A DNA stretch of 64,000 nucleotides, from the IMG/VR virus record IMGVR_UViG_3300045988_175002. One strand, 5' to 3'. A model generated the notes under the pieces. The model worked only from the letters and a program-made list of their open reading frames with translations, ran no database searches and was not told where the DNA came from. Numbering within the stretch: the stretch's first letter is position 1; each line of letters starts with the position of its first letter. Positions 1 through 64,000 of this stretch are shown here, piece after piece. This stretch comes from a virus. The translations under genes and the position numbers were made by a program.

Positions 1-350
1 AGCGGCAACAACTCTTCCGGCACTGTCACCAGAGGGAACCGTTCGTCCAGCAATTTCAATGCATATTCGACCAGCGAGGAACCGACCCCTCGATTTCGGA
101 AAGCCTTGAAAACATACAAGGTGCAAATCTTCCGTTCAGACGGATTTCTCTTGAGAACGCAAAACCCCGCCAACTCACCGTTTATGCGGGCTAAAAGAAT
201 CGCACGGCCTTTCCTTAATGAGGGGAGAACCGTGCGGTTGAACCAAATATCGAAGCCGGGATAATACGTTCGGATTGTCCCCGGAATGGGAATAGAAGCC
301 GCAGTGCCAGCGTCCCGAACTACACTAATCCTCAACGAACTCGAACACAT
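1..350 (-). CDS. GNAT-family N-acetyltransferase, 3' part runs off the window (partial)
   Basis: Manual minus-strand translation gives ...AILLARINGELAGFCVLKRNPSERKICTLYVFKAFRNRGVGSSLVEYALKLLDERFP. This matches the GNAT motif A (R-x-x-G-x-G/A) and the preceding beta-strand. The start is an ATG near 348-350 and the ORF is open to position 1. It is absent from the ORF track because it is truncated. Confidence 0.4.
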   Translation of the reverse strand, partial: MCSSSLRISVVRDAGTAASIPIPGTIRTYYPGFDIWFNRTVLPSLRKGRAILLARINGELAGFCVLKRNPSERKICTLYVFKAFRNRGVGSSLVEYALKLLDERFPLVTVPEELLP

Positions 351-570
351 GAAAATCCGTCACACGCTCGACGTTGACATGACTCGTATCATCCGGCCAA
401 ATATATAAGACCGGCATGTAACCGGACAGTTCACGAACTGCGAGATTGCTGAAACCGTCCAAGTAGAGGGTTCCGGCCATGGGTTTGCCGTTCCATTTGA
501 ATATCGCGGACTTGCCTTCGAATTCTTTCCAGTTGATTCCGTCTTGATAGGGAAGTTCTTTTAAGGCCAT
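325..570 (-). CDS. hypothetical protein (81 aa)
   Basis: ORF with an ATG start and an AAGGAAAA Shine-Dalgarno 7 nt upstream. No recognisable motif. Confidence 0.4.
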   Translation of the reverse strand: MALKELPYQDGINWKEFEGKSAIFKWNGKPMAGTLYLDGFSNLAVRELSGYMPVLYIWPDDTSHVNVERVTDFHVFEFVED

Positions 571-650
571 TGGTTTTCCTTTTTTGGTGTGGGCTATCTC
601 ACTCTAACACAACAGGGTAGTGCAAAGAACGAAAAACCACCTTCCCACAC

Positions 651-866
651 TTAGAATTCCGGCTCCTCAACATTCAGCAACACCAGTCTAGGACGGCGGC
701 GAAGAATCCTACAATCCTCGTCCCAAGCATCCAGAATCTCGCAAGCCAACACGGGCGCTTCCGAATCAAGAGTAGGCGTGGTACGCAGAATCGACTGGAT
801 GTTATCCAAGTCTGCGGATGGGAGTTCAGTCGCGTCATTAGCCGCGTCCAACAAGTAATGGGGCAT
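651..866 (-). CDS. hypothetical acidic protein (~71 aa)
   Basis: ORF with an internal ATG (MPHYLL) preceded by a GGAAGGAG Shine-Dalgarno. The upstream alternative start is less likely. Confidence 0.4.
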   Translation of the reverse strand: MPHYLLDAANDATELPSADLDNIQSILRTTPTLDSEAPVLACEILDAWDEDCRILRRRPRLVLLNVEEPEF

Positions 867-932
867 TCGCGCTCCTTCCAAAAATTGAGACGAGAATGCC
901 CGTGGAAGTCGTTTTCCACGGGCATTCTGGTA

Positions 933-1262
933 TCATCTACTGACTTCGTGAAGTTCTAGAACTTCGTTTAGTCCCTCAAGGCAATCGTCCTCAATAGTAG
1001 TGCTACCCCAGACGTTTTCCCACCACTCGTCCAAGAATTGTGGCACGCTCATGTCGAACTTCTTGAGGGTTTCGGCTGTGATGTCAGCATCCGCCAAAGA
1101 CTCCTCGTCCAAATAGGCGATTGTTCTTGGGGCTACCGCATACTTGTCGGGGTTGGTGTCGAGTCGTTTCAGGAAAGCCAATACGGTTTCCTTGTCATGC
1201 TCGTTCAGTTCAGGGTCGTTTTTGGCTGAGGTGGTCAGATACTCATAGTAGTCGCTGTTCAT
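933..1262 (-). CDS. hypothetical acidic protein (109 aa)
   Basis: ATG start with a GGAGAAAAATG ribosome-binding site. A hairpin at 888-921 follows the gene. Confidence 0.5.
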   Translation of the reverse strand: MNSDYYEYLTTSAKNDPELNEHDKETVLAFLKRLDTNPDKYAVAPRTIAYLDEESLADADITAETLKKFDMSVPQFLDEWWENVWGSTTIEDDCLEGLNEVLELHEVSR

Positions 1263-1299
1263 TTTTCTCCTTTTGGTCTAACGTTTTTTGACGTGGGAG

Positions 1300-1464
1300 C
1301 TAGTCATTGCTCCAGTCGGTATTGCGTATGCCGAATTCGTTTCGTTTCGTGGATTGCGGGTTCCAAGCGCTACCGGCGTCCCATCCGTTATGAGTGGAAC
1401 GGTTGTTCTTGTGAGTGTTGTTTTTATTGGGACTGTCGGTTGCTACCCAGTCGTGGTTACTCAT
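1300..1464 (-). CDS. hypothetical small protein (54 aa, N/H-rich)
   Basis: Internal ATG with an AAAGG ribosome-binding site. Co-oriented in the M1 transcription unit. Confidence 0.3.
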   Translation of the reverse strand: MSNHDWVATDSPNKNNTHKNNRSTHNGWDAGSAWNPQSTKRNEFGIRNTDWSND

Positions 1465-1475
1465 TCGTGAACCTT

Positions 1476-1730
1476 TCAGGCGAACACTTTCACGGACTGG
1501 AATTCTTCGCCCATTTCGTTGCCGGATTCGCATTGGTTGACAATAACCCATGGTTTGACGCCGGGGAGGTGGAGGCTATCGATTCTCACGTACATGTCGG
1601 GTTGTGCCGTGCGATATTCCAGTATGCCTTCGATGGTTTCACCGGTTTTGGTGACTGCGATGCACTTGTGGCCTTCCAAGTTTTGGGGGAGAGTGTTGTG
1701 CCAGTTGATTTCTGTGGTGGTGTTGCTCAT
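1476..1730 (-). CDS. hypothetical protein (84 aa)
   Basis: ATG at 1728-1730 with a GGAGAAAAATG ribosome-binding site. Lies 31 nt downstream of promoter-motif copy M1. Confidence 0.5.
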   Translation of the reverse strand: MSNTTTEINWHNTLPQNLEGHKCIAVTKTGETIEGILEYRTAQPDMYVRIDSLHLPGVKPWVIVNQCESGNEMGEEFQSVKVFA

Positions 1731-1760
1731 TTTTCTCCTTAGTAGGATGCAACTTCTTGC

Positions 1761-1781
1761 TGTGTGAACAATTCCAGTATA
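1761..1781 (-). promoter_or_regulatory. conserved promoter/operator-like motif copy M1
   Basis: The plus strand reads tgtgtgaacaattccagtata. The minus strand reads TATACTGGAATTGTTCACACA, with TATACT as a -10-like hexamer. Confidence 0.55.
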
Positions 1782-1851
1782 TATGATATTAGCGCAAAAC
1801 ACAATCCGATAGAACAATAAGGAAGCGTAGAAACGGTAGTCTTCCAATTTC

Positions 1852-2226
1852 TCAATAGCAGTTATCGCACCAGCTGGTATCACCGCAAAGGTTCTCGTTC
1901 TCCTCGCTGAGAAGGCAACCGCAACCGCTGCAATACATGCAGGCTGGATTGTCGGACGAAGTGAAAGAACCTTCCTTGACAATGTTTCCAGCCAAGTCGG
2001 TGATGGTGTAGATTGCCCGAGTGTCGGCTTCCGGTGCGGGATAGCCGGACATGCCTAGAATCCTGTTGTACACGTTCGTCAGTAGAGTGCGAACGTTTCC
2101 CACCTGACGAGTCCCATTCACAATGGGAGCCGTCAAATGGTCGAAGAATTCTACCGTCGTATCCCACGAATGCTGACCTTCGTGGATTTTAATTTCCAGC
2201 TTTTCCTTGCCGTCCGTGAATCGCAT
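1852..2226 (-). CDS. hypothetical Cys-rich protein (124 aa, C-terminal CxxC...CxxC)
   Basis: ATG with an AGGAAAA ribosome-binding site. The C-terminal CMYCSGCGC...CDNCY suggests a metal-binding ribbon. Confidence 0.45.
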   Translation of the reverse strand: MRFTDGKEKLEIKIHEGQHSWDTTVEFFDHLTAPIVNGTRQVGNVRTLLTNVYNRILGMSGYPAPEADTRAIYTITDLAGNIVKEGSFTSSDNPACMYCSGCGCLLSEENENLCGDTSWCDNCY

Positions 2227-2236
2227 TTTCGTTTTC

Positions 2237-2599
2237 CTACAATTCCCTCATGGCCTTGTCTAAATCGGACACAATCGCGTCATACAGTCCGTCAACATCC
2301 AACGATTCCAGCTTATGCGACGGCAAATCCACGGGAGTGCATTCCCCGTCATCGAAAATCCAGTGTGCGGACGGAACCGTGTATACTCCGCCACGCCAAC
2401 GGTAGGAGCGTCTGCCGTCTCGTTGTGAGTCGGCTACCAGATAGTATTCGACCTGCTTGCCCATGTAACGGTGTTGGAATGCGACTTCGATTCCGTCTCC
2501 GAAGATGGCTCGGGTTGCGTGTGCGCCGGTCACGTAGGGGATTCTGACGAGTTTGTCGATGAGTTTCCGATAGGTGTCTTCGCTGATTTTCGAGTACAT
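2237..2599 (-). CDS. hypothetical protein (120 aa)
   Basis: ATG start. Lies in the operon with 2646..2903. Confidence 0.5.
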   Translation of the reverse strand: MYSKISEDTYRKLIDKLVRIPYVTGAHATRAIFGDGIEVAFQHRYMGKQVEYYLVADSQRDGRRSYRWRGGVYTVPSAHWIFDDGECTPVDLPSHKLESLDVDGLYDAIVSDLDKAMREL

Positions 2600-2645
2600 T
2601 CTGATTGTCCTTTTTCGTGTGGTTGGTTTTTGTGGCGATTGTTTT

Positions 2646-2903
2646 TCAGCAACAGTATTCGTTGACTGCGTTGACGAGTTCAGCCATGCTCATGCTGTAT
2701 ACGTCGCTGTGGTGGGCGTAGACGTCTTTTGCGAAGAGTCTGTTTTGCATGATGGTGCGGGCTTCGGCGCTTTGTGCGAGTTTCACACTTTCGGGGAATG
2801 TGCCTGTGGGGTTGTCGTTGATTTGTTTGGCGTATTCGACTGCTTGTTTTTTGGGCATTTTCTTGACGTTGATTGCGCCGCCGATGTAGTGGATTGCGTA
2901 CAT
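2646..2903 (-). CDS. hypothetical protein (85 aa)
   Basis: ATG at 2901-2903. Lies 28 nt downstream of motif copy M2. Confidence 0.5.
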   Translation of the reverse strand: MYAIHYIGGAINVKKMPKKQAVEYAKQINDNPTGTFPESVKLAQSAEARTIMQNRLFAKDVYAHHSDVYSMSMAELVNAVNEYCC

Positions 2904-2930
2904 GTTATGTGCTCCTTTTGCCTATCGCTC

Positions 2931-2953
2931 TTTGTGTGAACAATTCCACTATA
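2931..2953 (-). promoter_or_regulatory. conserved promoter/operator-like motif copy M2
   Basis: The plus strand reads ttgtgtgaacaattccactata. The minus strand has TGCTATAGT, an extended -10-like sequence. Confidence 0.5.
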
Positions 2954-2980
2954 GCACACTTGAGAGAAACCGCAAAACCC

Positions 2981-3020
2981 CAAAAAACAAAAGCGGGACA
3001 CCAAAAACAGCGTCCCGCTT
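2981..3020 (-). terminator. rho-independent terminator (minus-strand)
   Basis: The stem is agcgggac/gtcccgct. On the minus strand it is followed by TTTGTTTTTT. It lies just downstream of the 3036..3269 ORF. Confidence 0.5.
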
Positions 3021-3035
3021 CTCCTCCGTCAAACC

Positions 3036-3269
3036 TCAATCGGACAAACCGGCACGGGCACGCATCTTGCGTTTAATCTCACTACCCTTGGCGAACAGGC
3101 GCTCCATACGAGCCACGGTCTGCAACGCCTTCTTATACTCCTCCAATCGAGAAGAGATTCGCCAATTACGAGGTTCCGCCAATGGTGCCGACAGGACGCG
3201 GATGGTTTCGTCTTCGCTTTTTACCCAATGCTCGAAGCAGAGTCTATCGGCCAGCTTGTTTTCCACCAT
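3036..3269 (-). CDS. hypothetical protein (77 aa)
   Basis: ORF adjacent to the IS605-like end. It has a weak ribosome-binding site and could instead be IS-flanking sequence. Confidence 0.3.
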   Translation of the reverse strand: MVENKLADRLCFEHWVKSEDETIRVLSAPLAEPRNWRISSRLEEYKKALQTVARMERLFAKGSEIKRKMRARAGLSD

Positions 3270-3301
3270 GTAGCGGATAACGTCATGAACTACCGTGAGG
3301 C

Positions 3302-4624
3302 TTAAGCCGTCACGGTTTCCTGTTTCGCTGAACGCATGGAGAACATACGCAGATTGTCCGCGTATGACTCCGATGCGTTCTCCACAGGCTTGTATTCCCC
3401 TTGTTCCGAGGGTATTTTGTCTGAATATTTCGATTGTCCCATCCAGACCATGGTTTGAGCGGCTTTGACGTCTCTTGGGGCTTTATATCCGCAGTAGGCG
3501 CATTTGTATGTGCGCTGTTTGAGTGGGATTTTGGTTTTCTTGCCGCAGGTGGGGCACAGTTGTGTGGTCGGCTCCCATTTGGAAAGCGTCACCACCTGAC
3601 TTGTATGACGTGCGAGCCGGTTCTTAACGCGGCCAAGGACACTGTGTTGGGTTTTGCGTCCATAACGACGTTGCCAAGCCTTAACCTGTTCATCCTGCAT
3701 AAAGACAATCTCATTGCGCAACAATTCGGCTGTTATCTTGTTCGCGGCGTCATTGAGACGATTCTGCTGTCTCATATATGCCAAACGGATTCTCATACGA
3801 TTACGCCGACGGTTGTTCGACCCCTTTTTCTTACGGTTCAGTTTTCGCTGTTCCCGCTTGAGGCGGTCGGTTTCTCCAACCATGACATCGTATTCCGTTC
3901 CGTCAGAACATGTTATGGCGGTTTCCACGCCCATGTCCAGTCCGATGACGGTGTTCTTCACCGGCGCGAGTTTTTTGGCTTCACGCCTTTTGTTGTATTC
4001 CTCCTTATCCATATAGCATGTGACATGCAAGTGCCATCCATCCGCCTCACTGGTGAGAACGGCTTTCGCTTGTTCCCAGCCTTCCAATTGTTTGACGCCA
4101 CGCACACGAACCCAGCCGGGAATATTCTGGATTCTCGCCTTTTGTCCACGTATGCGATAAGTGGTCTCCGGTTGCGGAAGCCCAAGAGACCTGACTTCGT
4201 TGGTGAATCCAACATTGCCGACCTTGCGCCCTTGCTTTTTGAGGGTGGCGAGCGTCTTGATGTTGGAACGGATGGTTTTGACCAAAGACTGCTTCATCTG
4301 CGAGCCAAGCGTCCGGTACTCGCGTTCGTCCATCATGCCGTCCTTGGTTTTCACGAGGACGTTTTTCCTTGGCTTGTAGGAGAGCGGGTCTCCGCTGGCT
4401 ATGCATTCGTTCCACAGCCATTTCGCTTCCAAGAACACGCGGACCAGTGCCTCACGCTGGGTGTGGGATAGTTTGTTGCCCACGATTTTCAAATCGAATG
4501 TGGAGCAGGTCTGCGTTTTCCTTTTGGCTTTGGTCGCCTTGATGGATTCTCTGATTCTGCGGTTCTTGTCCAGCCTTGCCTCTTCGGAGGTTCTGCGCGG
4601 CGAGCCGATGAGACTGACCGTCAT
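3302..4624 (-). CDS. tnpB: IS605 OrfB / TnpB-family RNA-guided endonuclease-like transposase accessory protein
   Basis: 440 aa. C-terminal zinc ribbon CPTCGKK...CAYCGYKAPRDVKAAQ, typical of TnpB/OrfB_Zn_ribbon. RuvC-like D/E residues are present and the overall organisation matches IS605 OrfB. Confidence 0.8.
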   Translation of the reverse strand: MTVSLIGSPRRTSEEARLDKNRRIRESIKATKAKRKTQTCSTFDLKIVGNKLSHTQREALVRVFLEAKWLWNECIASGDPLSYKPRKNVLVKTKDGMMDEREYRTLGSQMKQSLVKTIRSNIKTLATLKKQGRKVGNVGFTNEVRSLGLPQPETTYRIRGQKARIQNIPGWVRVRGVKQLEGWEQAKAVLTSEADGWHLHVTCYMDKEEYNKRREAKKLAPVKNTVIGLDMGVETAITCSDGTEYDVMVGETDRLKREQRKLNRKKKGSNNRRRNRMRIRLAYMRQQNRLNDAANKITAELLRNEIVFMQDEQVKAWQRRYGRKTQHSVLGRVKNRLARHTSQVVTLSKWEPTTQLCPTCGKKTKIPLKQRTYKCAYCGYKAPRDVKAAQTMVWMGQSKYSDKIPSEQGEYKPVENASESYADNLRMFSMRSAKQETVTA

Positions 4625-4676
4625 GCTAACACCTCCGAATCTGCTAGACTGCTGTTAGCATGATTATAGCATAGAG

Positions 4677-5159
4677 GTGCGAGACATGGACTCCAACGAA
4701 TACAAACCCAAAGCGTCAGCGAAGGTACGAACCAGATACCATATCGTGCTGGTCACAAAATACCGCAAGCGTGCCCTTGAGGGGATAGAGGAAGACGCCA
4801 TTGCCAGCATCCGCGAAGCCGAACAGCGCTCACGGTTCACAATCCACCGAATCAACACAGGCGACGGAAACCATGTACACATGCTCGTCAGTGTCCCACC
4901 AGACGAAACCATCAGCGGAACCGTCAGCCGAATCAAACAACTCACCACACATGAACTATGGGGCAAGCACCCCGACCATCTCAGACGCTACTACTGGGGA
5001 AAGCACCATAAGCTATGGTCTGCGGGATACTATTGCGAAACCGTGGGAAGAAACAGCGAGAGCATAATCGAACGCTACATAGACGAACAACAACAGGCAG
5101 GGCGATTCATCCGCGACACTGAAGATGACGCGGCTTTCTCGCCAAAACAAAAAAGGTAA
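4677..5159 (+). CDS. tnpA: IS200-family Y1 (HuH) transposase TnpA
   Basis: 160 aa. HVHMLVSVPP is the HuH motif. Conserved Y, YIxxQ and a ~150-aa size are typical of IS200 TnpA. Confidence 0.85.
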   Translation: MRDMDSNEYKPKASAKVRTRYHIVLVTKYRKRALEGIEEDAIASIREAEQRSRFTIHRINTGDGNHVHMLVSVPPDETISGTVSRIKQLTTHELWGKHPDHLRRYYWGKHHKLWSAGYYCETVGRNSESIIERYIDEQQQAGRFIRDTEDDAAFSPKQKR

Positions 5160-5234
5160 ACGAGGTTGGCAGTCCACTTTTTGGTAAGACTGTTGATTGC
5201 GTCGTTGTCCATGGTTTCTCCTTCTCGGCATATC

Positions 5235-5256
5235 TTGTGTGAACAATTCCAGTATA
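5235..5256 (-). promoter_or_regulatory. conserved promoter/operator-like motif copy M3
   Basis: ttgtgtgaacaattccagtata. The downstream start codon at 5212 opens only a 46-codon ORF that runs into the IS605 end, so the cargo is probably disrupted by the IS. Confidence 0.5.
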
Positions 5257-5371
5257 GCCTAAGTTGAGATAAAACACAACACGCAACCAAGCCAAAACGA
5301 AGACGCAATCCCCGCCCATACGAAAAAAGGAATACGCCCACATGATTTTCCTGCGGGCGTATTCCCATGTT

Positions 5372-5680
5372 TTAGTTCAGAAGTCCGGAGCGATACAGAA
5401 TCCTGCGGATATTGATGCTGTGGACGAAAGCGGTGTCAGGCTGTCCAACGAAGTCGGCAAGCTGCTCGTCGGAGCAAGTCTCGTCAACGGCGGCATCCAA
5501 AACCACCTCGGTCGGAGAGTCGAACATCCTACAGCCGACGCCGTCATGCCCCTCAATGTGCTCGAACAAGGCGAAGTATGTCATGTTCTCGTCTGCAACA
5601 CGCAACATGACATAGGAGGTATTGCCGTTGTGGAAGATGTTGTAGTCTGCTGCGCCGAATCGTGCGAAATACTCGTTCAT
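5372..5680 (-). CDS. hypothetical protein (102 aa)
   Basis: ATG at 5678-5680 with an AGAGAAAGAG ribosome-binding site. Lies 21 nt downstream of motif M4. Confidence 0.5.
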   Translation of the reverse strand: MNEYFARFGAADYNIFHNGNTSYVMLRVADENMTYFALFEHIEGHDGVGCRMFDSPTEVVLDAAVDETCSDEQLADFVGQPDTAFVHSINIRRILYRSGLLN

Positions 5681-5700
5681 TTTGGCTCTTTCTCTCATAT

Positions 5701-5722
5701 TTGTGTGAACAATTCCAGTATA
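5701..5722 (-). promoter_or_regulatory. conserved promoter/operator-like motif copy M4
   Basis: ttgtgtgaacaattccagtata. The minus strand has TGCTATACT (extended -10-like). Confidence 0.55.
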
Positions 5723-5857
5723 GCATATTTGAGAGAAAGAGCAAAAACACAAAACACAAAAAGCCGCGCAAACGCAAAAGCATCCACACGACTCGATATT
5801 TTTTCACCACTATACGGAGGGCGGTGCGGTTCCCTCCGCCGCAGTAGGTGCTACCGA

Positions 5858-6154
5858 TTAGTCGTAGTCCGACGGTTCACCATTGACATAGTTCCAAAAC
5901 TGGTCGAAGGCATATTGCGCGGTATCCTCATACCGGCATGGCTTCGGCTGTGCGTTCTTTTCCTGCTCTTTCTGCTCTATCAACTGGTCTATTTGGCTTT
6001 GCTCATTGCGGTGCTGCCATGAAAGTGGTTCGTTGCCTTGGGCTAGGTTCTCATACACCGTGTATTCGTGCCCGCGATAGCTGTAGACAAGATAGACCAT
6101 ATGTGCGTCGTATCCGTGCCCGTAGTATTTTCTGATAAATGTCGCTTTTCGCAT
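5858..6154 (-). CDS. hypothetical protein (98 aa, Tyr/His-rich)
   Basis: ATG at 6152-6154, immediately after the stop of the upstream gene. Co-transcribed with 6166..7086. Confidence 0.45.
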   Translation of the reverse strand: MRKATFIRKYYGHGYDAHMVYLVYSYRGHEYTVYENLAQGNEPLSWQHRNEQSQIDQLIEQKEQEKNAQPKPCRYEDTAQYAFDQFWNYVNGEPSDYD

Positions 6155-6165
6155 TGCTATCCCTT

Positions 6166-7086
6166 TCAACCAATCTCGCGCTCGGCACGCTCCCAAATCT
6201 TCCGGCGAATCTCACTATCCTTGGAAAACATGGAGCCAAGCTCCAACACTTGACGGACGGCTTCGCGGTATTCCTCCAAACGGTCATGCAAGGCCATATA
6301 CGCGTCGCTTTCGAAAGCCTGATTGATGAACGAGTCCGGCATGTCACGCATGACCTTGACCAGCCTGTAACGTCCCACCTCGTCCGCGTTCTCCCAAGCG
6401 TTCATGACACGCTCACAAGTGGCCCACTGCGGCTTGCAGGCCAGCACATGCGCCACATCCTGCGGGTTAAGACGGGACAACACTTCATCCACCTTGCCGT
6501 CTTCGGTCAGAAGAGCCGCCTGAACGCGAATCTGACTGTTGGGATTGTCCAGCCAATGTTCGACACATTCCTTATCGAAGTTATGGTTATAGATAAGGGT
6601 TTTGACCACACGCTCGTCCGACTCCTCGAAGAAGAGGTGAGGGTCTGCGTTCTTTGCCGCCATGAGTCGAATCTGATAATCCTCGTCGTGGGACAAACCG
6701 TTCGACGTTTCCTTGTCGAGCTTGCTGAACTTGTTGAGCATTGTGGCCGCTTTCTTGCGAATCTCGGCGCTCCTGTCATGTAGGGCAACTTTGGATAGTT
6801 CCTTGACGGGTAGTTTCTTTTCGTCGTATACGCGCCAGTCGAAGTAGTAGTTACGGACTTTCAGGGGTAGTTCGGAGAGTTTGCCGGAGTTGAAATGCTG
6901 TCTGATGTTGGCGAGTTCATCTTCGCCTGTTTGGGTGAGAGTCCAGTCGCCCGTCTCGTTTTCCTGAATGAGTCCGGCTTTGGCGAGTTTGGTGATGTCG
7001 CGGTCGGGGAATACTCGGCGTTCGGGTTCGCGCTCGAATCGCATGAATTCGTAGACTGCGGTTTCGTTCCAGTTGATGTCGCTCAT
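6166..7086 (-). CDS. hypothetical protein with HEAT/PBS-lyase-like repeats (306 aa)
   Basis: ATG at 7084-7086 with a GGAGCAAAAAAATG ribosome-binding site. Repeated DxxxxIRxxAA segments suggest alpha-helical HEAT-like repeats. Confidence 0.5.
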   Translation of the reverse strand: MSDINWNETAVYEFMRFEREPERRVFPDRDITKLAKAGLIQENETGDWTLTQTGEDELANIRQHFNSGKLSELPLKVRNYYFDWRVYDEKKLPVKELSKVALHDRSAEIRKKAATMLNKFSKLDKETSNGLSHDEDYQIRLMAAKNADPHLFFEESDERVVKTLIYNHNFDKECVEHWLDNPNSQIRVQAALLTEDGKVDEVLSRLNPQDVAHVLACKPQWATCERVMNAWENADEVGRYRLVKVMRDMPDSFINQAFESDAYMALHDRLEEYREAVRQVLELGSMFSKDSEIRRKIWERAEREIG

Positions 7087-7112
7087 TTTTTTGCTCCTTG
7101 GCTTCCATATTT

Positions 7113-7134
7113 TTGTGTGAACAATTCCAGTATA
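7113..7134 (-). promoter_or_regulatory. conserved promoter/operator-like motif copy M5
   Basis: ttgtgtgaacaattccagtata; lies 27 nt upstream of the start at 7086. Confidence 0.55.
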
Positions 7135-7199
7135 CAATTTGCTTGGACAAAACACGCTACAAAACAAAAAGCGGGAACTACAGCAACAAGAGTGTGATT

Positions 7200-8690
7200 T
7201 CAGACAGTATTCTGTAGCACTGTCTGAATAATCTTGACCTCCGTCGGAGTCCCCCGCCTATGCGGTTTGTTGCGACATGGAGTAGCCCCACTCGTTTGGG
7301 CGTCGCCCACCAAATGATTGTCATGGTGGACGTATCGGTTCGCATGCTCATTGTTGAGTATGCGAACGATTTCCTGTTTGCGGATGGAACGCCAGCCATT
7401 CTCCCGAGAACGTCTCGAAAGAATATTGCGGCTTGCGTTGATGTCCGCGTGCAGGGTCGTTCCGCAGCATTTGCAACGGAACAAGTTTCTTGTCGGCCTA
7501 TTGTTCCTAGCCGTGTACCCGCAGTGGGAGCATTGTTGGCTGGTGTAGGCGGGATTGATTTCAGTAACGGTGACGCCGTCTAGTTCCTGAATACGTTTCA
7601 GTTTCGCTTCCACTGCGGCTCGACCGGTTCTGGTAAGCAACCGGTTCATCTTATGACTGAGATTCAGGTTACGGAAGTCAAGTTTTTCAACGACGATTTC
7701 CTTGACTTGTTCCTTGCTGAGCTGGTTGAACAGTCGTCCAATCTCATTCCGATAGTAGGCTCGTATGCGCCGTTGTAGATTACGGTATCTTCTAGACTTG
7801 GATGGTTTCACACCATTCTTCTGTAAGGCGCGAGTCAGTTCGATAAGCTCCGTGTCACGCTGTTTCAGCCAGTCGAACATTCGGGTGCCCAACAGTCGGC
7901 CATCGGATAGGGCGAACATGCAATCCATACCCCAGTCCAATCCCAACGTTTCGCCTTGGGTTCGTTTTTCTGCTTTAGGCAAGGTAGTAATCAGCTTTCC
8001 GTTGACACTGCCGTCCAAGTTGAAGCGAATGGTCAGATAGTTCGACAAGGTTTCATTGTTAAGGAAAAGATTCTCGTCCAGTTTACGGTCTGCGAGTATC
8101 GGCACGCGAACCGGCTTGCCGGATTCCAAAGTTGACACGACAGCCCAACGTTCGCACTTGGTGTTCTTCGCGTTCTCTATTCGGGCAATCTTGCCGTCCA
8201 TATCCATGGTTCGGCATTTCGATAAGTCTGGGATTCGGTTTCGACGACGTAGATGTTTCATCAACCAACGAGCCATATAGTGCGTTTTATCATCGGAGTG
8301 CTCATACCATGCGTATCGCAGGTTGATTTCGTACAGGTCACGTTTAAGATTGTCTTCCAAAGTGGAATGGTATACGAGACTACGAAACTCATTCTGACGG
8401 TTCGTCAGCCATGAATCGAAGGTGGCTTTCGCTTGACGGGATACGGAATCCCATTGCCGTTGGGACAAATAGTCAGGAAAGGTTTTAGTGCTCTGCCATG
8501 TGGATAGGCTACCGGTCTCGAACAGTTCACGACACCACTGATTCAGGGAATAGGTTAATCCTTTACGCCATATCGGAAGCAGTCGAAACAGCTTATCCAA
8601 CTTGCCATGATTCATCGGCAATGCCACGCCGTAGGATTTGTGCGCCACACCGGTTTTCATACCACGACGGTATCTACTTGTCGGCATTAT
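7200..8690 (-). CDS. tnpB: TnpB/OrfB-family protein of IS607-type element
   Basis: C-terminal CSHCGYTARNNRPTRNLFRCKCCGTTLHADINASRNI zinc ribbon typical of TnpB. The likely start MPTSRYRR overlaps the tnpA 3' end. The track ORF is extended upstream to 8756. Confidence 0.75.
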   Translation of the reverse strand: MMPTSRYRRGMKTGVAHKSYGVALPMNHGKLDKLFRLLPIWRKGLTYSLNQWCRELFETGSLSTWQSTKTFPDYLSQRQWDSVSRQAKATFDSWLTNRQNEFRSLVYHSTLEDNLKRDLYEINLRYAWYEHSDDKTHYMARWLMKHLRRRNRIPDLSKCRTMDMDGKIARIENAKNTKCERWAVVSTLESGKPVRVPILADRKLDENLFLNNETLSNYLTIRFNLDGSVNGKLITTLPKAEKRTQGETLGLDWGMDCMFALSDGRLLGTRMFDWLKQRDTELIELTRALQKNGVKPSKSRRYRNLQRRIRAYYRNEIGRLFNQLSKEQVKEIVVEKLDFRNLNLSHKMNRLLTRTGRAAVEAKLKRIQELDGVTVTEINPAYTSQQCSHCGYTARNNRPTRNLFRCKCCGTTLHADINASRNILSRRSRENGWRSIRKQEIVRILNNEHANRYVHHDNHLVGDAQTSGATPCRNKPHRRGTPTEVKIIQTVLQNTV

Positions 8691-9252
8691 CATCCTCCAC
8701 CATAGCGGCCATTGCGCGTGCGCGTTGAGACCTGCGTTGCCCGTACAGGCGCGCACTGAACGAGTAGATTATCGACACGAAATCCTGAATCAGGTCGGCA
8801 CGGTCATCGGAGGCTTCGTTCACTACGACTATCTTTCGTCCGTCACGTTCAATGAATAGACGGAACCATTCAAAGCCGAAACGGGTCAGCCTGTCCTTAT
8901 GCTCTACTATCAGGGTGCCCCAATCGTCGCGTTTGAGCAATGAGGTGAGCCGACGTCTCTTGTCGTTTAATCCGGAACCCACTTCAGTAACGGACGCAAC
9001 CACTCGATAACCATTAGCAACAGCCCACTCCTCCATGCGCTTCTGCTGGTCAGGGAGTTGGGTTTTACGTTTCGACGGGTCGGAGACACGGGCATAAATG
9101 GCGGCATCATTGAGTTTGACCGCGCTCTCGTCCGGCACGATGATGGTGCCGGACTCATCCTGCCAAGCGCCGGGTATCTTACCAGCCTTGAACCTGTTCC
9201 ACGCGGCACGGTATTGGATACCGTGCTTGGCCGCGTACTCCGATAACTTCAT
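8674..9252 (-). CDS. tnpA: IS607-family serine recombinase TnpA (MerR-like HTH + resolvase catalytic domain)
   Basis: 192 aa. An N-terminal HTH (KLSEYAAKHGIQYRAAWNRFKAGKIPGA) is followed by AAIYARVSDPSKR, which contains the serine-recombinase catalytic Ser motif. Confidence 0.8.
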   Translation of the reverse strand: MKLSEYAAKHGIQYRAAWNRFKAGKIPGAWQDESGTIIVPDESAVKLNDAAIYARVSDPSKRKTQLPDQQKRMEEWAVANGYRVVASVTEVGSGLNDKRRRLTSLLKRDDWGTLIVEHKDRLTRFGFEWFRLFIERDGRKIVVVNEASDDRADLIQDFVSIIYSFSARLYGQRRSQRARAMAAMVEDDNADK

Positions 9253-9331
9253 ACTTCCATGATACTATAGAATACTAGAAAAAGCCAGTAAATCAGAAAC
9301 TAGTTGCGAGACCATATCCCCGCAAATCCAA

Positions 9332-9745
9332 TCAGCAGACGCTCGCGGAACCATCATCGCAAAGAGAGCATAACAGGCAACCGATGCCGTTAATATCCCT
9401 TGTCAGATGCACACCCTTGGTGGAGCCGCACTCCTCACAACGAATGACACTGTGCTTACGAGCGGTAGTGGAAGTGCGGGAGGGGGCAGACCCACGACGG
9501 TAGGTTTCCTTCCTTGGCGTGCCTATGACGTATTCCACACCGTCCAACACGAACGGCTTGCTGACCTTGACGATGCTCACATGGGACACTTCGCCGTTGG
9601 CTTTGAATACTGGGAACTCGTCGGTTTCACCAGCCTCACTCCAGTTATCCCACCACTCTTTCGGGATTCGGACTTTCCAACCGTCCTTTAGCTTCGTCCA
9701 AGTCGGACGGGGTTCGGTCTTGGCGTCTTCGATAGTGTCACTCAT
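9332..9745 (-). CDS. hypothetical protein with C-terminal Cys4 zinc-ribbon (137 aa)
   Basis: ATG at 9743-9745. The motif is RCEECGS...CLLCSLCDDG. Confidence 0.45.
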   Translation of the reverse strand: MSDTIEDAKTEPRPTWTKLKDGWKVRIPKEWWDNWSEAGETDEFPVFKANGEVSHVSIVKVSKPFVLDGVEYVIGTPRKETYRRGSAPSRTSTTARKHSVIRCEECGSTKGVHLTRDINGIGCLLCSLCDDGSASVC

Positions 9746-9756
9746 TTTTTGTCCTT

Positions 9757-10134
9757 TCAGCGAGTGTATCCGATTTTCCTCAGCACATGGTCTTCGGGGC
9801 TGGAGAGACGCTTGATGACCTCTTCCGGCGTGAGACTGATTTGCTTCGTGTGGAGCAGGGGTTGGAACGAGCAGGTGCGGAGGAACTTCGTGACCACGCC
9901 GTCTCTGCTCATGCGGGAAGGAATCTTCTGGTTTCGATACTGGCGGTAGGTGAAGCGGAGCCAACGAATCGCCTGTTTCGAGTCGATGGTCTTCACATGG
10001 GGATTATCGGCGTAGGCTTTCACCCAGTTATTGCGTTCGGTGACGCTATGGAAAATCTGGATTAGGGGAATGTTGTTGTCAGGGTCGAGCTTCTGGTTGG
10101 GATGGTTGACGATGGCGGCGTAGTAGGTGTTCAT
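9757..10134 (-). CDS. hypothetical protein (125 aa)
   Basis: ATG at 10132-10134. Lies 28 nt downstream of motif M6. Confidence 0.45.
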   Translation of the reverse strand: MNTYYAAIVNHPNQKLDPDNNIPLIQIFHSVTERNNWVKAYADNPHVKTIDSKQAIRWLRFTYRQYRNQKIPSRMSRDGVVTKFLRTCSFQPLLHTKQISLTPEEVIKRLSSPEDHVLRKIGYTR

Positions 10135-10161
10135 GGGTCGCTCCTTTTGTAGACCAAGTTT

Positions 10162-10183
10162 TTGTGTGAACAATCCCAGTATA
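10162..10183 (-). promoter_or_regulatory. conserved promoter/operator-like motif copy M6
   Basis: ttgtgtgaacaatcccagtata (one mismatch). Confidence 0.5.
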
Positions 10184-10226
10184 TATTCAAGAATAGCAAT
10201 CACGCAAGTCGGCACGTCAAAACAAA

Positions 10227-10589
10227 CTACCCAATCACACAAAAAACCAGCAAGCCTATCAATACAATAATCGACAGATAGGCCAGAACCATAAGAGACA
10301 ATCCAACCCGCAGACCCCATCCCCAAGCCGATACGCGAGAATCATTCTCCCTACCGACCTCTTCCATTTTGCGGCTCCAAGCCTGAGCCTTATCAGTCAA
10401 CTCGTTCTGCGTGAGCAAATTGCCGTCACGGTCGAACGGGCTAGGCTGATACGGCAACGGTAGAAGAATCCCCTCCATATCCGATGGTGGCAATACCGGA
10501 TACGGTGGAATATTATGCCGCCAGATTTGCTCGGAACGGCGCAACCCCATACGGAACGCCGGATTACGCACCGTGTCCAATAAACCCAT
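10227..10589 (-). CDS. hypothetical membrane protein (120 aa, C-terminal TM helix)
   Basis: ATG start. The C-terminal LSLMVLAYLSIIVLIGLLVFCVIG is a hydrophobic helix. Confidence 0.4.
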   Translation of the reverse strand: MGLLDTVRNPAFRMGLRRSEQIWRHNIPPYPVLPPSDMEGILLPLPYQPSPFDRDGNLLTQNELTDKAQAWSRKMEEVGRENDSRVSAWGWGLRVGLSLMVLAYLSIIVLIGLLVFCVIG

Positions 10590-10598
10590 TTTCTACTC

Positions 10599-11009
10599 CT
10601 ATCGAAAAGTTAACGGCTCTTCGCCTATCCTCACAAGCAACTCGTTCAGTTCAGGTATGAGAATATCCGTTCCAAGCTCTTCAATATCATGCTTGGTGAG
10701 GTAGAACACTTGCCCGTCCTTGTAATGCAACATGCCGTCAGTGTCGAACGATAGGCTTTCGAACATGGTTTCGACCATATCCCAGAACAGGTTTCCGAAC
10801 TGTTCTTTGGTTCGTTCGTCTTTCAGAACCGTATATACGGCGTGGGAGTATTGTTCGCCACGTTTCAAGTCCTTGTTCAGGCAACGTTCACAACGATGGT
10901 ATCCGTCCAAGTCTTTCACACAGTCGGAACATAACGGTCGGGAGCATTCGGGGCAGAGGATAGTCCACTTGTTTGTTTTGCAGATTGCGCAGATTCCGTT
11001 GTTCAGCAC
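10599..11009 (-). CDS. hypothetical zinc-ribbon protein (136 aa)
   Basis: GTG start with an AAGGAG ribosome-binding site 8 nt upstream. The N-terminus has CAICK...CPECS...CSDC...CERC, suggesting a double zinc ribbon. Confidence 0.45.
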   Translation of the reverse strand: MLNNGICAICKTNKWTILCPECSRPLCSDCVKDLDGYHRCERCLNKDLKRGEQYSHAVYTVLKDERTKEQFGNLFWDMVETMFESLSFDTDGMLHYKDGQVFYLTKHDIEELGTDILIPELNELLVRIGEEPLTFR

Positions 11010-11059
11010 GTCGAATGCTCCTTACCGTAGTAGGTGTGATTGCTTCCAGATTAACTCAA

Positions 11060-11782
11060 TCAGTCCAACGGTTTGCCACGTCCGACAATCTTCTTACCGT
11101 CCGCGTTCCGCAACCATGCCAAGCCGTGACTATAGGAAACAACACCAGCTTTGACGGTCGGATTCTGCTGGAACGTGTAATAAACTTCCACCAGTCCGCC
11201 GCCACCGTTCGCTTGCAGAATACGAATCCTGTAATCCTTTTCCACGGCTTTGATGGCCATATCCCGTTCGAGTTCATCAAACCAACCGTAAAGTGGGAGC
11301 ATGGCGAAAGCGGCTAATACTCCTACGGTGATGAACCGCCAATATGTTTTGGCCTCTACCAGTAGGGCGATTACCGCCACGAGAACGCCGATGATGGCGA
11401 TTCCGGCCACGAGTTGACGCCAATTGCCGTTGCAATCGTATTCGACGGGAGCATAGGGATTGGTGAGGGTCGTCGCGGATTTGACGGGTTTTGACTGTTT
11501 GCGTGGGATGGTCGGCTTGTAGGTCTTCGGTTCTTTCGTGGACACGGTTTCGGTCTTTGCTTTAGGTTCCGTCTTGACTGTAGGGTCGTTCTTCGGTTCG
11601 ATGGGCTTGGGCATGTTCTTCTTTTCAGCTTCCATGGGCGGTGCCGGTGGTTTCAACATTTTCCGTTCCGTCTCTTTGACTACTCTTTGAAGTTCGATGG
11701 TGGTGGACGAGTCGGGTTCGTCCATCGGTTCCTGACCTAACGTCATGAGGTCGTTTTCCAGTGAGATATCCCGCTCTTTCAT
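11060..11782 (-). CDS. hypothetical membrane protein with Pro/Lys-rich N-terminal region (240 aa)
   Basis: ATG start. A PAPPMEAEKKNMPKPIEPK low-complexity stretch is followed by two TM helices (IAIIGVLVAVIALLV and ITVGVLAAFAMLPLYGW). Confidence 0.5.
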   Translation of the reverse strand: MKERDISLENDLMTLGQEPMDEPDSSTTIELQRVVKETERKMLKPPAPPMEAEKKNMPKPIEPKNDPTVKTEPKAKTETVSTKEPKTYKPTIPRKQSKPVKSATTLTNPYAPVEYDCNGNWRQLVAGIAIIGVLVAVIALLVEAKTYWRFITVGVLAAFAMLPLYGWFDELERDMAIKAVEKDYRIRILQANGGGGLVEVYYTFQQNPTVKAGVVSYSHGLAWLRNADGKKIVGRGKPLD

Positions 11783-11814
11783 GCAAGGCTTCCTTTCTTT
11801 TTTGTCGGATATGA

Positions 11815-11852
11815 GAGAGGGGAGAAGCGGTCTGGATGACGCTTCTCCCCGA
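11815..11852. terminator. GC-rich hairpin / probable terminator
   Basis: ggggagaagcg...cgcttctcccc is a perfect 11-bp stem. It lies downstream of the 11868..12176 gene. Confidence 0.4.
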
Positions 11853-11867
11853 GGCTTTTAGCGTGGG

Positions 11868-12176
11868 TCAGAGGATTCGGGTTCCCTTGCGGGTGACGAG
11901 CATGATTCTGTTTTCGTGACGGTTCTCGAAAACGTCCCAATTGCCGCTCAGGACAGCCAAGCACACGTTGCCTTTGATGAGGTTCCAACGTTCGTCGCAG
12001 TTGGATACGACGTGCTTCCAGTTGATTGGATTGGGCTTGTGGTGGGAGGTTTCCACGATGGCTTCGTTCATGGGCCTGTCTGCGTAGGTGTGGTCGTAGG
12101 TGTTGTCGCTTGCGACGATGCTGATGGTGCCGTTGTCGTGGAAGATTGGCTGGTAGTAGGTTTTGGTGTCGTTCAT
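11868..12176 (-). CDS. hypothetical protein (102 aa)
   Basis: ATG at 12174-12176 with a GGAGAACAAATG ribosome-binding site. Lies 29 nt downstream of motif M7. Confidence 0.45.
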   Translation of the reverse strand: MNDTKTYYQPIFHDNGTISIVASDNTYDHTYADRPMNEAIVETSHHKPNPINWKHVVSNCDERWNLIKGNVCLAVLSGNWDVFENRHENRIMLVTRKGTRIL

Positions 12177-12204
12177 TTGTTCTCCTTGGTTGGCTCCGCC
12201 TGTT

Positions 12205-12226
12205 TTATGTGGACATTTCCAGTATA
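12205..12226 (-). promoter_or_regulatory. conserved promoter/operator-like motif copy M7 (degenerate)
   Basis: ttatgtggacatttccagtata. The minus strand has TGCTATACT. Confidence 0.4.
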
Positions 12227-12304
12227 GCACGTTTGGATAAATATACAAAACAAGACACGTCCACACAAAAAGCCCCGCCAAAACGACGGGGCCACAAACC
12301 AAAA

Positions 12305-12505
12305 CTATCGATTCATGCTCAATCGAACCTTGACCGCGACGACCAGCAACGCGACTATGAGGGCGCAGACCGACATGACGCCGAACGTGCGGCCAAACGT
12401 GAACAGCCAAGTGCCGAACGAGTAGATGCCGAACACGACTGCGGTTGCCATCCCACCGAAAGCGATGGTGACAAGCGTCATGAGCAGAACATCCTTGATA
12501 TGCAT
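12305..12505 (-). CDS. hypothetical small membrane protein (66 aa, two TM helices)
   Basis: ATG with a GGAGAAAAAATG ribosome-binding site. The sequence is hydrophobic throughout. Confidence 0.45.
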   Translation of the reverse strand: MHIKDVLLMTLVTIAFGGMATAVVFGIYSFGTWLFTFGRTFGVMSVCALIVALLVVAVKVRLSMNR

Positions 12506-12543
12506 TTTTTCTCCTTTTGGTGATGGGTTTTACAAACCCTTGT

Positions 12544-12565
12544 TTGTGTGAATAATTCCAGTATA
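12544..12565 (-). promoter_or_regulatory. conserved promoter/operator-like motif copy M8
   Basis: ttgtgtgaataattccagtata. Confidence 0.5.
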
Positions 12566-12639
12566 CATCATAGTGGGGCATGACACGCCAAACAAAAAGC
12601 GCCCCACCCACCCAAGGGAGAGGCGCTAAAACCCGACGG

Positions 12640-13017
12640 TCAGAACTCATAATCGCAATCGGAATCGAGATACCATTTGTCCTCGTAACCCCAAAGAACA
12701 CGACGGATGGTCGCAGGGTCGTTCAACTCCACGAACTTGGACGCCAGTTCATCCACCGACATGGCGGAAAAAGCCTTGCCAACGGAAGCATAGAATTCAT
12801 CCCATTCCGCCTGTTCGGCGTCGGGATCGACCAGCTCACGGAACCGTCCGGCAAGCTTCTCGTCCGGTAGGGAGGCTTCCGCAAAATTCGTGTCCTCTAT
12901 GTCCAGCCAAGTGTTGAAACACTTGTCGGCCAACGCTTCAACCGGAATGGTGAGGATGCTGGAATACGTGCCCTTCCAAGCGTTTTTCTTGAAGAAGCTA
13001 ACGTCTCGTGCCTTCAT
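12640..13017 (-). CDS. hypothetical acidic protein (125 aa)
   Basis: Internal ATG at 13015-13017 with an AGGAAG ribosome-binding site. The track ORF begins at an alternative GTG at 13026. Confidence 0.45.
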   Translation of the reverse strand: MKARDVSFFKKNAWKGTYSSILTIPVEALADKCFNTWLDIEDTNFAEASLPDEKLAGRFRELVDPDAEQAEWDEFYASVGKAFSAMSVDELASKFVELNDPATIRRVLWGYEDKWYLDSDCDYEF

Positions 13018-13029
13018 TTTTCTCACTTC

Positions 13030-13524
13030 CTATTCTTCGTCACTGTCCGCCTGACGGAGCGGAACGATACGGTTCCACTGTTCCTCATACTTGTCCTCCA
13101 CATCCTTGGGACCATTGTCCAGCAGTTCGTTCAACGTGGCTCGTCCTACGTCGCTGAGACGGCTGATATTGCGGAGGATGTTCGCCACGTCGTCGGCTTC
13201 GTATAATTTGTTGCGATTGTCCAAAAGTTCCTGATATCGCGAGTCGGAGAGGTTCCAAAGATAGTCTTCCAGCAGTTTCCAGTCCTCCTTTTCGGCAGAG
13301 GGTACTGGAATCGGCTTGGTGAGCCGCCAATCTTCGAGAATGTCCGCCCAAAGGTCGGTCTTGACATTGTATTCGCCAAGGTCTTCCTCGTGGGTGAGTT
13401 TTTCGATTCGCTGTTCTTCGCCATCCTCGTCCAAGTAGTCTATTGTGAGATATTCACTATCCACTGACAGTGTGGAGAGTTCGCGTAGTTTGGTGATTTT
13501 GAGGTTGGTGATTGTGTTAATCAT
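13030..13524 (-). CDS. hypothetical acidic protein (164 aa)
   Basis: ATG at 13522-13524. Lies 30 nt downstream of motif M9. Confidence 0.5.
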   Translation of the reverse strand: MINTITNLKITKLRELSTLSVDSEYLTIDYLDEDGEEQRIEKLTHEEDLGEYNVKTDLWADILEDWRLTKPIPVPSAEKEDWKLLEDYLWNLSDSRYQELLDNRNKLYEADDVANILRNISRLSDVGRATLNELLDNGPKDVEDKYEEQWNRIVPLRQADSDEE

Positions 13525-13553
13525 TTTTGTTCCTCCTTGTTGGAACCTATCTT

Positions 13554-13575
13554 TTGTGTGAACAATCCCAGTATA
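13554..13575 (-). promoter_or_regulatory. conserved promoter/operator-like motif copy M9
   Basis: ttgtgtgaacaatcccagtata. Confidence 0.5.
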
Positions 13576-13637
13576 CCATGTTTGTTAGGAAAAACAAAAA
13601 CAGCCCACCTCCCAAAACAAGGAAGCGGGCTGAAAAG

Positions 13638-13880
13638 TCAGGCATTCAGCAAAGCATGGGACGAAACACCCATCTCAGACAAGCCCAAACCCACATTGTT
13701 CGCGTCACTCACACCACGAACGAACCCAGCCTTGCTACCACGGGCGGTGGCGACGCGAGCTGCTTCCAGTTCGAGATTGTCGAAATAGTCGTTGACACGC
13801 TGGCTCTTGCTGGCCACAAGCTCACGACCGGAGGGAATGTCCAAGCTCTTCTTGCGAAGCTCCTCGAAACGTTCGCTCAA
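13638..13880 (-). CDS. hypothetical protein or gene fragment (80 aa, TTG start)
   Basis: ORF with an alternative TTG start immediately inside the IS605 copy-2 left end. An in-frame TAA lies just upstream. It may be the distal gene of the M10 unit, separated from it by the IS. Confidence 0.3.
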   Translation of the reverse strand: MSERFEELRKKSLDIPSGRELVASKSQRVNDYFDNLELEAARVATARGSKAGFVRGVSDANNVGLGLSEMGVSSHALLNA

Positions 13881-13931
13881 ACGTTCGTTGAACGGATTTT
13901 AGGCCGCATTCCCCTTCCGTAAGGGAGGGGT

Positions 13932-14387
13932 CTAGGCCGTCACCCGTTTGTTTTTTCTTCGGTATTTGCGATTCGGTTTCTGCTGGTCGCGTATGTATTT
14001 CCTTACGATTTCCAGAGGTGCGCCGCCGCAGCTGACCACGCAGTAGCTTGGCGACCAGAAGTGGTCCCCCCATAACGCTTGTCTGACCTCGGGCCAGTCC
14101 TGTTCCCGGACGCGTTTGCTGCCGTTGGTCTTAAGGCTCATCACGAGCGTGCTGAGTTGCGTTTTCGGTGGATAGGCGACGAGCAGGTGGGCGTGGTCAT
14201 TGTCGGTCTCGAACTCCTCCAATTCGCATTCGAAACGTTCGCAGACCTCTCGGAACGTGTCCTCCAAGAGTTTTGTGACCCGTGGGGTCATCACTTTGCG
14301 CCGGTATTTCGTAACGAACACGATATGCGCATGCAATTCGTAGACCACATGTCTGCCGGTACGCCAATCATGAGTGTTTTCAGCCAT
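13932..14387 (-). CDS. tnpA: IS200-family Y1 (HuH) transposase TnpA
   Basis: MAENTHDWRTGRHVVYELHAHIVFVTKYRRK... carries the HuH motif (HAHLLVAYPP). Start is ATG at 14385-14387. The track ORF has a spurious N-terminal extension. Confidence 0.8.
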   Translation of the reverse strand: MAENTHDWRTGRHVVYELHAHIVFVTKYRRKVMTPRVTKLLEDTFREVCERFECELEEFETDNDHAHLLVAYPPKTQLSTLVMSLKTNGSKRVREQDWPEVRQALWGDHFWSPSYCVVSCGGAPLEIVRKYIRDQQKPNRKYRRKNKRVTA

Positions 14388-14423
14388 AACCATAATTATA
14401 GACCATGTGATATAGTGGGGTAT

Positions 14424-15755
14424 ATGAGACGCAGCACCAGAACACAGGACGACGAGACATGGCGGGTCGCCGTCATACCCGTCCGCCTGTCCGGTGCCGA
14501 CCACCGCAGGGCGCATGAGGCGTGCCACAAGGCCGCATTGCTATGGAACTTCCTGTTAACCGAAACCCGCGCATATTGGGACGAACATGGGAGTGACCCA
14601 TCCGACAAGGAACTTCGGCATCGCCTGTACGAGAAACAACCCGACCTGCGCGACGGACTGCACGCGCACACCATTCAAGGCGTGTTGGACGGAATGAACG
14701 ACGCGGTAGCGACTTACAGGGAGAACCGTCGCCAAGGCAATATGGACGCGCACGCCCCGCACAGGGCGAAGAACTATCGTCCATTGGACTTCACCGCAGG
14801 ATACGGATGGCGTCCCGCCAACGATGGCAAACATATCGCACTGAGTTTCGGCAGAAACCATAAGCGAATACTTGTACGCATGCCGAACATCTCCGACCCG
14901 AAAACGAACGCTCCCGTACCGGTCGAACGGTGGGGAGCCATGCGCCTGTGCTGGGACCGCAACAAACGCCAATGGAGCCTTCACGTCAGCGTTCCCACAA
15001 GCCGACCGCCGCAAGGCGACCCGAGCAACGTCGCCGCCATCGACGAGGGCATCATCAATCCGATGGCCGTCGCCGTCGAAACCGACGACGCCTACGAAAT
15101 ACTGGTCATCAACGGACGCCACGCGAGAGCCGTCAAACATTACCGCAACACAAGAATCGCCAGCCTTCAGGAGAAACTGTCCCGCTGCGTCAAAGGGTCG
15201 AAACGGTGGCGCAAACTCGACGCGAAACGCAGGCGAATCGAATCGAAAACCTCCGACGCCCTGCGCAACGCCGACCATCAGACCACCCGCAAGGTCTCCG
15301 ACTTCCTTCAGGAGCACGATGCGGGGCGAATCGTAGCCGGGGATGTTCGCGGCATCGAACAAAACACCCGCAAAAACGAGACCCGCCGCGTCAGGAACCG
15401 GAAGAACCAACGCAGACGCCTGTCGCAATGGTCTCGTGGACGACAGGAGAGTCTGCTTGCCCATAAGACCGGCATGACAATCGAGCATATCGACGAATCT
15501 TGGTCGTCCAAGACCTGCCCCGCGTGCCAAACACGCAACCACCCCAATGGGCGTGGATACCACTGCCGCAACTGCGGTTTCACCTGCAACCGTGACGCGG
15601 TGGGCGCAATCAACATTCTGATTCGCGCGAAAAACGGCTCCTACCAGCCGATGGACACGAACAAAACGGTTCATGTCAAATATCTCCGGGCCACGCCAAT
15701 CTTCCAACCGGAAGAACGACGTGAGCATGGAGTAATCCCCGGAACCGGGGCGTGA
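14424..15755 (+). CDS. tnpB: TnpB/OrfB-family protein
   Basis: Start is ATG at 14424 (MRRSTRTQDDETWRVAVIPV...). C-terminal CPACQTRNHPNGRGYHCRNCGFTCNRDAVGAINI zinc ribbon. The track ORF is fused upstream to 14079. Confidence 0.8.
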   Translation: MRRSTRTQDDETWRVAVIPVRLSGADHRRAHEACHKAALLWNFLLTETRAYWDEHGSDPSDKELRHRLYEKQPDLRDGLHAHTIQGVLDGMNDAVATYRENRRQGNMDAHAPHRAKNYRPLDFTAGYGWRPANDGKHIALSFGRNHKRILVRMPNISDPKTNAPVPVERWGAMRLCWDRNKRQWSLHVSVPTSRPPQGDPSNVAAIDEGIINPMAVAVETDDAYEILVINGRHARAVKHYRNTRIASLQEKLSRCVKGSKRWRKLDAKRRRIESKTSDALRNADHQTTRKVSDFLQEHDAGRIVAGDVRGIEQNTRKNETRRVRNRKNQRRRLSQWSRGRQESLLAHKTGMTIEHIDESWSSKTCPACQTRNHPNGRGYHCRNCGFTCNRDAVGAINILIRAKNGSYQPMDTNKTVHVKYLRATPIFQPEERREHGVIPGTGA

Positions 15756-15767
15756 CCTCGTATGAGG

Positions 15768-16412
15768 TCATGTAGCCGTGCCGGAAGCAATCATCTCTGC
15801 GGAAAGCACGGAAGCCCCGACCGTAAGGTCGGGGAGGTTCACTCCACCGCGATAACCATAGTAGAACTTGGCGCGTGGATAATCACGACGCATGTACTGT
15901 TTGCATTCCGTCAGCGTCGGATAGGATTCATGTCTGTAATGCGTTTCGACGTATTCCTTGTTGTTCTCATAGTACGCTTTGGCGTGCTGGTCAATCATGT
16001 CCGCGTAGCTAGTGCGGGCGTGGACTGAGCAGTATAGGTCGATGCTTTGGAAGAGAAGGACTGCGGCGTTCACATCGTCCTCCTCGCCTACGAACATGAC
16101 GGCACGTTCCTCAATCCTTCCGCCACACCGGCTTTCGTGAATGTAGGCGCGGCATTCGTTAGCTTGGGCGATGATGGTCGCAAGGTAGCCTTGCTGATGG
16201 TAGATGGTGGTTTTGCTTACGTTCACGCCACGTTCGATGATTGGCTTGTTCGTGCGGGTGCGGTCGCGTTTCCAGTCTTCGATACGATATTCGTTAATGA
16301 GTTTCTGTGCCCGCTCGAACGCCATTTGCGCCTCATTGTCGCTGGATGCTTCGTTTTCGGCTATTGCCATGAGGTTGTTGATGCGTTCGATGATGCTGTC
16401 GATGTTGCTCAT
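15768..16412 (-). CDS. hypothetical protein (214 aa)
   Basis: ATG at 16410-16412. Lies 29 nt downstream of motif M10. The 3' end overlaps the IS605 copy-2 hairpin, so the C-terminus may be altered by the insertion. Confidence 0.5.
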   Translation of the reverse strand: MSNIDSIIERINNLMAIAENEASSDNEAQMAFERAQKLINEYRIEDWKRDRTRTNKPIIERGVNVSKTTIYHQQGYLATIIAQANECRAYIHESRCGGRIEERAVMFVGEEDDVNAAVLLFQSIDLYCSVHARTSYADMIDQHAKAYYENNKEYVETHYRHESYPTLTECKQYMRRDYPRAKFYYGYRGGVNLPDLTVGASVLSAEMIASGTAT

Positions 16413-16440
16413 TTTTTGCTCCTTGGTTTTTCGACTTTTC

Positions 16441-16462
16441 CTGTGTGAACAATTCCAGTATA
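16441..16462 (-). promoter_or_regulatory. conserved promoter/operator-like motif copy M10
   Basis: ctgtgtgaacaattccagtata. Confidence 0.55.
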
Positions 16463-16699
16463 CCTCAAGTATGAAAACAACACAAAAAAGAGGAACGGAA
16501 ACCGAAACGGGAACCGTCCCTCAATGCCTTTTAGAAAAGTGACCTTATCTCAAACAAGAATCTATTTTAAACCACTTCCGTTTAGGTCGTCAACCTCTAC
16601 TCTCGACAAAACTCGCCCATTATCGAACTTAACCTCTTGGTACATGCTTTTTTAAAGTATTATACTTATTATAATTATTATAAAATCAAGGAAACAGAC

Positions 16700-17857
16700 A
16701 TGACCAACCCATTCAAACCAACCGCCGGACGTATCCCACCGATACTCGTCGGACGAGAAGAAATCATCGAAGACTTCGACTATGCGCTGAAAGACGGTGT
16801 GGGAAGCCCCGGACGGCTGATGTTCCTCACAGGAGCCAGAGGAGTCGGCAAAACAGTCATGCTGGACACACTGGGAGAGCACGCCCAAAAACAAGGTTGG
16901 CAAATCTACAACGAAAGCGCCGACAAAGGCTTCACCCGAAGACTCGTGGACGCGCTCACCGGCAAGGACACCACCCGCATATCCGCATACGACATGCCCA
17001 AAGTAGGATTGAAAGGGGACGTCGGGAATCTTGAACTGAGCTTAGGGAGAATCGAACTCGAACATAATGAGGAACGTTCCCTGACACTCCGCCAAGCGGT
17101 CGGAAAACGATTGGACAAAATGAACGAGACCAAACAAGGAATCCTCATCACATTGGATGAGGTGCAGTCCGGTTCCATGGACGAAATCAGAGCACTGTCC
17201 ACCGCAGTGCAGCATCTCATCCGGGAAGGACGGAACATCGCGTTCGTTTTCGCCGGACTGCCGTCCGCAGTGAACGACGTGCTGTCCGACAATGCCATCA
17301 CTTTCCTGCAACGGGCGGAACGATACCATTTGGGGTCTGTCCCCACGGAAAAGGTATTGAAGGCGTTCGAGGAATCCTTCAGCGGCGAGAAGAAAGCCGG
17401 AATGGAAACGCTGATACGGTTGACCAACGCCACTCACGGTTATCCGTTCATGATTCAGCTGGTGGGCTATTGGGCTTGGCGGATGTCCGAAACCAACGGT
17501 CATGTGAATCAAGTGACCGAGGAGGACGCGGTCAAGGGTATCGAAAAAGCCCAAGCCAAACTAGGGGATATGGTTCACGCCCCAGCATTGCATGGCTTGC
17601 CATCCCATGCGGTGAACTATCTACTTGCCATGTCGGTGGATGATACGGTGTCGAATACAGGTGAAATCGCCCGTCGGTTGAACCGTTCGCCACAGTTCGC
17701 CAACGTGTATAGAACCAAGCTGATTGAGAACGATTTGATTGAGCCGGTCGGTTACGGTGAAGTCGCTTTCAAAATGCCGTATTTGCGGGATTACTTGCGT
17801 GAGCATGGGGCTTATTTGCAGATGCGGGAGAATATCAGCGAACGCTCGGAGAACTAG
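16700..17857 (+). CDS. AAA+/P-loop ATPase with C-terminal winged-helix-like region (386 aa)
   Basis: Walker A LTGARGVGKTVML and a probable Walker B at ILITLDEV. A C-terminal region resembling an HTH follows (TGEIARRLNRSPQFANVYRTKLIENDLIEP). Preceded by an unusually AT-rich stretch at 16640-16699. The track ORF start at 16637 is less likely than the ATG at 16700. Confidence 0.6.
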   Translation: MTNPFKPTAGRIPPILVGREEIIEDFDYALKDGVGSPGRLMFLTGARGVGKTVMLDTLGEHAQKQGWQIYNESADKGFTRRLVDALTGKDTTRISAYDMPKVGLKGDVGNLELSLGRIELEHNEERSLTLRQAVGKRLDKMNETKQGILITLDEVQSGSMDEIRALSTAVQHLIREGRNIAFVFAGLPSAVNDVLSDNAITFLQRAERYHLGSVPTEKVLKAFEESFSGEKKAGMETLIRLTNATHGYPFMIQLVGYWAWRMSETNGHVNQVTEEDAVKGIEKAQAKLGDMVHAPALHGLPSHAVNYLLAMSVDDTVSNTGEIARRLNRSPQFANVYRTKLIENDLIEPVGYGEVAFKMPYLRDYLREHGAYLQMRENISERSEN

Positions 17858-17929
17858 GTTTTGTTGTTCTGGGCGGTTTAGCATGGACAAGCTGGAAGAA
17901 TTCAATCCCGACACCATGTGACATTTACT

Positions 17930-17964
17930 GAAAAAGCCCCTCAGTCGAGGGGCTTTTCTTTTTG
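17930..17964. terminator. bidirectional rho-independent terminator
   Basis: aaaaagcccctcagtcgaggggcttttctttttg. A GC stem is flanked by an A-run and a T-run. It sits between the convergent genes ending at 17857 and 17965. Confidence 0.65.
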
Positions 17965-18972
17965 CTATCCCTTGTGCGTTTTCTCATACCATTCCACGAA
18001 TCCCAGCATGGCTTGCTGGAATGATGGTTTGAATTCGCCGTTTACGGGAATGTTTCGGTTGAGTGGCGTGGTCTTATAGTTTTCCGGTAAGGGTGTGGCG
18101 CACCATTCGGGTGGTATCCGGTCGGTGAATGGTTCCTCGCAATCGTCGCTGAACATGAGTCCTACCGGCTTGCCGTTGAGGAGGATTGTTGCGTGGGGGC
18201 TGATTTGTCCTTTCGCCAACCGGTATTCTCCTCTTGTCGTGTGTATTGGATAGTGGAAGGTTTCAGGTAGTCCTCCCCGCCGGTATTCGTCGCGTAATAG
18301 TCGAATCGGATTATAGTAGCGTTCCAATGCGGGGTATGCCCATTCGCATCCGCTCCAACAGTCGCGTACCCTGTCCATTCCGTCCCAGTTTTCTTTCGGA
18401 TTGGGTTGGATGCTGAGTTTGCGGTATCGGTCGGTTTGACACCAGCGGGCGGGATTGTTCAGGGCATAGTTCGGCGTGGTTTGTTCGGCTAACCGTATGA
18501 GAGTGCTGAGGGTGCATGAAGCATAATGTTGCTTGTCGTATCGTGCGACAAGCCGATACGGGTCGGCATCATCCTTGTTAAACACAGGCTTCAACACGCG
18601 TAAATGTTCCTCCGTTACGGGAATATCAAGGTCGGCTGGTAAACCCAACACTTCCATCCAACCTCCAAGCCTGTTCGTATCCCACTTGTAATCCTTGCAG
18701 TATTGCGCTTGCAACAGCCAAACCATCCAACGGCGCACATTCCGCATCAGTACGGGATGGGACGCGAATTCGAGAGGACGCCCCAGCATGTCATGATTCA
18801 CATTATCCGGCGTGGTAATACTGGTTCGATTACCGTACTCGTCCACTGCCGTCACGACGATATTGTGTCCGGCGTCCACAGCCTTGAACATGTCGCTGAT
18901 GTTGTCTTCCACGAACGTGGGCGGAATGGGACGCGACTGGACTTGACCATTAATCGGCACGGAGAGCATCAT
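17965..18972 (-). CDS. hypothetical protein (335 aa, Trp/Tyr-rich)
   Basis: ATG start. No motif recognised. Last gene of the minus-strand unit that contains the DGR. Confidence 0.5.
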   Translation of the reverse strand: MMLSVPINGQVQSRPIPPTFVEDNISDMFKAVDAGHNIVVTAVDEYGNRTSITTPDNVNHDMLGRPLEFASHPVLMRNVRRWMVWLLQAQYCKDYKWDTNRLGGWMEVLGLPADLDIPVTEEHLRVLKPVFNKDDADPYRLVARYDKQHYASCTLSTLIRLAEQTTPNYALNNPARWCQTDRYRKLSIQPNPKENWDGMDRVRDCWSGCEWAYPALERYYNPIRLLRDEYRRGGLPETFHYPIHTTRGEYRLAKGQISPHATILLNGKPVGLMFSDDCEEPFTDRIPPEWCATPLPENYKTTPLNRNIPVNGEFKPSFQQAMLGFVEWYEKTHKG

Positions 18973-19580
18973 TCACCATCCTCACTATTAGAGGCGAGTC
19001 GGGTTCGGAGTTCCCTCAACCGGCCTAACCGTTCCTCCACAGCCTGAATACGAACGTCAACCGCAGTCAACGTGTCACCATCCGGCTCAGACAACTCATA
19101 CTTGCCGGACGACAGTCGTTCCAGAAAACTGGTGGGAACATCCCATACCAATAATCGGAGTTTGTCGGGACTGAGATTCAACCCCGTATACAAGCCGGTT
19201 TTAGGCCACATGCCATCCACGAGAGCCACATTCGGCATCATGCGCGGTGGACGGTCGGGCTGATATTTTTCGACTAGGATTCGACCAGCGAACCAGATAA
19301 TGTCGCTATCCTGCTTGGAGTACGCGTACAAGTAGTCGTAGGGGTCGATGGTGACTGTGACACGCTTTTCAGCGTCCACGCCCTTATGCCACCAGAAATA
19401 TTTGTCTAAAGCTTCGAACACCAGCCTTTCCACACGCATATCGAACGTCCAAGTCTTCAACTTGTCATCAAACGTTCCACCCAACGCGCGGGAGCGACGT
19501 GCGAACAACGGATTATACGGAGCCTTAACCTTCAAACGGACATCACTGCGAGTGACCGTAATATCATCAAAACCTGCCAT
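18969..19580 (-). CDS. hypothetical protein (203 aa)
   Basis: ATG start. Overlaps the next gene by 4 nt, suggesting translational coupling. Lies downstream of the DGR reverse transcriptase. Confidence 0.5.
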   Translation of the reverse strand: MAGFDDITVTRSDVRLKVKAPYNPLFARRSRALGGTFDDKLKTWTFDMRVERLVFEALDKYFWWHKGVDAEKRVTVTIDPYDYLYAYSKQDSDIIWFAGRILVEKYQPDRPPRMMPNVALVDGMWPKTGLYTGLNLSPDKLRLLVWDVPTSFLERLSSGKYELSEPDGDTLTAVDVRIQAVEERLGRLRELRTRLASNSEDGE

Positions 19581-19849
19581 GACAGTTTCCTTTCACTCAA
19601 ACGGCATACTCTGACCAATGCGCTGATAACCTCTAAAGCCCCACATGGGCGAAGTCCCGAGGAAGGAAATGCAAGTAAACCCAGTGTAACACCAAGCTGG
19701 GAAGAAAAACTAGCCGACAAGCATGCCGAGTGAAATACGATACAATCCAAGCCTCACGAAATCTCATCCAAACGATTGAGGAAGCGGAAGATTCTGCGCC
19801 ACCGCTTCCAGCAGATTACACCCCTCCACCAATCTGGAAAGTCCGGAAA

Positions 19850-21079
19850 TCACGGGTGAAAAGCCAGCTTCCGCATTTCACAATGCCTCCGATACCACGC
19901 TTTCTCCCGAGCGCACAGTCCACGACGGTGAGTTAGACCCGACAGTGTGCTCTCATGGCTCGTCCAAGAATCCTGAACTGTCCGCAATCCCACATGCACG
20001 CCATCATATGAGCGGATAAAGTTACGCGCATGCCGTCGGCTTGCACGCAACGCCTTATGGTGCATGCGGATAAGAATACTGCCGTCATCCTGTACGCTGT
20101 ATACGCGTTTCAGGAATGTGAGTTGACCGGTGCGACAGTCCACTATGCGGGTCTTGCGCTTGTTCAACCGCAATCCCAATTGATTGACATGCCGCTCGTA
20201 ACCGGCCAGCACACGTTCGGCCTGTTCACGATTCTTGCAGAAACAGTAGGCATCATCCATATACCGTCCGTAGAATCCTTGCGACATGCACCAGTGGTCA
20301 ACCTTGTTCAAATACCAGATAGCCATGGTTTGGCTTGTCTGATTGCCTAAACCCAAGTGAGGTTCGTCCAATACGAAGATTCTCAATACGGTTAGAATCC
20401 GTTCCACATCCTGCTTCTCCCGTCCGGTGCGGGCGATGCTCCGGTACAGGGTGGAAATCATATCGAACGCTCGTTGGGAGCTGATACTTCCGAAATAGTT
20501 GGAACAGTCGAAGATGACAGCATACGGATGCTCCCATTTGCCCAAAGCCCGCTTATAGTGTAGTTCGAACCGTTTTCGGGCGAACGATGTTCCACGTTTC
20601 GGTAGGCTTGCCGCATTATCGTATATCAGTTGGCTTTCCACGATGGGGACGAGACTGTTGTCGCATAAGGCGCGTTGCACCACCCGGTCTCGGAAGGATA
20701 CCGCGCTGATGTGGCGGAGTTTGCCTCGTTCGGAAATGTCGAATCGGATTGGCGCTCTCTTCTTGTATGTGCCGTCCTCTAATTCTTGGGCGAGTTTCCA
20801 ACAGTTGACGGCACGCCTATTGTCGAAGTTCAACACTGTGTTTTTCCATGTGACGCCGCGTTTGCATTTTCTTGCGGCTTGGTAGAGCGCGTCGAATCCG
20901 AATGTTTGTTGGAAGTCGATGTAACGGTGGAGCTTCCTGTACTTATCATCCGAGCGTTGTTGCAGTCTGCGTTGGCGTCTTCTACGTCTTTGACTCGCAT
21001 TCACGATTTTAATGCTTCCTTCACTAGGGAAAGAGAAAAGAATGGTTGAGGGCAGGTCGTCGGCAACAACCCAAGACAT
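19850..21079 (-). CDS. DGR-type reverse transcriptase
   Basis: RT motifs are present. RVVQRAL...IYDNAASLPKRGTS covers motifs 1-2. FDCSNYFGSI is motif A. LGLGNQTSQ is the DGR-specific [I/L]GxxxSQ, in place of the group II QGxxxSP. YGRYMDDAY is YMDD. The protein is ~400 aa. It has a ~45-aa Arg-rich N-terminal extension (ATG at 21079; an alternative GTG lies near 21012). Confidence 0.85.
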   Translation of the reverse strand: MSWVVADDLPSTILFSFPSEGSIKIVNASQRRRRRQRRLQQRSDDKYRKLHRYIDFQQTFGFDALYQAARKCKRGVTWKNTVLNFDNRRAVNCWKLAQELEDGTYKKRAPIRFDISERGKLRHISAVSFRDRVVQRALCDNSLVPIVESQLIYDNAASLPKRGTSFARKRFELHYKRALGKWEHPYAVIFDCSNYFGSISSQRAFDMISTLYRSIARTGREKQDVERILTVLRIFVLDEPHLGLGNQTSQTMAIWYLNKVDHWCMSQGFYGRYMDDAYCFCKNREQAERVLAGYERHVNQLGLRLNKRKTRIVDCRTGQLTFLKRVYSVQDDGSILIRMHHKALRASRRHARNFIRSYDGVHVGLRTVQDSWTSHESTLSGLTHRRGLCAREKAWYRRHCEMRKLAFHP

Positions 21080-21261
21080 GCAATGATGTTGGACGCCCAG
21101 CTTAAGGGGCGAGTATCCGTCGTTTCCGACAGTCTTAATATCTCCCTCAACCTATTTCACACGCAACCCATTTTTCGAGGGGCCGCGCATTCGACCATAT
21201 CCCCTTCCCCTTCGGGAGGCTTTCACCCATTGGGCTACTGGCCTATCTGATGTTAGTTTTT

Positions 21262-21427
21262 GGTAAGAGGAATCGGGGACAACGGAGTAGCGATTGTTGG
21301 CATTGTTGTTGTAGCTGGGGTCGCCGTTCGAGTTCACTTGGAGGAAATTGTTGTTGTTGTTCGGGTTGGGCGAACGCTCCCACCAATTGTTGTTGTTAGC
21401 ACCAAGAGGAGTGGAACCGGAAACGGT
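21262..21427 (-). repeat. DGR template repeat (TR)
   Basis: ~165 bp, 91% identical to the 3' end of the target gene (offset 798 bp). The coding strand encodes ..NSNGDPSYNNNANNRYSVVP.. and is rich in AAC/AAT codons. All 15 mismatches to the VR fall on TR coding-strand A positions. Confidence 0.85.
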
Positions 21428-21469
21428 GTCACCATAGTTTGGATATGGCCGATTTTGTTCAATTATATT

Positions 21470-21985
21470 TTAGGCTTGCGCCCGAGTATCCATTATAGTG
21501 TTCGTTTTCGACTCGGCGTTTTTAGCTTTCTTCAACTGGTCTCGCTCATACTTGACGGCTCCGGTGAACACGCCCATCGCCTTGTAGAGGGTTCCCGCAT
21601 AGTTCACGAATTTCTTCTCCTTGACGACGGGATTGTATCTGGGGTCGCCTTCCGGATATTTCCTGTAGGCTTCCAAGTCTTTTTCCCGTGGAGGAAACTC
21701 CATCCAATCGTCCACAAGACCGGAGAGTGAGTTCAGCATGCCTTGGGCCTTGCACAACAGTTGCAGTTTCATCTCATGCTCTTCTACAGTGCTTGCATAA
21801 ATGATGTCGGCACTGTAGGCGGAGGAGTACATTTCGTAGGCGATATGCATGACATGCACGGTTTCAATGCAGTTACGGCTTTTAGGCCATTTGCGGAACA
21901 GATTTCTGGTAGCCAAGAGCACGATTCTGGCCTGATTCGCATATTCGCTTTTGGCTTTTGTACGTTTGCTTGCGGGAACCGTCAT
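21470..21985 (-). CDS. avd: putative accessory variability determinant (Avd-like small basic helical protein)
   Basis: 171 aa, basic (K/R-rich). ATG with an AAGGAG ribosome-binding site. It lies between the target and the TR, exactly where avd is found in DGRs. The assignment rests on position, size and charge, not on a recognised motif. Confidence 0.45.
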   Translation of the reverse strand: MTVPASKRTKAKSEYANQARIVLLATRNLFRKWPKSRNCIETVHVMHIAYEMYSSAYSADIIYASTVEEHEMKLQLLCKAQGMLNSLSGLVDDWMEFPPREKDLEAYRKYPEGDPRYNPVVKEKKFVNYAGTLYKAMGVFTGAVKYERDQLKKAKNAESKTNTIMDTRAQA

Positions 21986-22017
21986 AGGACTCCTTTTGTG
22001 TGAGATTTGAGTTTGGA

Positions 22018-22045
22018 GGGGTGGTGGGGATGAACCCCACCACCC
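22018..22045. other. perfect GC-rich hairpin immediately 3' of VR (DGR target-recognition hairpin candidate)
   Basis: gggtggtgggg-atgaa-ccccaccaccc is an 11-bp perfect stem with a 5-nt loop. It lies 15 nt past the target stop codon. No U-tract follows on either strand. Confidence 0.6.
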
Positions 22046-22057
22046 AAGGATTGGGGA

Positions 22058-22990
22058 TTAGAAGGAGAAAGCGGGGACAACGGAGTAGCGATAGTTGGCA
22101 CTGTTGTAGTAGCTGGGGTCGCCGTTCGAGTTCACTAGGAGGAAATAGTCGTAGTAGTCCGGGTCGGGCGAACGCTCCCACCAACTGTAGTAGTAAGCAC
22201 CAAGAGGAGTGGAACCGGAAACGGTCTTGTAGATGCCGGAGAGAATGCTATTACCCGACCAGTTATTTGTCACCTTACCGTGGAAATACTCGTATTGGCT
22301 TCCCTCCTGATTCAACGCTTGGAAACCACCAGAGGTCTTCCAACCATCGTATAAGGTTGGTACGAGTTCACGGTAGGAGACGAGCCATACTTTGTCTGCC
22401 GTGGCTGACGCGCTTGAACCGACTGTGCTTCCGTAGGCCATGTTGTTGGTTTGTTTCAGCACGGTTGTGACGTTGTTTTGGAAGTCGGTTGGGAATTGGT
22501 TCCAGATTTCACCATTGTTCATCTGATTGCGAAGAAGACTGTCACGCCAGCCGCCATTATTGGTGTGACTATTGTTCATGGCATACGCTTTCGGTAACGC
22601 GTTCCAAGCCATGAACGTCAATCCTGCTTTTCGTCCACTTCCGTCGGCTTTGTCGTCGTGGAGGATGCCGATGAGTCGGAATGGGAGGTTCGAGCCGTCT
22701 GATAGGGTGAGCGTGCCTTTGACCCCGTCGGTCAGGTTCTTTTCCATTGCGGCATAGTATGTGCTTCCTTTGCCTTTCTCGCTTAAATCGTCGGCAATCT
22801 GTTTCAATCCCGCCGCGTTATAGCCCGCGTAGCAAACCTTGTCCACGCCAGTATTGCATTTGGCTGGTTCGGCGGCTATTGCACTACCGGTGAGGAAGCC
22901 GCCGCAGACCGCGCTCATGATGGCGAGGGTGGCGAGGAGCCGCCGAACCATGTGACGGCTCCCGTGTGATTGTGTGGCGTGTTTGCCCAT
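22058..22990 (-). CDS. DGR variable (target) protein: secreted protein with C-terminal variable CLec-fold-like region
   Basis: ATG at 22988-22990 with a GAAAGGA ribosome-binding site. The signal peptide is MVRRLLATLAIMSAVCGGFLTGSAIA|AEP. The C-terminal ~50 residues (..YYYSWWERSPDPDYYDYFLLVNSNGDPSYYNSANYRYSVVPAFSF) are encoded by the VR. The WLVSYRELVPTL / YSVVP pattern resembles DUF1566/Lcl-type DGR targets; this resemblance is tentative. Confidence 0.75.
   Translation of the reverse strand: MGKHATQSHGSRHMVRRLLATLAIMSAVCGGFLTGSAIAAEPAKCNTGVDKVCYAGYNAAGLKQIADDLSEKGKGSTYYAAMEKNLTDGVKGTLTLSDGSNLPFRLIGILHDDKADGSGRKAGLTFMAWNALPKAYAMNNSHTNNGGWRDSLLRNQMNNGEIWNQFPTDFQNNVTTVLKQTNNMAYGSTVGSSASATADKVWLVSYRELVPTLYDGWKTSGGFQALNQEGSQYEYFHGKVTNNWSGNSILSGIYKTVSGSTPLGAYYYSWWERSPDPDYYDYFLLVNSNGDPSYYNSANYRYSVVPAFSF
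22060..22225 (-). repeat. DGR variable repeat (VR) at 3' end of target gene
   Basis: Aligns to the TR at an offset of 798 bp. The 15 substitutions are A->T (9), A->G (5) and A->C (1) on the coding strand, all at TR adenines. Homology ends a few nt before the stop codon, which marks the IMH-like boundary. Confidence 0.85.
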
Positions 22991-23001
22991 TCTTGTTCCT
23001 T

Positions 23002-26000
23002 TCACTGTTCTTCCTTCTTTCGTAGGAGGATGATTGCCGCGACGAGTCCGCTGATGCTGACGAGCATGAGGAGCGGCAACAGCAATCCCATGCCTGTGTG
23101 CGGCATGGTCGCCAACCATGTTTCAGGCAGGACACCCGCATCCACATGCTCCTTGGTTGGAGCATCTTGGGTGAGGGTGATGGTCAGCTTGTTGTCTTCG
23201 TCCGTGTAAGCGTCCGAATCAGTGGAGCTTCCATCCGTCGCAGGGGTCTTGTCTCCCACATCCGGCGTGGTGAAGTCCCGGTGGTTCACTTTGGTGAATT
23301 GGATACGGTATTTGTTGCCGTTCGCGTCCAGACGTTCGAAAATGTACTTGCCATCCTTGTCGGTCTTGGTGGTTGCCAACTGTTTGCCGTTCTCGTCAGT
23401 CAGAATGACCGTCTGACCGGCGAAATGCGTGTTCTCACCTTCATCTTGGATGCCGTTCTTGTTGGTGTCCTCCCAGTACAGGCCGCTGATGGAACCGAGT
23501 TTCTTCGCGGTGGTGGTTGGTGTGATGATGGTGCCGACTTGGTCGCAGGAGTCCTCGTCGGACGTGCTGAACCAGTGTTGGCGTCCTTCCTCCGTATAGT
23601 CCGTGTCGGTGCGGCATGTCGGATTGCCGGTCACATCATTCGTGTTGGTGTCCAGTTTCGTAGCGTCCGGAGTGTTCGGCGTGGTTTTGCCGATTGCGTG
23701 TGGCGTGCCCGAGTATGGTGTGTGTTCGGAGTCGAACCATGCTTGGTTGAGAATGGTCTTCGTATTCTTCTTAACCCACTCGTCAATGTACGACTGGTCT
23801 TTGCCTGTCATGTCAGCGGTCTCACGGTCAACTGTGCCGGTGAAATGGTAGATGACATAACCGCCCGGCTCAATCGCATACGGCAGATTATACGTGCGAG
23901 TAGTCAACCCATTCTCAGTGGTTTCGCTCGATGGCTCGACCGGTACGGCGGTTGGGTCGGACGATACCGCCATACCTTTCAAACCGGTGGAACGCGCGCC
24001 ACCCGTCTTACCGTCACCATACGGGTCGAAGCCCGCAATCATGACCTGTTTGCCAAGAATGAGCACGTCACGGTCGCCACCCGCCACGTCGGATGCGATG
24101 ATGCCCGTATCGACTGGGCCGATGACGTCCGTGTTGTTACCGGTGGAGCCGTTCGTCCAATACATGCCGTTGCCGGTCTTGCCGTTCGCCAATTGTCCGT
24201 CACCATTCCAGCCTGAGGCCCACAAGTGTTGGTTCTTGTCGATGGCGTACAGGGTATTGTATCCGCCGCTGATTTTCACAATGTCCTTCAAACCGGACAA
24301 GGTAGCACTATAGGTCGAGAACCAGAACACCGTCCCATCGTCTTTTAACGCGTACATTTGACCAAACGCGGCGGCGACTTGCGTGTAACCGCCACTGGAA
24401 AGCTGTCCCAAGGAAACGCCTGTACCGGAGTACAGGTATCCGCCGGACGTGTTCAAGGCGATGAAACCTTCCATGCTCGCACTGAGTTGAGTGAACTTGA
24501 CACCAGAACCGATTTGCGTCCAAGCCGCATAGTTCTGACTGCCTACAGCGTTTCCAACACCCCACAAAGTTCCGTCACTGGCGATGGCGACGGTGAACTG
24601 GTTGCCGCATGCCACGTCCGTGAACGTCTTATCCGAAGCGACTTCCGTCCACTGGTCACGATTATCCGTATCACCCGTACCCAATTGGCTGCTACCATTC
24701 CAACCGGTCGTATACAGGTGGCCGTCCGTGCTGATGGCGGCGGAATGTTTGCCACCGGCGGCGATTTTCAGCCAACTACCGTTGATGATGGTCGGCTTGT
24801 TCACGTTCGTTGGAGTGGCAGAATTCGTCGTGTCAGGCTTGAAACCAAGCTGACCATACTGGTTATTGCCCCACGCATACAACAAGCCCTCGCTCGTCAA
24901 CACGAACTTATGGTCGCCACTCGTCGCGACCTGCTTCGCGCCACCAGATTCGATGGAAACTGTACCGGCGGTAGCGGAAACATCATGCACATCAGCGCTC
25001 ATACGGTCAGAAACGACACTGGACGTGTCAAAACGACTAGTGCCAGAATTCTGTACTTTGACATCCCAGTTGATGACGCATTTCGTATCAGTGCAACTGG
25101 TGCCGGTGACGGTTTTGTCCACGGTGGCTTTCGGGTCTGGTTTCGCGTAACCGTAATCCACGCTGGTCTGGTTGATGCCGATAACCAAGTGGATGTCGTC
25201 GGAAGTGTCTTTCGCATTGGACTTGATTTTGTTCGACCAGCTTCGCGTGTTCACCACGTCTTCAAGCTTGTCGTAGTAGGTTTTGACCTGCGTCTGCACG
25301 CCATCACCCGTACTGGTGCCAGTGTTGCGTTTCACCGAAGTGCGGTAGGTGCCGGAGTGGAGTAGGTCGAACTCGTAATGACCGTCCTTATCGGTCTTCA
25401 CCGTTTTGACGGTCTGCCAGCCGCCGCTTGAATCCTGCTTGCCGAGGGTGACTTCCACCCCTTCGACACGTTCCTCACCGTCTCCGATGAGCGTGTTCTC
25501 ATCCTTATCCCACCAGACGGTGCCGCTGATGCTACCGGCCACTACCTTCGCCACGTCAGGCCACGGCTGGTTGCCCGCCGGTTTGTCGGAAGCGTCGGAA
25601 TAATAGTTGCGACCAAGCCACAGCGTGTACTTGTCGTCTTTCACATTGTCGGATGGGGTGAGTGTGATGGTGCCGTTCACCGCCGAATAGGACAGTTTAT
25701 CGTCAGACGCGACGACAGTGCTGGTCAGTCGGATGGCAGTGATGTTCTTCTTCTCGATGGCGGACAATTCATCCCATGTCTTCCACTCGTAGTCAGCCGG
25801 ATTATCCGACTTCTTTCCGGTGGTGGTTGAATAGTAGACGGTCGTACTGGTCGAATTGTCCATATTGACCGTGACGGGCTGGGTCAGTTCGTAGGAGCCA
25901 TGATAGTTGCTGTATCCACGCTCGTATTCGACCAGCTTGTCCTGCACGTACTTCTCATCACCATTCGCAGGAAGCAGTAGCATGCTATCCATGGTGCCGG

Positions 26001-28377
26001 TGTGACCGCCGCCCTTGCCGTACACGTTGAACTCCCAAGTAAGCGGGTCACTGATTTCAGCCTTCGTGGTCTTCACACGCATGATGCCACTGTTGGTTTC
26101 CGCATTGGAGACAGGGAATGGGACGCTGGGCGTATTGCTTTTGATGGTTTGGGCTTGCAATGCGCCGTTCTCGTCAACGTCCACGCTCATATTCGCACTG
26201 GCGGTCACAGTCCCGGTGGCGAGATTGGATACGATGCCACTGAAATGCAGGTCAGGCAAAGTGGCCGACCCCATACGGTCTACTTCAGGCGTGACTTTGC
26301 CAGAACGTGGCGTGAACACGAGATTATTCCCGTCCACTTTCATCTGCCAGAACGAATCATCACAGGTCGGATTGTACAAGCCTTTCGGTTTCGGCACCGT
26401 GATGGTCGGCGTCATGCTCGTATTGGACAGGAGAATGGTGCGCAACTGTTCCGTGACCGTATAATCCACTCGCATGCCGGGAATCAAATCGACTGCGCTT
26501 CCGGACGGGTGATTGGAACTGTTGTTCGCATACACTTGATTGCCTTCACCATCGTAGGCTTTCAGACTGATGTCGATACTGGTGGTCGGGTCTACCGGCT
26601 TGGCAATCCACACCCAATTGGTGACGCTCGCCTTATCGTCTTCGGTAAGCCATGCGGTCAGCGTATCCAAAGCTTCCACATTGCCTTTGGACACGTCGGC
26701 TATGGCGAGCGTGTTGAACGTGACCTGAACGTTCGGCGCACCCTTTCCTAAAGTCAACGTGTCGGGGTTGAACGTCACCCGAATCTTCTTGACGTTCGGA
26801 GCGTCCGTGTCGGATGGTTCCCCGTCATGCCAATTGTCTTTGCTATCAGCCCATTGAACTTTGTAGTCGGAAACCGGAGCACCGTTCTGGGTGACTTCCA
26901 AGCTTCCATCCCACCGCATGCGCGTATTATCCCACTCATCCTGCATGGTCGGCGTAGTGTTTTTAAGCTTGTCCGCAGTAACGTTCGCCGCATACATTTC
27001 CAAAATGGTTTTGACTTGCGTTCCACGGGACACGGTGTCGCCGGAACCGTCGGAATAGTAATGGTAGATGTCGGCTTTGCCTTCGGCGGCGTCGAACGTC
27101 AGATTCTCCTTGTCGAACATGGTCTTGGACGCAGTGTTAGGACGTTGCAGTCCTTTGCCGAACAGTGGAATCTTGCCAGCTGGAGTCGGCTTGAGCCGTT
27201 GGATGATGGCTCGTGACCAGTCATTGTTCGCGTACGGGTAGCCGACGCGGGCACCCGTATCCTTGTTGTAGGTGCTCTTGTCCCGTCCAATGTTCCAGCC
27301 GGGTTCGCCGCCCTTGCCCATGTTCAACAGTGCGTTGCCGTTATCGTCTTTGACGCTGAACACGGTTTCGTCGGGAACAAGGTGGACATCGTAATATTTG
27401 ACGTCTCCTTCTTTCATGTTTTTGAGCGCGTCGGTTCCGGCGGGAATCCTGTAGCTGATTGTCGCCGCCGTACCGTTTTTGCCACTGGATACGGTCAAAT
27501 ACTGTTCTTTATCACTGTTACGGGTAATCCGCTGACCGCCTACAGTCCACACGGTGCCCTGCGGGAAGTCGGAAATATCCACTTTGGTAGTCCAATCGAT
27601 GCTGGTGGACGCGCCCTTCGTGGACGAATAACCCGGATAGGTCAACGCGTCGGTACGAATAGTGAAATCACCGGTCGCATCGGTGTTCTGACTCCAATAA
27701 GTACGATGCTCATACGAGTATTGGCCTTTCACCGGATTGCCGCCATTGTCAATGACCAAGTCAGCCGCCGGAGCGGATACTACAGTCAGCTCATCCGTAC
27801 GATACGTGGTTGACGTTCCACCTTCGCGGGCGACGACGATTTTCGGAATCTGACCCGGCTTGACCAAGCCTCCCGTGTCTTTTGCTTTCAGATAGAAGGT
27901 TTGGGTCATGGTTTCCACGCCACCGGCTGGAACCGTGTAGGAGCAGGAGCCGTCACTGTTTTTCTTCGCGGTGACGAGTTGTCCCGGCTGGCAGAAGCCA
28001 CCACCGTCAGCAGTCTGCAAATACGGCGCGTCATCCAAGTCGAACTTCACGTTGATGGTACGCTTGCCCGCCGCGTTGAAGTTCAACGTGAGAGAATATT
28101 CGACCGTATCACCGGATGCGACCACGCCATCGGTAGGGGAATCATCGCCCGTGGCGAACCCGTTCTTCGAATTCACGAACGTTTGCGAACTCGTGCCATG
28201 CCCCGTACCGTCGGCTTTCTTAACGATTTTCGCAGTAGCATATGCGGGTTTCAACTCGTCCGCATGCGCTTTCGGAGAGGCTACCGGATTGGTCATGCAT
28301 ATCAGGCCGGATGACAGTGTGGCGATTGCGGCCAATAATGCTACCGGATGTGCCACATGCTTTTTGAGAATACCCAT
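23002..28377 (-). CDS. giant LPXTG-anchored surface adhesin with RCC1 beta-propeller repeats and CnaB/SdrD-B-type domains (~1790 aa)
   Basis: Own start at ATG 28375-28377 with an AAGAAGGAA ribosome-binding site. Signal peptide MGILKKHVAHPVALLAAIATLSSGLICMTNPVASPKAHA. Repeated YxWGxNxxGQLG RCC1 blades. Multiple prealbumin-like B domains of the form GxVWxDxDxNGxxD...DGxYxF. C-terminal LPHTG, followed by a hydrophobic helix and RKKEEQ. In the ORF track it is fused to the sortase ORF. Confidence 0.75.
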   Translation of the reverse strand: MGILKKHVAHPVALLAAIATLSSGLICMTNPVASPKAHADELKPAYATAKIVKKADGTGHGTSSQTFVNSKNGFATGDDSPTDGVVASGDTVEYSLTLNFNAAGKRTINVKFDLDDAPYLQTADGGGFCQPGQLVTAKKNSDGSCSYTVPAGGVETMTQTFYLKAKDTGGLVKPGQIPKIVVAREGGTSTTYRTDELTVVSAPAADLVIDNGGNPVKGQYSYEHRTYWSQNTDATGDFTIRTDALTYPGYSSTKGASTSIDWTTKVDISDFPQGTVWTVGGQRITRNSDKEQYLTVSSGKNGTAATISYRIPAGTDALKNMKEGDVKYYDVHLVPDETVFSVKDDNGNALLNMGKGGEPGWNIGRDKSTYNKDTGARVGYPYANNDWSRAIIQRLKPTPAGKIPLFGKGLQRPNTASKTMFDKENLTFDAAEGKADIYHYYSDGSGDTVSRGTQVKTILEMYAANVTADKLKNTTPTMQDEWDNTRMRWDGSLEVTQNGAPVSDYKVQWADSKDNWHDGEPSDTDAPNVKKIRVTFNPDTLTLGKGAPNVQVTFNTLAIADVSKGNVEALDTLTAWLTEDDKASVTNWVWIAKPVDPTTSIDISLKAYDGEGNQVYANNSSNHPSGSAVDLIPGMRVDYTVTEQLRTILLSNTSMTPTITVPKPKGLYNPTCDDSFWQMKVDGNNLVFTPRSGKVTPEVDRMGSATLPDLHFSGIVSNLATGTVTASANMSVDVDENGALQAQTIKSNTPSVPFPVSNAETNSGIMRVKTTKAEISDPLTWEFNVYGKGGGHTGTMDSMLLLPANGDEKYVQDKLVEYERGYSNYHGSYELTQPVTVNMDNSTSTTVYYSTTTGKKSDNPADYEWKTWDELSAIEKKNITAIRLTSTVVASDDKLSYSAVNGTITLTPSDNVKDDKYTLWLGRNYYSDASDKPAGNQPWPDVAKVVAGSISGTVWWDKDENTLIGDGEERVEGVEVTLGKQDSSGGWQTVKTVKTDKDGHYEFDLLHSGTYRTSVKRNTGTSTGDGVQTQVKTYYDKLEDVVNTRSWSNKIKSNAKDTSDDIHLVIGINQTSVDYGYAKPDPKATVDKTVTGTSCTDTKCVINWDVKVQNSGTSRFDTSSVVSDRMSADVHDVSATAGTVSIESGGAKQVATSGDHKFVLTSEGLLYAWGNNQYGQLGFKPDTTNSATPTNVNKPTIINGSWLKIAAGGKHSAAISTDGHLYTTGWNGSSQLGTGDTDNRDQWTEVASDKTFTDVACGNQFTVAIASDGTLWGVGNAVGSQNYAAWTQIGSGVKFTQLSASMEGFIALNTSGGYLYSGTGVSLGQLSSGGYTQVAAAFGQMYALKDDGTVFWFSTYSATLSGLKDIVKISGGYNTLYAIDKNQHLWASGWNGDGQLANGKTGNGMYWTNGSTGNNTDVIGPVDTGIIASDVAGGDRDVLILGKQVMIAGFDPYGDGKTGGARSTGLKGMAVSSDPTAVPVEPSSETTENGLTTRTYNLPYAIEPGGYVIYHFTGTVDRETADMTGKDQSYIDEWVKKNTKTILNQAWFDSEHTPYSGTPHAIGKTTPNTPDATKLDTNTNDVTGNPTCRTDTDYTEEGRQHWFSTSDEDSCDQVGTIITPTTTAKKLGSISGLYWEDTNKNGIQDEGENTHFAGQTVILTDENGKQLATTKTDKDGKYIFERLDANGNKYRIQFTKVNHRDFTTPDVGDKTPATDGSSTDSDAYTDEDNKLTITLTQDAPTKEHVDAGVLPETWLATMPHTGMGLLLPLLMLVSISGLVAAIILLRKKEEQ

Positions 28378-29283
28378 TAGTGTTCCTTCTTTGCGTGGTT
28401 TTTTTCTACGGATGATGAGAATGGTGATGATGATTACCGCAAGCCAGAAGCCGCCGACGTACAGTATGAGCCATTGGTTCGTGTGGTCTTTCGGCGCGTT
28501 TTCGGGTCTGGGTGCGGGGTGCGGCATGCTGGCGCGCGTGCCGGTCACTAGGAGTCGCTTGTTGTTGATGCCGTATGGCGTGCAGGTTAGGAGTGTGGCG
28601 AGGTCTTTTCCGGCGACGATTTTCAGTTTGGTGAAATCGGATGGGTCTACCACATCAATGCTTGTGACCTTGTAGGCGAGCGTATGTCCGGCGGTTATCA
28701 GATAGAAGACGTCACTTTTTTTGGCTTCACTGCCGAAGCCTCGTAGCTTGTCGAACATGAGCTGGTCTGCCAAACCCGTATGCGCGGATATGACAGTATG
28801 CGTGTTCTTGCCGCCGACGGGGAGACTGGAACCATATAAGTGTCCGGCTCCAGCGGCCAACACGTTTTGCGACGTGCCATGCCGGATGGGCAGGTTGATG
28901 CCCAAGCGTGGATATTTGATGGTAGCCATGACCCCATCCTTGGGGGTGGATAGTTGCTTCCGATACGTGTTGTCCGTTTCGGACTTGTTGACGCCCGTCC
29001 AAGGGTCTTCCGCCTCACCAAGAATGGGCTGACCCTCCTCGTATAGGCGTTGATTGTAGGCTTTCGCGTCCGCATACTCTTGGGCGATTCGTTTCACGTC
29101 AGTGTTTTCCACGGCTTGCGCGTGGGAGTCAGTCAACCGGTTGGATTGGCTGCTATTCGAAATCATGAGGATGAATGGGATGGTTCCGGACAGGGCGGAT
29201 AGGATTAGGCAGAGGAGTCCCGCTATGGCTCGATTTCCCAAGCCTTTCGGTTTCGCCGTATGTTTTCCCAAAACCCCTCCCAT
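28378..29283 (-). CDS. srtC: class C (pilus-associated) sortase; no in-frame stop before the adhesin start
   Basis: Contains VISAHTG (catalytic His), TLLTCTPYG (the TLXTC catalytic Cys) and a downstream Arg (LLVTGTRA). An N-terminal TM is followed by a C-terminal TM, WLILYVGGFWLAVIIITILII, and then RRKKPRKEG. The reading frame continues without a stop into the adhesin. Confidence 0.7.
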
Positions 29284-29400
29284 GCGGTTATAAAGAATCT
29301 AAAAGGTGGCGTGTCGATATTTGGGTTCCCGACACGCCAAGCGGAACATTTCATGCTTTTCCAGCCGTCAAACGGTCAGAAAAGTTTTCTCATACGACTC

Positions 29401-31092
29401 TCACGCCTTGCGACGAAGCAGCAGGGCGGAAGCGCCAGCCAACAGGACGGTCATCACGCCGAAGATGGACAGCCAGACCGCACCGGTCTTCGGCATGTCG
29501 GCAATGTTACGGGCGTTGATGACGGTCACACCCAGATGGTCGGCGTTCTCGGAAGCCAGATTGTTGGCGTCCTTATCGAACTGACTGAGCGTGTAGGAGC
29601 CGTTCGATTGGTTCACCTTGATGGTCAGGGTGAACTGCGGCAGGATGGAGCCATTGAACGGACTCTTTGTCTCCTTGACCGTGTACTTGCCGTCGAGACC
29701 AGTCAGAGTGAGCACGCCATTGCTAGTAGCGACGCTGGTGACGGTGTCGGTGGTGCCGGTGCTCTCGGTCAGGTCGGCCTTACGGTACGTATTGTCGTTC
29801 ACCTTGATGAACTTGACCGGAGTGGCGGTCTGGTTGCCCTCGTACACCTTGAACTCAGCTCCGGCGAGCGGCGCGTTGTTCGTGTCGTGCTTGGTGAGGG
29901 TGAACTTGCCGACGTACACCTTGTCGGTCTGACCCGGAGTGGTCTTATGGTCGGTGACAGTGTTCGGGTTGTGGGAGTATTCGACGTTGTTGGTGTTGGT
30001 GTCGGCGGTGCCGGAGACGGCGTTCTTGTTCACATACATGTCGTAAGTGACTTTGACGGCGGCATCGACCGGGAACTTGGCTTTCATCGCCACGATGTCG
30101 GATGCGGTGGTGGAGTCACCGGTGGTCGGAGCGAAGATGATGTGGAACTTGCCATCCTCAGTAGTGACCTTGTAATCGGTGTCGCGGATGAGGGTCTTAC
30201 CGTCCACGGTCACGACCATGTTGTCCTTGGCCGCGTCATAGGTCAGGCCCTTGGAATACGTATCGTTGATGGCGTAATAGTACTTGTCGTAGCCAGTCCA
30301 GTTCGGCACTTTGCTGGTCATTTCGAAGCTGACCTTCTTGCCGATAGCGGTTTCGGCGGTCGCGCCACTGTTTTCGACGGTGCCGTTTTCGGCGGCGGTA
30401 ATCTTCTTCGTGACGGTGGTGCTGTGTACCTTATAGTTCACGGTGCCCAGTGTGTAGGTCTTGGCGCCGTTCTTCAACATAGTCTTGCCGTCGATGCCAG
30501 TGCCGTTGAACATGACGATGGATGCCTCGCCCTTGACGGTGGTGTCCACTACCGCATATACGCCCGGACGGACGGATGCGGTCATGTGCTGGGCGTCGGC
30601 GCCCTTGGCGAACGCGGTGCCCTTGTCGCCGGTGACGGCGGTCTCGTTCTTCAACTGGTCGAGGAAGTCACGAAGCTTGCCAGCCCACGGACTGTTCTCG
30701 GAATCAAGCAAGTTCTGTACGACCCACACCATCGGATTGGACGCATTATAGTCGTATCCGGCAGTCTGGTCTTTCTTGGACTTGGTGTCGATATTGGCTT
30801 TAGTCAATGCGTCAGCGATAGCAGAAGCCTTGCCCGCGTCAATCAAGTCAAAGCCAGTAATATTAGTACCATCAGTCTGCGCATACGAATAGTAGGCGAG
30901 CGGCACAGCCTTCAACGTGCGATTGCTAATATCACCATTAGCAGTGACGGTCAACGTCTGACGAGCAGCCGCACCAAGCTTGGATGCGTCAACACGAGCA
31001 TCAGCCGCCATGGCGGAGCCGACTCCAGCCAAACCCATGGCACCGGCCACAAGCGTGGCGACCGTTGCCTTCAACAGGTTTTTGGTTTTCAC
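29401..31092 (-). CDS. sortase-dependent pilin-like surface protein (563 aa) with CnaB-type domains
   Basis: GTG start with an AAGGAAAGGAAA ribosome-binding site. Signal peptide MKTKNLLKATVATLVAGAMGLAGVGSAMA. The YVGKFTLTKHDTNNAPLAGAEFKVY stretch is CnaB/isopeptide-domain-like. The C-terminal sorting signal is DMPKTG, followed by a hydrophobic helix and RRKA; the MPKTG is non-canonical. Confidence 0.65.
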   Translation of the reverse strand: MKTKNLLKATVATLVAGAMGLAGVGSAMAADARVDASKLGAAARQTLTVTANGDISNRTLKAVPLAYYSYAQTDGTNITGFDLIDAGKASAIADALTKANIDTKSKKDQTAGYDYNASNPMVWVVQNLLDSENSPWAGKLRDFLDQLKNETAVTGDKGTAFAKGADAQHMTASVRPGVYAVVDTTVKGEASIVMFNGTGIDGKTMLKNGAKTYTLGTVNYKVHSTTVTKKITAAENGTVENSGATAETAIGKKVSFEMTSKVPNWTGYDKYYYAINDTYSKGLTYDAAKDNMVVTVDGKTLIRDTDYKVTTEDGKFHIIFAPTTGDSTTASDIVAMKAKFPVDAAVKVTYDMYVNKNAVSGTADTNTNNVEYSHNPNTVTDHKTTPGQTDKVYVGKFTLTKHDTNNAPLAGAEFKVYEGNQTATPVKFIKVNDNTYRKADLTESTGTTDTVTSVATSNGVLTLTGLDGKYTVKETKSPFNGSILPQFTLTIKVNQSNGSYTLSQFDKDANNLASENADHLGVTVINARNIADMPKTGAVWLSIFGVMTVLLAGASALLLRRKA

Positions 31093-31274
31093 CTTTGTTT
31101 TCCTTTCCTTACTAGACCCGGCGCGCGTTCATTCATCGAACGGGGTCAATATCGGATTACATTCCTAATATACCGCACGCACCCCATTAAGAACCTTCGA
31201 AAAGGACTCTTTCAGCCTTTGAAAAATAAAGGAGGGCATGGCTTCCCATACCCTCCAACATGCCCCTGAGCAGG

Positions 31275-32672
31275 TTAGTTTCCGGACTGTTCGGAACCTT
31301 TCCCACCTAGTGCGGAACCGGCGGCATGACCGGCCACCATACTGTTCAGTATGGCTTTCAAATCGATGCCCAAGGATTGAGACAATCCCTCACTCAACTG
31401 GCTCACACTGTTCACCGTGTCGCCCACGAGCTTCGTGCTGTTTCCGTCGCCATACATGGTGATGTGGTCTACCTTGGTGAGCGGTTCGGCGGCGGCTCGA
31501 ACCATGTCGGGGAGAATCTGAATGTACTGTTGGGCGAGGATGTACGTGTTGTTCATCGAGTTGTACGCCTCGCCCTGAGCGCGGATTGCCTCCGCCTCGC
31601 CCACGCCCTTGGCCTGTGCGGCGGAGCCTTCAGCCTTGCCTTTGACCTCGGTCGCGTGCGCGTCCGCGTCGGCGGTGGATTGGGTGGCCTGAGCCTCCTG
31701 CTGGCGTAGATACAGTTCCGCATCCGCATGCTTGCGGGTCGTGTACACTTGCGCGTCGGCCTGCTGTTCGGCGGCGTATCTGTCGGCGTCGGCCTTCTTG
31801 CGGATGGTCGCGTTCAGTTTTTGCTCTTCGATTTCGGCGTTCTTCTGTTCGAGGACTGCCTTCTTTTCGGCGGCGGCGATTTCCGCCTCCTGCTCCTTGA
31901 CCTTGAGGGTCTTGGACTGTTCGGCGGCGGTGATGCCCTTCACCGCGTCAGCCTCGGCCTGCGCCTTGTCGGAGATGGATTGGAGTTCGGCTCGTTTCAG
32001 GTCGAGCTGGTTCTGACGGACGGCCACATCCTGTTCCGCGTTGATGGACGCGAGCTTCGCATTCCGGCTGATTTCGGCGGCCATTTCAGCGCCCATGTTG
32101 GCGATGACGTTCTGACGGTCGGTGAAGTCTTGAATGTTGAACGTGGTCAATTGAAGGCCAAGCCGTTCCATGTCCACGCGGGCGGATTCGGCCACGGTCG
32201 CAGCGAACGTGTCCCTGTTCTCCATGAGCTCCTTCAACTCGGTCTTGCCGATGACCTCGCGCAGCTTGCCCAAAAGCACCTGCGTCACGTCCTTCTCCAT
32301 GCGCTCCTTGGACTGGTTCAGATAGTTCTTGGCGGCGTTCTCCAACGCCTTCACCTGTTTACCGTTCTCGTCCACGGTCATGGTCTCGGATGCTATCTGG
32401 AAGTTCGCGACGGCGTTCACGTCGATGAGGATTGCGTCCTTCGTCGGAATCGGCGTGTCGGTTCTCAGGAGCGACTGCACCGCTCCGAGGGAGAGCCAGT
32501 CCACGCGCATGATGAACGGTATGATGAACGCGCTTCCGCCGGAGACGAAGCGTCGTCCGCCCGGCCCGGTGATGACCATGACTCGGTCGGCGGGGCAGAC
32601 CTTGTAGCTTGCGGTTGCGAGCAGGATGATGAGTATCGCCACTGCCGCGACGATTATCAATGTTGTTGGCAT
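31275..32672 (-). CDS. SPFH/band-7 flotillin-family membrane protein
   Basis: An N-terminal TM is followed by an SPFH domain, then a long Ala/Glu/Gln-rich coiled coil (AEIAAAEKKAVLEQKNAEIEEQK...) and a C-terminal region typical of flotillin-like FloA/YqiK proteins. Confidence 0.75.
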   Translation of the reverse strand: MPTTLIIVAAVAILIILLATASYKVCPADRVMVITGPGGRRFVSGGSAFIIPFIMRVDWLSLGAVQSLLRTDTPIPTKDAILIDVNAVANFQIASETMTVDENGKQVKALENAAKNYLNQSKERMEKDVTQVLLGKLREVIGKTELKELMENRDTFAATVAESARVDMERLGLQLTTFNIQDFTDRQNVIANMGAEMAAEISRNAKLASINAEQDVAVRQNQLDLKRAELQSISDKAQAEADAVKGITAAEQSKTLKVKEQEAEIAAAEKKAVLEQKNAEIEEQKLNATIRKKADADRYAAEQQADAQVYTTRKHADAELYLRQQEAQATQSTADADAHATEVKGKAEGSAAQAKGVGEAEAIRAQGEAYNSMNNTYILAQQYIQILPDMVRAAAEPLTKVDHITMYGDGNSTKLVGDTVNSVSQLSEGLSQSLGIDLKAILNSMVAGHAAGSALGGKGSEQSGN

Positions 32673-32723
32673 TGACTTTTTCCTTTCTTTTTTGTGGGAG
32701 TGCCCACTATGATAGAACTTGTT

Positions 32724-34064
32724 TCAGAACTCGTTTTCGAAGTCTGCGGCCATGTCCGCGAATTTGGAGCATTCGCCCATGAACGCGAGATTGAACGTTT
32801 CGGTAGGCCCGTTGCGATGTTTGGCGAGAATCACGTCGGCTTCGCCCGGACGTTCCTCACGGTCGTAGTATTCGGGACGATGCACGAGAAACACCATGTC
32901 GGCGTCCTGTTCGATGGAACCTGATTCACGTAGGTCGGACAGTTCCGGCTTCTTGTCGGCACGCTGTTCCGCATTACGGTTCAACTGGGACAGCACGACC
33001 ACTGGGCATTGCAGTTCCTTGGCGAGCATTTTGCATTGGCGGGAGAAGTTCGACACTTCCTGCTGACGGTTCTCGACGGTTTTACCGGAGGACATGAGTT
33101 GCAGGTAGTCGATGACGATAAGCTTCAACCCGTTGACCTTGCGGCTGAGCGCGCGGCATTTCGCACGGATGGTGCTCATGTTGATGATGGCGGAATCGTC
33201 AACCCACAAGGGTGCCTTCTCGACCTGATGGCAGAGCGCGTTAAGCTTGTTCCAATCATTCGAGTTCAGATTCTCGGGATGTTGGAATGATGCGAGACGG
33301 ATGCCCGTTTCGGCGGCGAACATGCGTTGCATGAGTTCGTGACCGCCCATTTCCAGACTGAAAATCACAGTCGGCAGACCCTTGTGTAGTGCGGCGTTGC
33401 GTGCGAAGTCCATACCCAACGTGCTCTTGCCCATGCCCGGACGACCGGCCACGATGACCATTTGTCCGGCTTGCAGTCCGTGCGTCAACGCGTCGATGTC
33501 GCGGAAGCCGGTGGGTGTTCCGAACTCGGTTGGGTTCTGTGACATTTCATCCAACTGTTGGAGCATTTCGTCGGACAGGCGGTATGCGGTCTTCAACTCG
33601 TCGTCTTCGGAACGGCTTGAATCCTCCAACGAGAACGCGGCCTCCAACGACTTGCGGAGCACGTCTTCGGCGGAAGCGTCGGACACGTTGCTCATCTGTT
33701 GCAACTGTTGTCCGACCACGTTGATGTGGCGGAGGATTGCCGCGTCACGAATCTGCTTGATGAAATAGTCACTGTTGTTCGACGTGGGCGCGGAGCCGAC
33801 AAGCTGGGCGATGTAGTCGATGCCGCCGACCTGTTCCAGCTGTCCGTTGTCCATCATGTGTGAGGACAGCATTTGCGCGTCCACACGGTTATTGTCTGCG
33901 GCCAGTTCCTTTATATTGTGGAAGATGGTCTGGTTGGTCGGCTGGTAGAAGTCCTCTTCGGAAAGCTGGCTGATGACCTTGTCCAACGTTTCCGAGTCTT
34001 GAAGCATGGCCCCCAACAATACTTGCTCGGCCATGTCCTTGTGGATTGGTGTGGGGACGCTCAC
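32724..34064 (-). CDS. dnaB: replicative DNA helicase DnaB family
   Basis: N-terminal PIHKDMAEQVLLGAML matches the DnaB N-domain. Walker A GRPGMGKST. Further DnaB motifs are LSQLNRNAEQRADKKP and SDLRESGSIEQDADMV (RecA-fold H4). GTG start overlaps the upstream stop (GTGA). Confidence 0.85.
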   Translation of the reverse strand: MSVPTPIHKDMAEQVLLGAMLQDSETLDKVISQLSEEDFYQPTNQTIFHNIKELAADNNRVDAQMLSSHMMDNGQLEQVGGIDYIAQLVGSAPTSNNSDYFIKQIRDAAILRHINVVGQQLQQMSNVSDASAEDVLRKSLEAAFSLEDSSRSEDDELKTAYRLSDEMLQQLDEMSQNPTEFGTPTGFRDIDALTHGLQAGQMVIVAGRPGMGKSTLGMDFARNAALHKGLPTVIFSLEMGGHELMQRMFAAETGIRLASFQHPENLNSNDWNKLNALCHQVEKAPLWVDDSAIINMSTIRAKCRALSRKVNGLKLIVIDYLQLMSSGKTVENRQQEVSNFSRQCKMLAKELQCPVVVLSQLNRNAEQRADKKPELSDLRESGSIEQDADMVFLVHRPEYYDREERPGEADVILAKHRNGPTETFNLAFMGECSKFADMAADFENEF

Positions 34065-34429
34065 TTGTCGTTGTTCTCCTTCTTGCCGGTGTTGGTCTGA
34101 TTCTTGTTCAACGTCTCATACAGGCGGTGTTCCGTTTGCCAACGTTTGACACGGGATTTGCTGGGATGGTTGACCCACCGGTATACGCAACGTTCTATGC
34201 GCTTGTATCCGAGGACTTCCGGCCCGAGATTGTGACTGCGGAATATCTCCGAGGGACGTTCCCCTTGCAGATATCGGAGGGTCACTTCGTCTTGGAATTG
34301 GGTGGTGAAGATTACCCACCATCCGTGCTTGTTTTTCAAGACGTTGATGACTTCCGGCTTTTTCGTCAATGCCATCGCCTCTTCTGTGGTCAGAAGTTTC
34401 GACGGGGAGTGGCTTTCTGTTTTAGCCAT
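34061..34429 (-). CDS. hypothetical protein (122 aa)
   Basis: ATG start. Translationally coupled to dnaB. Confidence 0.45.
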   Translation of the reverse strand: MAKTESHSPSKLLTTEEAMALTKKPEVINVLKNKHGWWVIFTTQFQDEVTLRYLQGERPSEIFRSHNLGPEVLGYKRIERCVYRWVNHPSKSRVKRWQTEHRLYETLNKNQTNTGKKENNDK

Positions 34430-34451
34430 GTTTGGCTTGTTCCTTTCTGGT

Positions 34452-36215
34452 TCAGATTGCGTCCGGGAACTGTTCGTTCGGAGAGAATTTGAGGAGTTTC
34501 ACGGTCGCTCCCTCACGCCATTTGTTCCACGCTTTGATGGTGATTCCGACGATGCGTCGGCGGGTTGGACGGTCGCTGTGCGCTCCACGCTTGTTGATGT
34601 CGAACAGTGTGTTGCGGAGTACGAGAATGGGGCTTCCCTCATTGAGGTTAGCGCCGGAGGCGAGCATGTCGAAGAACCGTTCGCACGCCTCACCGTCGAT
34701 TTCGTTGAACGTCCAGTAGAGGAGCGCGGCCATGCTGGTGGACATGAGATGGTTGCTTTTCGTGTAGAACGTGCTGGCCTGTCGTAGCGTATCCTCCAAT
34801 TGCGGAGTGCTTTCGATGAACGTCAGCAGTTCATTTCGGGTCGGTGACATGTTGTTGACGCATGCGGCTTCCACACCCAACTGTTCGCTCAGATAGATGG
34901 AACGGGCCACGGTGGAAAGCTGTTTGGCGTTGTTACGGCCTTTCAGTTCGAGCACGTTAGCCATGGTGCGGCCCTTGCCCGCATCCATGGTCTCCTGCGT
35001 GTCTTCGGGCAGTCCGCGAATGACCAGAGTGCGGAACGGAACACCGGATTCGACGCATGCGAGGAGCCTGTGCTGTCCGTCCAACAAGCGTCCCGTGTTG
35101 CTGAATTTGATGGCTTCGCCGTTCATTTTCCAAGCCTTCTGCGCCATGGTTCGGGCGAACAGTTCGACCTGTGTGCGGCTCACGTTGCGGTTGTTGGTGT
35201 TCACGCCGAGCATTTCCTTGGCAACGTCCGGTGTGATGGTTTCGACCCGTCCGGTGATGCTGTCCCAATCGTATTCGTCGGTTTCACTGGCGTAGGCTGG
35301 CGTGGCCTTGGGTGCTGGCTCTTCCGGTTTCAAATGGATAAGCAACGTGGTCTTCGGAGCGCCGGAATGACGTCTGATTTCGGTTTTCGGTGGTTTCACT
35401 TCGACCGTCTCGTACTGTTCGGATTCCTCGACCTGATTCATGGCGAACGCGAACGCTGTCATGGTGAAAGCGAGCATGAACCTGTCCACGCTACGTTTCG
35501 GAGGGAACTGTTTCATTCCGTCGATGATGCGGGTGGCGTCCGAATGGGTGATGTATGGGCAGTGGTTCACAACCGTGTCCAGTCCGCCCTCGTATTCCTT
35601 ATGGGTGAGGAAGACGAATGGTGCGAGGGGAGTACGCGCCTGTGCCATTCCCTTGAAGCATTGGCCGACCTCATTGTAGATTTCACCAACCTGACGGTAA
35701 CGTGAAACAGTGTCGATGCCGTACTCGTCCACGGGATTCGTGTACTCGTATTCGTTGCTTTTGAAGATGCGTTCGTTGTATCGGCTGGCCTCACGCATTC
35801 CGGGGCAACGTCCGAAACCGAGCGTGGTTCCGCTGCTTTTCGTACCGTCAGTCCGTTTCAGATTGTCCTTGCTCAGCCAGTAGGCTTCCATGTCCGCGAT
35901 GAATGTTTTCGCCGCGACTTTCTTGGTGAGGTTCCGTCCGGTCATACGTGCGAAGTATTCGCCTTCGACGCCGGTGAGTACCGGCAGTCCGGTTCCGACG
36001 AACAGATTATCAGGCAGGAGGCCGTACCATTCGGGGTTGATTTCATGGTCGCTCATGTAGGAGAGAATCCGTCCCACGCTGTCACGGTCGATAAACACTG
36101 TCCGCGCGTTGGCGAATGAGTCAACGTCGAGATTCAACGCCTTGCATGTCGGGAGGAGGTCTTTCTGAATCATGGTCATGAACCGTGGTTCGGTTTTGAT
36201 GTCTTTGTTAGGCAT
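34452..36215 (-). CDS. ParB/Srx-fold nuclease-domain protein with large N-terminal domain of unknown function (587 aa)
   Basis: The C-terminal half contains GQHRLLACVESGVPFRTLVIRGL, the ParB-like N-domain GxxR motif, plus the downstream helical region. The N-terminal ~330 aa are unassigned. Confidence 0.55.
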   Translation of the reverse strand: MPNKDIKTEPRFMTMIQKDLLPTCKALNLDVDSFANARTVFIDRDSVGRILSYMSDHEINPEWYGLLPDNLFVGTGLPVLTGVEGEYFARMTGRNLTKKVAAKTFIADMEAYWLSKDNLKRTDGTKSSGTTLGFGRCPGMREASRYNERIFKSNEYEYTNPVDEYGIDTVSRYRQVGEIYNEVGQCFKGMAQARTPLAPFVFLTHKEYEGGLDTVVNHCPYITHSDATRIIDGMKQFPPKRSVDRFMLAFTMTAFAFAMNQVEESEQYETVEVKPPKTEIRRHSGAPKTTLLIHLKPEEPAPKATPAYASETDEYDWDSITGRVETITPDVAKEMLGVNTNNRNVSRTQVELFARTMAQKAWKMNGEAIKFSNTGRLLDGQHRLLACVESGVPFRTLVIRGLPEDTQETMDAGKGRTMANVLELKGRNNAKQLSTVARSIYLSEQLGVEAACVNNMSPTRNELLTFIESTPQLEDTLRQASTFYTKSNHLMSTSMAALLYWTFNEIDGEACERFFDMLASGANLNEGSPILVLRNTLFDINKRGAHSDRPTRRRIVGITIKAWNKWREGATVKLLKFSPNEQFPDAI

Positions 36216-36759
36216 GATTTCCTTCCTTCAATCGTTTCAGCATCCGGTAGGTTTTGGGGGCGCAACCGGATGGATTGTGTTCCTCTTTCCGATACTGTTT
36301 TTCGAGTTCGTCCCAATGGTCGATGATGGTTTTCCAATCGTCCGACACGTCGCGCATGAGACTCAGATAGGCACGTGCGACTGGCACCATGTCGAACATT
36401 CCGAGTATCCGACGTAGGTCTCCGGGGTCTTTCGGAGTGTCCTCGCAACCATGTTTGCGCGTGCCGTTCACGGTCATTGTGATTCCGGTGAGCCGTTGGA
36501 CGATGGCGAGCGAGCTGAGGCCCACGTCACCGTTGGCGAGCCATGCGGCGAACAGTTCCAACGGAAGTCTGGGACTGTCCGTCATGCCGTCGGAGGCTGG
36601 GTTGAGGTTGGCAACGAGCCTGTCTTTCGGAACGTCCGCGATGATGTCCGGCTGGGTTTCGGAGTCGGGCATCCGACCGTAGACGAGATGGTTGTTGACG
36701 AGTATGGACGGTTGTCGGCCACCATATACGCCGATGGTGCAGACGGTGTCTTCGACCAT
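36208..36759 (-). CDS. hypothetical protein (183 aa)
   Basis: ATG start. Overlaps the downstream gene by 8 nt. Confidence 0.45.
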   Translation of the reverse strand: MVEDTVCTIGVYGGRQPSILVNNHLVYGRMPDSETQPDIIADVPKDRLVANLNPASDGMTDSPRLPLELFAAWLANGDVGLSSLAIVQRLTGITMTVNGTRKHGCEDTPKDPGDLRRILGMFDMVPVARAYLSLMRDVSDDWKTIIDHWDELEKQYRKEEHNPSGCAPKTYRMLKRLKEGNHA

Positions 36760-36762
36760 GGT

Positions 36763-36987
36763 TCACGCTTCCATCCAGCGGATGCTTTCGTTGAGGAAGT
36801 CTCTGATTTTGCGGAGGGTTTCTATATCGTTGACGACGACGCTGGTCGCGGTGTCGCTGTCGGTGATGGTGAACATGAGTTCCTTGCCGAAGCTGGGGGA
36901 TTGGAGGATTGTGAGTTTGTTGGTTCCCTCGTTGCCGACGATTTGAAGTGCGGATGTGTTGCCGTTGTCGTATTTGGTTGCGCTCAT
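36763..36987 (-). CDS. hypothetical small protein (74 aa)
   Basis: ATG start. First gene of the minus-strand unit 36987->31275. Confidence 0.35.
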   Translation of the reverse strand: MSATKYDNGNTSALQIVGNEGTNKLTILQSPSFGKELMFTITDSDTATSVVVNDIETLRKIRDFLNESIRWMEA

Positions 36988-37186
36988 TGTTTCTGTGGTC
37001 TTTCCCGTTCCTGTGGAATGTTTTGTGTGGGCGAGGTCAGCTTAACACACTAGGTGGGGGTATGCAACCGTTCGGGGATTCGCGGTCGGATGATTTGCGT
37101 TCGACCACACCCTTTGTTATACTGGAAACGTCCACAAAAAAGGGAGTCACACACTCCCCAACACGCCAGAACAAAAAGAAGAAACC

Positions 37187-37363
37187 ATGAGCAAACAGAC
37201 GGAAAACAACATCAACCTGACACTGACACTCATCACAATCGTCAGCGCACTCCTCATGTGGAGACAGGATTACGGACACGTGGTAATGGCAATCACCAGC
37301 ATCACATTCCTACTCAGCTCCACCGCACTGTTCGCTCACTTCATCAAGAAACTCGACGCCTAA
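37187..37363 (+). CDS. hypothetical small membrane protein (58 aa)
   Basis: Not in the ORF track because it is under 60 aa. ATG with an AAAGAAGAAACC ribosome-binding site. Two hydrophobic helices (LTLTLITIVSALLMW and VVMAITSITFLLSSTALFAHFI). Confidence 0.35.
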   Translation: MSKQTENNINLTLTLITIVSALLMWRQDYGHVVMAITSITFLLSSTALFAHFIKKLDA

Positions 37364-37432
37364 AAACAAAAAGGAATGCCCCAGCCCGAACGGACTGGGG
37401 CATAGGCATGTTCGCAAGAACGAAGGAAACCA

Positions 37433-37813
37433 ATGGACGATAAAAACAACACCGAACGAGAGCCGAGAACCGAAGTGGAACGACTCCTGTTCAAAAACGA
37501 ACGCATGCAGGACGCGCTGCTCAGCCTCAAGGACACCATGAGCAGAATGATTGGCGAAGGCCGACTGCCAAACGACGACGAGGTACACCAATGGTTTGAG
37601 GGAATCGACCGCAAACTCGAACACGAGGCCGCTGACCGTGAGGTGTTGCTGTTCAACCATGGGGCCATGACCACAGTGCTCCCGAAGGCCACTGAACGAT
37701 ACCAACCCGACCTTCAAGTCCGATATCAGGAAATTCTCACCACATGCAACAAAGCGTATGCGGACGCCGACTACAAATATTGGATTGGCCGTTTCCAACA
37801 GGCCGGACTCTGA
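37433..37813 (+). CDS. hypothetical protein (126 aa)
   Basis: ATG start. Helical, with no motif. Confidence 0.45.
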   Translation: MDDKNNTEREPRTEVERLLFKNERMQDALLSLKDTMSRMIGEGRLPNDDEVHQWFEGIDRKLEHEAADREVLLFNHGAMTTVLPKATERYQPDLQVRYQEILTTCNKAYADADYKYWIGRFQQAGL

Positions 37814-37873
37814 CCTGAAAAAACGCAATCCGAGCACAGTGGACAACACTGAAAGGAGTATTCGGACAGGACA

Positions 37874-38215
37874 ATGCCGGAAACCATACAGACATACCAT
37901 CCAACGTTCGAGAAGGCCAAGAAGCTCTTCAACCTGCGTAAAAGATTGTGGGAGATAGCCGACGGTAAAAGCGACGGAACAATCTCCTATGAGGAGGCGA
38001 ACCATCTCGCCGTGGACGCGGTGGCGACCGCCAACGGAGGAATGCCACGAGCCACGAGCGGCCCCATGGTAAGACTCTGCAAGCTTTGCACCAACGGTTG
38101 GATTCGTGAAGCGGCAAACGAGATGGGCTTGGTTTACCCGGACTTGGACTGCCCGGAACGGTGGGGCAAACATCGAGACCATAGCCGTAAAAAGGAAAGG
38201 AAGGCAACGGTTTGA
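37874..38215 (+). CDS. hypothetical protein, paralogue A (113 aa)
   Basis: Shares the C-terminal motif C-x-NGWIREA-x8-YP-x-L-x-P-x-W with the next gene. Confidence 0.5.
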   Translation: MPETIQTYHPTFEKAKKLFNLRKRLWEIADGKSDGTISYEEANHLAVDAVATANGGMPRATSGPMVRLCKLCTNGWIREAANEMGLVYPDLDCPERWGKHRDHSRKKERKATV

Positions 38216-38553
38216 GCGGCAACGGATTTGGCAAGGAAGACATAAGCAGAACAGCCATTCCGGCACGCCCATACGCCAAGGATATGGCTACCATCAACCG
38301 TCTGATAGCAAGGTTGCAAACCATTTCGGACGATAAGGCCAAAGGGAAAATCACATTCCAACAGGCGAACAAGAAGGCTGTGGAAGCAATCCACAAGGCA
38401 CGGAACACCAAGTCGAAGTCCCTGCAACGCAAGCCATTAGATTATTTAGAACGTATCTGCGAGAACGGTTGGATTCGGGAAGCTGTGCGAAAGATTCCCG
38501 AACTGTACCCGTATCTCGGCCATCCAGATTTGTGGCTTCGTAAAGGCGCCTGA
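38212..38553 (+). CDS. hypothetical protein, paralogue B (113 aa)
   Basis: TTG start overlapping the upstream stop. Paralogous to 37874..38215 (FQQANKKAVEAIHKA and ICENGWIREAVRKIPELYPYLGHPDLW). Confidence 0.45.
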   Translation: MSGNGFGKEDISRTAIPARPYAKDMATINRLIARLQTISDDKAKGKITFQQANKKAVEAIHKARNTKSKSLQRKPLDYLERICENGWIREAVRKIPELYPYLGHPDLWLRKGA

Positions 38554-38783
38554 TGTATTCCAAAGAGCAGATATGTTGCATGGTTTCTCTCATAATATTG
38601 TCGGCGTTGAGCTTGGCCGCGCTGGTGCATTACGCTCGACTGTCGATAGGAAGAATGAGTCGGATGCCTGACGAGAAATCCCGTTCAGACCTGTTCAACT
38701 ATCGGCTGATGACCGTCGTGTCACTGCTGGTGTTGTCGGTTTCGGTGGGTTCCATCATCGTCTACGGTTCCTCTCTCAAATAG
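38553..38783 (+). CDS. hypothetical membrane protein (76 aa, two TM helices)
   Basis: ATG overlapping the upstream stop (ATGA... TGATG). Hydrophobic helices. Confidence 0.4.
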   Translation: MYSKEQICCMVSLIILSALSLAALVHYARLSIGRMSRMPDEKSRSDLFNYRLMTVVSLLVLSVSVGSIIVYGSSLK

Positions 38784-38787
38784 ATTG

Positions 38788-38824
38788 GATTGGAAGACTG
38801 CCGTATTTATACTTCCTTCTACTT
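38788..38824. repeat. 37-bp direct repeat, copy 1 (second copy at 62546..62582)
   Basis: gattggaagactgccgtatttatacttccttCtactt is identical to copy 2 over 36 of 37 bp. It contains the inverted repeat GGAAG...CTTCC. Confidence 0.6.
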
Positions 38825-38880
38825 CTCAAACATTGACCATAACGTTACAAAAATCATTTTCAGAAAGCAGGAAGGTCAGT

Positions 38881-39837
38881 ATGTTAAACAGCACGGAAAT
38901 GCTTCGACTGGTCAGAGCCGCATGCAACGGAGACCATTTGAAACTGGCCCAGCAAATCGACTTGCTGGCCGACTCGGTGGAGAAAGCCAAGCCGACCGCC
39001 TACACCACGAATCTGCGTCGGCTGGCAGAGTCGGAACGCGAGAAAGGTCTGGCTGTCAACACGAATCTGGCACCGGTTGACGGGTTGACCGAACCGTTGC
39101 TCCCACCGGACGGGACTCATAAGCCCGTATGGGATAAGACAGTGCGGGGATTGTTGGATGGGCTGGTTGCCGAATATGGGAAACTGGATGTCCTGACCGC
39201 GCATAATCTCGCTCCCCGTAATCGAATCATGCTCACTGGAGCGCCCGGCACGGGTAAGACCACCTTTGCTTCCATCCTGTCGGAGAGGCTTGGGCTGGAT
39301 GGGGTCATCCTTCGTGCAGACCGTGTTATCAGCAGTCAGCTCGGTAAGACGTTAACCAATATCGCCTTGGTGTTCGACCGGCTCCACATGGAACGAAAGC
39401 TCCTGTTCATAGACGAATGCGACATGCTTCTGGCACGGCGCGACAACTCCCATGACGTTGCTGAAATGCGTCGGGCAACCAATCTCATGTTACAGAAAAT
39501 AGACCTGCTTCCGGAGGATTGCATTCTCATCTGCGCGACCAACATGGACGGTCTCATCGACCGTGCCGCATGGCGTCGGTTCGACGTTCGAGTTCGCATG
39601 ACACTGCCCGACAAGACTACGACAAGGCTTATTATCATGCACCGGCTTAAGGAGTTGAATATCCAAGCCGACGTTCGACCATGCGACATCAATGTGGAGA
39701 ACATAAGTCCAGCCCTTATCGTCCAAACCGTGGACAATCTGGCCCGCAAGACTTTGATTTCCGGTTCGGAAACCATTCCGACCGACCTGTTCGTCAATGC
39801 TTTCAACTCTCTGAAGATGGAGGTTTCCAACCAGTGA
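38881..39837 (+). CDS. AAA-family ATPase (classical AAA+ module)
   Basis: Walker A LTGAPGTGKTT. Walker B LLFIDECDML. Sensor-1 ILICATN. Arginine-finger region AAWRRFD. ATG at 38881 with a GGAAGG ribosome-binding site. Confidence 0.65.
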   Translation: MLNSTEMLRLVRAACNGDHLKLAQQIDLLADSVEKAKPTAYTTNLRRLAESEREKGLAVNTNLAPVDGLTEPLLPPDGTHKPVWDKTVRGLLDGLVAEYGKLDVLTAHNLAPRNRIMLTGAPGTGKTTFASILSERLGLDGVILRADRVISSQLGKTLTNIALVFDRLHMERKLLFIDECDMLLARRDNSHDVAEMRRATNLMLQKIDLLPEDCILICATNMDGLIDRAAWRRFDVRVRMTLPDKTTTRLIIMHRLKELNIQADVRPCDINVENISPALIVQTVDNLARKTLISGSETIPTDLFVNAFNSLKMEVSNQ

Positions 39838-40100
39838 ACCGTGACGGATACAAGTTCGATATCAATGTCCGCAGAAACGGTTTCATGTCATATCTGTGGA
39901 GCGCCGAAGTGGAAGATGAAGGATTCTTCACTCCCATTGCGAACGGTACTGCCCACACTCTCAACGGCGGCAAGAAAGCCGCTATGAAACAAGCGAGAAA
40001 GTGGGCGCAACACCAGCTCGCCCACCCCAGTGAAAAGGAAAGGTGGGCGGAATGTGCGACGATGAGCAACACCAAAACCAGACACCGGCGAAGTCACTGA
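39834..40100 (+). CDS. hypothetical small basic protein (88 aa)
   Basis: GTG start overlapping the AAA gene stop (GTGA). Confidence 0.3.
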   Translation: MNRDGYKFDINVRRNGFMSYLWSAEVEDEGFFTPIANGTAHTLNGGKKAAMKQARKWAQHQLAHPSEKERWAECATMSNTKTRHRRSH

Positions 40101-40358
40101 AACGTTCCGGAAGGCAACCGAAACTATCCGACGTCGTCATGCTCGACCGGGGTTGTCAACTGTGGATTCGTGAAGCCCGTAAAGGGAACATCACTGACAC
40201 GTCGAAGACCTTGGAGAAGATTCGGTACCAGCTTCGATTGGAACGTCGTGTGTCCGGACAATCCGGTTCTGGACTTCGTAGACCTGTGGGTAGGGATAAA
40301 AAACCCGATACGGATGGGAACGGTTCAAAGCCGGATAGGAAAGACTTATAACCTATAA

Positions 40359-40396
40359 GGGTGCCGGTGGACGGTGCTGTCAACCGGCACCTTTTG
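40359..40396 (+). terminator. rho-independent terminator
   Basis: The stem is gggtgccggt/accggcacc, followed by TTTT. Confidence 0.55.
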
Positions 40397-40475
40397 GTAT
40401 CCGACCTCACAATACTGGGGGTATCATTGTGTTATCGACGGAACCACACGCCCGTCATTTTTATAAGGAGACACA

Positions 40476-41240
40476 ATGAACGAAGGAACCTATGGGCTGG
40501 AGACCCTGAAAGCCGACTATCATACGATACTCGGCTACGATATCGGCTATCTCACCGCGGAATCCTATCCGCTGTTCGCACCCTATCGTGCGAAAACCAA
40601 GAACAGTTTCTCCGGTAGAGTACCGAGACTGTTAAGCATAATCATCACCACTCTCATCAACACGCCAAGCCGCGAATGGGATGCGGAAACCCGCACGCTC
40701 ACCATCGGCGACGACTTCTTCTTCCTCGCCAACAAATGCGGTTTGAACAGTGGAGGAGACGGACGCACTACCGTCCGGAACCAGCTTCTCATGCTCTCGT
40801 CAATCCAGTTCACCGGAGCGGACGGAGTCAAAGTCACGCCGGTCGAACAAACCGAAATCACCTCCGACAGTCTCACTATCGAGCATCGGAAAATCACGTT
40901 CACGGAACCGTTCGTAAAAATGATGACAAGGAACGTCCGGCAGATGCCGTTGAAGTGTCTGTACCCCAACGCGGGTAGCGCTATAGCGATAGACCTGCTC
41001 GCATTGGCGGCATTGTATTGTCCGAACGACCATAGGCTCATCATCGAACGGGCAGACCTTCCATCACTGCTTCCAGCAAGCAGGCAAAGCCTCTCCAAGC
41101 AGAATCTTCTAAATAGATTCAAGGAGTTGAACGACAGTCAGAACGAGTGGACGTATCGTATAACGAAATACAGTGTGACCATCAGCCCGTTCGGAGTGTA
41201 CTCGTCCGAAGACGCTTTGAGATTACGTCGCAGACAATAG
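40476..41240 (+). CDS. hypothetical protein (254 aa), possible DNA-binding/replication-associated protein
   Basis: ATG with an AAGGAG ribosome-binding site. No motif could be assigned with confidence. Confidence 0.45.
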   Translation: MNEGTYGLETLKADYHTILGYDIGYLTAESYPLFAPYRAKTKNSFSGRVPRLLSIIITTLINTPSREWDAETRTLTIGDDFFFLANKCGLNSGGDGRTTVRNQLLMLSSIQFTGADGVKVTPVEQTEITSDSLTIEHRKITFTEPFVKMMTRNVRQMPLKCLYPNAGSAIAIDLLALAALYCPNDHRLIIERADLPSLLPASRQSLSKQNLLNRFKELNDSQNEWTYRITKYSVTISPFGVYSSEDALRLRRRQ

Positions 41241-41306
41241 TTCGAGTATGAACAGAGGGGAGCCGACCGTAAGGACGGCTCCCCTCAATGATGTCGGAAT
41301 GGGAAC

Positions 41307-42029
41307 TCAGATTTTCAGCTCATCGATAACGGAAAGGTCAACACCGTCACCCCAATTATCGACAATCTTGCTCAGGTTCTTACGCATTCCGGCAGGAGAC
41401 TGGTCGTCAACCGGACGGCCGAAATTCTTCTCCGGCGCGACCGCGTTCAGCACGGAGAACAGCAGGTTGGTCATATCCTTGCCCTGCGCGAACACCAACG
41501 TCACCTCTGCGGCAATCATGCCCGGCTCGGCTGTAGCCAACCCTTCCAACGCGGACGCGAACTCGGAGATTCGACGTTGGTTCTTCGGTTCGGTCAATGC
41601 GTCCAGCACTGCTTCCGGAGTGCTCTTCTTCGTATCGGTCAACGCCTTGGCAAGAGAAACCACACGCTCGTCATCCAACGATTTGACAAGAGGAATCAGC
41701 TTCTTGCCGAACTGTTCCTCGATGTGCGGCATGGTCTTCTCACGCGGTTTGCGATTGGAACGGCCCTTACCTTTCCCCTTCGGCTTGTCTTCGGTTTCAG
41801 TGGACTCAGCGGCCACGTTCACATCCTCACCATCAGCCGGTGCGGACACGTCAGAGACAGGCTCCGAACTCTCCTGATTAAGAGAATCGGATTCCGTCTG
41901 CGACTCCTCGACAGAAGACTGCTCCGGTTCAGCATAATTGTCGGAACCGTAACCATTGTCCTGCTCCGACTGCTGGTTGTTGTTGAATCCCCAATTGGTG
42001 AAGTCTGGCATCATACCTTCTTTCGTCAT
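41307..42029 (-). CDS. hypothetical highly acidic protein (240 aa)
   Basis: ATG start. The N-terminal third is a low-complexity Glu/Asp/Ser-rich region and the C-terminal half is ordered. Confidence 0.45.
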   Translation of the reverse strand: MTKEGMMPDFTNWGFNNNQQSEQDNGYGSDNYAEPEQSSVEESQTESDSLNQESSEPVSDVSAPADGEDVNVAAESTETEDKPKGKGKGRSNRKPREKTMPHIEEQFGKKLIPLVKSLDDERVVSLAKALTDTKKSTPEAVLDALTEPKNQRRISEFASALEGLATAEPGMIAAEVTLVFAQGKDMTNLLFSVLNAVAPEKNFGRPVDDQSPAGMRKNLSKIVDNWGDGVDLSVIDELKI

Positions 42030-42089
42030 ATCCAGCGAACACTCCGGTCGTACAGGCTGTTAACAGTCGGAACGAGGTGTTCTGTATTT

Positions 42090-42960
42090 TCAATTCACGA
42101 GTGTAACGCCCGACAGCATCACCAAACGAGGAAAACGGAAAAAAACAATTCCCCGCGCCGCCCGCGCCGGTAGTTCCAACAGAAAAGCGGAACCAAAAAG
42201 AGTCCCCAACAAAATATGAAAAAAGGAACAGCACCCGACCATTATCAGAAAAACCATGAAAACCATCCAGTCCACGCCGGTAGGTCAACATGAATAGCAG
42301 ACTCAAAAAAAAGAGAAAAACCAAAAATCAAAAAGACTAAAAGAAAGGAAGTGAATATTTGCAGCTTTCAAGGCCACTGATTATTCCCTTTCAAGGAAGC
42401 GCTACCCACCAAAAATCAGAAAAAGAAACCAAACACCATCACATCAAAAAAAGAAGAACCAAGAAAATCAGAAAGAAAAGAAAAACCAAAAGGAAGAAAA
42501 GGAGAATATAAGAGCAGCAATCTTAATCAAATAGAAGCAACAGAAGAACAGGACAATAGAAGAAGAAACGCCTACCCCTAAATCGGGAATACAACGTATG
42601 AAAACAACAGAGGCAACGTAACCATCCACCAAAAGAACAGCACATCAACCCATATGACATACAGAACAGAAGAACGACATCACCAAACCCCCCAAGAAAC
42701 AAGAAAAGCAACAAGCCACACCATCACAAGACAACAAACCGAACATCAGTATCAACACGACGGCACACAACAACCACAGCACAAAACGACAACAGCGAAA
42801 AGGTCAATAGTCTCACTAACAAGGTCAACGACAATCAAAACAAGGTAACATCAATACAGGAACAGCCAATGCAATGAAAAAAAGCAACAGCAGAACCAAC
42901 AAAAAACTAAATATCAAAAAACTATAAATGCCAGAACTCGGACAAAACCGTAAACGTTCC
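42090..42960 (+). other. ~870-bp thymine-depleted (A/C/G-only) low-complexity tract, probably non-coding
   Basis: The plus strand is almost devoid of T over ~870 nt. It is A/C-rich, with recurring aaaaaccaaaa, agaaag and GGA-containing words. Only short low-complexity ORFs are present. It lies immediately upstream of the ParA-like/translocase cluster. Confidence 0.6.
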
Positions 42961-42977
42961 GATGAAAACAACGGAAC

Positions 42978-44192
42978 ATGACCCATCAGGAGGCGGTCTT
43001 ATTGGAAAAACGAACGATTTCCCTGATAATCGGCTCCGGAGGGCTTCTCACAACCATCAAAAAGGCCCTTACGAGAGCCGGAAACATGCGTTGGCAGGTG
43101 CCCGCCGCAGACAATATTCAAGCACAGGCCGACTATCTGATAAGACATCCGGTGCCCTCCGGGTTCAAAGGAATCATCTTCACCGACAGGGCTGGAAACT
43201 GGCTTCCGATAGCCAACGCCGGATACATGGTCTACTGGTGCAACACCGGTCAGATACCGGTCGGAGCCATGGGCATGAGCGAACAGATGTTACGCATGAG
43301 CGTGGCTGATTTCGCACGGACTTATTGGGGAATCCAGCTTGCGGACAAGCGTCTCGTAGTCGATATCCTCCAAAACAAAGTGAAGGAGACTGCGGTTCTC
43401 CTACCCATCACATCCAACACCGGAGGAGTGGGGAAGACCACGTCCAGCCGACAGTTGGCAGACCGTGCGTCGCAAGCCGGATTACGAGTTCTGCTCATCG
43501 ACGGGAACATCAGACAGTCCAGCCAACGTAGTTTTTTCGACCCGAGACAGGACAAGCCATTGCATACGATAGCCGACTGGCGACCGGGCATGCAGGTGCA
43601 GGTCGGAGCCAATCGAGGACGTGACCTTGGGGTTCCATACGACATCTGTTTCGCACCTCCAGCCGGTATCGGAGTGGACTGGCAGATATACCGTCAGTAC
43701 ATCCAAGCGGCACGCCGACTGTGGGATTTCGTCGTGCTTGACCTTGACCGAATCAGCGCGGACGATTTGGATGATAGGGAGAATATCGCCAACGGTTTAC
43801 TGCTTCCATACATTCAATCGGGAGACCCTTGTCTGGTTATCGTCAAGGCTGGAAGGCAGACGCAGATAGACGCGTTGAATCTGCTGACGGCCTTGGCTGA
43901 GCATCATCTTCCGAAGGAACTCATCGGAATCAAGGACACCGTTCCGGTCGGACTGCAAGGTTACAGACGACTCGACTATACGAGATACGGAACGTTTCTC
44001 GGAACCGAATATCAGACGGTCGAGGCAAGCAACCATATCGCCAACGGTGATGTCAGATGGGATGACCCCGGTCTTGCTTTTGCTAGGGAGAACATTCTTA
44101 ACTGGGCTTTGCCCGACCGTGGTTTCAATCCGGAAAGATTCAATCCGAACGTTAAGAACAGTGAAGGAAAGAAAGGTCGTGGGCGTAAGTGA
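42978..44192 (+). CDS. ParA/MinD-superfamily P-loop ATPase with N-terminal extension (404 aa)
   Basis: Deviant Walker A SNTGGVGKTT at residue ~147. Walker B-like VVLDLD. The N-terminal ~130 aa are an additional domain. Confidence 0.55.
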   Translation: MTHQEAVLLEKRTISLIIGSGGLLTTIKKALTRAGNMRWQVPAADNIQAQADYLIRHPVPSGFKGIIFTDRAGNWLPIANAGYMVYWCNTGQIPVGAMGMSEQMLRMSVADFARTYWGIQLADKRLVVDILQNKVKETAVLLPITSNTGGVGKTTSSRQLADRASQAGLRVLLIDGNIRQSSQRSFFDPRQDKPLHTIADWRPGMQVQVGANRGRDLGVPYDICFAPPAGIGVDWQIYRQYIQAARRLWDFVVLDLDRISADDLDDRENIANGLLLPYIQSGDPCLVIVKAGRQTQIDALNLLTALAEHHLPKELIGIKDTVPVGLQGYRRLDYTRYGTFLGTEYQTVEASNHIANGDVRWDDPGLAFARENILNWALPDRGFNPERFNPNVKNSEGKKGRGRK

Positions 44193-45385
44193 CATTCGAT
44201 GACCGTTTTCTTTTCGACCCGAACGACGAGAATCTTTGGAAGACCGGAAGCATTGCCGACTGGTATAAAGGCAACGACATGTTCGAGATGGAGCATCCCG
44301 GATTGTTCGCGCAGACCCACCCGTGGTTCGTTGCGAACAAACTGTTCGCGGAGACAATGGTGAAAGCGAACAACGAACTCGTTTCGAGTATCCTCGGAGC
44401 ATTGTTCACTTGGAAGACATGCACGGTTGACCAACTGCGTGCGGGACTTTCCATCAAAGGCGCTCCCGCTTTCGAGCGTGACGAACCGAACCTGTATGGT
44501 GCGATGAACCGTTTGGGAATCATCAACGTCGGTTTCAGTCAGGCGGAACGATTGTACGGTCAGACCGTGAATCATGTTTGGCTTTCACCGTCAAACAGTC
44601 CACGTCTTATCAACCGTGCGATGAAATTGTACGGGATGGAAAAGTGGATGCGTGAGACGATGGCGGTTTCCTATTACGCGGGGAATCGTTTCCATGTTCG
44701 GCATAACACTTATGCGGCGCACGCGGGATTGATGTTGGCACGCGATTCACGTGTGAAATTTTCATCCGGTGATGGTTGGGGGAAATTCCGTAGCGTTGAC
44801 CCACAGGCTGTTGCCGAATCGAAAGTCGGCAAGGCTTGCGCTACCGATGTGGTGACGTTGTGCCGGAACAATGTGTTGGCGGGTATCGAAATCCAAACGT
44901 CGAACAGCGAATTGGATAAGAAGATGCAGAACTGGGCGAAGATGCTCGCCTACTCTCCGATGAAACGTCGCGGACTCATCTGCGTATGGTTGCAGATACC
45001 GAAGGCGAACGAAGGTTACGAATCGTTCAATGCGGTGATACAACGCACGCAAGGCATGACGGAAATGGTCGTGGGCAATCCGACCGTGTCGCAACGAATG
45101 GGAGTCGCGGTTTGGGATGAATGGTTCGAGCATGGAATTCCAACCGACAGGTTCGGTGAATATACGGACATGAGTGGAACACGGCGCAACATTTTCTCCG
45201 ACGAGTGGGTGCAATACACTCCGCAGGTTCGTGACGTTCGCAAAGTCAGCGAATGGGGTTGGGACGTGACGCGGGACATCATCAAAAAGGATTGGGGTTG
45301 GGACGTTTCCGGTTGGACGATGCCGGAAGCGTACCGTGGCGGTTTCTACGGTTTCATTGGAAAGGATTGCGATGGTCTCCACTGA
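44189..45385 (+). CDS. hypothetical protein (398 aa), possibly replication-relaxation-family-like
   Basis: GTG start overlapping the upstream stop. No decisive motif. Its placement between the ParA-like ATPase and the DNA translocase in a transfer module is the only functional hint. Confidence 0.3.
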   Translation: MTFDDRFLFDPNDENLWKTGSIADWYKGNDMFEMEHPGLFAQTHPWFVANKLFAETMVKANNELVSSILGALFTWKTCTVDQLRAGLSIKGAPAFERDEPNLYGAMNRLGIINVGFSQAERLYGQTVNHVWLSPSNSPRLINRAMKLYGMEKWMRETMAVSYYAGNRFHVRHNTYAAHAGLMLARDSRVKFSSGDGWGKFRSVDPQAVAESKVGKACATDVVTLCRNNVLAGIEIQTSNSELDKKMQNWAKMLAYSPMKRRGLICVWLQIPKANEGYESFNAVIQRTQGMTEMVVGNPTVSQRMGVAVWDEWFEHGIPTDRFGEYTDMSGTRRNIFSDEWVQYTPQVRDVRKVSEWGWDVTRDIIKKDWGWDVSGWTMPEAYRGGFYGFIGKDCDGLH

Positions 45386-45812
45386 GGAATCATTCCAACA
45401 GACACAGGACGCGTTGGATGTAGCAAGATTGGAACGTGCGCGGGCTTTGCAACAGGTTCAGACATTATGTGAGACGGGACGTAGACATTTGGTCATTCCG
45501 TTTCTGATGGCGAACATGCAACGTGTTCCCGCATTACGGAAGATACGACTCTGGCAGTTGGATTCGATAATGTTCAACACTTCCCGGCGGATTGCGAACA
45601 AAACAATCCGCGTCATGCGTGAAACCATCAACGATGATTCGAGTGTGAACGATGGTTACGTGACTTTGGGTTGGGCGTTGGAGTCGAAGGAGAAAACCGT
45701 CCGGATGACGACGTGGCTTCTCCAATTGTCGTTACGTGAGAGGCTTTCCACTTTCCAAAAGCCGGAAGGCTTCCCATATGCGTCGTTATATCAGCAAAGC
45801 ACAGACGACTAA
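45372..45812 (+). CDS. hypothetical protein (146 aa)
   Basis: ATG at 45372. The track ORF starts at 45336, overlapping the upstream gene. Confidence 0.4.
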   Translation: MVSTEESFQQTQDALDVARLERARALQQVQTLCETGRRHLVIPFLMANMQRVPALRKIRLWQLDSIMFNTSRRIANKTIRVMRETINDDSSVNDGYVTLGWALESKEKTVRMTTWLLQLSLRERLSTFQKPEGFPYASLYQQSTDD

Positions 45813-45829
45813 CAGAAAGAAGGTAGCGC

Positions 45830-48490
45830 ATGAGCGGCCAGAACTGGTATCAGATAACCAGAACATTGCAACAGCTTGACGCGGACGAGCAACGTTCGAA
45901 AGTGGAGAGCATTCCCGCCGAACTGGACGGATGCACACTGCTCCTCATCAAGAAGGGCGAGGAGCCGGTCAAGGAATACATTTACGGCGACGGCGAGGGA
46001 ATCATCAACGCCGGACAGTTGGCTGGATTCGACGCGAAATTGGTCGAAGACGACGACGGGCCGGTGTTGCCGGACGGTGTGAACAGTGCGGCACATCCTC
46101 TCATCCCGTTCCGTGCCCGGTTGAACTCGAAAAGCAACATGGAGAAAATGCGGACGAACTATTCCGGTGTTCGTACAAGCATCGAGAAGGTCATGCCGCC
46201 GGACAGTTACGTGAGCGTCACGCTTCGCAATCAGGGATACTTCGAGCAGATTCGTATTCGTAATTGGATTAGCGACGAATACAATGCGGTCGAGGATTCA
46301 AGCGAACTTGCTTCGACCAACACGATGTGCGCCCGTGTGAGTTTCGGTTGCCGTCAGGCTTCGCGTAACCGACAGCTTGCGCAGAAGATTGGTCAAATCA
46401 TCTGCCCGCTCATATCCAACATGTCCAGTCATGCGAGCCATCCGAAATTCGGTTTGCTGTTCGTCAGCATGCTGTTGGAAGTGTTGTCCGTGATTTGGAG
46501 TGTGTGCGGTCTTGCAAGAGGATACGTGATGGATGGGGTTTTCCCATTGTTCCATTCCGCTTGGGGTTTCGGAATCGCGCTTCCGTTGCTTGCTGTGACG
46601 TTGGTCGTGTTCCTGTTCCTCATGCTGTTGTCGTGCATTCCGTTCGTTTACATTCCGCGACCTCAGATTGCCGGTGGAGCGGTGGCGCTCATGCTTTACC
46701 TGCTGTTGGGGTTGCTTCCGCTTCCGACATTCATTCCGATTCTTTTCGTTCCGCTTCTTGTCTTCGCGTTCATTCGTTGGAAGAATTGGACGTTGTGGGA
46801 TGATATTTTCCAAACGCCACGCAGATATTATGCGATTGCGAACGACCGTGGCGCGAACGATTCCGATAATCAGACCCGTCTTGGCGTGCGAACTCATAAG
46901 GAGCGCGTGTCGGCTTATGGTGCGCAACGTACCACGTTGATTCTTTCCCCGATTATCGTAAGTTCCGTGTTCACTCCGGTCACTCAGGGAGTGGCGATGA
47001 AACAGGAGTTGCATCCGGTTCCGGAAGTATTGTCGCATGATGGCATCTTCCTTGGGAAGGATGATACGGGACGTAACTGTTATCTTGACCCGTCGCAACT
47101 GTTCGGCGGTATCGCCATCAACGGCGAGGCCGGTTCCGGTAAGACCGTGCTTACCCATGGCATCAGCCAGTGGGCCATCAGCGCACGCGAGACCACCAGT
47201 CCGAAAATCTGGGGACGCGACTCCCGTATCATCCATTTTTGGATGAAGGATGATACGGGAGTGAACGTGTTGGAACGTTATCGCAAACGTCACGGTTTCA
47301 CCAGTCCGCAACGCGTCGTCTATTTGGCCGACCCGAACAGCGTATGTTTGGACATGCTCGGCATGAAGGACGGGAATAATGCGATGGAGACTGCGGCGAG
47401 CGTGGCGAAGACCATGCGTTACTCGTTCGATGACGGTGATATTCTGAACGACTCGCAGAACATCATCACCCAAGCGTTGACCATCGGCGTGGCGGTTGAC
47501 CGTTACGTACAGGAGGAACGTAAGCATAATCCCGAATCCGCGAACAAGGATTGGGAAAGCGAGATTGTGAAACGTTGCCATCAGCTCGAACAATCGTATC
47601 CGGGTGCGGAACAGTTGCGAATGCAGCTAAGTCCAATCGGATGGGCCGTCGTCGCATTATGCGGTTCCGACGGTCAGGCCGGTTCCGCGAAAGCGTTGGG
47701 TCATGTGTGCCGCGCGTTGAGCATGGAGTTGAAGAGTGGCTACATGTTCGAGGAGATGACGTATGCCGCCCGTGCCGCCGAACAATTGTATGGCCGTCCG
47801 GACGCGGCTGGTCATACGGTTCGTTCCGACCGTGACATTCTCGCCAAGACGAACGCCTCGTTGAACAAGGTGAACCAGTTCCTTCCCATCGAACACATGT
47901 TCACGGCACGTCGTGGCAAGGTGACTTGGACGAACATTCTCGACCATGCTGGCGATTATCACATTGTGCTCGCACCTCATAATGGTTATTCGTTGCCGGA
48001 ACGTATGGATAAGATTCTCGGCGGCTGGCTCATGTACCGTTTCTGGAATACGGTGTTCGCGCATTGCAAGGATTGGGACAAGGCTGGCAAGTGGACGATG
48101 CTCGTGTGTGACGAGTTGAGCTTGTTGGCTAACGGCAATGACGGTATCATGCCCGCGTTGCGTGAGCAGGGTCGTTCGTTCGGTCTTCTTCTCGTGTTCG
48201 CCACCCAGTATCCGACCCAGTTGTCCGACGCGATGTTGGATTCGTTCATCGGCTATTCGACGTTCATCACATACAATACGACGATTCCGCGTATCGCCGA
48301 TATGACGGCGAAGCGTCTGACGAACAATGACGGGGAGGATGGTTGGCGTTCAGGTGCGGTCATGAATCTTCCACGTTATGCGGCGGCTGTTCGCACTCGA
48401 ACCCAAGAACAGTTGCAGCCGACATTCCTTGTCCATGTGAACGATTTCGATAACGGTTATCGCAATGGTAACATGGACGATGATGACTAG
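45830..48490 (+). CDS. FtsK/TraB/VirD4-superfamily conjugative DNA translocase (coupling-protein-like), 886 aa
   Basis: Three or four TM helices at residues ~200-330. Walker A GIAINGEAGSGKTV. Walker B MLVCDELSLLA. A ~190-aa soluble domain lies N-terminal to the TM region. Confidence 0.6.
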   Translation: MSGQNWYQITRTLQQLDADEQRSKVESIPAELDGCTLLLIKKGEEPVKEYIYGDGEGIINAGQLAGFDAKLVEDDDGPVLPDGVNSAAHPLIPFRARLNSKSNMEKMRTNYSGVRTSIEKVMPPDSYVSVTLRNQGYFEQIRIRNWISDEYNAVEDSSELASTNTMCARVSFGCRQASRNRQLAQKIGQIICPLISNMSSHASHPKFGLLFVSMLLEVLSVIWSVCGLARGYVMDGVFPLFHSAWGFGIALPLLAVTLVVFLFLMLLSCIPFVYIPRPQIAGGAVALMLYLLLGLLPLPTFIPILFVPLLVFAFIRWKNWTLWDDIFQTPRRYYAIANDRGANDSDNQTRLGVRTHKERVSAYGAQRTTLILSPIIVSSVFTPVTQGVAMKQELHPVPEVLSHDGIFLGKDDTGRNCYLDPSQLFGGIAINGEAGSGKTVLTHGISQWAISARETTSPKIWGRDSRIIHFWMKDDTGVNVLERYRKRHGFTSPQRVVYLADPNSVCLDMLGMKDGNNAMETAASVAKTMRYSFDDGDILNDSQNIITQALTIGVAVDRYVQEERKHNPESANKDWESEIVKRCHQLEQSYPGAEQLRMQLSPIGWAVVALCGSDGQAGSAKALGHVCRALSMELKSGYMFEEMTYAARAAEQLYGRPDAAGHTVRSDRDILAKTNASLNKVNQFLPIEHMFTARRGKVTWTNILDHAGDYHIVLAPHNGYSLPERMDKILGGWLMYRFWNTVFAHCKDWDKAGKWTMLVCDELSLLANGNDGIMPALREQGRSFGLLLVFATQYPTQLSDAMLDSFIGYSTFITYNTTIPRIADMTAKRLTNNDGEDGWRSGAVMNLPRYAAAVRTRTQEQLQPTFLVHVNDFDNGYRNGNMDDDD

Positions 48491-48517
48491 CTTTTAGCGT
48501 TCATCATATTGCTTTTC

Positions 48518-48558
48518 AAAATCCGTTCGGAACTTTCAACTTCCGGACGGATTTTTTA
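48518..48558 (+). terminator. rho-independent terminator
   Basis: The stem is aaatccgttcgga/tccggacggattt (one mismatch), followed by TTTTTT. Confidence 0.55.
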
Positions 48559-48656
48559 TACCTAAAAACCTCGCTACGACTGGAAACAACCGCGTAGGTT
48601 GATAGGATGAAAAATGCAGGAGAGTTCCGTTTGGAAAACGAAAGGGAACTCAAAAA

Positions 48657-49001
48657 ATGGGTGGAACCATTACCTTGGCTGGAAGCAGCCTTGAGAGCAC
48701 CTATCATAAGATGTTCGACACCATTTTGAGCAGTAGCGCGGGAACCGTGTTGACCAACATCGGTCTTGCCGCAGCAGTGCTTCTCGCACTCGGCCTTATC
48801 GTCGGTGGCATTTGCAAGGCATTGGGACGCCAAAACAAGCTCGTGCAGATGTTCTGCCCGAACATCGGACGTATTCTCGTCGTCCTCGCAGTCGGATTCA
48901 TTCTCGCTGGCCCGACCTTCACCATTCCGGCAATTCTTAAGTTGATTGACTGGTTCGTTGACGCGGTTGGCGGCAGTGGAAAGACCTATCTGGGAATCTG
49001 A
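48657..49001 (+). CDS. small membrane protein, VirB2/TrbC pilin-like (114 aa)
   Basis: An N-terminal leader-like segment is followed by two hydrophobic helices (IGLAAAVLLALGLIVGGI and ILVVLAVGFILAGPTF). Lies downstream of the translocase. Confidence 0.4.
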   Translation: MGGTITLAGSSLESTYHKMFDTILSSSAGTVLTNIGLAAAVLLALGLIVGGICKALGRQNKLVQMFCPNIGRILVVLAVGFILAGPTFTIPAILKLIDWFVDAVGGSGKTYLGI

Positions 49002-49106
49002 CATCCGCAGAAGGAAAACCGGAGTGGATATGCGAAGAGGACCTTTCCGGTTCTGTTCCCACTCCGGTTTTCTTTTAAGAACCTTACGTACGAAAAGAGT
49101 TGAATC

Positions 49107-49529
49107 ATGAGCGATGAGGAAGACGAAGGATACAAAGGCCCCTTGCATCCGAGGTTGACGATGGACGACATCACGGAAGTGTCCGGCCCGGAGGAAATCG
49201 AACGGAAGAACACGTTCCAGATAACCAAGAACACTGAAGCCCGTTCCAAAACCGTGTTCTCCGTTATCGTCGGCGCATTGGCGGGCTTGGCTCTTTGCCT
49301 CATATTCGCCCCGTTGCTCGGATACATGTTCAGCTCGTTCTTCGTACTGTTGGGCGGAATACTGGCTCCGTTCTTCGCAGTCGGCACCATTAGAGACCGC
49401 ACCCAACAGACACGGTGGAAGAGAACCTTGCAGGATATGAAGAGCCGCAAGATTGAAGGGCAGGTCTTCTACCCGAATTCCACTCAGCCGGAAAACATTA
49501 TCGACCTTCAAGAAATGGAAATCCGTTGA
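49107..49529 (+). CDS. hypothetical membrane protein (140 aa, two TM helices), VirB3-like position
   Basis: Helices VFSVIVGALAGLALCLIFAPLLGYMF and FFVLLGGILAPFFAVG. Confidence 0.4.
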   Translation: MSDEEDEGYKGPLHPRLTMDDITEVSGPEEIERKNTFQITKNTEARSKTVFSVIVGALAGLALCLIFAPLLGYMFSSFFVLLGGILAPFFAVGTIRDRTQQTRWKRTLQDMKSRKIEGQVFYPNSTQPENIIDLQEMEIR

Positions 49530-52500
49530 ATACAAAATATCGAGACCCAGTGAAACGGGCGGGTAGAAGGAACCTGCTCGTCATTCTGATGTTGTGCGTG
49601 GTCATGACATTGTTCGTCTTGCCGTCCAGCGTGTTCGCCGCACAGGTCAACGATTCGACCACGACGATAACATGCGCCAACGGCGGGACTGACAGTGCTA
49701 CATCAGACATCTCTAGTTGTCTTCCTTCCGGACGTTGGGGAAACTACGTTGGGGAAATCACTTCGCGTACGGAACCGTACAGTGGCAGCGATGTCGCCGG
49801 TTGGTTCTCGAACGTCAAGCAGACCATCAGCTCGCAGACCCATATCGTCCTTCCCAACATTCTGATGCAGTTGACTCAGGTCTGCTGGTCTTCCGCATTG
49901 TCCATCAGCCAGTTCGCCGCTTCGTTCGAACCGATGAAACAGGCTGGTGCGAACATCGACTCCGCAGTGTCCACCATGGTGACGAGTCTGATGGACGGCG
50001 GTATCCCCGCCACCATCGCAGTGCTCGGCATCGTGGCTTGGGTTGGCGCGGCTGGATTCCAAATCGGTACCGTCAAAGAGGCGAGCAAACGAATCGTCAT
50101 CATGGTTCTCTGCTTCGCTTCAATCACGATGCTTGGAGCTGGAGCGGCCAAAACCGGAAAGAACGCCACAGAACCGGCGACCGGAAGCCCATGGTGGGTC
50201 GTGCAGACAATCAACAACACCATCAACAAGCTTTCGGTCAACCTCGACCTTGACGGCATGGCAGACAGTGATAAAAACATGATGTCCTACCATCATGCGG
50301 CGAACGGTGCGAAAACCAATTGTCAGGATTACCTGTACTTCATGCATCAGGCGTATGACGAACAGGCGAAGTCCAACGGCAATCAGGATACAAGCAACAT
50401 CACCAAGGCCATCAACCGTATTTGGGAGGAGACCTCCCTTCGCTCGTTCGTGACCATGCAGTACGGAAACCCGCAGACCACCGGAACATCCTCGTTCCGT
50501 ATCGCGGAAAACGCCCGGCAAGGTTACTGCCACGTGTTGGAGATGAAAGCCAACACGAACACGACCATCCAGAAGGATTTGACCAACAAGGCCATGGCGT
50601 TGCACATCAGCGACCAGCGAGCCAAATGGTTGTTCTCCGTGGACGGTTGGGTAGACCCGCGTAATCCTTACTTCACCGACAAACCGTTGGAAAGGGAGAA
50701 CGCGACATATCTCAGCCGTGCGGGCGTGTTCTGGGAAACCTGTGGCACGAAACGCAATCAGGAAATCTACGCGCGAGCCGGATGGGCGACACTCATCAAC
50801 AACCTCGGTGACACAGGAACCAAGAACATCAAGAACGGCAGTACGAAAGTACGTGTCAAGATTGACGACTTGGACAATGTGAAACCGACCAACGGTGGCA
50901 AGGGCGTGATGGACGCGAAACAGAACGGCAGTGAAGACGAAACCATCCAACAGACCACTTCGGTCTGCCAGACGATTCTCAAACAGGGTTCCGTAATCTT
51001 CTCCCGTTCCACCGATATCAACAAGGAGGATGACGGAACATATAAAGACCAGCAGAACGACACCAACTGGGGCGACTCCGCTACGGTCGGATGGCGTTTC
51101 GACGTGCCGAACGTTTCCGGGACTTGGAGTGAGGCGAATCTTCGTGACGCTCAGGATGATTCCACTGTCACGGGCGGTGCGAAGAAAACCATCGACTACA
51201 TGTATGGCAACAACAACGTCGATACGTTGGGTGCTTGCGGAACACTTATCGGAGGCATCGTCAATCTCGTGGTCTGGGGATTGTTGAGCCTTGTTCTAAT
51301 ACTGACGAAGCTCATGCTGATAATGATGGCGTTGTTCCTCGTGGTCACGTTCCTTGTCCAAGCGTTCCCGATTGGCGAGAAGCCGAAGAACGCGTTGAAG
51401 AACTGGGCGACGTACACCTGCCAGTTGAGTATGGTAGGAGCGTTGTACGGTGCGCTCGGTACTCTCGCAACATTCATTTGTGGCCTGACGTTGAAGTTCA
51501 CCTCTGCCAGCAGTGGTTCGTTCACCTACCAGTTGATTGCGGGATTGAGTCCGGTGTTGGCTATCGCCGCAATCGGCATGTTCTGTTCGAAAGTGTTGAA
51601 GTGGGGTAATCCGTTCAGCATCAACGCTCTCATGGGAATGGCGGGTGGAACCGCAATGGCTTCCGGTCTTCGCAAGGGAATGCACATGATTGGACAGCAC
51701 CGTATGATTCGCGCCATGCGTGGCGGATTCCGTCGTGGCGGCAATGGTGTCGGACGTTTGTCCACGAACGGTACCGGCGCTGGCATGGCCCATAACGGAG
51801 CACGTCAAAGCGAGACCGTCCTAAGCAAGATGAGCCGCGCGCAACAGGAAGCGTTGTCCAACGGCGACAGGAACCTGCTGAACCGTAGTCAGAGCGAACT
51901 CGAAGCGATTCAATCCCATGGACGCAAGAGCAGGACGTGGGCAAGAATGGACGCCAATACGGTGAGGGGAAGTCTCGCCGGTACACGACTCCACATGGAA
52001 AAGTCCCACGACAAGTTCCGGCAACGGTTGAACACCGCCGCCTCCAAGTTCAAGGGAGCGGACAACACTGAAGCGTTCGCGCATCGTATCGCACAACGGC
52101 ATCCGGGCATGTCTCTCGACAAGGTCCAGCGTAGGGCGGAGATGATGAATCATCTGAACAATGACGGACGCAAACTTCAAAGTGCGGCAAGAGTCGCCGG
52201 AGCCGGAGCCGCAATGGCCGGTGCCGGTCTCGCTTTCGCCGCACGAGCCGCGAAGAGCGCACCGTTGCGTAACGTCGTAGCACGTGGCGCGAAGGTCGCC
52301 GCGAAAGCCGCTGTCACCGGAGCTTTGTTCTCCAATCCGATTACCGCACCGTTGGGATTGATTGCCGCTGGAAAGCTGGCCGCCGACCGTAACCTGCATC
52401 ATGGTATAGCGGTGGGTGCGGGAGCCGCGATGGATAAAATCCGCGACATCAAGAACGCCGCTCCCGGCAGTATGAGAGAACGCGCCCAGTGGCGTCGCAA

Positions 52501-53530
52501 CGTGTTGGACATGGCTAATGGTGACGCTCCGTTGTCGTCTCCGTTCTCCGGCGCCGGTGACGGTGGTTCCGACAATGGTGACAGTCCTATGCCTTCTCCG
52601 TCGGCTCCGAATCCGGATGTCCCAACCCAAACCGGTGGTGCCGGTGGCGCGTCGCCGATTCCGACTGACGGTCAGACGGAACCGATTCCGGTGGACACTC
52701 CAACTGAATCGGTTCCAGCCGACGCTCAAGGACAGGCTCCGGTGTTGACCGAACAGTCCGCGTTCAATCAGGTTCGTGAGGGAATGATGGCCGACTTCGT
52801 GGATAACCAGCACATGTCCCGAGAGAATGCGGAACAGGCTTTCCAAGAAGCCGTGGCCTCCGGCGAGGTCGATAATTCCGTCCAAGCGTATATGAGCCAG
52901 AACAATCAATCTCCTAATGAGAATGCGACAGCTCAACCCGAAACGAACGCCAACCAGCCGGTGTACAACACTGAGACAGGTGAGATTGTTGGTGAGACCC
53001 TACCCTCCGGAACGATGGACGCCGCCGTGTCCTCCGCCTCCACTTGGCAGAAGGCAACCGACAATGCGACTCCGATGCCTGAATCGGTGAACAATTCACT
53101 GCAACAGGCGTACATGCGCGAGAATCCGGTGCAACAGTCTCCGGAGGAGCATTTGCGGATGGCTCAGGAGGAATGGACTGCGACGACCGGACTGCCGGGG
53201 TCTACGATGCCGTCGGGTGCCGAACGGGCTATGAACCCGAATGGAATTCAGCCGAGTAGAAAATTCACGGTGGATTCCGGGCAGACGCAACAGCAGGGTT
53301 CGGTACAGGCGCAAGCTCCGCGACAGCAGTCTCAACCGCAGCCACAAGCTCAGGTAAGACAACAGCCGTCGGTTCGAATGCAACCGCCAACCACACCGTC
53401 ACCGACCGTCAAACAGCCAGTGGACGCCAACCCGTCAAACCTGACAGGTTTCCCCTCCGTAGGCAATCTTCGTATGAAGAAACCGCCGACCGGAGGACAG
53501 CCGACACCCAAACCGCCGTTCATGAAGTGA
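49526..53530 (+). CDS. large polytopic membrane protein (1334 aa), VirB6/TrbL-like core with Gln/Pro-rich C-terminal tail
   Basis: TTG start overlapping the upstream stop. An N-terminal signal/TM is followed by a large extracytoplasmic domain. A cluster of at least 5 TM helices spans residues ~560-690. An Ala/Gly-rich segment follows, then a C-terminal low-complexity P/Q/T-rich ~350 aa. Confidence 0.55.
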   Translation: MNTKYRDPVKRAGRRNLLVILMLCVVMTLFVLPSSVFAAQVNDSTTTITCANGGTDSATSDISSCLPSGRWGNYVGEITSRTEPYSGSDVAGWFSNVKQTISSQTHIVLPNILMQLTQVCWSSALSISQFAASFEPMKQAGANIDSAVSTMVTSLMDGGIPATIAVLGIVAWVGAAGFQIGTVKEASKRIVIMVLCFASITMLGAGAAKTGKNATEPATGSPWWVVQTINNTINKLSVNLDLDGMADSDKNMMSYHHAANGAKTNCQDYLYFMHQAYDEQAKSNGNQDTSNITKAINRIWEETSLRSFVTMQYGNPQTTGTSSFRIAENARQGYCHVLEMKANTNTTIQKDLTNKAMALHISDQRAKWLFSVDGWVDPRNPYFTDKPLERENATYLSRAGVFWETCGTKRNQEIYARAGWATLINNLGDTGTKNIKNGSTKVRVKIDDLDNVKPTNGGKGVMDAKQNGSEDETIQQTTSVCQTILKQGSVIFSRSTDINKEDDGTYKDQQNDTNWGDSATVGWRFDVPNVSGTWSEANLRDAQDDSTVTGGAKKTIDYMYGNNNVDTLGACGTLIGGIVNLVVWGLLSLVLILTKLMLIMMALFLVVTFLVQAFPIGEKPKNALKNWATYTCQLSMVGALYGALGTLATFICGLTLKFTSASSGSFTYQLIAGLSPVLAIAAIGMFCSKVLKWGNPFSINALMGMAGGTAMASGLRKGMHMIGQHRMIRAMRGGFRRGGNGVGRLSTNGTGAGMAHNGARQSETVLSKMSRAQQEALSNGDRNLLNRSQSELEAIQSHGRKSRTWARMDANTVRGSLAGTRLHMEKSHDKFRQRLNTAASKFKGADNTEAFAHRIAQRHPGMSLDKVQRRAEMMNHLNNDGRKLQSAARVAGAGAAMAGAGLAFAARAAKSAPLRNVVARGAKVAAKAAVTGALFSNPITAPLGLIAAGKLAADRNLHHGIAVGAGAAMDKIRDIKNAAPGSMRERAQWRRNVLDMANGDAPLSSPFSGAGDGGSDNGDSPMPSPSAPNPDVPTQTGGAGGASPIPTDGQTEPIPVDTPTESVPADAQGQAPVLTEQSAFNQVREGMMADFVDNQHMSRENAEQAFQEAVASGEVDNSVQAYMSQNNQSPNENATAQPETNANQPVYNTETGEIVGETLPSGTMDAAVSSASTWQKATDNATPMPESVNNSLQQAYMRENPVQQSPEEHLRMAQEEWTATTGLPGSTMPSGAERAMNPNGIQPSRKFTVDSGQTQQQGSVQAQAPRQQSQPQPQAQVRQQPSVRMQPPTTPSPTVKQPVDANPSNLTGFPSVGNLRMKKPPTGGQPTPKPPFMK

Positions 53531-53545
53531 CGTCGGTTTGACCAT

Positions 53546-53598
53546 CCGGCGTCGAATGTTTTAATCATCTTCCACAGCATTCGACGCCGGTTTCCCTT
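53546..53598 (+). terminator. rho-independent terminator
   Basis: ccggcgtcgaatg...cattcgacgccgg is a 13-bp stem, followed by TTTCCCTTTCG. Confidence 0.5.
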
Positions 53599-53633
53599 TC
53601 GAAAAACCTTCCAACGTCAAGGAGATTAGAAAA

Positions 53634-53987
53634 ATGGAAGAAGTAGGAAACCAAGCCGCTGACACTGCGGGACGAACGTTGGGTGACGTGCTCACTGTGT
53701 TCTTCTCTTGGGTGTTCACGCCGACTGGCGCAATCCTCACTTTGTTGATGATTATTATTTGCGCCGGTAGTGTCGTGTTCGCCATCTTGCAGAAAAGCAC
53801 CCGCGCGTTGATGACCGCGTTGACCATCTGCGCGTTCCTGTTGTTCGTGTGGATTATCACCGGTGTCTTGGAGGTCATGGGTTTGCCCGTGCGTGAATGG
53901 ATGAAGGATATCGCGGCCCAGATGCCTGATATCGGTTCACTGTTCATGGAGTTCCTTCGCAAACTGGTGTTCACTGCTACCGAGTAA
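53634..53987 (+). CDS. hypothetical membrane protein (117 aa, three TM helices)
   Basis: ATG with an AGGAG ribosome-binding site. Hydrophobic helices. Confidence 0.45.
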   Translation: MEEVGNQAADTAGRTLGDVLTVFFSWVFTPTGAILTLLMIIICAGSVVFAILQKSTRALMTALTICAFLLFVWIITGVLEVMGLPVREWMKDIAAQMPDIGSLFMEFLRKLVFTATE

Positions 53988-53994
53988 AAACGAA

Positions 53995-54040
53995 AGAAAG
54001 CCGTATCCGTTTCATCGCGGACGCGGCTTTCTGTTTTTCT
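53995..54040 (+). terminator. rho-independent terminator
   Basis: agaaagccg...cggctttct, followed by GTTTTTCTG. Confidence 0.45.
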
Positions 54041-54206
54041 GTTCCGCCTGTAAACCTGTACGCCGTTCCATTGTTTTACTGGAATGTTTCTCCGAACGGT
54101 TTTCCAGTTCGGCGTGCCGACTTTTCGCCGTTGTTATCATCGAAACAAAAAACATACCCCCACCATGATTCCGTCCACACCGGAAGCAGAAAAAGGAAAC
54201 CAGAAC

Positions 54207-54869
54207 ATGAGAGTCAAAAACCATACGGTCATCATCACCGTCGCAATCATCAAAGGCGGTTCAGGAAAAACAACCACATCAATGGCATTGGCCGAACTAT
54301 TGCACAAACGCGGGGAACAAGTCACAGTCTTGGACTCCGACAACACGGGCGGCGCGACCATGTGGGAAATGTACGTCGAACAGGAAAACCGCAGACGCAG
54401 ACAGGACAATCCGGACGCGAAACCATACACGCTCGGCTTCCCCGTCGTGCAAACCAACGAAGCCGTATTGAACAATCCGGAACTCATCCGCGAAAAATAT
54501 TCAGGCTGGGTCATCATCGACACCCCACCGTCCGACGCCGGAGTGGTGCAGGCGGCGATAAACGCGGGCGACGTGGTGATAATCCCATGCCAGCCATCCG
54601 TATCCGATTTGACCCACGCGGGACGCACATACGCGGCGGCACGCAACGGCATCGTCCTGTTGACACGCGTGAAGCCGAGAACGAAACTCGCCCGGAACAG
54701 CATCAGCGAACTGGATGAGGAAGGCATCGCACGGTTCGAAACCGTCATCACGGAACGTGAAGCCGTCAAGAACATGTACGGCACAACCGAAATCGACAAC
54801 AAGGAATATTCCAGCGTCGTGCAGGAACTCATCGACTATCTGTCTGAAATCAATCTGGTGGAAGAATAA
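54207..54869 (+). CDS. parA: ParA-family partition ATPase
   Basis: The N-terminal deviant Walker A IKGGSGKTT lies right after the ATG at 54207. ILDSDNTGGAT and VIIDTPPS are typical of ParA/Soj. Confidence 0.8.
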   Translation: MRVKNHTVIITVAIIKGGSGKTTTSMALAELLHKRGEQVTVLDSDNTGGATMWEMYVEQENRRRRQDNPDAKPYTLGFPVVQTNEAVLNNPELIREKYSGWVIIDTPPSDAGVVQAAINAGDVVIIPCQPSVSDLTHAGRTYAAARNGIVLLTRVKPRTKLARNSISELDEEGIARFETVITEREAVKNMYGTTEIDNKEYSSVVQELIDYLSEINLVEE

Positions 54870-54899
54870 AAACAGGAGCAGGGGAGTAAGTAGGCAATC

Positions 54900-55355
54900 A
54901 TGGTCAAGAACATCAAACGCAACGCTTTCGCAACCGGAATGCAGGACAAGCGTGACATGCGCCCATTGGAATCACCGGAAAACATTAGCGAACCGAACAC
55001 GGAGCAGGAACCGACACAGGCCGTTCCTGAAACGCGGGAACCGTCAGACCAGTCAGTCCAAACGTCCGCCGACATGCATGCCCAAACGCTCACGGAGGAA
55101 GAAGCCGACCGTCGGGCACGGCTCATCACCGACATAACCCGTCCTGAAACACCGGCACCATCCGAAACGCATCAGCCGCCGAAAGAGAAAAGAATCGGCA
55201 GCAACGTCACCGTCGAGAACTGGCGGGCATGGAAATTGAAAAGCATCGAATACGGGACGAAGCAGGCTGTATTGTTGAATGCCGCGATGGATTACTGTTT
55301 CCAGCAGGGGCACTTCGACCAGACGCTCATCGACAAGTATGAGCAGAAGGAATAG
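54900..55355 (+). CDS. putative partition centromere-binding partner protein (ParB/ParG-like, 151 aa)
   Basis: Immediately downstream of parA. A Glu/Pro-rich linker is followed by a C-terminal alpha-helical DNA-binding-like segment (GSNVTVENWRAWKLKSIEYGTKQAVLLNAAMDY). The assignment is by position. Confidence 0.4.
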   Translation: MVKNIKRNAFATGMQDKRDMRPLESPENISEPNTEQEPTQAVPETREPSDQSVQTSADMHAQTLTEEEADRRARLITDITRPETPAPSETHQPPKEKRIGSNVTVENWRAWKLKSIEYGTKQAVLLNAAMDYCFQQGHFDQTLIDKYEQKE

Positions 55356-55463
55356 GTTCCGGTATACTAATATTCGGATGAACAAAAAGACTTCATCGAA
55401 GTCTTCCAGATGGGGCGACACTCACAACAGAGCGGACGCCCCATTGGTTTCTCTAAAACACAG

Positions 55464-56333
55464 TCAGGATACGAACGGGTTCATCGGCTCTTCATCGTCT
55501 GCCACGCCCGCGTCCGTGTCGGCATCATCGTTGGCCGACTGGATGGAAGGGAGACTGGGACGGACTATGACACCGGTTTCCGTGATTTCGGCTTTCAATT
55601 CCGGCCATGCGAGCTGAATCTTCTCCAACGCTCTCTTGAACTTGCGTCTGAATTCACGCATCGGATACCCGTCATACTTGAACTGCATCAACAGGGCTTC
55701 CCATGTCACGCGCGTCTCATGGCGCATGGCATGGGCACGGAACGCGAGCCACTGGTATACGTCCAACGCGAGGGCATCGTTGCGAAGCTGGCGAACGATG
55801 GATGGGTTGAGAGGAACGCAGTTCTCGGTCAGCAGTGCCCACATCTCGGGGGAGAACTTTATGTAAGACTTCTTTGCCCCATCATCGTCGTAGTTGAGTG
55901 ACACTATGTTGGCAACGAAGAAAGAGTGGGCTGTGAATCCGCCAGTGGACCAGTTTTCAAGGACGATGGAGGTTGTTGCTAGATTCCTGACCATGTTCAT
56001 CACCGTCTCCTTGCTGGACCCTGAATAGTGGATTCCAGTGCTCTTGCAGAATGAACGATAGGTGTCGTCCAAGTAGACGGTATGATTCTCTGCGTCCACG
56101 CAGTCGCTACTGTTCTTGATGAGAGAACGGATGTGGATGAGGAACATTCTGGGGGCTGCTCCGTATGCCCATTCTCCGGTGGAGGCCGAGACTGTGATTG
56201 ACGTGTTTCCGTTAATTTTTCTCATGGACTGAGATTCCGGTTTCGACTGCGGCAGGAAACTCAGCTTCGACATAACCGACGGCGTGTAGTTGTATGTATT
56301 CGACTTGTAGAGGTCTTTGCTATGCTTGGTCAT
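55464..56333 (-). CDS. plasmid replication initiator-like protein (RepA-like, 289 aa)
   Basis: ATG at 56331-56333. A C-terminal winged-helix-like region (YQWLAFRAHAMRHETRVTWEALLMQFKYDGYPMREFRRKFKRALEKI) is followed by an acidic tail. It is flanked upstream by iterons and palindromes and lies next to parAB. Confidence 0.45.
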   Translation of the reverse strand: MTKHSKDLYKSNTYNYTPSVMSKLSFLPQSKPESQSMRKINGNTSITVSASTGEWAYGAAPRMFLIHIRSLIKNSSDCVDAENHTVYLDDTYRSFCKSTGIHYSGSSKETVMNMVRNLATTSIVLENWSTGGFTAHSFFVANIVSLNYDDDGAKKSYIKFSPEMWALLTENCVPLNPSIVRQLRNDALALDVYQWLAFRAHAMRHETRVTWEALLMQFKYDGYPMREFRRKFKRALEKIQLAWPELKAEITETGVIVRPSLPSIQSANDDADTDAGVADDEEPMNPFVS

Positions 56334-56574
56334 GTGACCACGACTCCTTCAGTGTTAGGTGGTTGCCATTCCCCGGCTGGTTCCAACAGTGCGGGGATTT
56401 TCTTTTCTCAGAACAGTATACGTCACTACCCACCCCTTATAGATTCTTTTCTACCTTCCGTCTTTTTGTAGCTCCGAACTGCTTGCGAAAAAGGTCGAAC
56501 TGGGCATGAGGAAGTGCCACGGAGTGTGAGAAAGCGGAACCAAAAGTTGGAACTTCTGACACACATAGACAAAA

Positions 56575-56626
56575 AGTGGGCACTTTCGACACGGAAAGTG
56601 GGCACTTTCGACACGCTTTCGACCCG
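56575..56626. repeat. 19-bp direct repeats (iteron-like) x2 plus a partial third
   Basis: agtgggcactttcgacacg occurs at 56575-56593 and 56597-56615. A partial third copy, ctttcgac, follows. Confidence 0.6.
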
Positions 56627-56660
56627 AAACGCCTACTCCTGTAAGGGATTCCGGCACCTG

Positions 56661-56690
56661 CAAAAGATATACAAAAGATTACAAAAGATA
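56661..56690. repeat. AT-rich 10-bp tandem repeats (acaaaagat x3)
   Basis: caaaagatat / acaaaagatt / acaaaagata sit within a locally AT-rich region (56640-56820). Confidence 0.5.
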
Positions 56691-56791
56691 TTAATATCCC
56701 TTGTATTCCCTTCTTTTTCAAAAAACAAGTTTTTTCAAAAAGAAGCAAAAAATCAAAAAATTAGAATAAAACCATTTTTTTTGATTCTACG

Positions 56792-56945
56792 TTCAGACAG
56801 GTCTGAACCTGCTTAAGAGTATCCTCAAAGCTTTTAAGAAAAAAGTCATGTCAATATGACCGTTCAGACAGGGTGAACCCTGAGCGACGATTATCCTCAA
56901 TGCTGTTTTTCGTTTCAACAACTTTGGCGTTTAGACAGGTCTGAA
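56792..56945. promoter_or_regulatory. three copies of a 16-bp palindrome TTCAGACAGGTCTGAA (one degenerate): candidate centromere or operator
   Basis: 56792-56807 ttcagacaggtctgaa is perfect. 56863-56877 ttcagacagggtgaa is degenerate. 56930-56945 tttagacaggtctgaa has one mismatch. The copies are spaced ~70 bp apart. Confidence 0.55.
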
Positions 56946-57115
56946 TGTTTTCGAGGGAAGAGAGAAAAAGAAAAGTTCCGGAAAAAGAAAAACAGAGAAG
57001 CTGACACCGCCAGTGAATGCATGTAGAAAACCCCGAAGCCGATATAGGAAACCTCGGACGGAAGGTAGACTTGAAGACAGTGCATGACAAGCGGAAATGA
57101 ATTCGGAGCGGAACT

Positions 57116-58396
57116 GTGTTCGGAATCAAGAAAGACAAGAACGGCAAACAGCCGATGGGCCAGCAGAAGGCGAAGCAGAACCCGAACAATGAGACCGACC
57201 TGTTCGCTGACGAGAAGGAACGCAAGGACGAGATAGAACTCACCGCGTGGAAGAAGGCGTTGAAGAACACCCAGAAGTGGAAGGTTCTCATCATCCTGTT
57301 CATCTGCACCGGTCTCATCGCACCGATGATTTCCGTCCGCGCAATCAACACGTTGAACGAAATGGGTTCCTACCTGACGGAAAAGTACAAGGAAATCAGC
57401 GGCGACAAGCCCGGCAAGCAGGTCGCGTTGCAAGCCGTGTACAGTTGGCTGGATGATGACAAGGGCGCTTTCCAATATGGGTATGCGAATTTGTGGTGGA
57501 ATGGTGCCACTGAAGTCAGCACTTCCACGTCGGATGATTCCGATGGTGCCACGACTCAGTATTGGAGCCATCAGATGTCCCTCACCGACAAGTCGGATGG
57601 AAGCACGAGGGATATCACCCAGCTTGTCGCCGTCACCGATGGTGTGGCTACTGCGGTGGGAACGCCGACCGTGCTTCCAAAGACCGTCACTTCGAACAGC
57701 AATACGGACACGTACCGTCCCGACGGTTACATTCAGCTTGACCAGAACACAAGCCTGACGAACGTGGTCAGCGCTTGGTCTAAAGCGTACATCGGCAAAG
57801 ACGCCAACGCTTTGACGGTACTTGTCGGAGACCCGAACAGCGACCACATGTACCAGCCAGCAAGCTTGGGTTCGTATCTGAACTCGTCCCTCGACTGGCT
57901 TGTGCAATGCACCAAGGACGGCAAGACCGTTGACAAGCAGAACAAGTCCGACAATCCCGAATGGGCGGCGGCGAGCGTCAGCATCTCGTTCAAACCCTAC
58001 GAGAAGAAGGTTGACGCAAGCGCCGCCAACGACCCGAACGCGGACACTGGTTCAACGAGCAACGTGGAGACGAGCGTCACCGTCCTCATCCACAATCCGA
58101 CCCGTGGTAGCGTGAAAATCGTTGACTGGGGTGCCGAAGGCAGTCTGACCACGTTGAAGGCGTTCAGCAATGCCATCGACCGTTCTCTGATTGGCTCCTC
58201 CAGCAGTGATGACGATGATGATTCTTCCGATTCCAGTTCATCGGATTCCGATAGCGGTTCCGGTGATGACGGTTCCGACAATGACGATTCCGACTCCTCC
58301 GATTCGGATTCGTCCGACAACAACGGCAGTAATTCATCCCAGAATTCCGACGACGGTTCCGTAACCGGCGACCCCAATGAGGGGCCGAACGACTAA
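57116..58396 (+). CDS. hypothetical single-pass membrane/secreted protein with C-terminal Ser/Asp-rich low-complexity tail (426 aa)
   Basis: GTG start. TM helice WKVLIILFICTGLIAPMISV. The C-terminus reads SSSDDDDDSSDSSSSDSDSGSGDDGSDNDDSDSSDSDSSDNNGSNSS. Confidence 0.5.
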   Translation: MFGIKKDKNGKQPMGQQKAKQNPNNETDLFADEKERKDEIELTAWKKALKNTQKWKVLIILFICTGLIAPMISVRAINTLNEMGSYLTEKYKEISGDKPGKQVALQAVYSWLDDDKGAFQYGYANLWWNGATEVSTSTSDDSDGATTQYWSHQMSLTDKSDGSTRDITQLVAVTDGVATAVGTPTVLPKTVTSNSNTDTYRPDGYIQLDQNTSLTNVVSAWSKAYIGKDANALTVLVGDPNSDHMYQPASLGSYLNSSLDWLVQCTKDGKTVDKQNKSDNPEWAAASVSISFKPYEKKVDASAANDPNADTGSTSNVETSVTVLIHNPTRGSVKIVDWGAEGSLTTLKAFSNAIDRSLIGSSSSDDDDDSSDSSSSDSDSGSGDDGSDNDDSDSSDSDSSDNNGSNSSQNSDDGSVTGDPNEGPND

Positions 58397-58415
58397 TCCG
58401 AAAGGAAAACTAAAA

Positions 58416-58550
58416 TGACAGGACACAACAAGCCCAGTGAGGGCGACAAGTTCGCTGAGTTCATCAACAGCAACGGCCCGTTGACCGGTGCGATTATCGC
58501 CATCGCGTTCATCGTGTGCCTCGTCATCAGCATCATCTTGAACCTGTGAT
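58416..58550 (+). CDS. hypothetical small membrane peptide (44 aa)
   Basis: ATG with a GGAAAACTAAAATG ribosome-binding site. One TM helix (AIIAIAFIVCLVISIILNL). Not in the ORF track (under 60 aa). Confidence 0.25.
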
Positions 58551-58571
58551 GAGAATTTTTGGAGGTTTCCT

Positions 58572-59597
58572 ATGGCTAAGAAGAAAGGCGGAATGTCCGC
58601 CGGTTCCCTGATTGGCGGCATTCTGGTCGTGTTGACGGCCATGGTGCTCATCGTGAATCTTGGATTGTGGACTCCCATGTCGAAGATTTTCGGATTGCCG
58701 GAAATCAACAGTCTGTCCCAGTTGATGCCGGGTGAGGATTCCAAGGTGAAGCCGGATGTGAAATTGGGGTTGAAGGAGCCTTCCTTGAAGTCGTCCGGCT
58801 CTAATTCGCAAACCAATACTCCAGAAGCCACAGAAACGCCCTCAGAAACGACGCAGACGCAAAACGGGGACAATTCCTCAAGTCAGACACAAAAGACCGC
58901 TACAGGCGTCCCTGAAGGCGCTTTAAGCCCCATTACCACGAAACAGGCGCTCGACAAACTCGCTGACATCGAAACCGCCACCCCACACACCAAAGGCTAC
59001 AACCGTAAAACCGACTTCGGCACATGGCAGAACAGCAACCAGCTGTGCAGATACGGCACGACCCGCGACTACATCCTCAAACGCGACATGACCGACGTGA
59101 CCATGGACAAGAACTGCAAGGTGCTCACCGGAACCCTCCAAGACCCATACACAGGCAAGACCATCAAATTCCAACGCGACACCTACGAGACCATCAACGG
59201 CAAACAGAAGAAAACAGGCGGAGACAGCATGGCCGTCCAAATCGACCATGTGGTGGCGGTCAACGACGCTTGGGCCAGTGGACTGTGGAAGGACTCGCGT
59301 AAGGGCGACCGCATCACCTACGCGAACGACCCGGAAGTGCTTGTCGCGTCCGAAGGTGAGGCAAACAACATCAAACAGCAGGGCGTGAACCTCGTGAAGG
59401 ATGATGCCTTGAACGGTTCCTCGACCAAGTGGAAGGACGCAACGCCCAGCATTTGGCTCCCGTCCAACAAGACGTACCAATGCTCGTATATGGCTAAACG
59501 CGTGTACATCAAAGACAAGTACAAGCTGTCCATGAGCAGTTGGGAGAAGGCCGAAACGAAAACGTTCCTCACGCAATGCGTTGCAGATGAGAACTGA
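58572..59597 (+). CDS. membrane-anchored extracellular HNH-type nuclease (DUF1524/GmrSD-C-like His-Me finger)
   Basis: An N-terminal TM (LIGGILVVLTAMVLIVNL) is followed by a Ser/Thr/Gln-rich linker. The C-terminal domain carries GYNRKTDFGTWQ...CRYGTTRDYILKRD...QIDHVVAVNDAWASG, with a His-Me finger DH...N pattern. Confidence 0.55.
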   Translation: MAKKKGGMSAGSLIGGILVVLTAMVLIVNLGLWTPMSKIFGLPEINSLSQLMPGEDSKVKPDVKLGLKEPSLKSSGSNSQTNTPEATETPSETTQTQNGDNSSSQTQKTATGVPEGALSPITTKQALDKLADIETATPHTKGYNRKTDFGTWQNSNQLCRYGTTRDYILKRDMTDVTMDKNCKVLTGTLQDPYTGKTIKFQRDTYETINGKQKKTGGDSMAVQIDHVVAVNDAWASGLWKDSRKGDRITYANDPEVLVASEGEANNIKQQGVNLVKDDALNGSSTKWKDATPSIWLPSNKTYQCSYMAKRVYIKDKYKLSMSSWEKAETKTFLTQCVADEN

Positions 59598-60172
59598 TAG
59601 CCTGTTTCTCCATGCGACCCGTCGCCCGTAAAGTATGGTTATAGATTCCATATGAGGGCGGCGGGTTGTCTTTTTGTATGAGAGATAAGGGTTTGCAATG
59701 TCCGATGTCAAAAAAAATTCAGAGTACGAAATTGAAAACTATGACGAACATGTAAACGCGGTAGGAGATAGCTCTGCACCTGTTTCTCTCCTCTTGGGAA
59801 TAGGTGTCGGTGGTTTTGACGAAAAAGATTACAGAGATTATCTGGAAGAGAAAAACACGCGTTGAACCCCTTGTCAGAAAAATTTTTCCTGTTTTTCCGG
59901 TTTCTCGCTCGATGAATGTTCGAGGTCGTTTACTGTGACAGTTGAGACCGGGTTTTCGTGGTATATCTTCCACCATCTGGTTTCTTCCCCGGTCTCTGTG
60001 GAAAGCTCCTCTCGGGGAGTGTGTTTCGGGTTCCGCCACCCGTGTGTGGATTCTTTTTTGGGTGGCGGAACCATTTTCTTTCCTAATTGGCATTGTGGCG
60101 ATTCGAGAAGAGAATGATGTTATACTAGAAGCGTTCACACAATAACAGAAAAAGCCAGCCAAGGAGAAAAAC

Positions 60173-60544
60173 ATGAGCAACTACTTCAACAGCATCGAAC
60201 ATCAAATCAACCTCATGCTCGACAGGGAACAAGACCTCCAAGACGAACAGGAACAGCGTCTACGGGACATTCACGACGGCATTGGGGACTACGTGCTGTT
60301 GCCCGAAGGCGACCCGTGGAACATCGATGACTACGAGCAAGACCCACGGCCCACCAACGTCAACAACACTTGCAGTCACGGACTCTATGTTGACGAAGGT
60401 GTGAGATCTGGAACCATGTATCATCTCAACCCCGACCTTGGACTGTGGGCGGCTTGTGACGACTACGAGGACATAGAAAAAATGGTCAGGGAAGGCAAGA
60501 CGCTCACCCAGCCCATTGACGATTACGATTCGAAGCTCGCCTGA
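60173..60544 (+). CDS. hypothetical acidic protein (123 aa)
   Basis: ATG with an AAGGAGAAAAACATG ribosome-binding site. Confidence 0.45.
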   Translation: MSNYFNSIEHQINLMLDREQDLQDEQEQRLRDIHDGIGDYVLLPEGDPWNIDDYEQDPRPTNVNNTCSHGLYVDEGVRSGTMYHLNPDLGLWAACDDYEDIEKMVREGKTLTQPIDDYDSKLA

Positions 60545-60627
60545 GAAAGAATTTTTCCTACAACCTTCCTTGTTTGCGAAAAACTACGTTATAGTGGAAC
60601 CAGTCACAAACAAGGAAGGTTTCTTTT

Positions 60628-60960
60628 TTGAACACCGAAACGGACATCACGGACAGTCAAAACCAACAACGTTCCCGTCCGCGCAAAGACCTTGACACCG
60701 TAGGCGGATTCCTTGACTCCTGCAAGGACGAGACGCCAATCCTGCTTTACTTCAACACAAACGACGGAATACAAAGAATCCCCCACATCCTAGGAGACCC
60801 GCCTACCGTCGGACAACTCCGACTCAACAAATATCTGCGGCCACTGAAAATCCAACGAAGAGTCCGCTACCAGATTGCCGGAACCAGCGACACCGGCTGG
60901 GTCATCCGGGTCGATGAACGATTCAAGAAAAAGAAATACGTCAAAGCGTCGAAAGCCTGA
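60628..60960 (+). CDS. hypothetical basic protein (110 aa)
   Basis: TTG start with an AAGGAAGG ribosome-binding site 8 nt upstream. Confidence 0.4.
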   Translation: MNTETDITDSQNQQRSRPRKDLDTVGGFLDSCKDETPILLYFNTNDGIQRIPHILGDPPTVGQLRLNKYLRPLKIQRRVRYQIAGTSDTGWVIRVDERFKKKKYVKASKA

Positions 60961-61714
60961 ATCCTTGGAATATCAGAACAACACCGTGAACAAAAACTGC
61001 CTATACTCCAACGGAGACCGGGAAGCGGTCTTGCAGACCATCTTCCGTAGGGGAGTCCTCCCACAGGTCGTGGTGTACGCGCTCGGACTACTGGTGGCGG
61101 TATGGCTCCTCGCATATTCGAACTCCCTGACGGGAGGATGGAAAATCATCTTCCTGTTCCTGTCCATCCTGAACTTCGTGTCCGGAATCCGTGGACTCGT
61201 CAAGGTCGGCGTCAACTGGACGACGCTCCGTGACTGCGCGTATCCGAACATCGACGCGAACGCGGCTGAAACATGGGATTTGGCGGTATGGCTCGCCAAC
61301 AGTCCGCAATTCGGAGGAACCCCAATCCGGGATATGCGACAGCAGGAACTACGTGAGGCATTGGATGAGTACGGGACACTGTTCCAAGCGAACAATCCCG
61401 AAGACGTGACCGTCCAACTGAACCGGTTGGAACGGCTCATGCACGAAGTGGATTGGACGGGCCAATACGTTCATGCGCTCCTTCTATTCCGACAGTTGAA
61501 AGACTCGCATCTCAAATATTGGAGCCAACTGGACGAAGCCTACCGTCAAACGTTAATAAAACTGACGTCAGGCATGCGTTTGGAAAACCTAAGCGAAGAC
61601 GTGCAACTCTCCCCACACCGCATGGTCATCTTGGACGGATTGCAGATTAACTGCGGACTGCATGGTACCGCAGGAAAATACACCGTCGGCTACGAGGACG
61701 GCGGAGTCCTGTGA
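60914..61714 (+). CDS. hypothetical membrane protein (266 aa; two TM helices near N-terminus)
   Basis: Start uncertain (ATG at 60875 or 60914); both overlap the previous ORF. TM helices VVVYALGLLVAVWLLAY and IIFLFLSILNFVSGI. Confidence 0.4.
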   Translation: MNDSRKRNTSKRRKPESLEYQNNTVNKNCLYSNGDREAVLQTIFRRGVLPQVVVYALGLLVAVWLLAYSNSLTGGWKIIFLFLSILNFVSGIRGLVKVGVNWTTLRDCAYPNIDANAAETWDLAVWLANSPQFGGTPIRDMRQQELREALDEYGTLFQANNPEDVTVQLNRLERLMHEVDWTGQYVHALLLFRQLKDSHLKYWSQLDEAYRQTLIKLTSGMRLENLSEDVQLSPHRMVILDGLQINCGLHGTAGKYTVGYEDGGVL

Positions 61715-62028
61715 ACTATCAGATGCTACGGGACGCTCGCACCGGACGAATCCACCTGTTCTCCAACAATTGTTGGATGCTTAGGGATTGGGTGGCGAAA
61801 AACATCGGATTGGACGAGAACGGCGTAGCTCTCATACGCAGACTCGACCTGTTGGAAATGGAAAAATACTCCACCAAAATGATGGACAATCCCGAATCGT
61901 CCAGTGAGGAATACTGGCAAGCCAAAACCATGCATGACGGCATCGTCAAAACGTTCGAGGAACTATCACCTGTCGCACGAATCGAATACTGGGACTGTTT
62001 TAACGACACTCCCGTCAACATCCTCTGA
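61711..62028 (+). CDS. hypothetical protein (105 aa)
   Basis: GTG start overlapping the upstream stop. Confidence 0.4.
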   Translation: MNYQMLRDARTGRIHLFSNNCWMLRDWVAKNIGLDENGVALIRRLDLLEMEKYSTKMMDNPESSSEEYWQAKTMHDGIVKTFEELSPVARIEYWDCFNDTPVNIL

Positions 62029-62066
62029 TTTTAGAAAAAAACACAAAACCTCTGAAAGGAGCAGCA

Positions 62067-62510
62067 TTGGACGAACAATCCTCCACCCAACGTTTCCGTG
62101 TTCTCATGGCCGGTATCAGCGAAGGTGAGACCAGAATCCTCTACAACATCGAAAAAGGAAGGTTGACCGCCGACATTCTCAAAAGCAACATCGGCAGACG
62201 ACTGCTGGATGCCGGACTCATCCGACGTAACGGACAATCAGCCCCATCCCTCACCAAGGATGGCATGCGCCTCGTATCCACGCTCGCCCAAGGCGAGGCA
62301 GACCGTCCAATCCGACTATACGAGCGCAACAGCGAAACACTGCTCCGCCAAGCCGGACAGGGAACGGCCAACGCATACAAGGCCGGTTTCGAAAACGCCG
62401 CCGTCGAACTGCTGAACGACAAGCTGGTTCACCTCGACATCGCAACAGGCGCTCTGACGCCGCTCCCTGCGGGACGGGAACTATTGGAACGACTGGAGCA
62501 GACGGCTTGA
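62067..62510 (+). CDS. hypothetical protein (147 aa)
   Basis: TTG start with a GAAAGGAG ribosome-binding site. Confidence 0.45.
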   Translation: MDEQSSTQRFRVLMAGISEGETRILYNIEKGRLTADILKSNIGRRLLDAGLIRRNGQSAPSLTKDGMRLVSTLAQGEADRPIRLYERNSETLLRQAGQGTANAYKAGFENAAVELLNDKLVHLDIATGALTPLPAGRELLERLEQTA

Positions 62511-62545
62511 AGCCTTGGTTCCAAGACGACACGCTGACGCTCTAT

Positions 62546-62582
62546 GATTGGAAGACTGCCGTATTTATACTTCCTTTTACTT
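62546..62582. repeat. 37-bp direct repeat, copy 2 (first copy at 38788..38824)
   Basis: gattggaagactgccgtatttatacttccttTtactt. Confidence 0.6.
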
Positions 62583-62696
62583 TGAGCAGGAAGCCCCGCC
62601 TCTACAGGCGGGGGAGAATGTCACACGAACAATATTTGGAATTGAGTCTGCGAGACCGTCTGAATCAGCCTGCGTTCTTATAGGAGATTGGGAAAA

Positions 62697-62900
62697 ATGC
62701 TGTCGTTATTATCGCAACAGAATGTGCTTATCGCATTGGCTGTGGGAGCTATCATATTGGCGCTCATGTTCCTCATCCCCGCCGTCGAGGAACTGGTCGG
62801 CATGTATACTCCGTTGGGAGAATTCTGCGAACGACCGAACATGAGATGGGCTGTGGTCATCCTGACCGTCGTGGCGGTTCTCACGGTAGTGGTCATCTGA
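62697..62900 (+). CDS. hypothetical small membrane protein (67 aa, two TM helices)
   Basis: ATG at 62697 with an AGGAG ribosome-binding site 9 nt upstream. The track ORF starts at an alternative TTG at 62688. Confidence 0.4.
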   Translation: MLSLLSQQNVLIALAVGAIILALMFLIPAVEELVGMYTPLGEFCERPNMRWAVVILTVVAVLTVVVI

Positions 62901-63071
62901 CTTTTCCTTGACGGGGACGGCTTGATAAAACTGGTACCCTCGCTACTCGCATTCAGACATGAACGACAATATTCGCCTCCGCTTGAACAAGGCGATTGAA
63001 ACCACCGATTCTGAGGAATTCGTGGACATTGCCTACAAGCTGGGACTGTTCCTTACGGAAGGGGAAGACGA

Positions 63072-63698
63072 TTGAGCGTCGAAGAAACAGGAGTTTGGAC
63101 GGAAACTTATCCAAAAGAACCTTGCCCATTCTGCGGAAAAACGGTTGCTATTCGAATCAGCGAGATTCTTATTGTGGACAAAAAATACTGGAAAGTCCGT
63201 ATTTTCGACGATAGTGGTTGCCCGTTGTCCGCAATGTTCGAGCGGGGCTTGCGAATGGGGTCAGCGGGGGAAGTGTGTGCCGTTCTTAAAAAGGATTGGC
63301 ATGAGATTGTGGAAACCGTTTCCACTATGCCGGTTTGTCCCGAATGTGGACGCTCCCCGGTTTGTCGTTATTCCACGAACCTCGACCGTTGGATTATCCT
63401 TTGCGAAAAAGGACATTTGAGAACGGATGAGGCTTTCGTTCTCTCTGCCATGAGGAATTGGAACAAGAAAGTCGGTCAATATGTTTGCGACAATCAGAAC
63501 CAACGACTCGGTCAATGTCTGACGGAGTTTTGGTATCAAGGGGATACGTCGGACGAGAATCTTCCGGAATTCATGAGGCAAAGCTGGCGTGAACGAAAAC
63601 GTGAATTACCATCCGCTCCGCCGTTGCGTCATCTGCAACGAATCAGTGGAGGCCGACGACCCGACATGCGCGGTCTGCGGCCAACCGGCTTGCAGTAA
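63072..63698 (+). CDS. hypothetical Cys-rich zinc-ribbon protein (208 aa)
   Basis: TTG start. Two CxxC pairs (CPFCGKT...CPLSA and CPECGRSPVC). Confidence 0.35.
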   Translation: MSVEETGVWTETYPKEPCPFCGKTVAIRISEILIVDKKYWKVRIFDDSGCPLSAMFERGLRMGSAGEVCAVLKKDWHEIVETVSTMPVCPECGRSPVCRYSTNLDRWIILCEKGHLRTDEAFVLSAMRNWNKKVGQYVCDNQNQRLGQCLTEFWYQGDTSDENLPEFMRQSWRERKRELPSAPPLRHLQRISGGRRPDMRGLRPTGLQ

Positions 63699-63948
63699 CC
63701 ACGCTTACGACGTGGGTGGCGGCGAATGGTATTGCGCCGACTGCCACCACGGAAAAACTCACCCGTGCGCGGACTGTGGTGCGCCATCCCATTGGCGGTG
63801 CAAGGATTGCGGCAAATGGGTTTGCAAAAACCATTCGACATTCGTCGCGGTTCAAGGTGAGGAATTCTATACTCTTTTCGGCTACTACTGCGATAATGAT
63901 TTACGTTGGGAACTAGCGGAAGAACAAGCTAAGGAGGTGACGTTGTGA
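63589..63948 (+). CDS. hypothetical Cys-rich zinc-finger protein (119 aa)
   Basis: GTG start. Contains CVICN...CAVCGQPAC...CADCHHG...CADCGAPSHWRCKDCGKWVC, a run of CxxC pairs. Overlaps the previous ORF by 110 nt in another frame, so one of the two may be mis-called. Confidence 0.35.
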   Translation: MNENVNYHPLRRCVICNESVEADDPTCAVCGQPACSNHAYDVGGGEWYCADCHHGKTHPCADCGAPSHWRCKDCGKWVCKNHSTFVAVQGEEFYTLFGYYCDNDLRWELAEEQAKEVTL

Positions 63949-64000
63949 GCGAGAAAACCAGACGGGATAAGACGTTGAAGCTTATCGAGGACGGCGATGA
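63945..64000 (+). CDS. hypothetical protein, 5' fragment (continues beyond window)
   Basis: Strong AAGGAGG ribosome-binding site at 63931-63937, then GTG at 63945 overlapping the upstream TGA. Open to the end of the window. Confidence 0.3.
   Translation, partial: MSEKTRRDKTLKLIEDGD

Follow-up and report, generated by a model that had tools for sequence, protein, structure and literature searches.

A repeated promoter motif with a candidate operator box, and a junction of gene modules, in a relative of the Bifidobacterium megaplasmid pMP7017

The window (the whole 64-kb stretch of DNA analysed here) carries, between positions 1760 and 16462, ten near-identical minus-strand copies of the motif TATACTGGAATTGTTCACACAA, as found by a motif search of the entire stretch. 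No match occurred in 100 dinucleotide-preserving shuffles of the window, which bears out the array of repeats reported in an earlier sequence-only reading of this DNA. The array is broken by three IS200/IS605/IS607-type elements, overlooked in that reading, all of which are missing from related plasmids. These features are as follows, together with the relatives of the motif found elsewhere in the window.

16441-16462, minus: motif copy TATACTGGAATTGTTCACACAG, heading the DUF2786/DUF7168 gene 15768-16412
13893-15836: second IS200/IS605-type insertion (TnpA 13932-14528, TnpB 14538-15755)
13632-13601: strong terminator hairpin directly upstream of copy 13554
13554-13575, minus: motif copy with a GGGATT discriminator, heading 13030-13524 and 12640-13017
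12544-12565, minus: motif copy with box ATTCACACAA, heading a 66-aa membrane-like ORF, 12305-12505
12293-12271: terminator upstream of copy 12205
12259-12268: inverted copy of the box, inside the terminator region near copy 12205
12205-12226, minus: motif copy with the pMP7017-type box GTCCACATAA, heading 11868-12176, 11060-11782, 10599-11009 and 10227-10589
10162-10183, minus: motif copy, heading 9757-10134 and 9332-9745
7192-9308: IS607-like insertion (serine recombinase 8674-9252, TnpB-like 7200-8687)
7113-7134, minus: motif copy, heading the HEAT-like gene 6166-7086 and gene 5858-6154
5794-5761: terminator upstream of copy 5701
5701-5722, minus: motif copy, heading gene 5372-5680
5235-5256, minus: motif copy whose first ORF (ATG 5212) reads into the IS200/IS605 insertion
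3183-5155: IS200/IS605-type insertion (TnpB 3302-4624, minus; TnpA 4686-5159, plus), outside the regulon
3022-2989: terminator upstream of copy 2932
2932-2953, minus: motif copy with TATAGT, heading 2646-2903, 2237-2599 and 1852-2226
1760-1781, minus: motif copy, heading 1476-1730 and the small genes after it
585-606, minus: degenerate copy TAGAGTGAGATAGCCCACACCA; the ATG of gene 325-570 is 14 nt further on
37118-37139, plus: weaker copy TATACTGGAAACGTCCACAAAA, orthologous to pMP7017 promoter 56049(-) (TACAGTGAAAACGTCCACATAA)
60121-60142, plus: weaker copy TATACTAGAAGCGTTCACACAA, heading gene 60173-60544

Eight of the ten starts given in the sequence-only reading stand, and the other two are each shifted by one position (1761 to 1760 and 2931 to 2932). 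Its statement that the copies differ by at most 2 nt holds for nine of them, which lie 0–1 nt from the consensus, but not for copy 12205 (TATACTGGAAATGTCCACATAA), which is 3 nt off. Nor is the motif confined to these ten sites, as had been claimed: the two weaker plus-strand copies each lie 5′ of a Shine-Dalgarno sequence and an ATG, and there are three degenerate copies, at 585-606 (minus), at 37023-37044 (minus, forming a divergent pair with copy 37118) and at about 60588 (plus). The Shine-Dalgarno sequence noted at each start is indeed present and AGGAG-like, with the gap between the end of the motif and the ATG recounted as 20–38 nt rather than 21–39 nt. Examination of the gene products agrees that the genes served are orphans, and an anti-defence function could not be assigned to any gene in the window.

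From 5′ to 3′, the elements are an upstream terminator, a weak TTG −35, an often TG-extended −10 (TATACT), a discriminator, a conserved box, a leader and the Shine-Dalgarno sequence. The TTG lies 16–18 bp from the −10, and TGn directly precedes TATACT in 6 of 12 copies. The discriminator is 6 nt long, A/T-rich and begins with G, whereas the leader after the box measures 20–38 nt, is predicted to be unstructured, and carries the Shine-Dalgarno sequence ahead of the ATG. Between them lies the 10-nt box GTYCACAYAA, which begins at the predicted +1 and of which all four Y/Y combinations are present in the window lineage. Conservation spans ~24–26 nt, beyond which copy-to-copy identity drops to 60–70%. 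The reading of TATACT as the −10 agrees with the RNA-seq-guided promoter mapping of the homologous pMP7017 motif (PMC10832533), while the invariant part, formerly placed at +1 to about +20, is now put at about −6 to +10 and is thus slightly shorter. In 822 kb of related metagenome DNA, a −10 lies 6 nt from the box in 187 distinct contexts and is missing at that spacing in 9, several of which have it at 7 nt instead. Intrinsic terminators lie 5′ of 7 of the 10 copies, and because most copies are 25–70 nt downstream of one, the array forms a chain of terminator–promoter–ORF modules.

Synteny and protein identities of 35–69% mark the window as a diverged relative of pMP7017, a conjugative megaplasmid of Bifidobacterium. 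Dineen et al. (2024, PMC10832533) reported a 34-bp motif that overlaps the −10 of 19 pMP7017 promoters (TATACT GAATAT GTCCACATAA), serves 56 genes and is absent from chromosomes; the mapped −10 elements belong to highly expressed genes, and the RNA-seq-derived starts are stated to be imprecise by ~20 nt. The authors propose a transcription-factor site. The architecture, which had been thought undescribed, has therefore been in print since 2024, and the choice between a shared operator and a conserved leader is the same one that the published work leaves standing. The two motifs agree base for base in architecture, i.e., (TGn)TATACT, a 6-nt G-initial discriminator, GTYCACAYAA, an A-rich leader, Shine-Dalgarno and ATG; both are plasmid-restricted and present in multiple copies per plasmid, each oriented with the gene that it precedes. 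On homologous replicons, three window copies stand before orthologues of motif-headed pMP7017 genes (homologues of the DUF2786 gene, RS00215 and RS00325), with copy 16441 orthologous to promoter 28269(-) preceding RS00155 and copy 60121(+) to promoter 35175(-) preceding RS00215. Because the architecture and the genes behind it correspond, the window motif, with its box GTTCACACAA, is a lineage-specific sequence variant of the published promoter motif.

The differences lie in the box itself (GTTCACACAA in the window vs. GTCCACATAA in pMP7017), in the discriminator (GGAATT vs. GAATAT) and in the leader 3′ of the box, which is not conserved in the window, whereas the pMP7017 copies share AATAATCGAAAGAGGAAA. 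In the window, the −35 is weaker and TGn rarer, ten copies are packed into 16 kb, and the GC content of the lineage is 52.9%, compared with 57.4% for pMP7017. In pMP7017, TATACTGRAWWTGTYCACAYAA has 26 matches, scattered across the whole plasmid rather than in one region, with the gap between TATACT and the box fixed at 6 nt, as in the window. The window plasmid lineage is known from gut metagenomes only, the GTTCACACAA-box form having so far been found only on human-gut metagenome contigs of ~207–224 kb; the motif 21-mer gave one stray match in 185,579 species-representative genomes, and the window variant gave none in PLSDB. The pMP7017 variant is confined to six Bifidobacterium megaplasmids, with 15–21 places each. 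No oriT or relaxase is known for the pMP7017-type family, and MOB-suite types pMP7017 as non-mobilizable; the leading or establishment region suggested in the sequence-only reading is thus conjectural.

When the window is compared with its relatives, structural junctions concentrate at the motif edges, and several deletions extend from motif to motif with an overlap of 47–86 nt. Base-level chimeras, with the upstream flank from one copy and the downstream flank from another, are joined within the motif: of the 104 distinct related contexts whose flank could be recognised, 7 are chimeric promoters and 36 change to novel DNA across the motif. As homology switches inside the 22-nt motif, the repeated promoter is a junction at which related plasmids gain, lose and reorder whole modules. 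This role, which the sequence-only reading also overlooked, is new here, whereas the promoter motif itself was already published for pMP7017. A similar organisation is known from the promoter-early stem-loop (PeSL) cassettes of T4-type phages (Arbiol et al. 2010, PMC2839356; Comeau et al. 2014, PMC4122927), in which a terminator hairpin combined with a conserved promoter is likewise repeated between small orphan ORFs of a hyperplastic region, and close relatives differ by repeat-bounded insertions, deletions and replacements, with chimeric repeats at the junctions. In contrast to PeSL, which occurs in lytic phage, the window motif resides in a conjugative actinobacterial megaplasmid, its conserved part reaches +10 rather than lying upstream of the promoter, and the sequences are unrelated.

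At about an even chance, we favour a lineage form of the pMP7017-type promoter, in which a host-polymerase signal is combined with an operator of a plasmid-encoded regulator and serves as the junction for modules; within this reading, the operator is the most likely role of the box. Host housekeeping-sigma RNA polymerase would read each copy as a composite signal, and a regulator bound at the asymmetric box, about −6 to +10, would repress or throttle initiation. A quarter of the plasmid genes may thereby be joined in one plasmid-private regulon, expressed strongly on entry and damped once the regulator accumulates. Against this reading, a generic sigma-70 scan misses the motif sites because the −35 is weak, and the window-lineage box is not a palindrome, which would be unusual if the repressor were a dimer. 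An ImmR/ImmA-like pair lies just beyond the window, but the operator of its pMP7017 counterpart differs, being palindromic and lacking the box. Six motif promoters of pMP7017 rank with its most highly expressed genes in steady-state culture (PMC10832533), and therefore any repression would be at most partial.

That steady-state expression also fits an explanation with no dedicated regulator, which we consider possible but unlikely: an optimised strong host promoter, with its initial transcribed sequence and leader, would be kept uniform by recombination (concerted evolution), as in the conserved early promoters of T4-type phages. The crossovers within the motif provide a ready homogenisation mechanism, and the lineage-wide box difference could have arisen in this way rather than by co-evolution with a reader. 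The regulator search came up empty, with no HTH protein detectable in the window, Y is tolerated at box positions 3 and 8 in both lineages, and the predicted unstructured A/C-rich leader and A/C-rich first codons (ATGARCRAC) fit selection for expression. However, ten invariant bases from +1 far exceed the needs of known polymerase contacts, Bifidobacterium chromosomes lack the motif although their strong promoters would gain equally, and some motif-headed genes of pMP7017 (most cas genes and a methyltransferase) do not rise above the expression threshold, although their motifs are near-perfect. Rather improbable is an action in RNA, with the box, as the first 10 nt of ~12–26 mRNAs per plasmid, serving as a single-stranded 5′ tag through which a plasmid-encoded RNA-binding protein, small RNA or ribonuclease would control stability or translation. 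The box does begin at the predicted +1, folding predictions leave it unpaired (0.70–0.77), a few pMP7017 units have box and Shine-Dalgarno with no recognisable −10 (60373, 107051), and the shared pMP7017 leader would suit such a tag; yet a shuffled box is predicted to be equally unpaired (0.75), the window lineage has few lone boxes, and no antisense-like complementary box was found in the window apart from the one at 12259. The untranscribed discriminator is conserved lineage-specifically too, which points to reading at the DNA level.

We give little credence to a private promoter class akin to the contiguous 22-bp T7-like promoter and read by a plasmid-encoded specificity factor, be it an alternative sigma factor, a protein that activates or appropriates the host polymerase, or an RNA polymerase of the plasmid itself. 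The conserved block is contiguous (22–26 bp), the −35 weak and the motif plasmid-restricted, and these plasmids have many phage-like genes; but the 223 annotated features of pMP7017 include neither a sigma factor nor an RNA polymerase gene, none was seen in the window, TATACT with TGn and a TTG at 16–18 bp is a normal actinobacterial housekeeping promoter, and binding at +1 to +10 is very rare for activators. Least credible by far is that the copies are a MITE-like mobile repeat, or a target of IS200/IS605 or of the plasmid's CRISPR-Cascade, lying near genes incidentally. Although the motif occurs at structural breakpoints, three IS elements lie within the array, and pMP7017 has a type I-E Cascade with no annotated cas3 alongside a ~34-bp motif, the anatomy rules this out: terminal inverted repeats and target duplications are absent, similarity is gone within ~24 nt, and orientation and distance to Shine-Dalgarno and ATG are fixed, in keeping with the original view of a gene-proximal promoter element. 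Moreover, the IS insertion points (3183, 7192, 13893) are away from the motifs, the pMP7017 CRISPR array is untranscribed with spacers that match phages, and no CRISPR array is present in the window.

In the CUP-element regulon of the IncN plasmid pKM101/R46 and in the global repressor networks of the ArdK/KorA type on IncN/IncW/IncP plasmids, short units of establishment or anti-restriction genes (ssb, ard, methylases) are driven from repeated strong promoters that an operator overlaps, and a single plasmid-encoded repressor runs a plasmid-wide negative-feedback regulon. The proposed window regulon resembles these systems in its repeated promoters and would share with them an overlapping operator and one plasmid-encoded repressor. 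However, their hosts are Gram-negative, CUP repeats are hundreds of bp long, Kor operators are palindromes, and their repressors have been identified, whereas no regulator was found here; sequence similarity is nil. The stoperators of Cluster A mycobacteriophages (L5 gp71) are closer in form, being likewise many short asymmetric sites in an actinobacterial mobile element, oriented with transcription and lineage-specific in sequence; they lie mostly away from promoters and block elongation, whereas the box of the window lineage nearly always lies 6–7 nt downstream of a −10. The start-associated sequences (SAS) of Cluster K mycobacteriophages also belong to an actinobacterial mobile element and are short conserved repeats that directly precede numerous start codons, but they contain the ribosome-binding site and are uncoupled from a −10, whereas in the window the Shine-Dalgarno sequence lies 10–30 nt past the box.

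When the whole window was searched for TATACTGGAATTGTTCACACAA with up to three mismatches, ten minus-strand copies of the motif were recovered within 1760-16462 and one plus-strand copy at 60121, and 100 dinucleotide-preserving shuffles yielded no match. A further plus-strand copy, at 37118, is picked up once the pattern also admits the form carried by pMP7017, a Bifidobacterium conjugative megaplasmid, and a looser scan of the window detected decayed copies at 585(-), 37023(-) and about 60588(+). Using the degenerate pattern TATACTGRAWWTGTYCACAYAA, again with up to three mismatches, 12 copies are found in the window and 26 in pMP7017, against an expectation of 0.01 or fewer. Since the conserved stretch among aligned copies (ATGnTATACTGGAATTGTTCACACAAAA) is only about 24-26 nt long, and since the copies are recovered by pattern search and absent from the shuffles, the repeated motif described in the sequence-only reading is real. 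However, the copies at 37118 and 60121 and the decayed ones lie outside the array, contrary to the claim that there were none elsewhere; two of the start coordinates are off by one; and the proposed limit of 2 nt between copies is exceeded by copy 12205, which differs from the consensus by 3 nt and whose box is exactly that of pMP7017.

Beyond the motif core, copy-to-copy identity in a repeat-finder comparison falls to 60-70%, with T-rich sequence and hairpins upstream, and a Shine-Dalgarno sequence and ATG downstream. A MITE or larger mobile repeat is ruled out, as the motif, unlike a MITE, has no terminal inverted repeats and its conserved length ends at about 24 nt. The first codons after the motif copies are A/C-rich and alike (ATGAGCAAC, ATGAACGAC, ATGAGCGACATC etc.) in both plasmid lineages, and copies 7113 and 16441 share an identical stretch from the Shine-Dalgarno sequence to codon 5.

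The core of this motif has already been published. The promoters of pMP7017 were mapped with RNA-seq by Dineen et al. in 2024, who reported the sequence AWAYATGY TATACT GAATATGTCCACATAAAAWA, i.e., TATACT and a CCACATAA-type box at fixed spacing, lying at most about 60 bp upstream of translation starts and overlapping the -10 element (PMC10832533). The motif has 13 further copies on pMP7017, where 56 genes, or 24% of the coding capacity, are driven by it, and it recurs in homologous plasmids ahead of comparable genes and is absent from chromosomes (PMC10832533). In an ungapped comparison, the window motif matches the published sequence with identical spacing from TATACT to the box. The 12 window copies lie 20-38 nt (48 nt at 37118) upstream of a same-strand ATG with a Shine-Dalgarno sequence, on a megaplasmid related to pMP7017, and the motif is near-absent from chromosomes. 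Three orthologous copies precede orthologous genes, namely 16441 and the pMP7017 promoter p28269 (DUF2786 gene), 60121 and p35175, and 37118 and p56049, and in PLSDB the published box variant occurs in only six Bifidobacterium megaplasmids, at 15-21 places each. Every feature that can be tested thus agrees, which argues that the window motif is almost certainly a member of the pMP7017 family, as a diverged form of it. Judging solely from the pMP7017 RNA-seq, the window copies would likewise drive transcription.

A search in related plasmids had been proposed in the sequence-only reading, and the motif indeed recurs in pMP7017 and in gut metagenome contigs. The exact 21-mer is absent from PLSDB and has one stray or chance match in 185,579 representative genomes. 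Human-gut metagenome contigs contain it in more than 115 stretches; several of these contigs, including ERZ779888 NODE-27, OAVL01000010, SKEL01000009, OFMN01000009 and OLPC01000009, have lengths of 207-224 kb. The nature of the window was examined by homology as well. Megablast of the window gave no nucleotide match to phages and, in PLSDB, none except two IS200/IS605 elements. A look-up of DnaB as an exact protein returned no record. In a protein comparison, DnaB is most similar to its counterparts in the five Bifidobacterium megaplasmids of the pMP7017 family (52-54% identity), and tblastn of the window ORF set showed window 37-64 kb to be syntenic with about 35-56 kb of pMP7017 in inverted orientation, with protein identities between the two of 35-69%. 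This block carries a VirB4-like ATPase (59% identity), a ParA and a DUF1524 gene; the window RepA matches pMP7017 (35% identity) at about 96-97 kb, outside the block. Among the products of the large window ORFs are an RCC1/Cna-B surface protein with a fused sortase, a SpaA-type pilin, a flotillin, DnaB, a reverse transcriptase, ParA proteins, RepA_C and a GmrSD-like nuclease. The GC content is 52.9%, vs. 57.4% for pMP7017. The 21-mer distribution, together with the homology to pMP7017, indicates that the window comes from a second lineage of pMP7017-like megaplasmids, unrepresented among the deposited plasmids and genomes searched. Bifidobacteria are not known to have large conjugative plasmids of any type other than pMP7017. 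An oriT or relaxase was sought as a check on the 'leading region' idea, and the pMP7017 replication paper mentions neither.

The anatomy of the motif was derived from an ungapped comparison of 38 copies, 12 from the window and 26 from pMP7017. At -35 only TTG recurs, with a 16-18 bp spacer (9/12 window copies, 11/26 pMP7017 copies), which is why a generic sigma-70 consensus scan, uninformative for an actinobacterium, did not call the motif promoters. An extended -10 TGn is present in 6/12 window and 18/26 pMP7017 copies. The -10 element TATACT is followed by a 6-base discriminator starting with G (GGAATT in the window, GAATAT in pMP7017) and by the 10-nt box, which reads GTTCACACAA in the window copies and GTCCACATAA in those of pMP7017. 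The first G of the box is the predicted +1, given the usual 7-nt distance from -10. Among 396 motif matches in 822 kb of related metagenome DNA, the box takes the forms GTTCACACAA (232), GTCCACACAA (26), GTTCACATAA (22) and GTCCACATTA (14), counts from which the core is read as TATACT-G-N5-GTYCACAYAA. Per-site comparison of orthologous copies, with 25 distinct ungapped variants, has no power to delimit the site, the downstream flanks being as conserved as the box (0.8% vs. 1.3%); the upstream flank is the most diverged part (9%).

Terminator-like hairpins lie 25-70 nt upstream of seven of the ten array copies, so the array reads as a chain of terminator-promoter-ORF modules. Its ORFs encode orphans of 45-306 aa, many of them acidic, and Pfam and PHROG searches of 30 array proteins gave DUF2786/DUF7168 (phrog_421), an IS607 resolvase, weak signs of zinc fingers and HEAT repeats, and nothing else, in agreement with the earlier description of the genes under the motif as lacking recognisable function. 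These matches point neither to nor away from anti-defence roles. Rfam and tRNA scans of the window returned nothing.

Two arrangements of the box were observed beside these copies. The stretch 37023-37139 is a divergent promoter pair, with a degenerate box copy at 37023-37044(-) and a good copy at 37118-37139(+), mirroring the pMP7017 pair 56049(-)/56120(+); both keep the GTCCACA/GCCCACA box form, vs. the GTTCACA usual in the window. In addition, an inverted box (GTCCACACAA, plus strand) lies at 12259-12268, within the terminator region of the 12205 promoter and some 40 nt ahead of its -10. It is kept in two related loci, 0.5 are expected per window, and it could be due to chance or be a second site for looping.

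What reads this plasmid-restricted composite, in which a start-site box follows a -10 of housekeeping type at a fixed distance ahead of short transcription units, was considered in view of the homologous pMP7017 copies, which coincide with mapped promoters. As no sigma factor or RNA polymerase is annotated in pMP7017 or was detected in the window, the host holoenzyme is most likely the reader of TATACT, and a private sigma factor, activator or polymerase seems very improbable. The box has ten invariant bases at about +1 to +10 and comes with a lineage-specific discriminator, which is more than polymerase is known to need, and this is the position where repressors act. Both points favour the box as an operator, where a plasmid-encoded regulator would bind and throttle initiation across a plasmid-wide regulon, a reading we hold only tentatively and with rather more doubt than belief. 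The comparison with Kor/ArdK-type operators, which are palindromic and overlap -10/+1, is mixed: the box likewise overlaps -10/+1 of several promoters, but of the dyad seen by eye in pMP7017 (TATGT-CC-ACATA) the window lineage keeps only TGT-TC-ACA and its box is asymmetric. Also against an operator, the lineage-wide difference in the box could stem from recombinational homogenisation, and in pMP7017 six of the motif promoters show high steady-state expression (PMC10832533). A promoter and leader optimised without any regulator, for which base conservation beyond the needs of polymerase must be set against such expression, is unlikely, and a 5' tag acting at the RNA level is less likely still: the box is predicted to be unpaired in the folded leader, but a shuffled box is equally so, and the tag gains nothing from it.

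A role of the motif in CRISPR interference, whereby the cas3-less type I-E Cascade of pMP7017 would target the 34-bp motif as a protospacer, was rejected, as the pMP7017 array is not transcribed, its spacers match phages, and motif conservation is by eye neither seed-like nor 6-periodic; the window contains no CRISPR array.

For the operator reading, the window array proteins, other window ORFs, related loci and pMP7017 neighbours were examined, and no candidate regulator was nominated. Just beyond the position of the window's right end, related loci carry an ImmR-like HTH gene and an ImmA/IrrE protease gene, divergent from a promoter TAGAAT-N7-GTCCACACAA (L099 4500-6700; also L041, L074 and L077), with box and flank duplicated in tandem in L041. 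The gene under this promoter encodes an acidic protein of 498 aa that carries RGRPRK AT-hook repeats and has no pMP7017 homologue. The ImmR/ImmA-like repressor is not supported as box reader, since in pMP7017 the equivalent intergenic region lacks the box and has instead an 18-bp palindrome unrelated to it. The pMP7017 gene RS00625 (L004 6877-7530, pMP7017 106877-107530), a RefSeq 'helix-turn-helix regulator', has an XRE domain of about 66 aa whose frame continues through a box, Shine-Dalgarno sequence and ATG (GTCCACATAAAACTCGAAAAAGGAAAACCCATG at 107051) into an acidic downstream ORF. Because of these internal signals it looks like a read-through fusion with the downstream module, so that either fused modules or an annotation error may account for it; having no homologue in the window or related loci, it was set aside. 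Finally, a perfect-box copy at 120545(+) faces a 5-kb stretch without listed protein genes (L004 20545-25900, pMP7017 120545-125900). pMP7017 carries tRNA genes and a tmRNA (PMC10832533), and if these lie at 120545-125900, the motif may also drive RNA genes.

The motif was further studied as a recombination junction, by BLAST of window 1-17.5 kb against 115 related loci. Three window-specific insertions are IS elements:

3183-5155, 7192-9308 and 13893-15836: TnpB-carrying insertion sequences, two of IS200/IS605 type and one of IS607 type with a serine recombinase

These are absent at those sites in related metagenome plasmids, and one recurs elsewhere, in L099. Many other junctions lie at motif edges, including motif-to-motif deletions with 47-86 nt of overlapping homology (2978..5235, 2992..5700, 5286..5689, 7072..16483, 7088..12601 and 10183..13529). 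Locus L111 is a chimera that joins the upstream flank of copy 13554 to the leader and gene of copy 10162, switching inside TATACTGGGATTGTTCACACAA, and L051, L110 and L081 show the same pattern for other copy pairs. When 235 distinct motif contexts were sorted by their two 70-nt flanks, 104 had a recognisable flank (61 collinear with the window, 7 chimeras, 36 with one known and one novel flank) and 131 had two novel flanks. The homology switch falls inside the 22-nt motif; some of this is to be expected, since unrelated modules have nothing in common but the motif sequence. Chimera L010 has modules in the 'wrong' order, which indicates reordering rather than simple deletion. As these motif-to-motif chimeras show, gene content changes by whole modules joined through the motif. 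Very probably, the motif serves as a recombination junction between related plasmids.

Several known systems can be compared with the array. Cluster A stoperators, which are bound by an element-encoded immunity repressor, are spread within transcription units and mostly not at promoters, whereas the window-lineage box is tied to a -10 at 6-7 nt upstream in 187 of 196 distinct contexts (nine without one) in the related metagenome DNA. The promoter early stem-loop (PeSL) cassettes of T4-type phages are promoter-terminator units with repeat-bounded module changes (PMC2839356, PMC4122927). Here too, a stem-loop terminator and a conserved promoter lie between small ORFs, and indel and replacement breakpoints in the repeat yield chimeric repeats, in the window lineage as well. 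However, PeSLs belong to T4-type phage genomes and give detectable excised mini-circles, whereas the window has plasmid-type genes (RepA_C, ParA, VirB4-like protein, sortase-pilus genes); the array acts like a PeSL system but is not one of them. The repeated unit may be the plasmid equivalent of the PeSL 'mobile regulatory cassette', in which a private promoter with a start-site box read by a plasmid factor would plug new ORFs into one plasmid-wide regulon and the repeats would give the homology for excising, swapping and reordering modules between human-gut megaplasmids, a reading to which we give slightly less than an even chance. If true, no such system would have been described before in a conjugative plasmid.

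About a quarter of pMP7017-type genes depend on one promoter type, and such megaplasmids are reported from about 10% of gut microbiome samples, with infants and mothers as the main sources (PMC10832533). As a second, diverged lineage shares the architecture but has a shifted box, the functional core can be narrowed to the -10, G and box at fixed spacing, and natural box variants are at hand for testing what reads the box. If a plasmid-encoded regulator binds the box, that regulator would be the master switch of plasmid accessory genes and would also provide an orthogonal expression system for Bifidobacterium. What remains of interest is this natural variant, the reader of the box, and the evidence for promoter-mediated shuffling of modules in a gut megaplasmid.

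Other features of the window were also noted. The RepA_C gene (55464-56333, minus strand) is adjoined by tandem repeats at 56573-56615 (22 nt, two copies) and 56661-56691 (about 10 nt, three copies) that resemble the iterons found at replication origins. The surface cluster at 23002-31092 encodes a 2093-aa protein with a sortase domain, RCC1 repeats and SdrD/Cna-B domains, followed by a SpaA/Cna-B pilin (29401-31092); at the corresponding place in pMP7017, the class C sortase is a separate protein and is accompanied by a giant InlB-repeat protein. A complete diversity-generating retroelement lies at 19850-23005, with the following parts:

19850-21079, minus strand: reverse transcriptase
21260-21427: template repeat
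22058-22225: variable repeat, at the 3' end of the DUF6273 gene (22058-23005)

Between the template and variable repeats, 16 of the 19 mismatches fall at template adenines, in AAC codons.

What the first reader, a model, noticed from the sequence alone, without database searches (positions are those of the whole stretch)
19850..23119. Complete diversity-generating retroelement with adenine-specific TR/VR differences
A 165-bp repeat pair (TR 21262-21427; VR 22060-22225 at the 3' end of the gene at 22058-22990) is 91% identical. Every one of the 15 differences lies at an adenine of the TR coding strand: A->T 9, A->G 5, A->C 1. No other base differs. Between the two repeats sit a small basic ORF in the avd position and a reverse transcriptase with the DGR-specific LGNQTSQ (IGxxxSQ-type) and YMDD motifs. 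The order target-avd-TR-RT and the co-orientation are canonical. This is direct sequence evidence for an active, or recently active, mutagenic-homing system that diversifies the C-terminal ~50 residues of a secreted protein.
Basis: seen in the sequence. Interest (0 to 1): 0.9.

Follow-up and report, generated by a model that had tools for sequence, protein, structure and literature searches.

The report
Diversity-generating retroelement on a Bifidobacterium megaplasmid
This is a genuine, complete diversity-generating retroelement, a reverse-transcriptase system that rewrites the tip of one secreted lectin-like protein at adenine-templated positions; it sits on a large Bifidobacterium plasmid-like element, it is a well-known kind of system, and its helper protein is too divergent for current databases to recognise.

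Summary
On the minus strand, a 154-nt TR (21274-21427) and VR (22072-22225) differ at 14 positions. All 14 are TR adenines; 0 of 111 non-A positions differ. They mark an IMH/IMH*-like boundary, so the stated 3' limit overshoots by about 9-12 nt.

The gene order is target, accessory, TR, spacer, RT. The RT carries LGNQTSQ and YMDD, and its best solved relative is the Bordetella DGR RT (8ub7).

Eighteen related contigs keep the TR nearly invariant, yet every VR differs (252 A-site versus 7 non-A substitutions). TR polymorphisms are copied into the cognate VR. In 43 homologues, variation sits on A-bearing TR codons.

The target is a DUF6273, C-type-lectin-like secreted protein, a documented DGR target class.

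The accessory protein matches no Avd model by sequence. It is predicted to be an Avd-like four-helix bundle, and its small family lies in DGR cassettes in 7 of 7 loci checked.

The host element is collinear with the B. breve megaplasmid pMP7017, and no phage hallmark was identified.

Verdict: a real, recently active DGR and a new member of a known kind.

The parts
22058..22990 (-). Target gene: 310-aa secreted DUF6273 (C-type-lectin-like) protein. It has an N-terminal signal-like hydrophobic segment and the VR at its C-terminus.
22072..22225 (-). Variable region (VR), 154 nt, encoding residues 256-306. The hypervariable residues are 266-302.
   Evidence: 14 differences from the TR, all at TR adenines, and 0 of 111 non-A positions differ. 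Entropy is 1.95 bits at A-bearing codons vs 0.17 at other VR codons.
22058..22071 (-). IMH-like 3' boundary of the VR (CTTTCTCCTTCTAA, including the stop codon). It is fixed in all related VRs.
   Evidence: The same five differences from the TR side occur in every related VR. AFSF is invariant in 43 homologues. The same GAT(TR)/GCT(VR) junction occurs in distant cassettes L021, L023 and L025.
22019..22045 (-). GC-rich hairpin (11-bp perfect stem, 5-nt loop TTCAT), 12 nt downstream of the target stop codon. It is a candidate target-recognition hairpin/cruciform.
   Evidence: Inverted repeat I1. DNA fold -14.7 kcal/mol, z -5.2, 0 of 200 shuffles fold as well. Compensatory stem changes in L011/L015/L017, L012 and L016, with an invariant loop.
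21470..21985 (-). Accessory gene in the avd position: 171 aa, basic (pI 9.4). The predicted fold is a four-helix bundle with a beta-hairpin insert and a long fourth helix.
   Evidence: No Pfam, NCBIfam or PDB sequence hit. AF2 pLDDT 88. Top Foldseek matches are Avd-family bundles 2gsc, 2rld and 8ub7_B. The family sits in a DGR cassette in 7 of 7 loci checked.
21274..21427 (-). Template repeat (TR), 154 nt with 43 adenines. It holds 17 AAY codons in the VR reading frame.
   Evidence: The TR is identical or nearly identical in the related contigs while the VRs differ.
21260..21273 (-). IMH*-like 3' end of the TR (ATTCCTCTTACCAA). It differs from the VR side at fixed positions.
21005..21259 (-). 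Spacer between the TR and the RT. It is presumed to be part of the DGR RNA that primes cDNA synthesis.
   Evidence: 97.8-100% identical in lineages whose target and accessory genes are only 76-82% identical. No significant single-sequence fold (z -0.27) and no Rfam match. The role is inferred by analogy.
19850..21079 (-). DGR-type reverse transcriptase. The maximal ORF is 409 aa; the likely real start is GTG 21004, preceded by GAAGGA, giving 384 aa.
   Evidence: RVT_1 3e-13. PHROG 1423 3e-57. Best PDB match 8ub7_A, E 7e-14. LGNQTSQ aligns to bRT IGSLTSQ, and YMDD is present. Homologues align from residue ~46.
19714..19729 (-). Terminator-like hairpin plus T-run downstream of the RT.
   Evidence: Consensus scan only. 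This is weak evidence.
23002..31092 (-). Upstream co-oriented context: sortase, a ~1800-aa RCC1/SdrD-B adhesin with a C-terminal sorting-signal-like tail, and a backbone pilin.
   Evidence: Pfam hits for Sortase, RCC1, SdrD_B, GramPos_pilinBB and SpaA. The same arrangement occurs in B. pseudocatenulatum isolates.

Best explanation
This is a complete diversity-generating retroelement. The inferred mechanism follows the Bordetella paradigm. The accessory-TR-spacer-RT region is transcribed. The RT, with the Avd-like four-helix-bundle protein, copies the TR RNA into cDNA and misincorporates opposite template adenines. The cDNA then replaces the VR at the 3' end of the target gene. Directionality comes from the IMH-like boundary and the GC hairpin next to the VR. 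The 17 AAY codons of the TR allow about 15^17 (~1e20) variants of a ~37-residue surface of a secreted C-type-lectin-like DUF6273 protein, and no substitution at those codons can create a stop codon.

Shown here: the parts, the adenine specificity, the stability of the TR against variation in the VR across natural populations, and the copying of TR polymorphisms into the VR.

Inferred: cDNA priming, the RT-accessory complex, and the biological ligand.

The cassette sits on a Bifidobacterium megaplasmid-like element related to pMP7017, directly downstream of a sortase/pilus-adhesin cluster. The diversified protein is most likely an extracellular ligand-binding factor of the plasmid-bearing cell.
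For: Adenine specificity:
- 14 of 14 core differences lie at TR adenines and 0 of 111 non-A positions differ.

RT class:
- The best solved relative is 8ub7 chain A, described as the DGR ribonucleoprotein RT (E 7e-14; next class 2e-4).
- The [LIV]GxxxSQ and YMDD motifs are present.
- The top plasmid relatives are RTs next to annotated avd and FGE-family genes.
- Group II, retron and Drt models score far below their cut-offs.

Population evidence:
- 18 contigs carry an RT 98-100% identical to this one.
- The TR is identical in 8 of those loci and differs by 1-3 bases in six more, while each VR differs. There are 252 A-site vs 7 non-A substitutions over 13 unique ungapped VRs.
- Non-A TR polymorphisms in L013/L018 and L015/L017 are present in their own VRs.
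- Entropy in 43 homologues is 1.95 bits at A-bearing codons, 0.17 at other VR codons and 0.22 outside the VR.

Other parts:
- The hairpin is conserved, with compensatory changes.
- The target is CLec-like. DUF6273 is a published DGR target domain with the VR at its C-terminus (PMC10743442, PMC11792537, bioRxiv 10.1101/2024.10.15.618418).
- The accessory protein has an Avd-like predicted fold and an obligate cassette position.

Megaplasmid context:
- 9 of 14 ORFs tested are collinear with pMP7017 at 38-59% aa identity.
- Two ParA-type ATPases and DnaB are present.
Against: - No direct evidence of activity exists for this particular molecule. One sequence cannot show ongoing mutagenesis.
- The accessory protein fails every sequence test for Avd (hhalign E 0.078). 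The structural matches are statistically weak (Foldseek E 0.009-0.38), because four-helix bundles are common.
- The spacer has no detectable conserved structure.
- Related elements have lost parts of the system. B. pseudocatenulatum isolates lack the TR and RT, and L009 lacks the accessory gene. Loss is therefore frequent.
- The related contigs are catalogued as viral in IMG/VR.
Confidence: 0.92

Rival explanations
1. The cassette is structurally complete but no longer active in this genome. The VR would then be a frozen record of past mutagenic homing.
For: Related elements show decay. Isolate genomes retain the target, VR and hairpin but have lost the 3' part of the accessory gene, the TR and the RT. 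L009 has a VR/TR recombination that removes the accessory gene. A single sequence cannot show ongoing activity.
Against: The RT, accessory ORF, TR, IMH-like boundary and hairpin are all intact here. The RT is 98-99% identical in protein across lineages. Of 15 related contigs in which both repeats could be compared, only two pairs share a VR. TR polymorphisms have been transferred to VRs within lineages.
Confidence: 0.12
2. The element is a large phage or phage-plasmid, and the DGR diversifies a virion receptor-binding protein, as in most published DUF6273 cases.
For: All 18 related contigs come from IMG/VR. The RT hits a PHROG family strongly, and several neighbours hit PHROGs of unknown function. 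DUF6273 targets are mainly described in gut phages.
Against: No capsid, terminase, portal or tail family was identified among the roughly 40 larger ORFs of the 64-kb window that were scanned. Nine ORFs are collinear with the conjugative megaplasmid pMP7017. ParA x2, DnaB and a sortase/pilin/adhesin cluster are present. The target has its own signal sequence and follows a pilus operon. There is no near match in 50,697 phage records.
Confidence: 0.08
3. This is not a DGR. The repeat would be an ordinary duplication with chance A-biased divergence, next to an unrelated group II intron or retron RT.
For: NCBIfam's best-scoring model for the RT is group_II_RT_mat (86.8 bits). That library has no DGR RT model.
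Against: That score is far below the 300-bit cut-off. The best PDB match is the DGR RT. P is about 6e-13 for the A restriction. The population pattern cannot arise from neutral divergence of a duplication.
Confidence: 0.01

Closest known systems
Bordetella phage BPP-1 DGR (mtd-avd-TR-brt), the prototype; structure 8ub7
   Same: Same gene order, target(VR)-accessory-TR-spacer-RT. Adenine-specific TR-to-VR differences. RT with [I/L]GxxxSQ and YMDD, and its best solved relative. A C-terminal VR in a C-type-lectin-like fold. An IMH-like fixed boundary and a GC hairpin 3' of the VR. A basic helical-bundle accessory protein.
   Different: Host element: a plasmid-like Bifidobacterium element rather than a temperate phage. 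Target: a small secreted DUF6273 protein, not the Mtd tail-fibre tip. Accessory protein: 171 aa with a beta-hairpin insertion and an extended helix 4, not detectable as bAvd by sequence. Hairpin loop: 5 nt; I recall a 4-nt loop in BPP-1, from memory and not checked here.
Gut-phage DGRs with DUF6273 targets (tentaclins and Mtd-like targets of nd4/nd12; Faecalibacterium prophages Lelie, CP11, Roos, Pioen; Toutatisvirus)
   Same: The same target domain (DUF6273, CLec-like) with the VR at the C-terminal end of the domain.
   Different: Those are virion or virion-associated proteins of Bacillota phages. Here the target is a stand-alone secreted protein downstream of a sortase-pilus cluster on a pMP7017-like backbone. 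The Toutatisvirus cassette is described with an Avd gene; this one is not recognised as Avd.
Cellular or mobile-element DGRs with secreted targets (Treponema denticola TvpA, 2y3c; the Legionella pneumophila genomic-island DGR, cited from my own knowledge)
   Different: TvpA is FGE-type CLec rather than DUF6273. The phyla differ, and those targets are lipoprotein-anchored.
pMP7017-family Bifidobacterium conjugative megaplasmids
   Same: Collinear backbone block: DnaB, a ParA/CobQ-like ATPase, an 886-aa ATPase-like protein and a large 1334-aa protein, at 38-59% aa identity.
   Different: No nucleotide-level similarity. No DGR RT homologue appeared among the listed plasmid hits, and no Bifidobacterium plasmid record carries a homologue of the DUF6273 target. 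The pMP7017 paper does not mention a retroelement.

Membership tests
Diversity-generating retroelement (DGR) | Reverse transcriptase of the DGR clade ([I/L/V]GxxxSQ motif and YxDD catalytic motif; closer to DGR RTs than to group II, retron or defence RTs) | tested here: met
   LGNQTSQ and YMDD are present. The best PDB relative is the DGR RT 8ub7_A, E 7e-14, against 2e-4 for the next class. The top plasmid hits are RTs adjacent to annotated avd. Group II, retron and Drt NCBIfam scores are far below their cut-offs. No formal phylogeny was built.
Diversity-generating retroelement (DGR) | A TR/VR repeat pair whose differences are restricted to adenines of the TR | tested here: met
   14 of 14 differences at A and 0 of 111 non-A in the 154-nt core. 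252 vs 7 across 13 unique related VRs.
Diversity-generating retroelement (DGR) | VR inside a protein-coding target, typically at the C-terminus of a C-type-lectin-fold or Ig-like domain | tested here: met
Diversity-generating retroelement (DGR) | Accessory protein Avd (Pfam bAvd PF22296 / 23S-rRNA-IVS four-helix-bundle family) or an HRDC protein | tested here: inconclusive
   Sequence membership is not met: no Pfam or NCBIfam hit for the protein or for 20 relatives, and hhalign vs a bona fide bAvd gives E 0.078. Fold and position are met: the AF2 model is a four-helix bundle (pLDDT 88), the top Foldseek matches are 2gsc, 2rld and 8ub7_B with weak E-values, and the family sits between VR and TR in 7 of 7 loci.
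Diversity-generating retroelement (DGR) | IMH at the 3' end of the VR vs IMH* at the 3' end of the TR (fixed differences that set directionality) | tested here: met
   Five fixed differences in the last 14 nt are identical in all related VRs. The same GAT/GCT junction occurs in distant cassettes. The function itself cannot be tested here.
Diversity-generating retroelement (DGR) | GC-rich hairpin/cruciform downstream of the VR | tested here: met
   11-bp stem, z -5.2. Compensatory substitutions occur in three divergent lineages.
Diversity-generating retroelement (DGR) | Demonstrated RT-dependent mutagenic homing (cDNA intermediate, VR change over time) | not testable with these tools
   Only indirect population evidence is available: constant TR, variable VRs, and TR polymorphisms mirrored in VRs.
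pMP7017-like Bifidobacterium megaplasmid | Shared, collinear backbone genes | tested here: met
   9 of 14 ORFs tested between 31.3 and 54.9 kb match the pMP7017 dnaB region in order, at 38-59% aa identity.
pMP7017-like Bifidobacterium megaplasmid | Extrachromosomal circular replicon with a RepB-type initiator and conjugation functions | not tested
   Only 64 kb is available. Related contigs are 90-217 kb, and isolate contigs are ~185 kb. Circularity, the replicase and the relaxase were not examined.

The most novel reading that the evidence does not exclude
The cassette represents a distinct DGR sub-lineage of Gram-positive conjugative or plasmid-like elements. Its markers would be an unannotated Avd-like accessory family and DUF6273 targets. 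Its role would be to diversify an extracellular lectin that works with the adjacent sortase-assembled pilus/adhesin, changing which recipient cells or host glycans the plasmid-bearing cell binds. That would be a plasmid counterpart of phage tropism switching, functionally analogous to the R64 shufflon that varies the PilV tip adhesin. Supporting hints: the pMP7017-like backbone, the position directly downstream of a sortase/adhesin/pilin cluster, and a distant cassette (L025) that lies beside a TraG-type T4SS coupling protein and has a SpaA-domain, 4x DUF6273 target.
Probability: 0.15. Interest if true: 0.7.

Novelty: new member of a known kind. Interest (0 to 1): 0.36.

Why it matters
- It gives a clean, population-validated example of targeted protein hypervariation in Bifidobacterium, a health-relevant gut genus. 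The cassette is carried on a megaplasmid-like element rather than a prophage.
- It flags an accessory-protein family that Pfam and NCBIfam miss. Annotation that relies on those models will report such cassettes as lacking Avd.
- The diversified protein is a secreted lectin-like factor next to pilus genes. It is therefore a candidate determinant of strain-specific adhesion or mating, and the natural DGR-plus and DGR-minus variants could be used to test this.

Tried and rejected
- Extra VRs: an A-tolerant scan and short-word BLAST of the TR against both strands of the window found only the one VR.
- RNA annotation: an Rfam scan of the whole window and a tRNA scan found nothing. A single-sequence fold of TR plus spacer was not better than shuffles (z -0.27). 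The related loci are too similar in the spacer (98-100%) for a covariation test, so I built no RNA model.
- GTDB species representatives: no relative of the RT.
- PLSDB and INPHARED near-identity searches with the cassette and with 24.7 kb of backbone: no match. One call failed on a length limit.
- Sequence routes to Avd all failed: Pfam, NCBIfam, PDB phmmer, Pfam on 21 family members, and hhalign against an annotated Avd.
- Weak antibody heavy-chain hits for the accessory protein and the VR region were dismissed as compositional (Y/S/N/G-rich).
- I considered and rejected a group II intron or retron RT, a chance duplication, and, with less certainty, a phage-borne cassette.
- The L011 ungapped TR/VR comparison is misaligned by a 3-nt indel, so I excluded it from the substitution totals.


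Full report
**1. The observation**

All features lie on the minus strand. The repeat finder recovers one long direct repeat, 21260-21427 vs 22058-22225, in exact register with an offset of 798 nt.

Read on the coding strand, the stretch 21271-21427 vs 22069-22225 has 15 differences. All are at TR adenines: A>T 9, A>G 5, A>C 1. The hypergeometric probability of all 15 falling on A is about 6e-13.

The stated 3' limit (21262) overshoots. The last 9 nt add four mismatches, three of them at non-A bases. An A-tolerant scan of both strands of the whole window finds exactly one VR for this TR. In the 154-nt core (TR 21274-21427, VR 22072-22225), 0 of 111 non-A positions differ and 14 of 43 A positions differ.

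**2. Anatomy**

Read 5' to 3' on the minus strand, the cassette contains these parts:
- **Target gene, 22990-22058 (310 aa).** An AAAGGA ribosome-binding site precedes ATG 22990. The longer ORF from 23119 overlaps the upstream gene and lacks a ribosome-binding site.
- **VR**, at the extreme C-terminus of the target (residues 256-306).
- **A 14-nt boundary** ending in the stop codon.
- **A hairpin at 22045-22019.** It has a perfect 11-bp G/C-rich stem and a TTCAT loop. The DNA fold is -14.7 kcal/mol, z -5.2.
- **A 171-aa basic ORF, 21985-21470** (pI 9.4, good ribosome-binding site).
- **TR, 21427-21274.**
- **A spacer.**
- **The RT ORF, 21079-19850.** The first 25 codons lack a ribosome-binding site and homologues align only from about residue 46. 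The real start is therefore probably GTG 21004, preceded by GAAGGA.
- **A terminator-like hairpin at 19729-19714** (weak evidence).

It does not; only the accessory ORF does.

**3. The RT is DGR-type**

- Pfam sees only the generic RVT_1 domain.
- The best solved relative is 8ub7 chain A, E 7e-14 over residues 50-376. In that alignment LGLGNQTSQ lines up with IPIGSLTSQ, and YMDD with YMDD.
- The next RT class, Cas6-RT-Cas1, scores 2e-4, and no group II RT passes 0.01.
- The fold search labels 8ub7 as 'Diversity-generating retroelement (DGR) ribonucleoprotein reverse transcriptase'.
- tblastn against 72,556 plasmids puts cyanobacterial RTs first (29% identity, E 4e-21). In Acaryochloris the top hit lies next to a gene annotated avd and to FGE-family genes. 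Group II ltrA scores only E 4e-6.
- NCBIfam group II, retron and Drt models all score far below their cut-offs.
- PHROG 1423 matches at 3e-57.

**4. Evidence for mutagenic homing in nature**

The RT is absent from 185,579 GTDB species representatives. It occurs at 98-100% identity on 18 IMG/VR contigs of 13-217 kb, 17 of them 90-217 kb.

In these loci the TR is identical to the window's in 8 cases and differs by 1-3 bases in six more. Every VR is different. Comparing each VR with its own TR gives 252 A-site and 7 non-A substitutions over 13 unique ungapped VRs. L011 was excluded because a 3-nt indel misaligns it.

Where a lineage's TR carries a non-A polymorphism, its own VR carries the same change. 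This is seen in L013/L018 and in L015/L017; L006/L007 likewise share an A>G between TR and VR. That is what TR-to-VR copying predicts.

At the protein level, I compared the window's protein with 42 close homologues. Many of them fall into separate 90% clusters, and some clusters hold hundreds of member sequences. Mean column entropy is 1.95 bits at the 28 codons whose TR copy has A at position 1 or 2. It is 0.17 bits at the other 28 VR codons and 0.22 bits outside the VR. The residues seen (Y, S, N, D, G, H, F, C, R, I and others) are those reachable from AAY.

The TR has 17 AAY codons, so about 15^17 variants are possible and none of them can create a stop codon. This is standard DGR arithmetic and an inference.

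**5. Boundary elements**

The five differences in the last 14 nt of the repeat are the same in every related VR. The last four residues, AFSF, are invariant in all 43 proteins, while the TR would encode DSSY. The same GAT(TR)/GCT(VR) junction recurs in three distantly related cassettes.

This behaves like IMH vs IMH*: fixed differences that mark the recipient. The mutagenised tract therefore ends near residue 302.

The hairpin is conserved in all loci, with compensatory changes. The stem reads GGGTGGTGGGG/CCCCACCACCC in the window, GGTGGGTGGGG/CCCCACCCACC in L011/L015/L017, and GGGGGTGGGG/CCCCACCCCC in L012. The loop is constant.

**6. The accessory protein**

It has no hit in Pfam, NCBIfam or PDB sequences. 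It has only 6 relatives by word-seeded search of 5.8 billion proteins. It has 33 representatives in an exhaustive HMMER search of 1.84 billion cluster representatives. None of 21 aligned members hits any Avd model.

AlphaFold2 on that alignment gives a confident model (pLDDT 88, pTM 0.77). It has helices at 14-30, 35-61, 67-96 and 123-170, with a small beta-hairpin at 100-119.

Foldseek against the PDB ranks these matches among the top:
- 2gsc first (TM 0.81 on the target, probability 1.00).
- 2rld (an 'S23 ribosomal protein family' bundle).
- 8ub7 chain B (probability 0.99, TM 0.70), a 122-residue chain of the Bordetella DGR complex, which I take to be Avd.

The E-values are weak (0.009-0.38), because helical bundles are common. 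hhalign of the family against an Acaryochloris Avd gives a collinear but non-significant alignment, E 0.078. That Avd itself matches Pfam bAvd at 4e-21.

Genomic position is the stronger argument. In seven loci encoding distant family members, the gene always lies just downstream of a DUF6273 gene, just upstream of a DGR-type RT, or both, as far as the contig reaches. In the three loci where I searched for repeats (L021, L023, L025), an A-specific VR/TR pair brackets it.

I conclude it is the functional counterpart of Avd: Avd-like in fold, with homology unproven.

**7. The target**

Pfam DUF6273 matches residues 172-352 of the 353-aa maximal ORF, which is about 129-309 of the 310-aa protein (1.8e-15). 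The AF2 model (pLDDT 79) has a disordered N-terminal signal region and a mixed alpha/beta domain, with the VR forming the last strands.

Three papers already describe DUF6273 as a C-lec-like DGR target; two of them place the VR at the domain's C-terminus. The target class is therefore known.

**8. Host and element**

Named homologues of the target come from Bifidobacterium pseudocatenulatum, B. moukalabense and Bifidobacteriaceae.

The window encodes a sortase, a ~1800-aa RCC1/SdrD-B adhesin with a C-terminal sorting-signal-like tail, and a backbone pilin, all immediately upstream of the target and co-oriented with it. It also encodes an SPFH/flotillin protein, DnaB, two ParA-type ATPases, and IS200/IS605 TnpA and TnpB genes.

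No virion gene family was identified among the roughly 40 larger ORFs scanned.

DnaB is 54% identical to that of pMP7017, the 190-kb B. breve conjugative megaplasmid. Nine of the 14 ORFs tested between 31.3 and 54.9 kb are collinear with the pMP7017 dnaB region at 38-59% identity. There is no nucleotide-level match to any plasmid or phage record.

PLSDB holds no Bifidobacterium plasmid record with a homologue of the target. No Bifidobacterium record appeared among the listed RT hits. The pMP7017 transcriptome paper does not mention a retroelement.

I therefore read the element as a distinct lineage of pMP7017-like megaplasmid. The IMG/VR 'viral' label is probably a misclassification, but this is not proven.

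**9. Decay variants**

Two B. pseudocatenulatum isolate assemblies carry an ~86%-identical version on ~185-kb contigs. They have the sortase, adhesin, target, a mutated VR, the hairpin and the first ~157 bp of the accessory gene. The segment corresponding to window ~21828-15846 is missing; it covers the rest of the accessory gene, the TR, the RT and the downstream genes. This is an orphan, frozen VR.

In L009 the VR and TR have recombined, or the assembly has collapsed them, which removes the accessory gene.

In L010, L012 and L016 the target and accessory genes are only 76-82% identical to the window's. The spacer, RT and downstream genes are 98-100% identical, so there is a recombination mosaic with a breakpoint near the TR.

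**10. Comparison and verdict**

Mechanistically this is a standard DGR of the BPP-1 type. Every defining feature I could test is met except sequence membership of the accessory protein in the Avd family.

DGRs are already reported in Bifidobacterium, and DUF6273 targets are already described.

What is new is the instance:
- a megaplasmid-like carrier;
- a stand-alone secreted target beside a pilus cluster;
- an unannotated Avd-like accessory family that defines a small DGR sub-lineage.

The finding is real and well supported. In kind it is ordinary: a new member of a known kind, of moderate interest.

Noticed in passing
window 23002-29283 (-): The sortase (N-terminal ~300 aa) and the ~1800-aa RCC1/SdrD-B adhesin form one uninterrupted 2093-aa ORF here. 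In B. pseudocatenulatum isolates they are two genes overlapping by 1 nt (L019: 1-560 and 560-5950). This could be a real fusion, a frameshift or a sequencing indel. The C-terminal sorting motif reads MPHTG rather than LPXTG.
   Followed up: no
L019/L020 7119-7464 vs window 15720-21828: Isolate genomes GCA_020526265.1 and GCA_001686045.1 have lost the 3' part of the accessory gene, the TR, the RT and ~4 kb downstream. The right-hand junction (window ~15846) lies beside an IS200/IS605 tnpA (13932-14528) and a high-GC block (57.5% at 14-16 kb). This suggests an IS-associated deletion that leaves an orphan VR.
   Followed up: partly
L009 5653-5813: The target gene runs straight from the VR into the TR and its flank, with the accessory gene missing. 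This is either homologous recombination between VR and TR or a repeat collapse in the metagenome assembly.
   Followed up: partly
window 21633-21654 vs 21309-21330: A 22-nt stretch inside the accessory ORF (encoding EGDPRYNP in the predicted beta-hairpin insert) is 86% identical to part of the TR (NGDPSYNN). BLAST E is about 0.11, so it may be chance. More distant family members have a different sequence there.
   Followed up: partly
L010, L012, L016 vs window 17965-24200: A mosaic structure. The adhesin 3' end, target and accessory genes are 76-82% identical to the window, while the spacer, RT and downstream genes are 98-100% identical. This indicates recombination with a breakpoint near the TR.
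   Followed up: partly
window 3302-4624, 7200-8756, 13932-14528 (all -): Two TnpB/Cas12f-like (OrfB_IS605 / TNB domain) genes and one IS200-type TnpA lie within 20 kb of the DGR. A related TnpB also flanks the locus in the isolate contigs (L019 10342-11790).
   Followed up: no
L025 1-8501: A distant cassette of the same sub-lineage has a target of at least 1312 aa, with an N-terminal SpaA (pilin-like) domain and four tandem DUF6273 repeats (753-nt period). Only the last repeat is paired with the TR. A TraG/VirD4-type T4SS coupling protein gene follows the RT.
   Followed up: partly
window 58572-59597 (+) and 16637-17857 (+): A GmrSD_C-domain protein and an AAA_16-type ATPase. These are possible defence genes on the same element.
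   Followed up: no

Follow-up and report, generated by a model that had tools for sequence, protein, structure and literature searches.

A GC-rich inverted repeat with a TTCAT loop as the probable target-site hairpin of an active DGR

What is a perfect GC-rich inverted repeat doing in the 73-nt gap between the target gene of a DGR and the ORF that follows it? The window considered here, i.e., the whole stretch of 64,000 nt of IMG/VR record IMGVR_UViG_3300045988_175002, carries on its minus strand, in this order, a target gene with its VR, a stop codon, 12 nt, the inverted repeat, 33 nt, an accessory ORF, the TR, a 180-nt spacer and a reverse transcriptase (RT) gene. An initial annotation, made from the letters alone, had placed avd, TR and RT downstream of the repeat on the same strand; that context is all there, the identity of the accessory ORF as Avd aside. 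The features needed for the argument are:

22058–22951, minus strand: target gene, probable start ATG at 22951 (MVRRLLATLAIMSAVCGG..., signal-peptide-like); the ORF is open up to 23119
22058–22225, minus strand: VR, 168 nt, the 3′ end of the target gene, repeated at the TR
22058–22085, minus strand: IMH-like 3′ end of the VR, a GC-rich segment CTCCGTTGTCCCCG, then CTTTCTCCTTCTAA ending in the stop codon
22046–22057, minus strand: spacer from the target stop codon to the stem, 12 nt, TCCCCAATCCTT in sense orientation
22019–22045, minus strand: GC-rich inverted repeat (hairpin/cruciform), marked by a perfect stem, conservation and covariation
21470–21985, minus strand: accessory ORF in the avd position, 171 aa, with an RBS (AAAGGAG) between the hairpin and its ATG
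21260–21427, minus strand: TR, 168 nt, without an inverted repeat after it
19850–21079, minus strand: DGR-type reverse transcriptase, 409 aa (RVT_1, E 3e-13)
17932–17957, unstranded: canonical bidirectional intrinsic terminator, AAAAGCCCC-TCAGTCGA-GGGGCTTTT, with T-runs on both strands

On the plus strand the repeat consists of GGGTGGTGGGG (22019–22029), ATGAA (22030–22034) and CCCCACCACCC (22035–22045); on the sense (minus) strand these become a 5′ arm GGGTGGTGGGG (22045–22035), a loop TTCAT (22034–22030) and a 3′ arm CCCCACCACCC (22029–22019). All 11 pairs of the stem are Watson-Crick, 9 being G-C, and the stem closes a loop of 5 nt. The initial annotation had found the same perfect 11-bp GC stem after the VR, but started it at 22018, one base too early, since G22018 stands unpaired opposite A22046 and the stem begins at 22019; it had also put the hairpin 15 nt from the VR, where the measured gap is 12 nt after the TAA at 22060–22058. 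Its statement that no U-tract follows on either strand holds: there is no T-run after the stem on the sense strand, which continues CTCCAAACTC, or on the other, which continues AAGGATTGGG, and a terminator scan did not flag the site. An Rfam search over 19000–24000 (E ≤ 1) returned no family.

Could such a structure be expected by chance from base composition? Perfect hairpins with stems of 11 bp or more (loop 3–8) number only three in the 64-kb window, the VR hairpin among them; its 27-mer is single-copy in the window and found 0 matches in 100 shuffles. The folding z-score of the region is -4.6 as RNA and -4.3 as DNA, values equalled by none of 200 shuffles. The strongest hairpin in the window lies elsewhere, at 893–928, with a 15-bp perfect stem (AGAATGCCCGTGGAA / TTCCACGGGCATTCT) and a 6-nt loop, and is likewise without a T-tract.

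The DGR itself has the expected parts. In the mutagenised part of the repeats, all 15 differences between TR and VR fall at TR adenines. The last 14 nt of the VR show five differences from the TR counterpart ATTCCTCTTACCAA, fixed in all relatives, which is the IMH/IMH* arrangement. IMH and hairpin are distinct elements (PMC3240598, PMC5758913), and the equation of the hairpin with the IMH region made in the initial annotation has to be given up: the IMH is the last ~28 nt of the VR (22085–22058), and the hairpin lies separately, downstream. It had further been taken to mark the VR boundary where TR/VR homology ends; it is indeed close to that end, but the homology stops 12 nt earlier, at the stop codon. 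The RT carries the motifs LGLGNQTSQ and YMDD in its translation, in agreement with the DGR-clade pattern [LIV]GxxxSQ plus YxDD, and is 28% identical to BPP-1 Brt (E 3e-18), with both motifs aligned. No second VR with a hairpin of its own was found in the window, and blastn with the cassette as query found nothing among GenBank phages.

The accessory ORF is harder to name. Avd is a small, basic four-helix bundle. The ORF had no Pfam match, no sequence match in PDB and no BLASTP similarity to Bbp7 of BPP-1, and a PHROGs search did not yield an Avd identity. A single-sequence AlphaFold model is all-helical, with four long helices (pLDDT 63), and retrieved only generic helical bundles in Foldseek (E > 0.1).

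The C-terminal domain of the target is DUF6273 (E 1.8e-15), which has been described as C-type-lectin-like (PMC10743442). Its start (22949–22951) opens a signal-peptide-like sequence, MVRRLLATLAIMSAVCGGFLTGSAIAAEP, which makes the target look like a lectin that is secreted or at the surface rather than an obvious phage tail fibre. Directly upstream of it, on these contigs filed as viral by IMG/VR, is a pilus/adhesin cluster (23002–29283 and 29401–31092, both minus strand): a class C sortase domain (aa 123–250) reads in frame and stop-free into a surface protein of ~1800 aa that has a signal-peptide-like segment of its own, RCC1 and SdrD-B/SpaA domains and an LPXTG-like C-terminus, and a Gram-positive pilin backbone gene adjoins this sortase/surface-protein gene.

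Is the element working? The same RT (93–100% identical) is present in 18 IMG/VR contigs of 13–217 kb and in 17 metagenome contigs, mostly from the human gut. The DGR is active in nature, because 16 near-identical elements with identical hairpins carry 13 different VRs; among these 16 elements, 41 of the 48 variable VR columns are at TR adenines. Variable columns in the 500 nt upstream of the VR were left out of the comparison, as indel misregistration makes their count unreliable.

Close relatives give a first view of what in the hairpin is constrained. The sub-clade with RTs 65–100% identical, which includes two ENA contigs (80%) and one Logan contig (65–67%), has nine distinct versions of the interval from stop codon to accessory gene, with five stem variants of 8–12 bp: GGGTGGTGGGG, (T)GGTGGGTGGGG, GGGGGTGGGG, GGGGTGGG and (A)GGGGGGTGGGG, each paired with its exact complement. 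A shortened, 8-bp stem is found in the L016 type. In a flank-anchored alignment 98.9% of cells are paired, against 59–73% when the partners are slid by 1–3 columns; at two stem positions both partners have changed, G-C becoming T-A, and one-sided changes are absent, in a set of nine distinct rows drawn from closely related sequences. The same helix is found independently by RNAalifold. Neither the loop TTCAT nor the GTGGGG/CCCCAC next to it varies in the sub-clade; the spacer from stop to stem is 12–15 nt long and variable in sequence, and the sequence 3′ of the stem diverges beyond alignment. Every related locus that keeps the interval between VR and accessory gene thus has an inverted repeat here, with its pairing kept by compensatory changes. 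Probably, then, it is the pairing of the stem that matters and not its sequence, with the TTCAT loop constrained in both sequence and strand.

One nearly identical contig, L009 (IMGVR_UViG_3300045988_187575), lacks the hairpin because a fusion of VR and TR into one repeat (5653–5813) removed the whole 798-bp interval: the IMH end, the hairpin and the accessory gene. The contig is otherwise 97–99% identical. Either VR and TR really recombined here, and the DGR was killed by it, or the repeat collapsed in the assembly.

Does the association with the VR extend beyond close relatives? A genome scan with the single RT as query confirmed nothing, and an RT alignment was used for the repeat scan. It collected ~180 further loci with RT identities of 28–52% from genomes, metagenomes and viral contigs; TR/VR pairs were located by script from adenine-biased mismatches, and hairpins, defined as perfect stems of 7 or more bp, 5 or more of these G-C, were sought between -15 and +75 nt relative to the VR end. 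Such a hairpin is present downstream of the VR in 65 of 101 distinct windows of this kind, downstream of the TR in 0 of 101, and in 2.1% of 5050 random windows from the same loci. With one or two mismatches allowed, the VR count rises to 80 of 101, and several apparent misses are longer or bulged hairpins, e.g., in L044 and L141. These two relatives (RT identity 46–52%) each have two successive GC-rich hairpins after the VR: in L044 (2590–2690) a 13+4-bp bulged stem with loop CATCGT and a 13-bp stem with loop TATG, and in L141 (2845–2920) a 12-bp stem with loop ATCG and a 9-bp stem with a 10-nt loop.

Across the clade the stems are unrelated in sequence (GGGTGG..., ATCTGCCGC, CCCCCATGCC and others) and 7 to 14 bp long; what they have in common is GC-richness, position and loop. 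In none of the 65 VR hairpins do the 10 nt following the stem contain 6 T or more. The hairpin is thus a VR-specific structure, not a terminator, conserved across the clade; this follows from 65 of 101 against 0 of 101, from the missing T-tracts and from the contrast with the terminator that the genome itself uses, and agrees with the descriptions published for BPP-1 (PMC3240598, PMC5758913). Internal non-Watson-Crick pairs in the 80 homologous hairpins comprise four T.G wobbles on the sense strand (L052, L053, L074, L080) and no A.C; in this small, partly non-independent sample, the wobbles and the strand-specific loop would weakly suggest a structure acting on the sense strand.

The best explanation, and in our judgment a likely one, is that the inverted repeat is the target-site hairpin or cruciform of the active DGR. 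The initial annotation had proposed that it serves DGR target recognition, and the complete cassette, the compensatory changes, the contrast between VR and TR and the likeness to BPP-1 all support this, the role being taken over from the comparison. In such a scheme the RT and the accessory protein would copy TR RNA into adenine-mutagenised cDNA, which would replace the VR; the IMH at the 3′ end of the VR and the GC-rich stem-loop 12 nt beyond it would mark the VR, and not the TR, as recipient. The repeat would extrude when the DNA is unwound or supercoiled, and possibilities for what it then does include: The extruded repeat may keep the sense strand of the VR accessible for annealing or priming by the cDNA, or its structure and loop may be recognised by the DGR machinery or by a host factor. 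We infer here a requirement for the hairpin in homing, a structure at the level of DNA and a factor that reads the loop.

In BPP-1, the hairpin is needed for efficient homing, the stem acting through its structure rather than its sequence and the loop through its sequence (PMC3240598); work in E. coli in 2026 again found that efficient homing needs it (PMC12875486), and even in BPP-1 the stem-loop is not strictly essential (PMC5758913, PMC12875486). There is also a lagging-strand model of DGR homing (PMC12875486); GC skew, as a guide to replication direction, gave no clear trend.

Might the loop instead pair with an RNA of the DGR? For each locus the reverse complement of the loop was sought in the TR-RT spacer of that locus, with a count of 13 against 10.5 ± 2.5 for shuffled loops (p = 0.22); counts for the 3′ end of avd and for the TR were lower still, with no excess over the shuffled-loop control, and the TR-RT spacer of the window contains neither ATGAA nor TTCAT. 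There is no sign of such pairing. It seems more likely that the loop is read by a protein or is needed for a particular hairpin geometry.

Another possibility is that the hairpin does its work in RNA, either as a terminator or attenuator without a U-tract or as a 3′ stem-loop that stabilises the target mRNA, setting the ratio between a plentiful target transcript and a scarce avd-TR-RT transcript; such a role may coexist with one in homing. Folding as RNA gives the hairpin great stability (-25 to -27 kcal/mol), it is placed between two genes, and the four T.G wobbles without A.C would suit a sense-strand structure made of RNA as well as of single-stranded DNA; it has moreover been speculated that DGR hairpins descend from terminator-like structures (PMC3240598). 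The comparative sequences fit a DNA-level and an RNA-level role of the same hairpin alike and cannot separate them. Against an RNA role stand several features of the locus and its relatives. A T-tract is absent here and after all 65 homologous hairpins, whereas the terminators of this genome are canonical and have T-tracts: the one at 17932–17957, 8 nt past the stop (17965) of the last minus-strand ORF, is probably the end of the DGR-containing operon. Only 33 nt, RBS included, separate the hairpin from the ATG of the accessory ORF, too short a stretch to hold a promoter, and expression of avd, TR and RT would accordingly seem to need read-through. The loop sequence and its strand polarity are conserved across the clade, which a stability element or terminator does not need, and terminator features after the IMH were found in only a minority of DGRs by Wu et al. 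(PMC5758913). The RNA reading is thus an unlikely one, and the view of the initial annotation that the hairpin does not look like an intrinsic terminator stands. Nor is it the operon terminator: it has no T-tract, no promoter would fit behind it, and the operon has its terminator elsewhere.

It is much less probable that the palindrome is a duplex-DNA site for a dimeric protein, e.g., a repressor of the avd-TR-RT genes. A perfectly two-fold symmetric repeat, whose 11-bp arms are separated by 5 bp and which lies shortly before the accessory gene, would suit such a protein, and symmetric changes in both arms would be expected of half-sites too; the stems of the clade, however, are unrelated in sequence and vary in length (7–14 bp) with GC-richness, position and loop kept, which is how a structure behaves and a sequence-specific operator does not; what is conserved is an asymmetric loop of strict polarity, and the conserved cassette includes no HTH gene.

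Least probable of all, to the point of being hardly credible, is a chance or selfish palindrome without a role in the DGR, such as a subterminal hairpin of IS200/IS605 type: there are two TnpB/OrfB_IS605 (Cas12f-like TNB) genes in the window (3302–4624 and 7200–8756, both minus strand) and one in the 80%-identical relative L040 (4650–6083, 2.4 kb downstream of the RT), and the 17-nt core of the hairpin, GTGGGGTTCATCCCCAC, also occurs in 8 unrelated viral contigs, but the 27-mer is unique in the window with no copy near the TnpB genes, the hairpin is 12–15 nt from the VR stop in all relatives whether TnpB is present or not, and its enrichment after the VR, against 0 of 101 after the TR, cannot be explained by a mobile element.

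Two further ideas were tried and dropped. The occurrence of GTGGGGTTCATCCCCAC in 8 unrelated viral contexts means that the sequence itself is not diagnostic, and the hairpin cannot be treated as a fixed-sequence element. A G-quadruplex or i-motif, suggested by the G-run and C-run arms, does not agree with the homologous stems of the clade, which are not rich in G-runs. Three of the contigs with GTGGGGTTCATCCCCAC are related viral ones in which it has a conserved, non-DGR context (L226 76–92, L229 3523–3539, L230 2434–2450), with flanks ...ggccgtcc...ctccaagtg... and ...gtttcagaaagaacttgag....

If the repeat is the target-site hairpin of the DGR, its most unusual feature is the loop. The published consensus is a 7–10-bp stem with a 4-nt GRNA loop on the sense strand, 4–34 bp from the VR (PMC3240598), and MyDGR searches for exactly this combination: a 7–10-bp stem with a GRNA tetraloop at 4–34 bp (PMC6602519). 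The distance in the window (12 nt; 12–15 nt in the sub-clade) falls within the published range, and the stem, at 11 bp, narrowly exceeds it; the loop, with 5 nt reading TTCAT on the sense and ATGAA on the antisense strand, fits GRNA on neither. Set beside characterised DGRs, as the initial annotation had suggested, the hairpin thus departs from the BPP-1 type in loop size and, by one pair, from the 7–10-bp range in stem length.

This departure is common to the clade and not peculiar to the window locus. Among 50 distinct VR hairpins (unique in stem plus loop), 36 have loops of 5–7 nt whose last two sense-strand letters are purine-T, and loops of the opposite polarity are absent; among 146 other hairpins of the same loci the rate of such loops is 7.5% (Fisher 2e-18, not corrected for phylogeny). 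The 16 pentaloops reduce to Y-T-Y-R-T (YTYRT), with positions 3–5 invariant in the class, a pattern that TTCAT fits; the 21 hexaloops reduce to C-T-K-T-G-T (CTKTGT). GNNA tetraloops account for at most 6 of the 79 detected hairpins, all of them with the most distant RTs. No description of such a loop class was found in the literature searched, and it may have been published elsewhere. The chances seem about even that these are a second, uncodified class of DGR target hairpins, in which strand-specific loops of 5–6 nt, pyrimidine-rich on the sense strand (YTYRT; CTKTGT), replace GRNA, and which predominates in a large clade of DGRs of gut-associated Firmicutes and Actinobacteria and their phages.

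Assuming that such a class exists, loop identity would co-vary with the lineage of the RT and accessory protein, and the loop would be a specificity determinant for the DGR machinery or for a lineage-specific host factor. Present hairpin detectors would then under-count DGR hairpins: the window hairpin and most of the clade would escape the MyDGR rule. Since these hairpins lie outside the rule of 7–10 bp plus GRNA, the reported rarity of hairpins (34%) may partly reflect the rule used in the search. A loop conserved in sequence and polarity and yet unlike that of BPP-1 would also offer a handle on what recognises the target during integration of the cDNA. Is the reader of the loop the complex of RT and accessory protein, or a host factor? 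Loop swaps between clades could tell the two apart, and knowing the reader would make it easier to bring mutagenesis tools built on DGRs into Gram-positive hosts. For the present locus, the hairpin would show where the recipient site of an active DGR ends on its 3′ side, on large human-gut contigs filed as viral by IMG/VR. The cis-element is of a known kind and varies it in a new way; ordinary otherwise, it offers a modest lead in its loop class.

Several known structures resemble the hairpin in part. Like it, intrinsic terminators and the target hairpins of group IIC introns are GC-rich stem-loops at the 3′ end of a gene; the group IIC introns are related to DGR RTs and recognise stem-loops of this kind in the form of single-stranded DNA (PMC3240598). 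Unlike intrinsic terminators, the window hairpin has no U/T-tract and transcription must continue past it into avd-TR-RT; unlike a group IIC target, its site has nothing inserted and no intron is present. The closest likeness is to the hairpins of DGRs themselves. A survey of 372 DGRs found GC-rich inverted repeats downstream of the IMH in 34% (Wu et al., 2017, PMC5758913), and the window repeat shares with these its position, its GC-richness and, as in most of them, the absence of terminator features; in the RT clade studied here, by contrast, 64–79% have a hairpin. The nearest precedent for lineage-specific and tightly constrained loops other than GRNA is that of the nanoarchaeal DGRs, whose hairpins have GRA triloops (Paul et al., 2015, PMC4372165): there the sense loop is 3 nt long and purine-rich and the hairpin lies inside the target ORF, while in the window the loop is 5 nt long and pyrimidine-rich and the hairpin is intergenic.

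The system that can be compared most fully is BPP-1, with its hairpin downstream of the VR1 of mtd (Guo et al., 2011, PMC3240598). The succession of target with VR, hairpin, accessory gene, TR and RT is the same in both; both have a perfect GC-rich stem downstream of the IMH, with no counterpart after the TR and no T-tract, and in both the stem sequence is free with pairing kept, and the loop is conserved and strand-specific. The BPP-1 sequence, examined directly, has an 8-bp stem, GCGGGGCC-GAAA-GGCCCCGC, that overlaps the TAG stop and ends 12 nt from the ATG of the accessory gene, whereas the 11-bp stem in the window, with its 5-nt loop TTCAT, begins 12 nt after the stop and is followed by 33 nt before that ATG. 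Changing the BPP-1 loop from GAAA to CTTT, or enlarging it by 2 nt, abolished homing (PMC3240598), and the loop requirement must therefore differ between BPP-1 and the system in the window.
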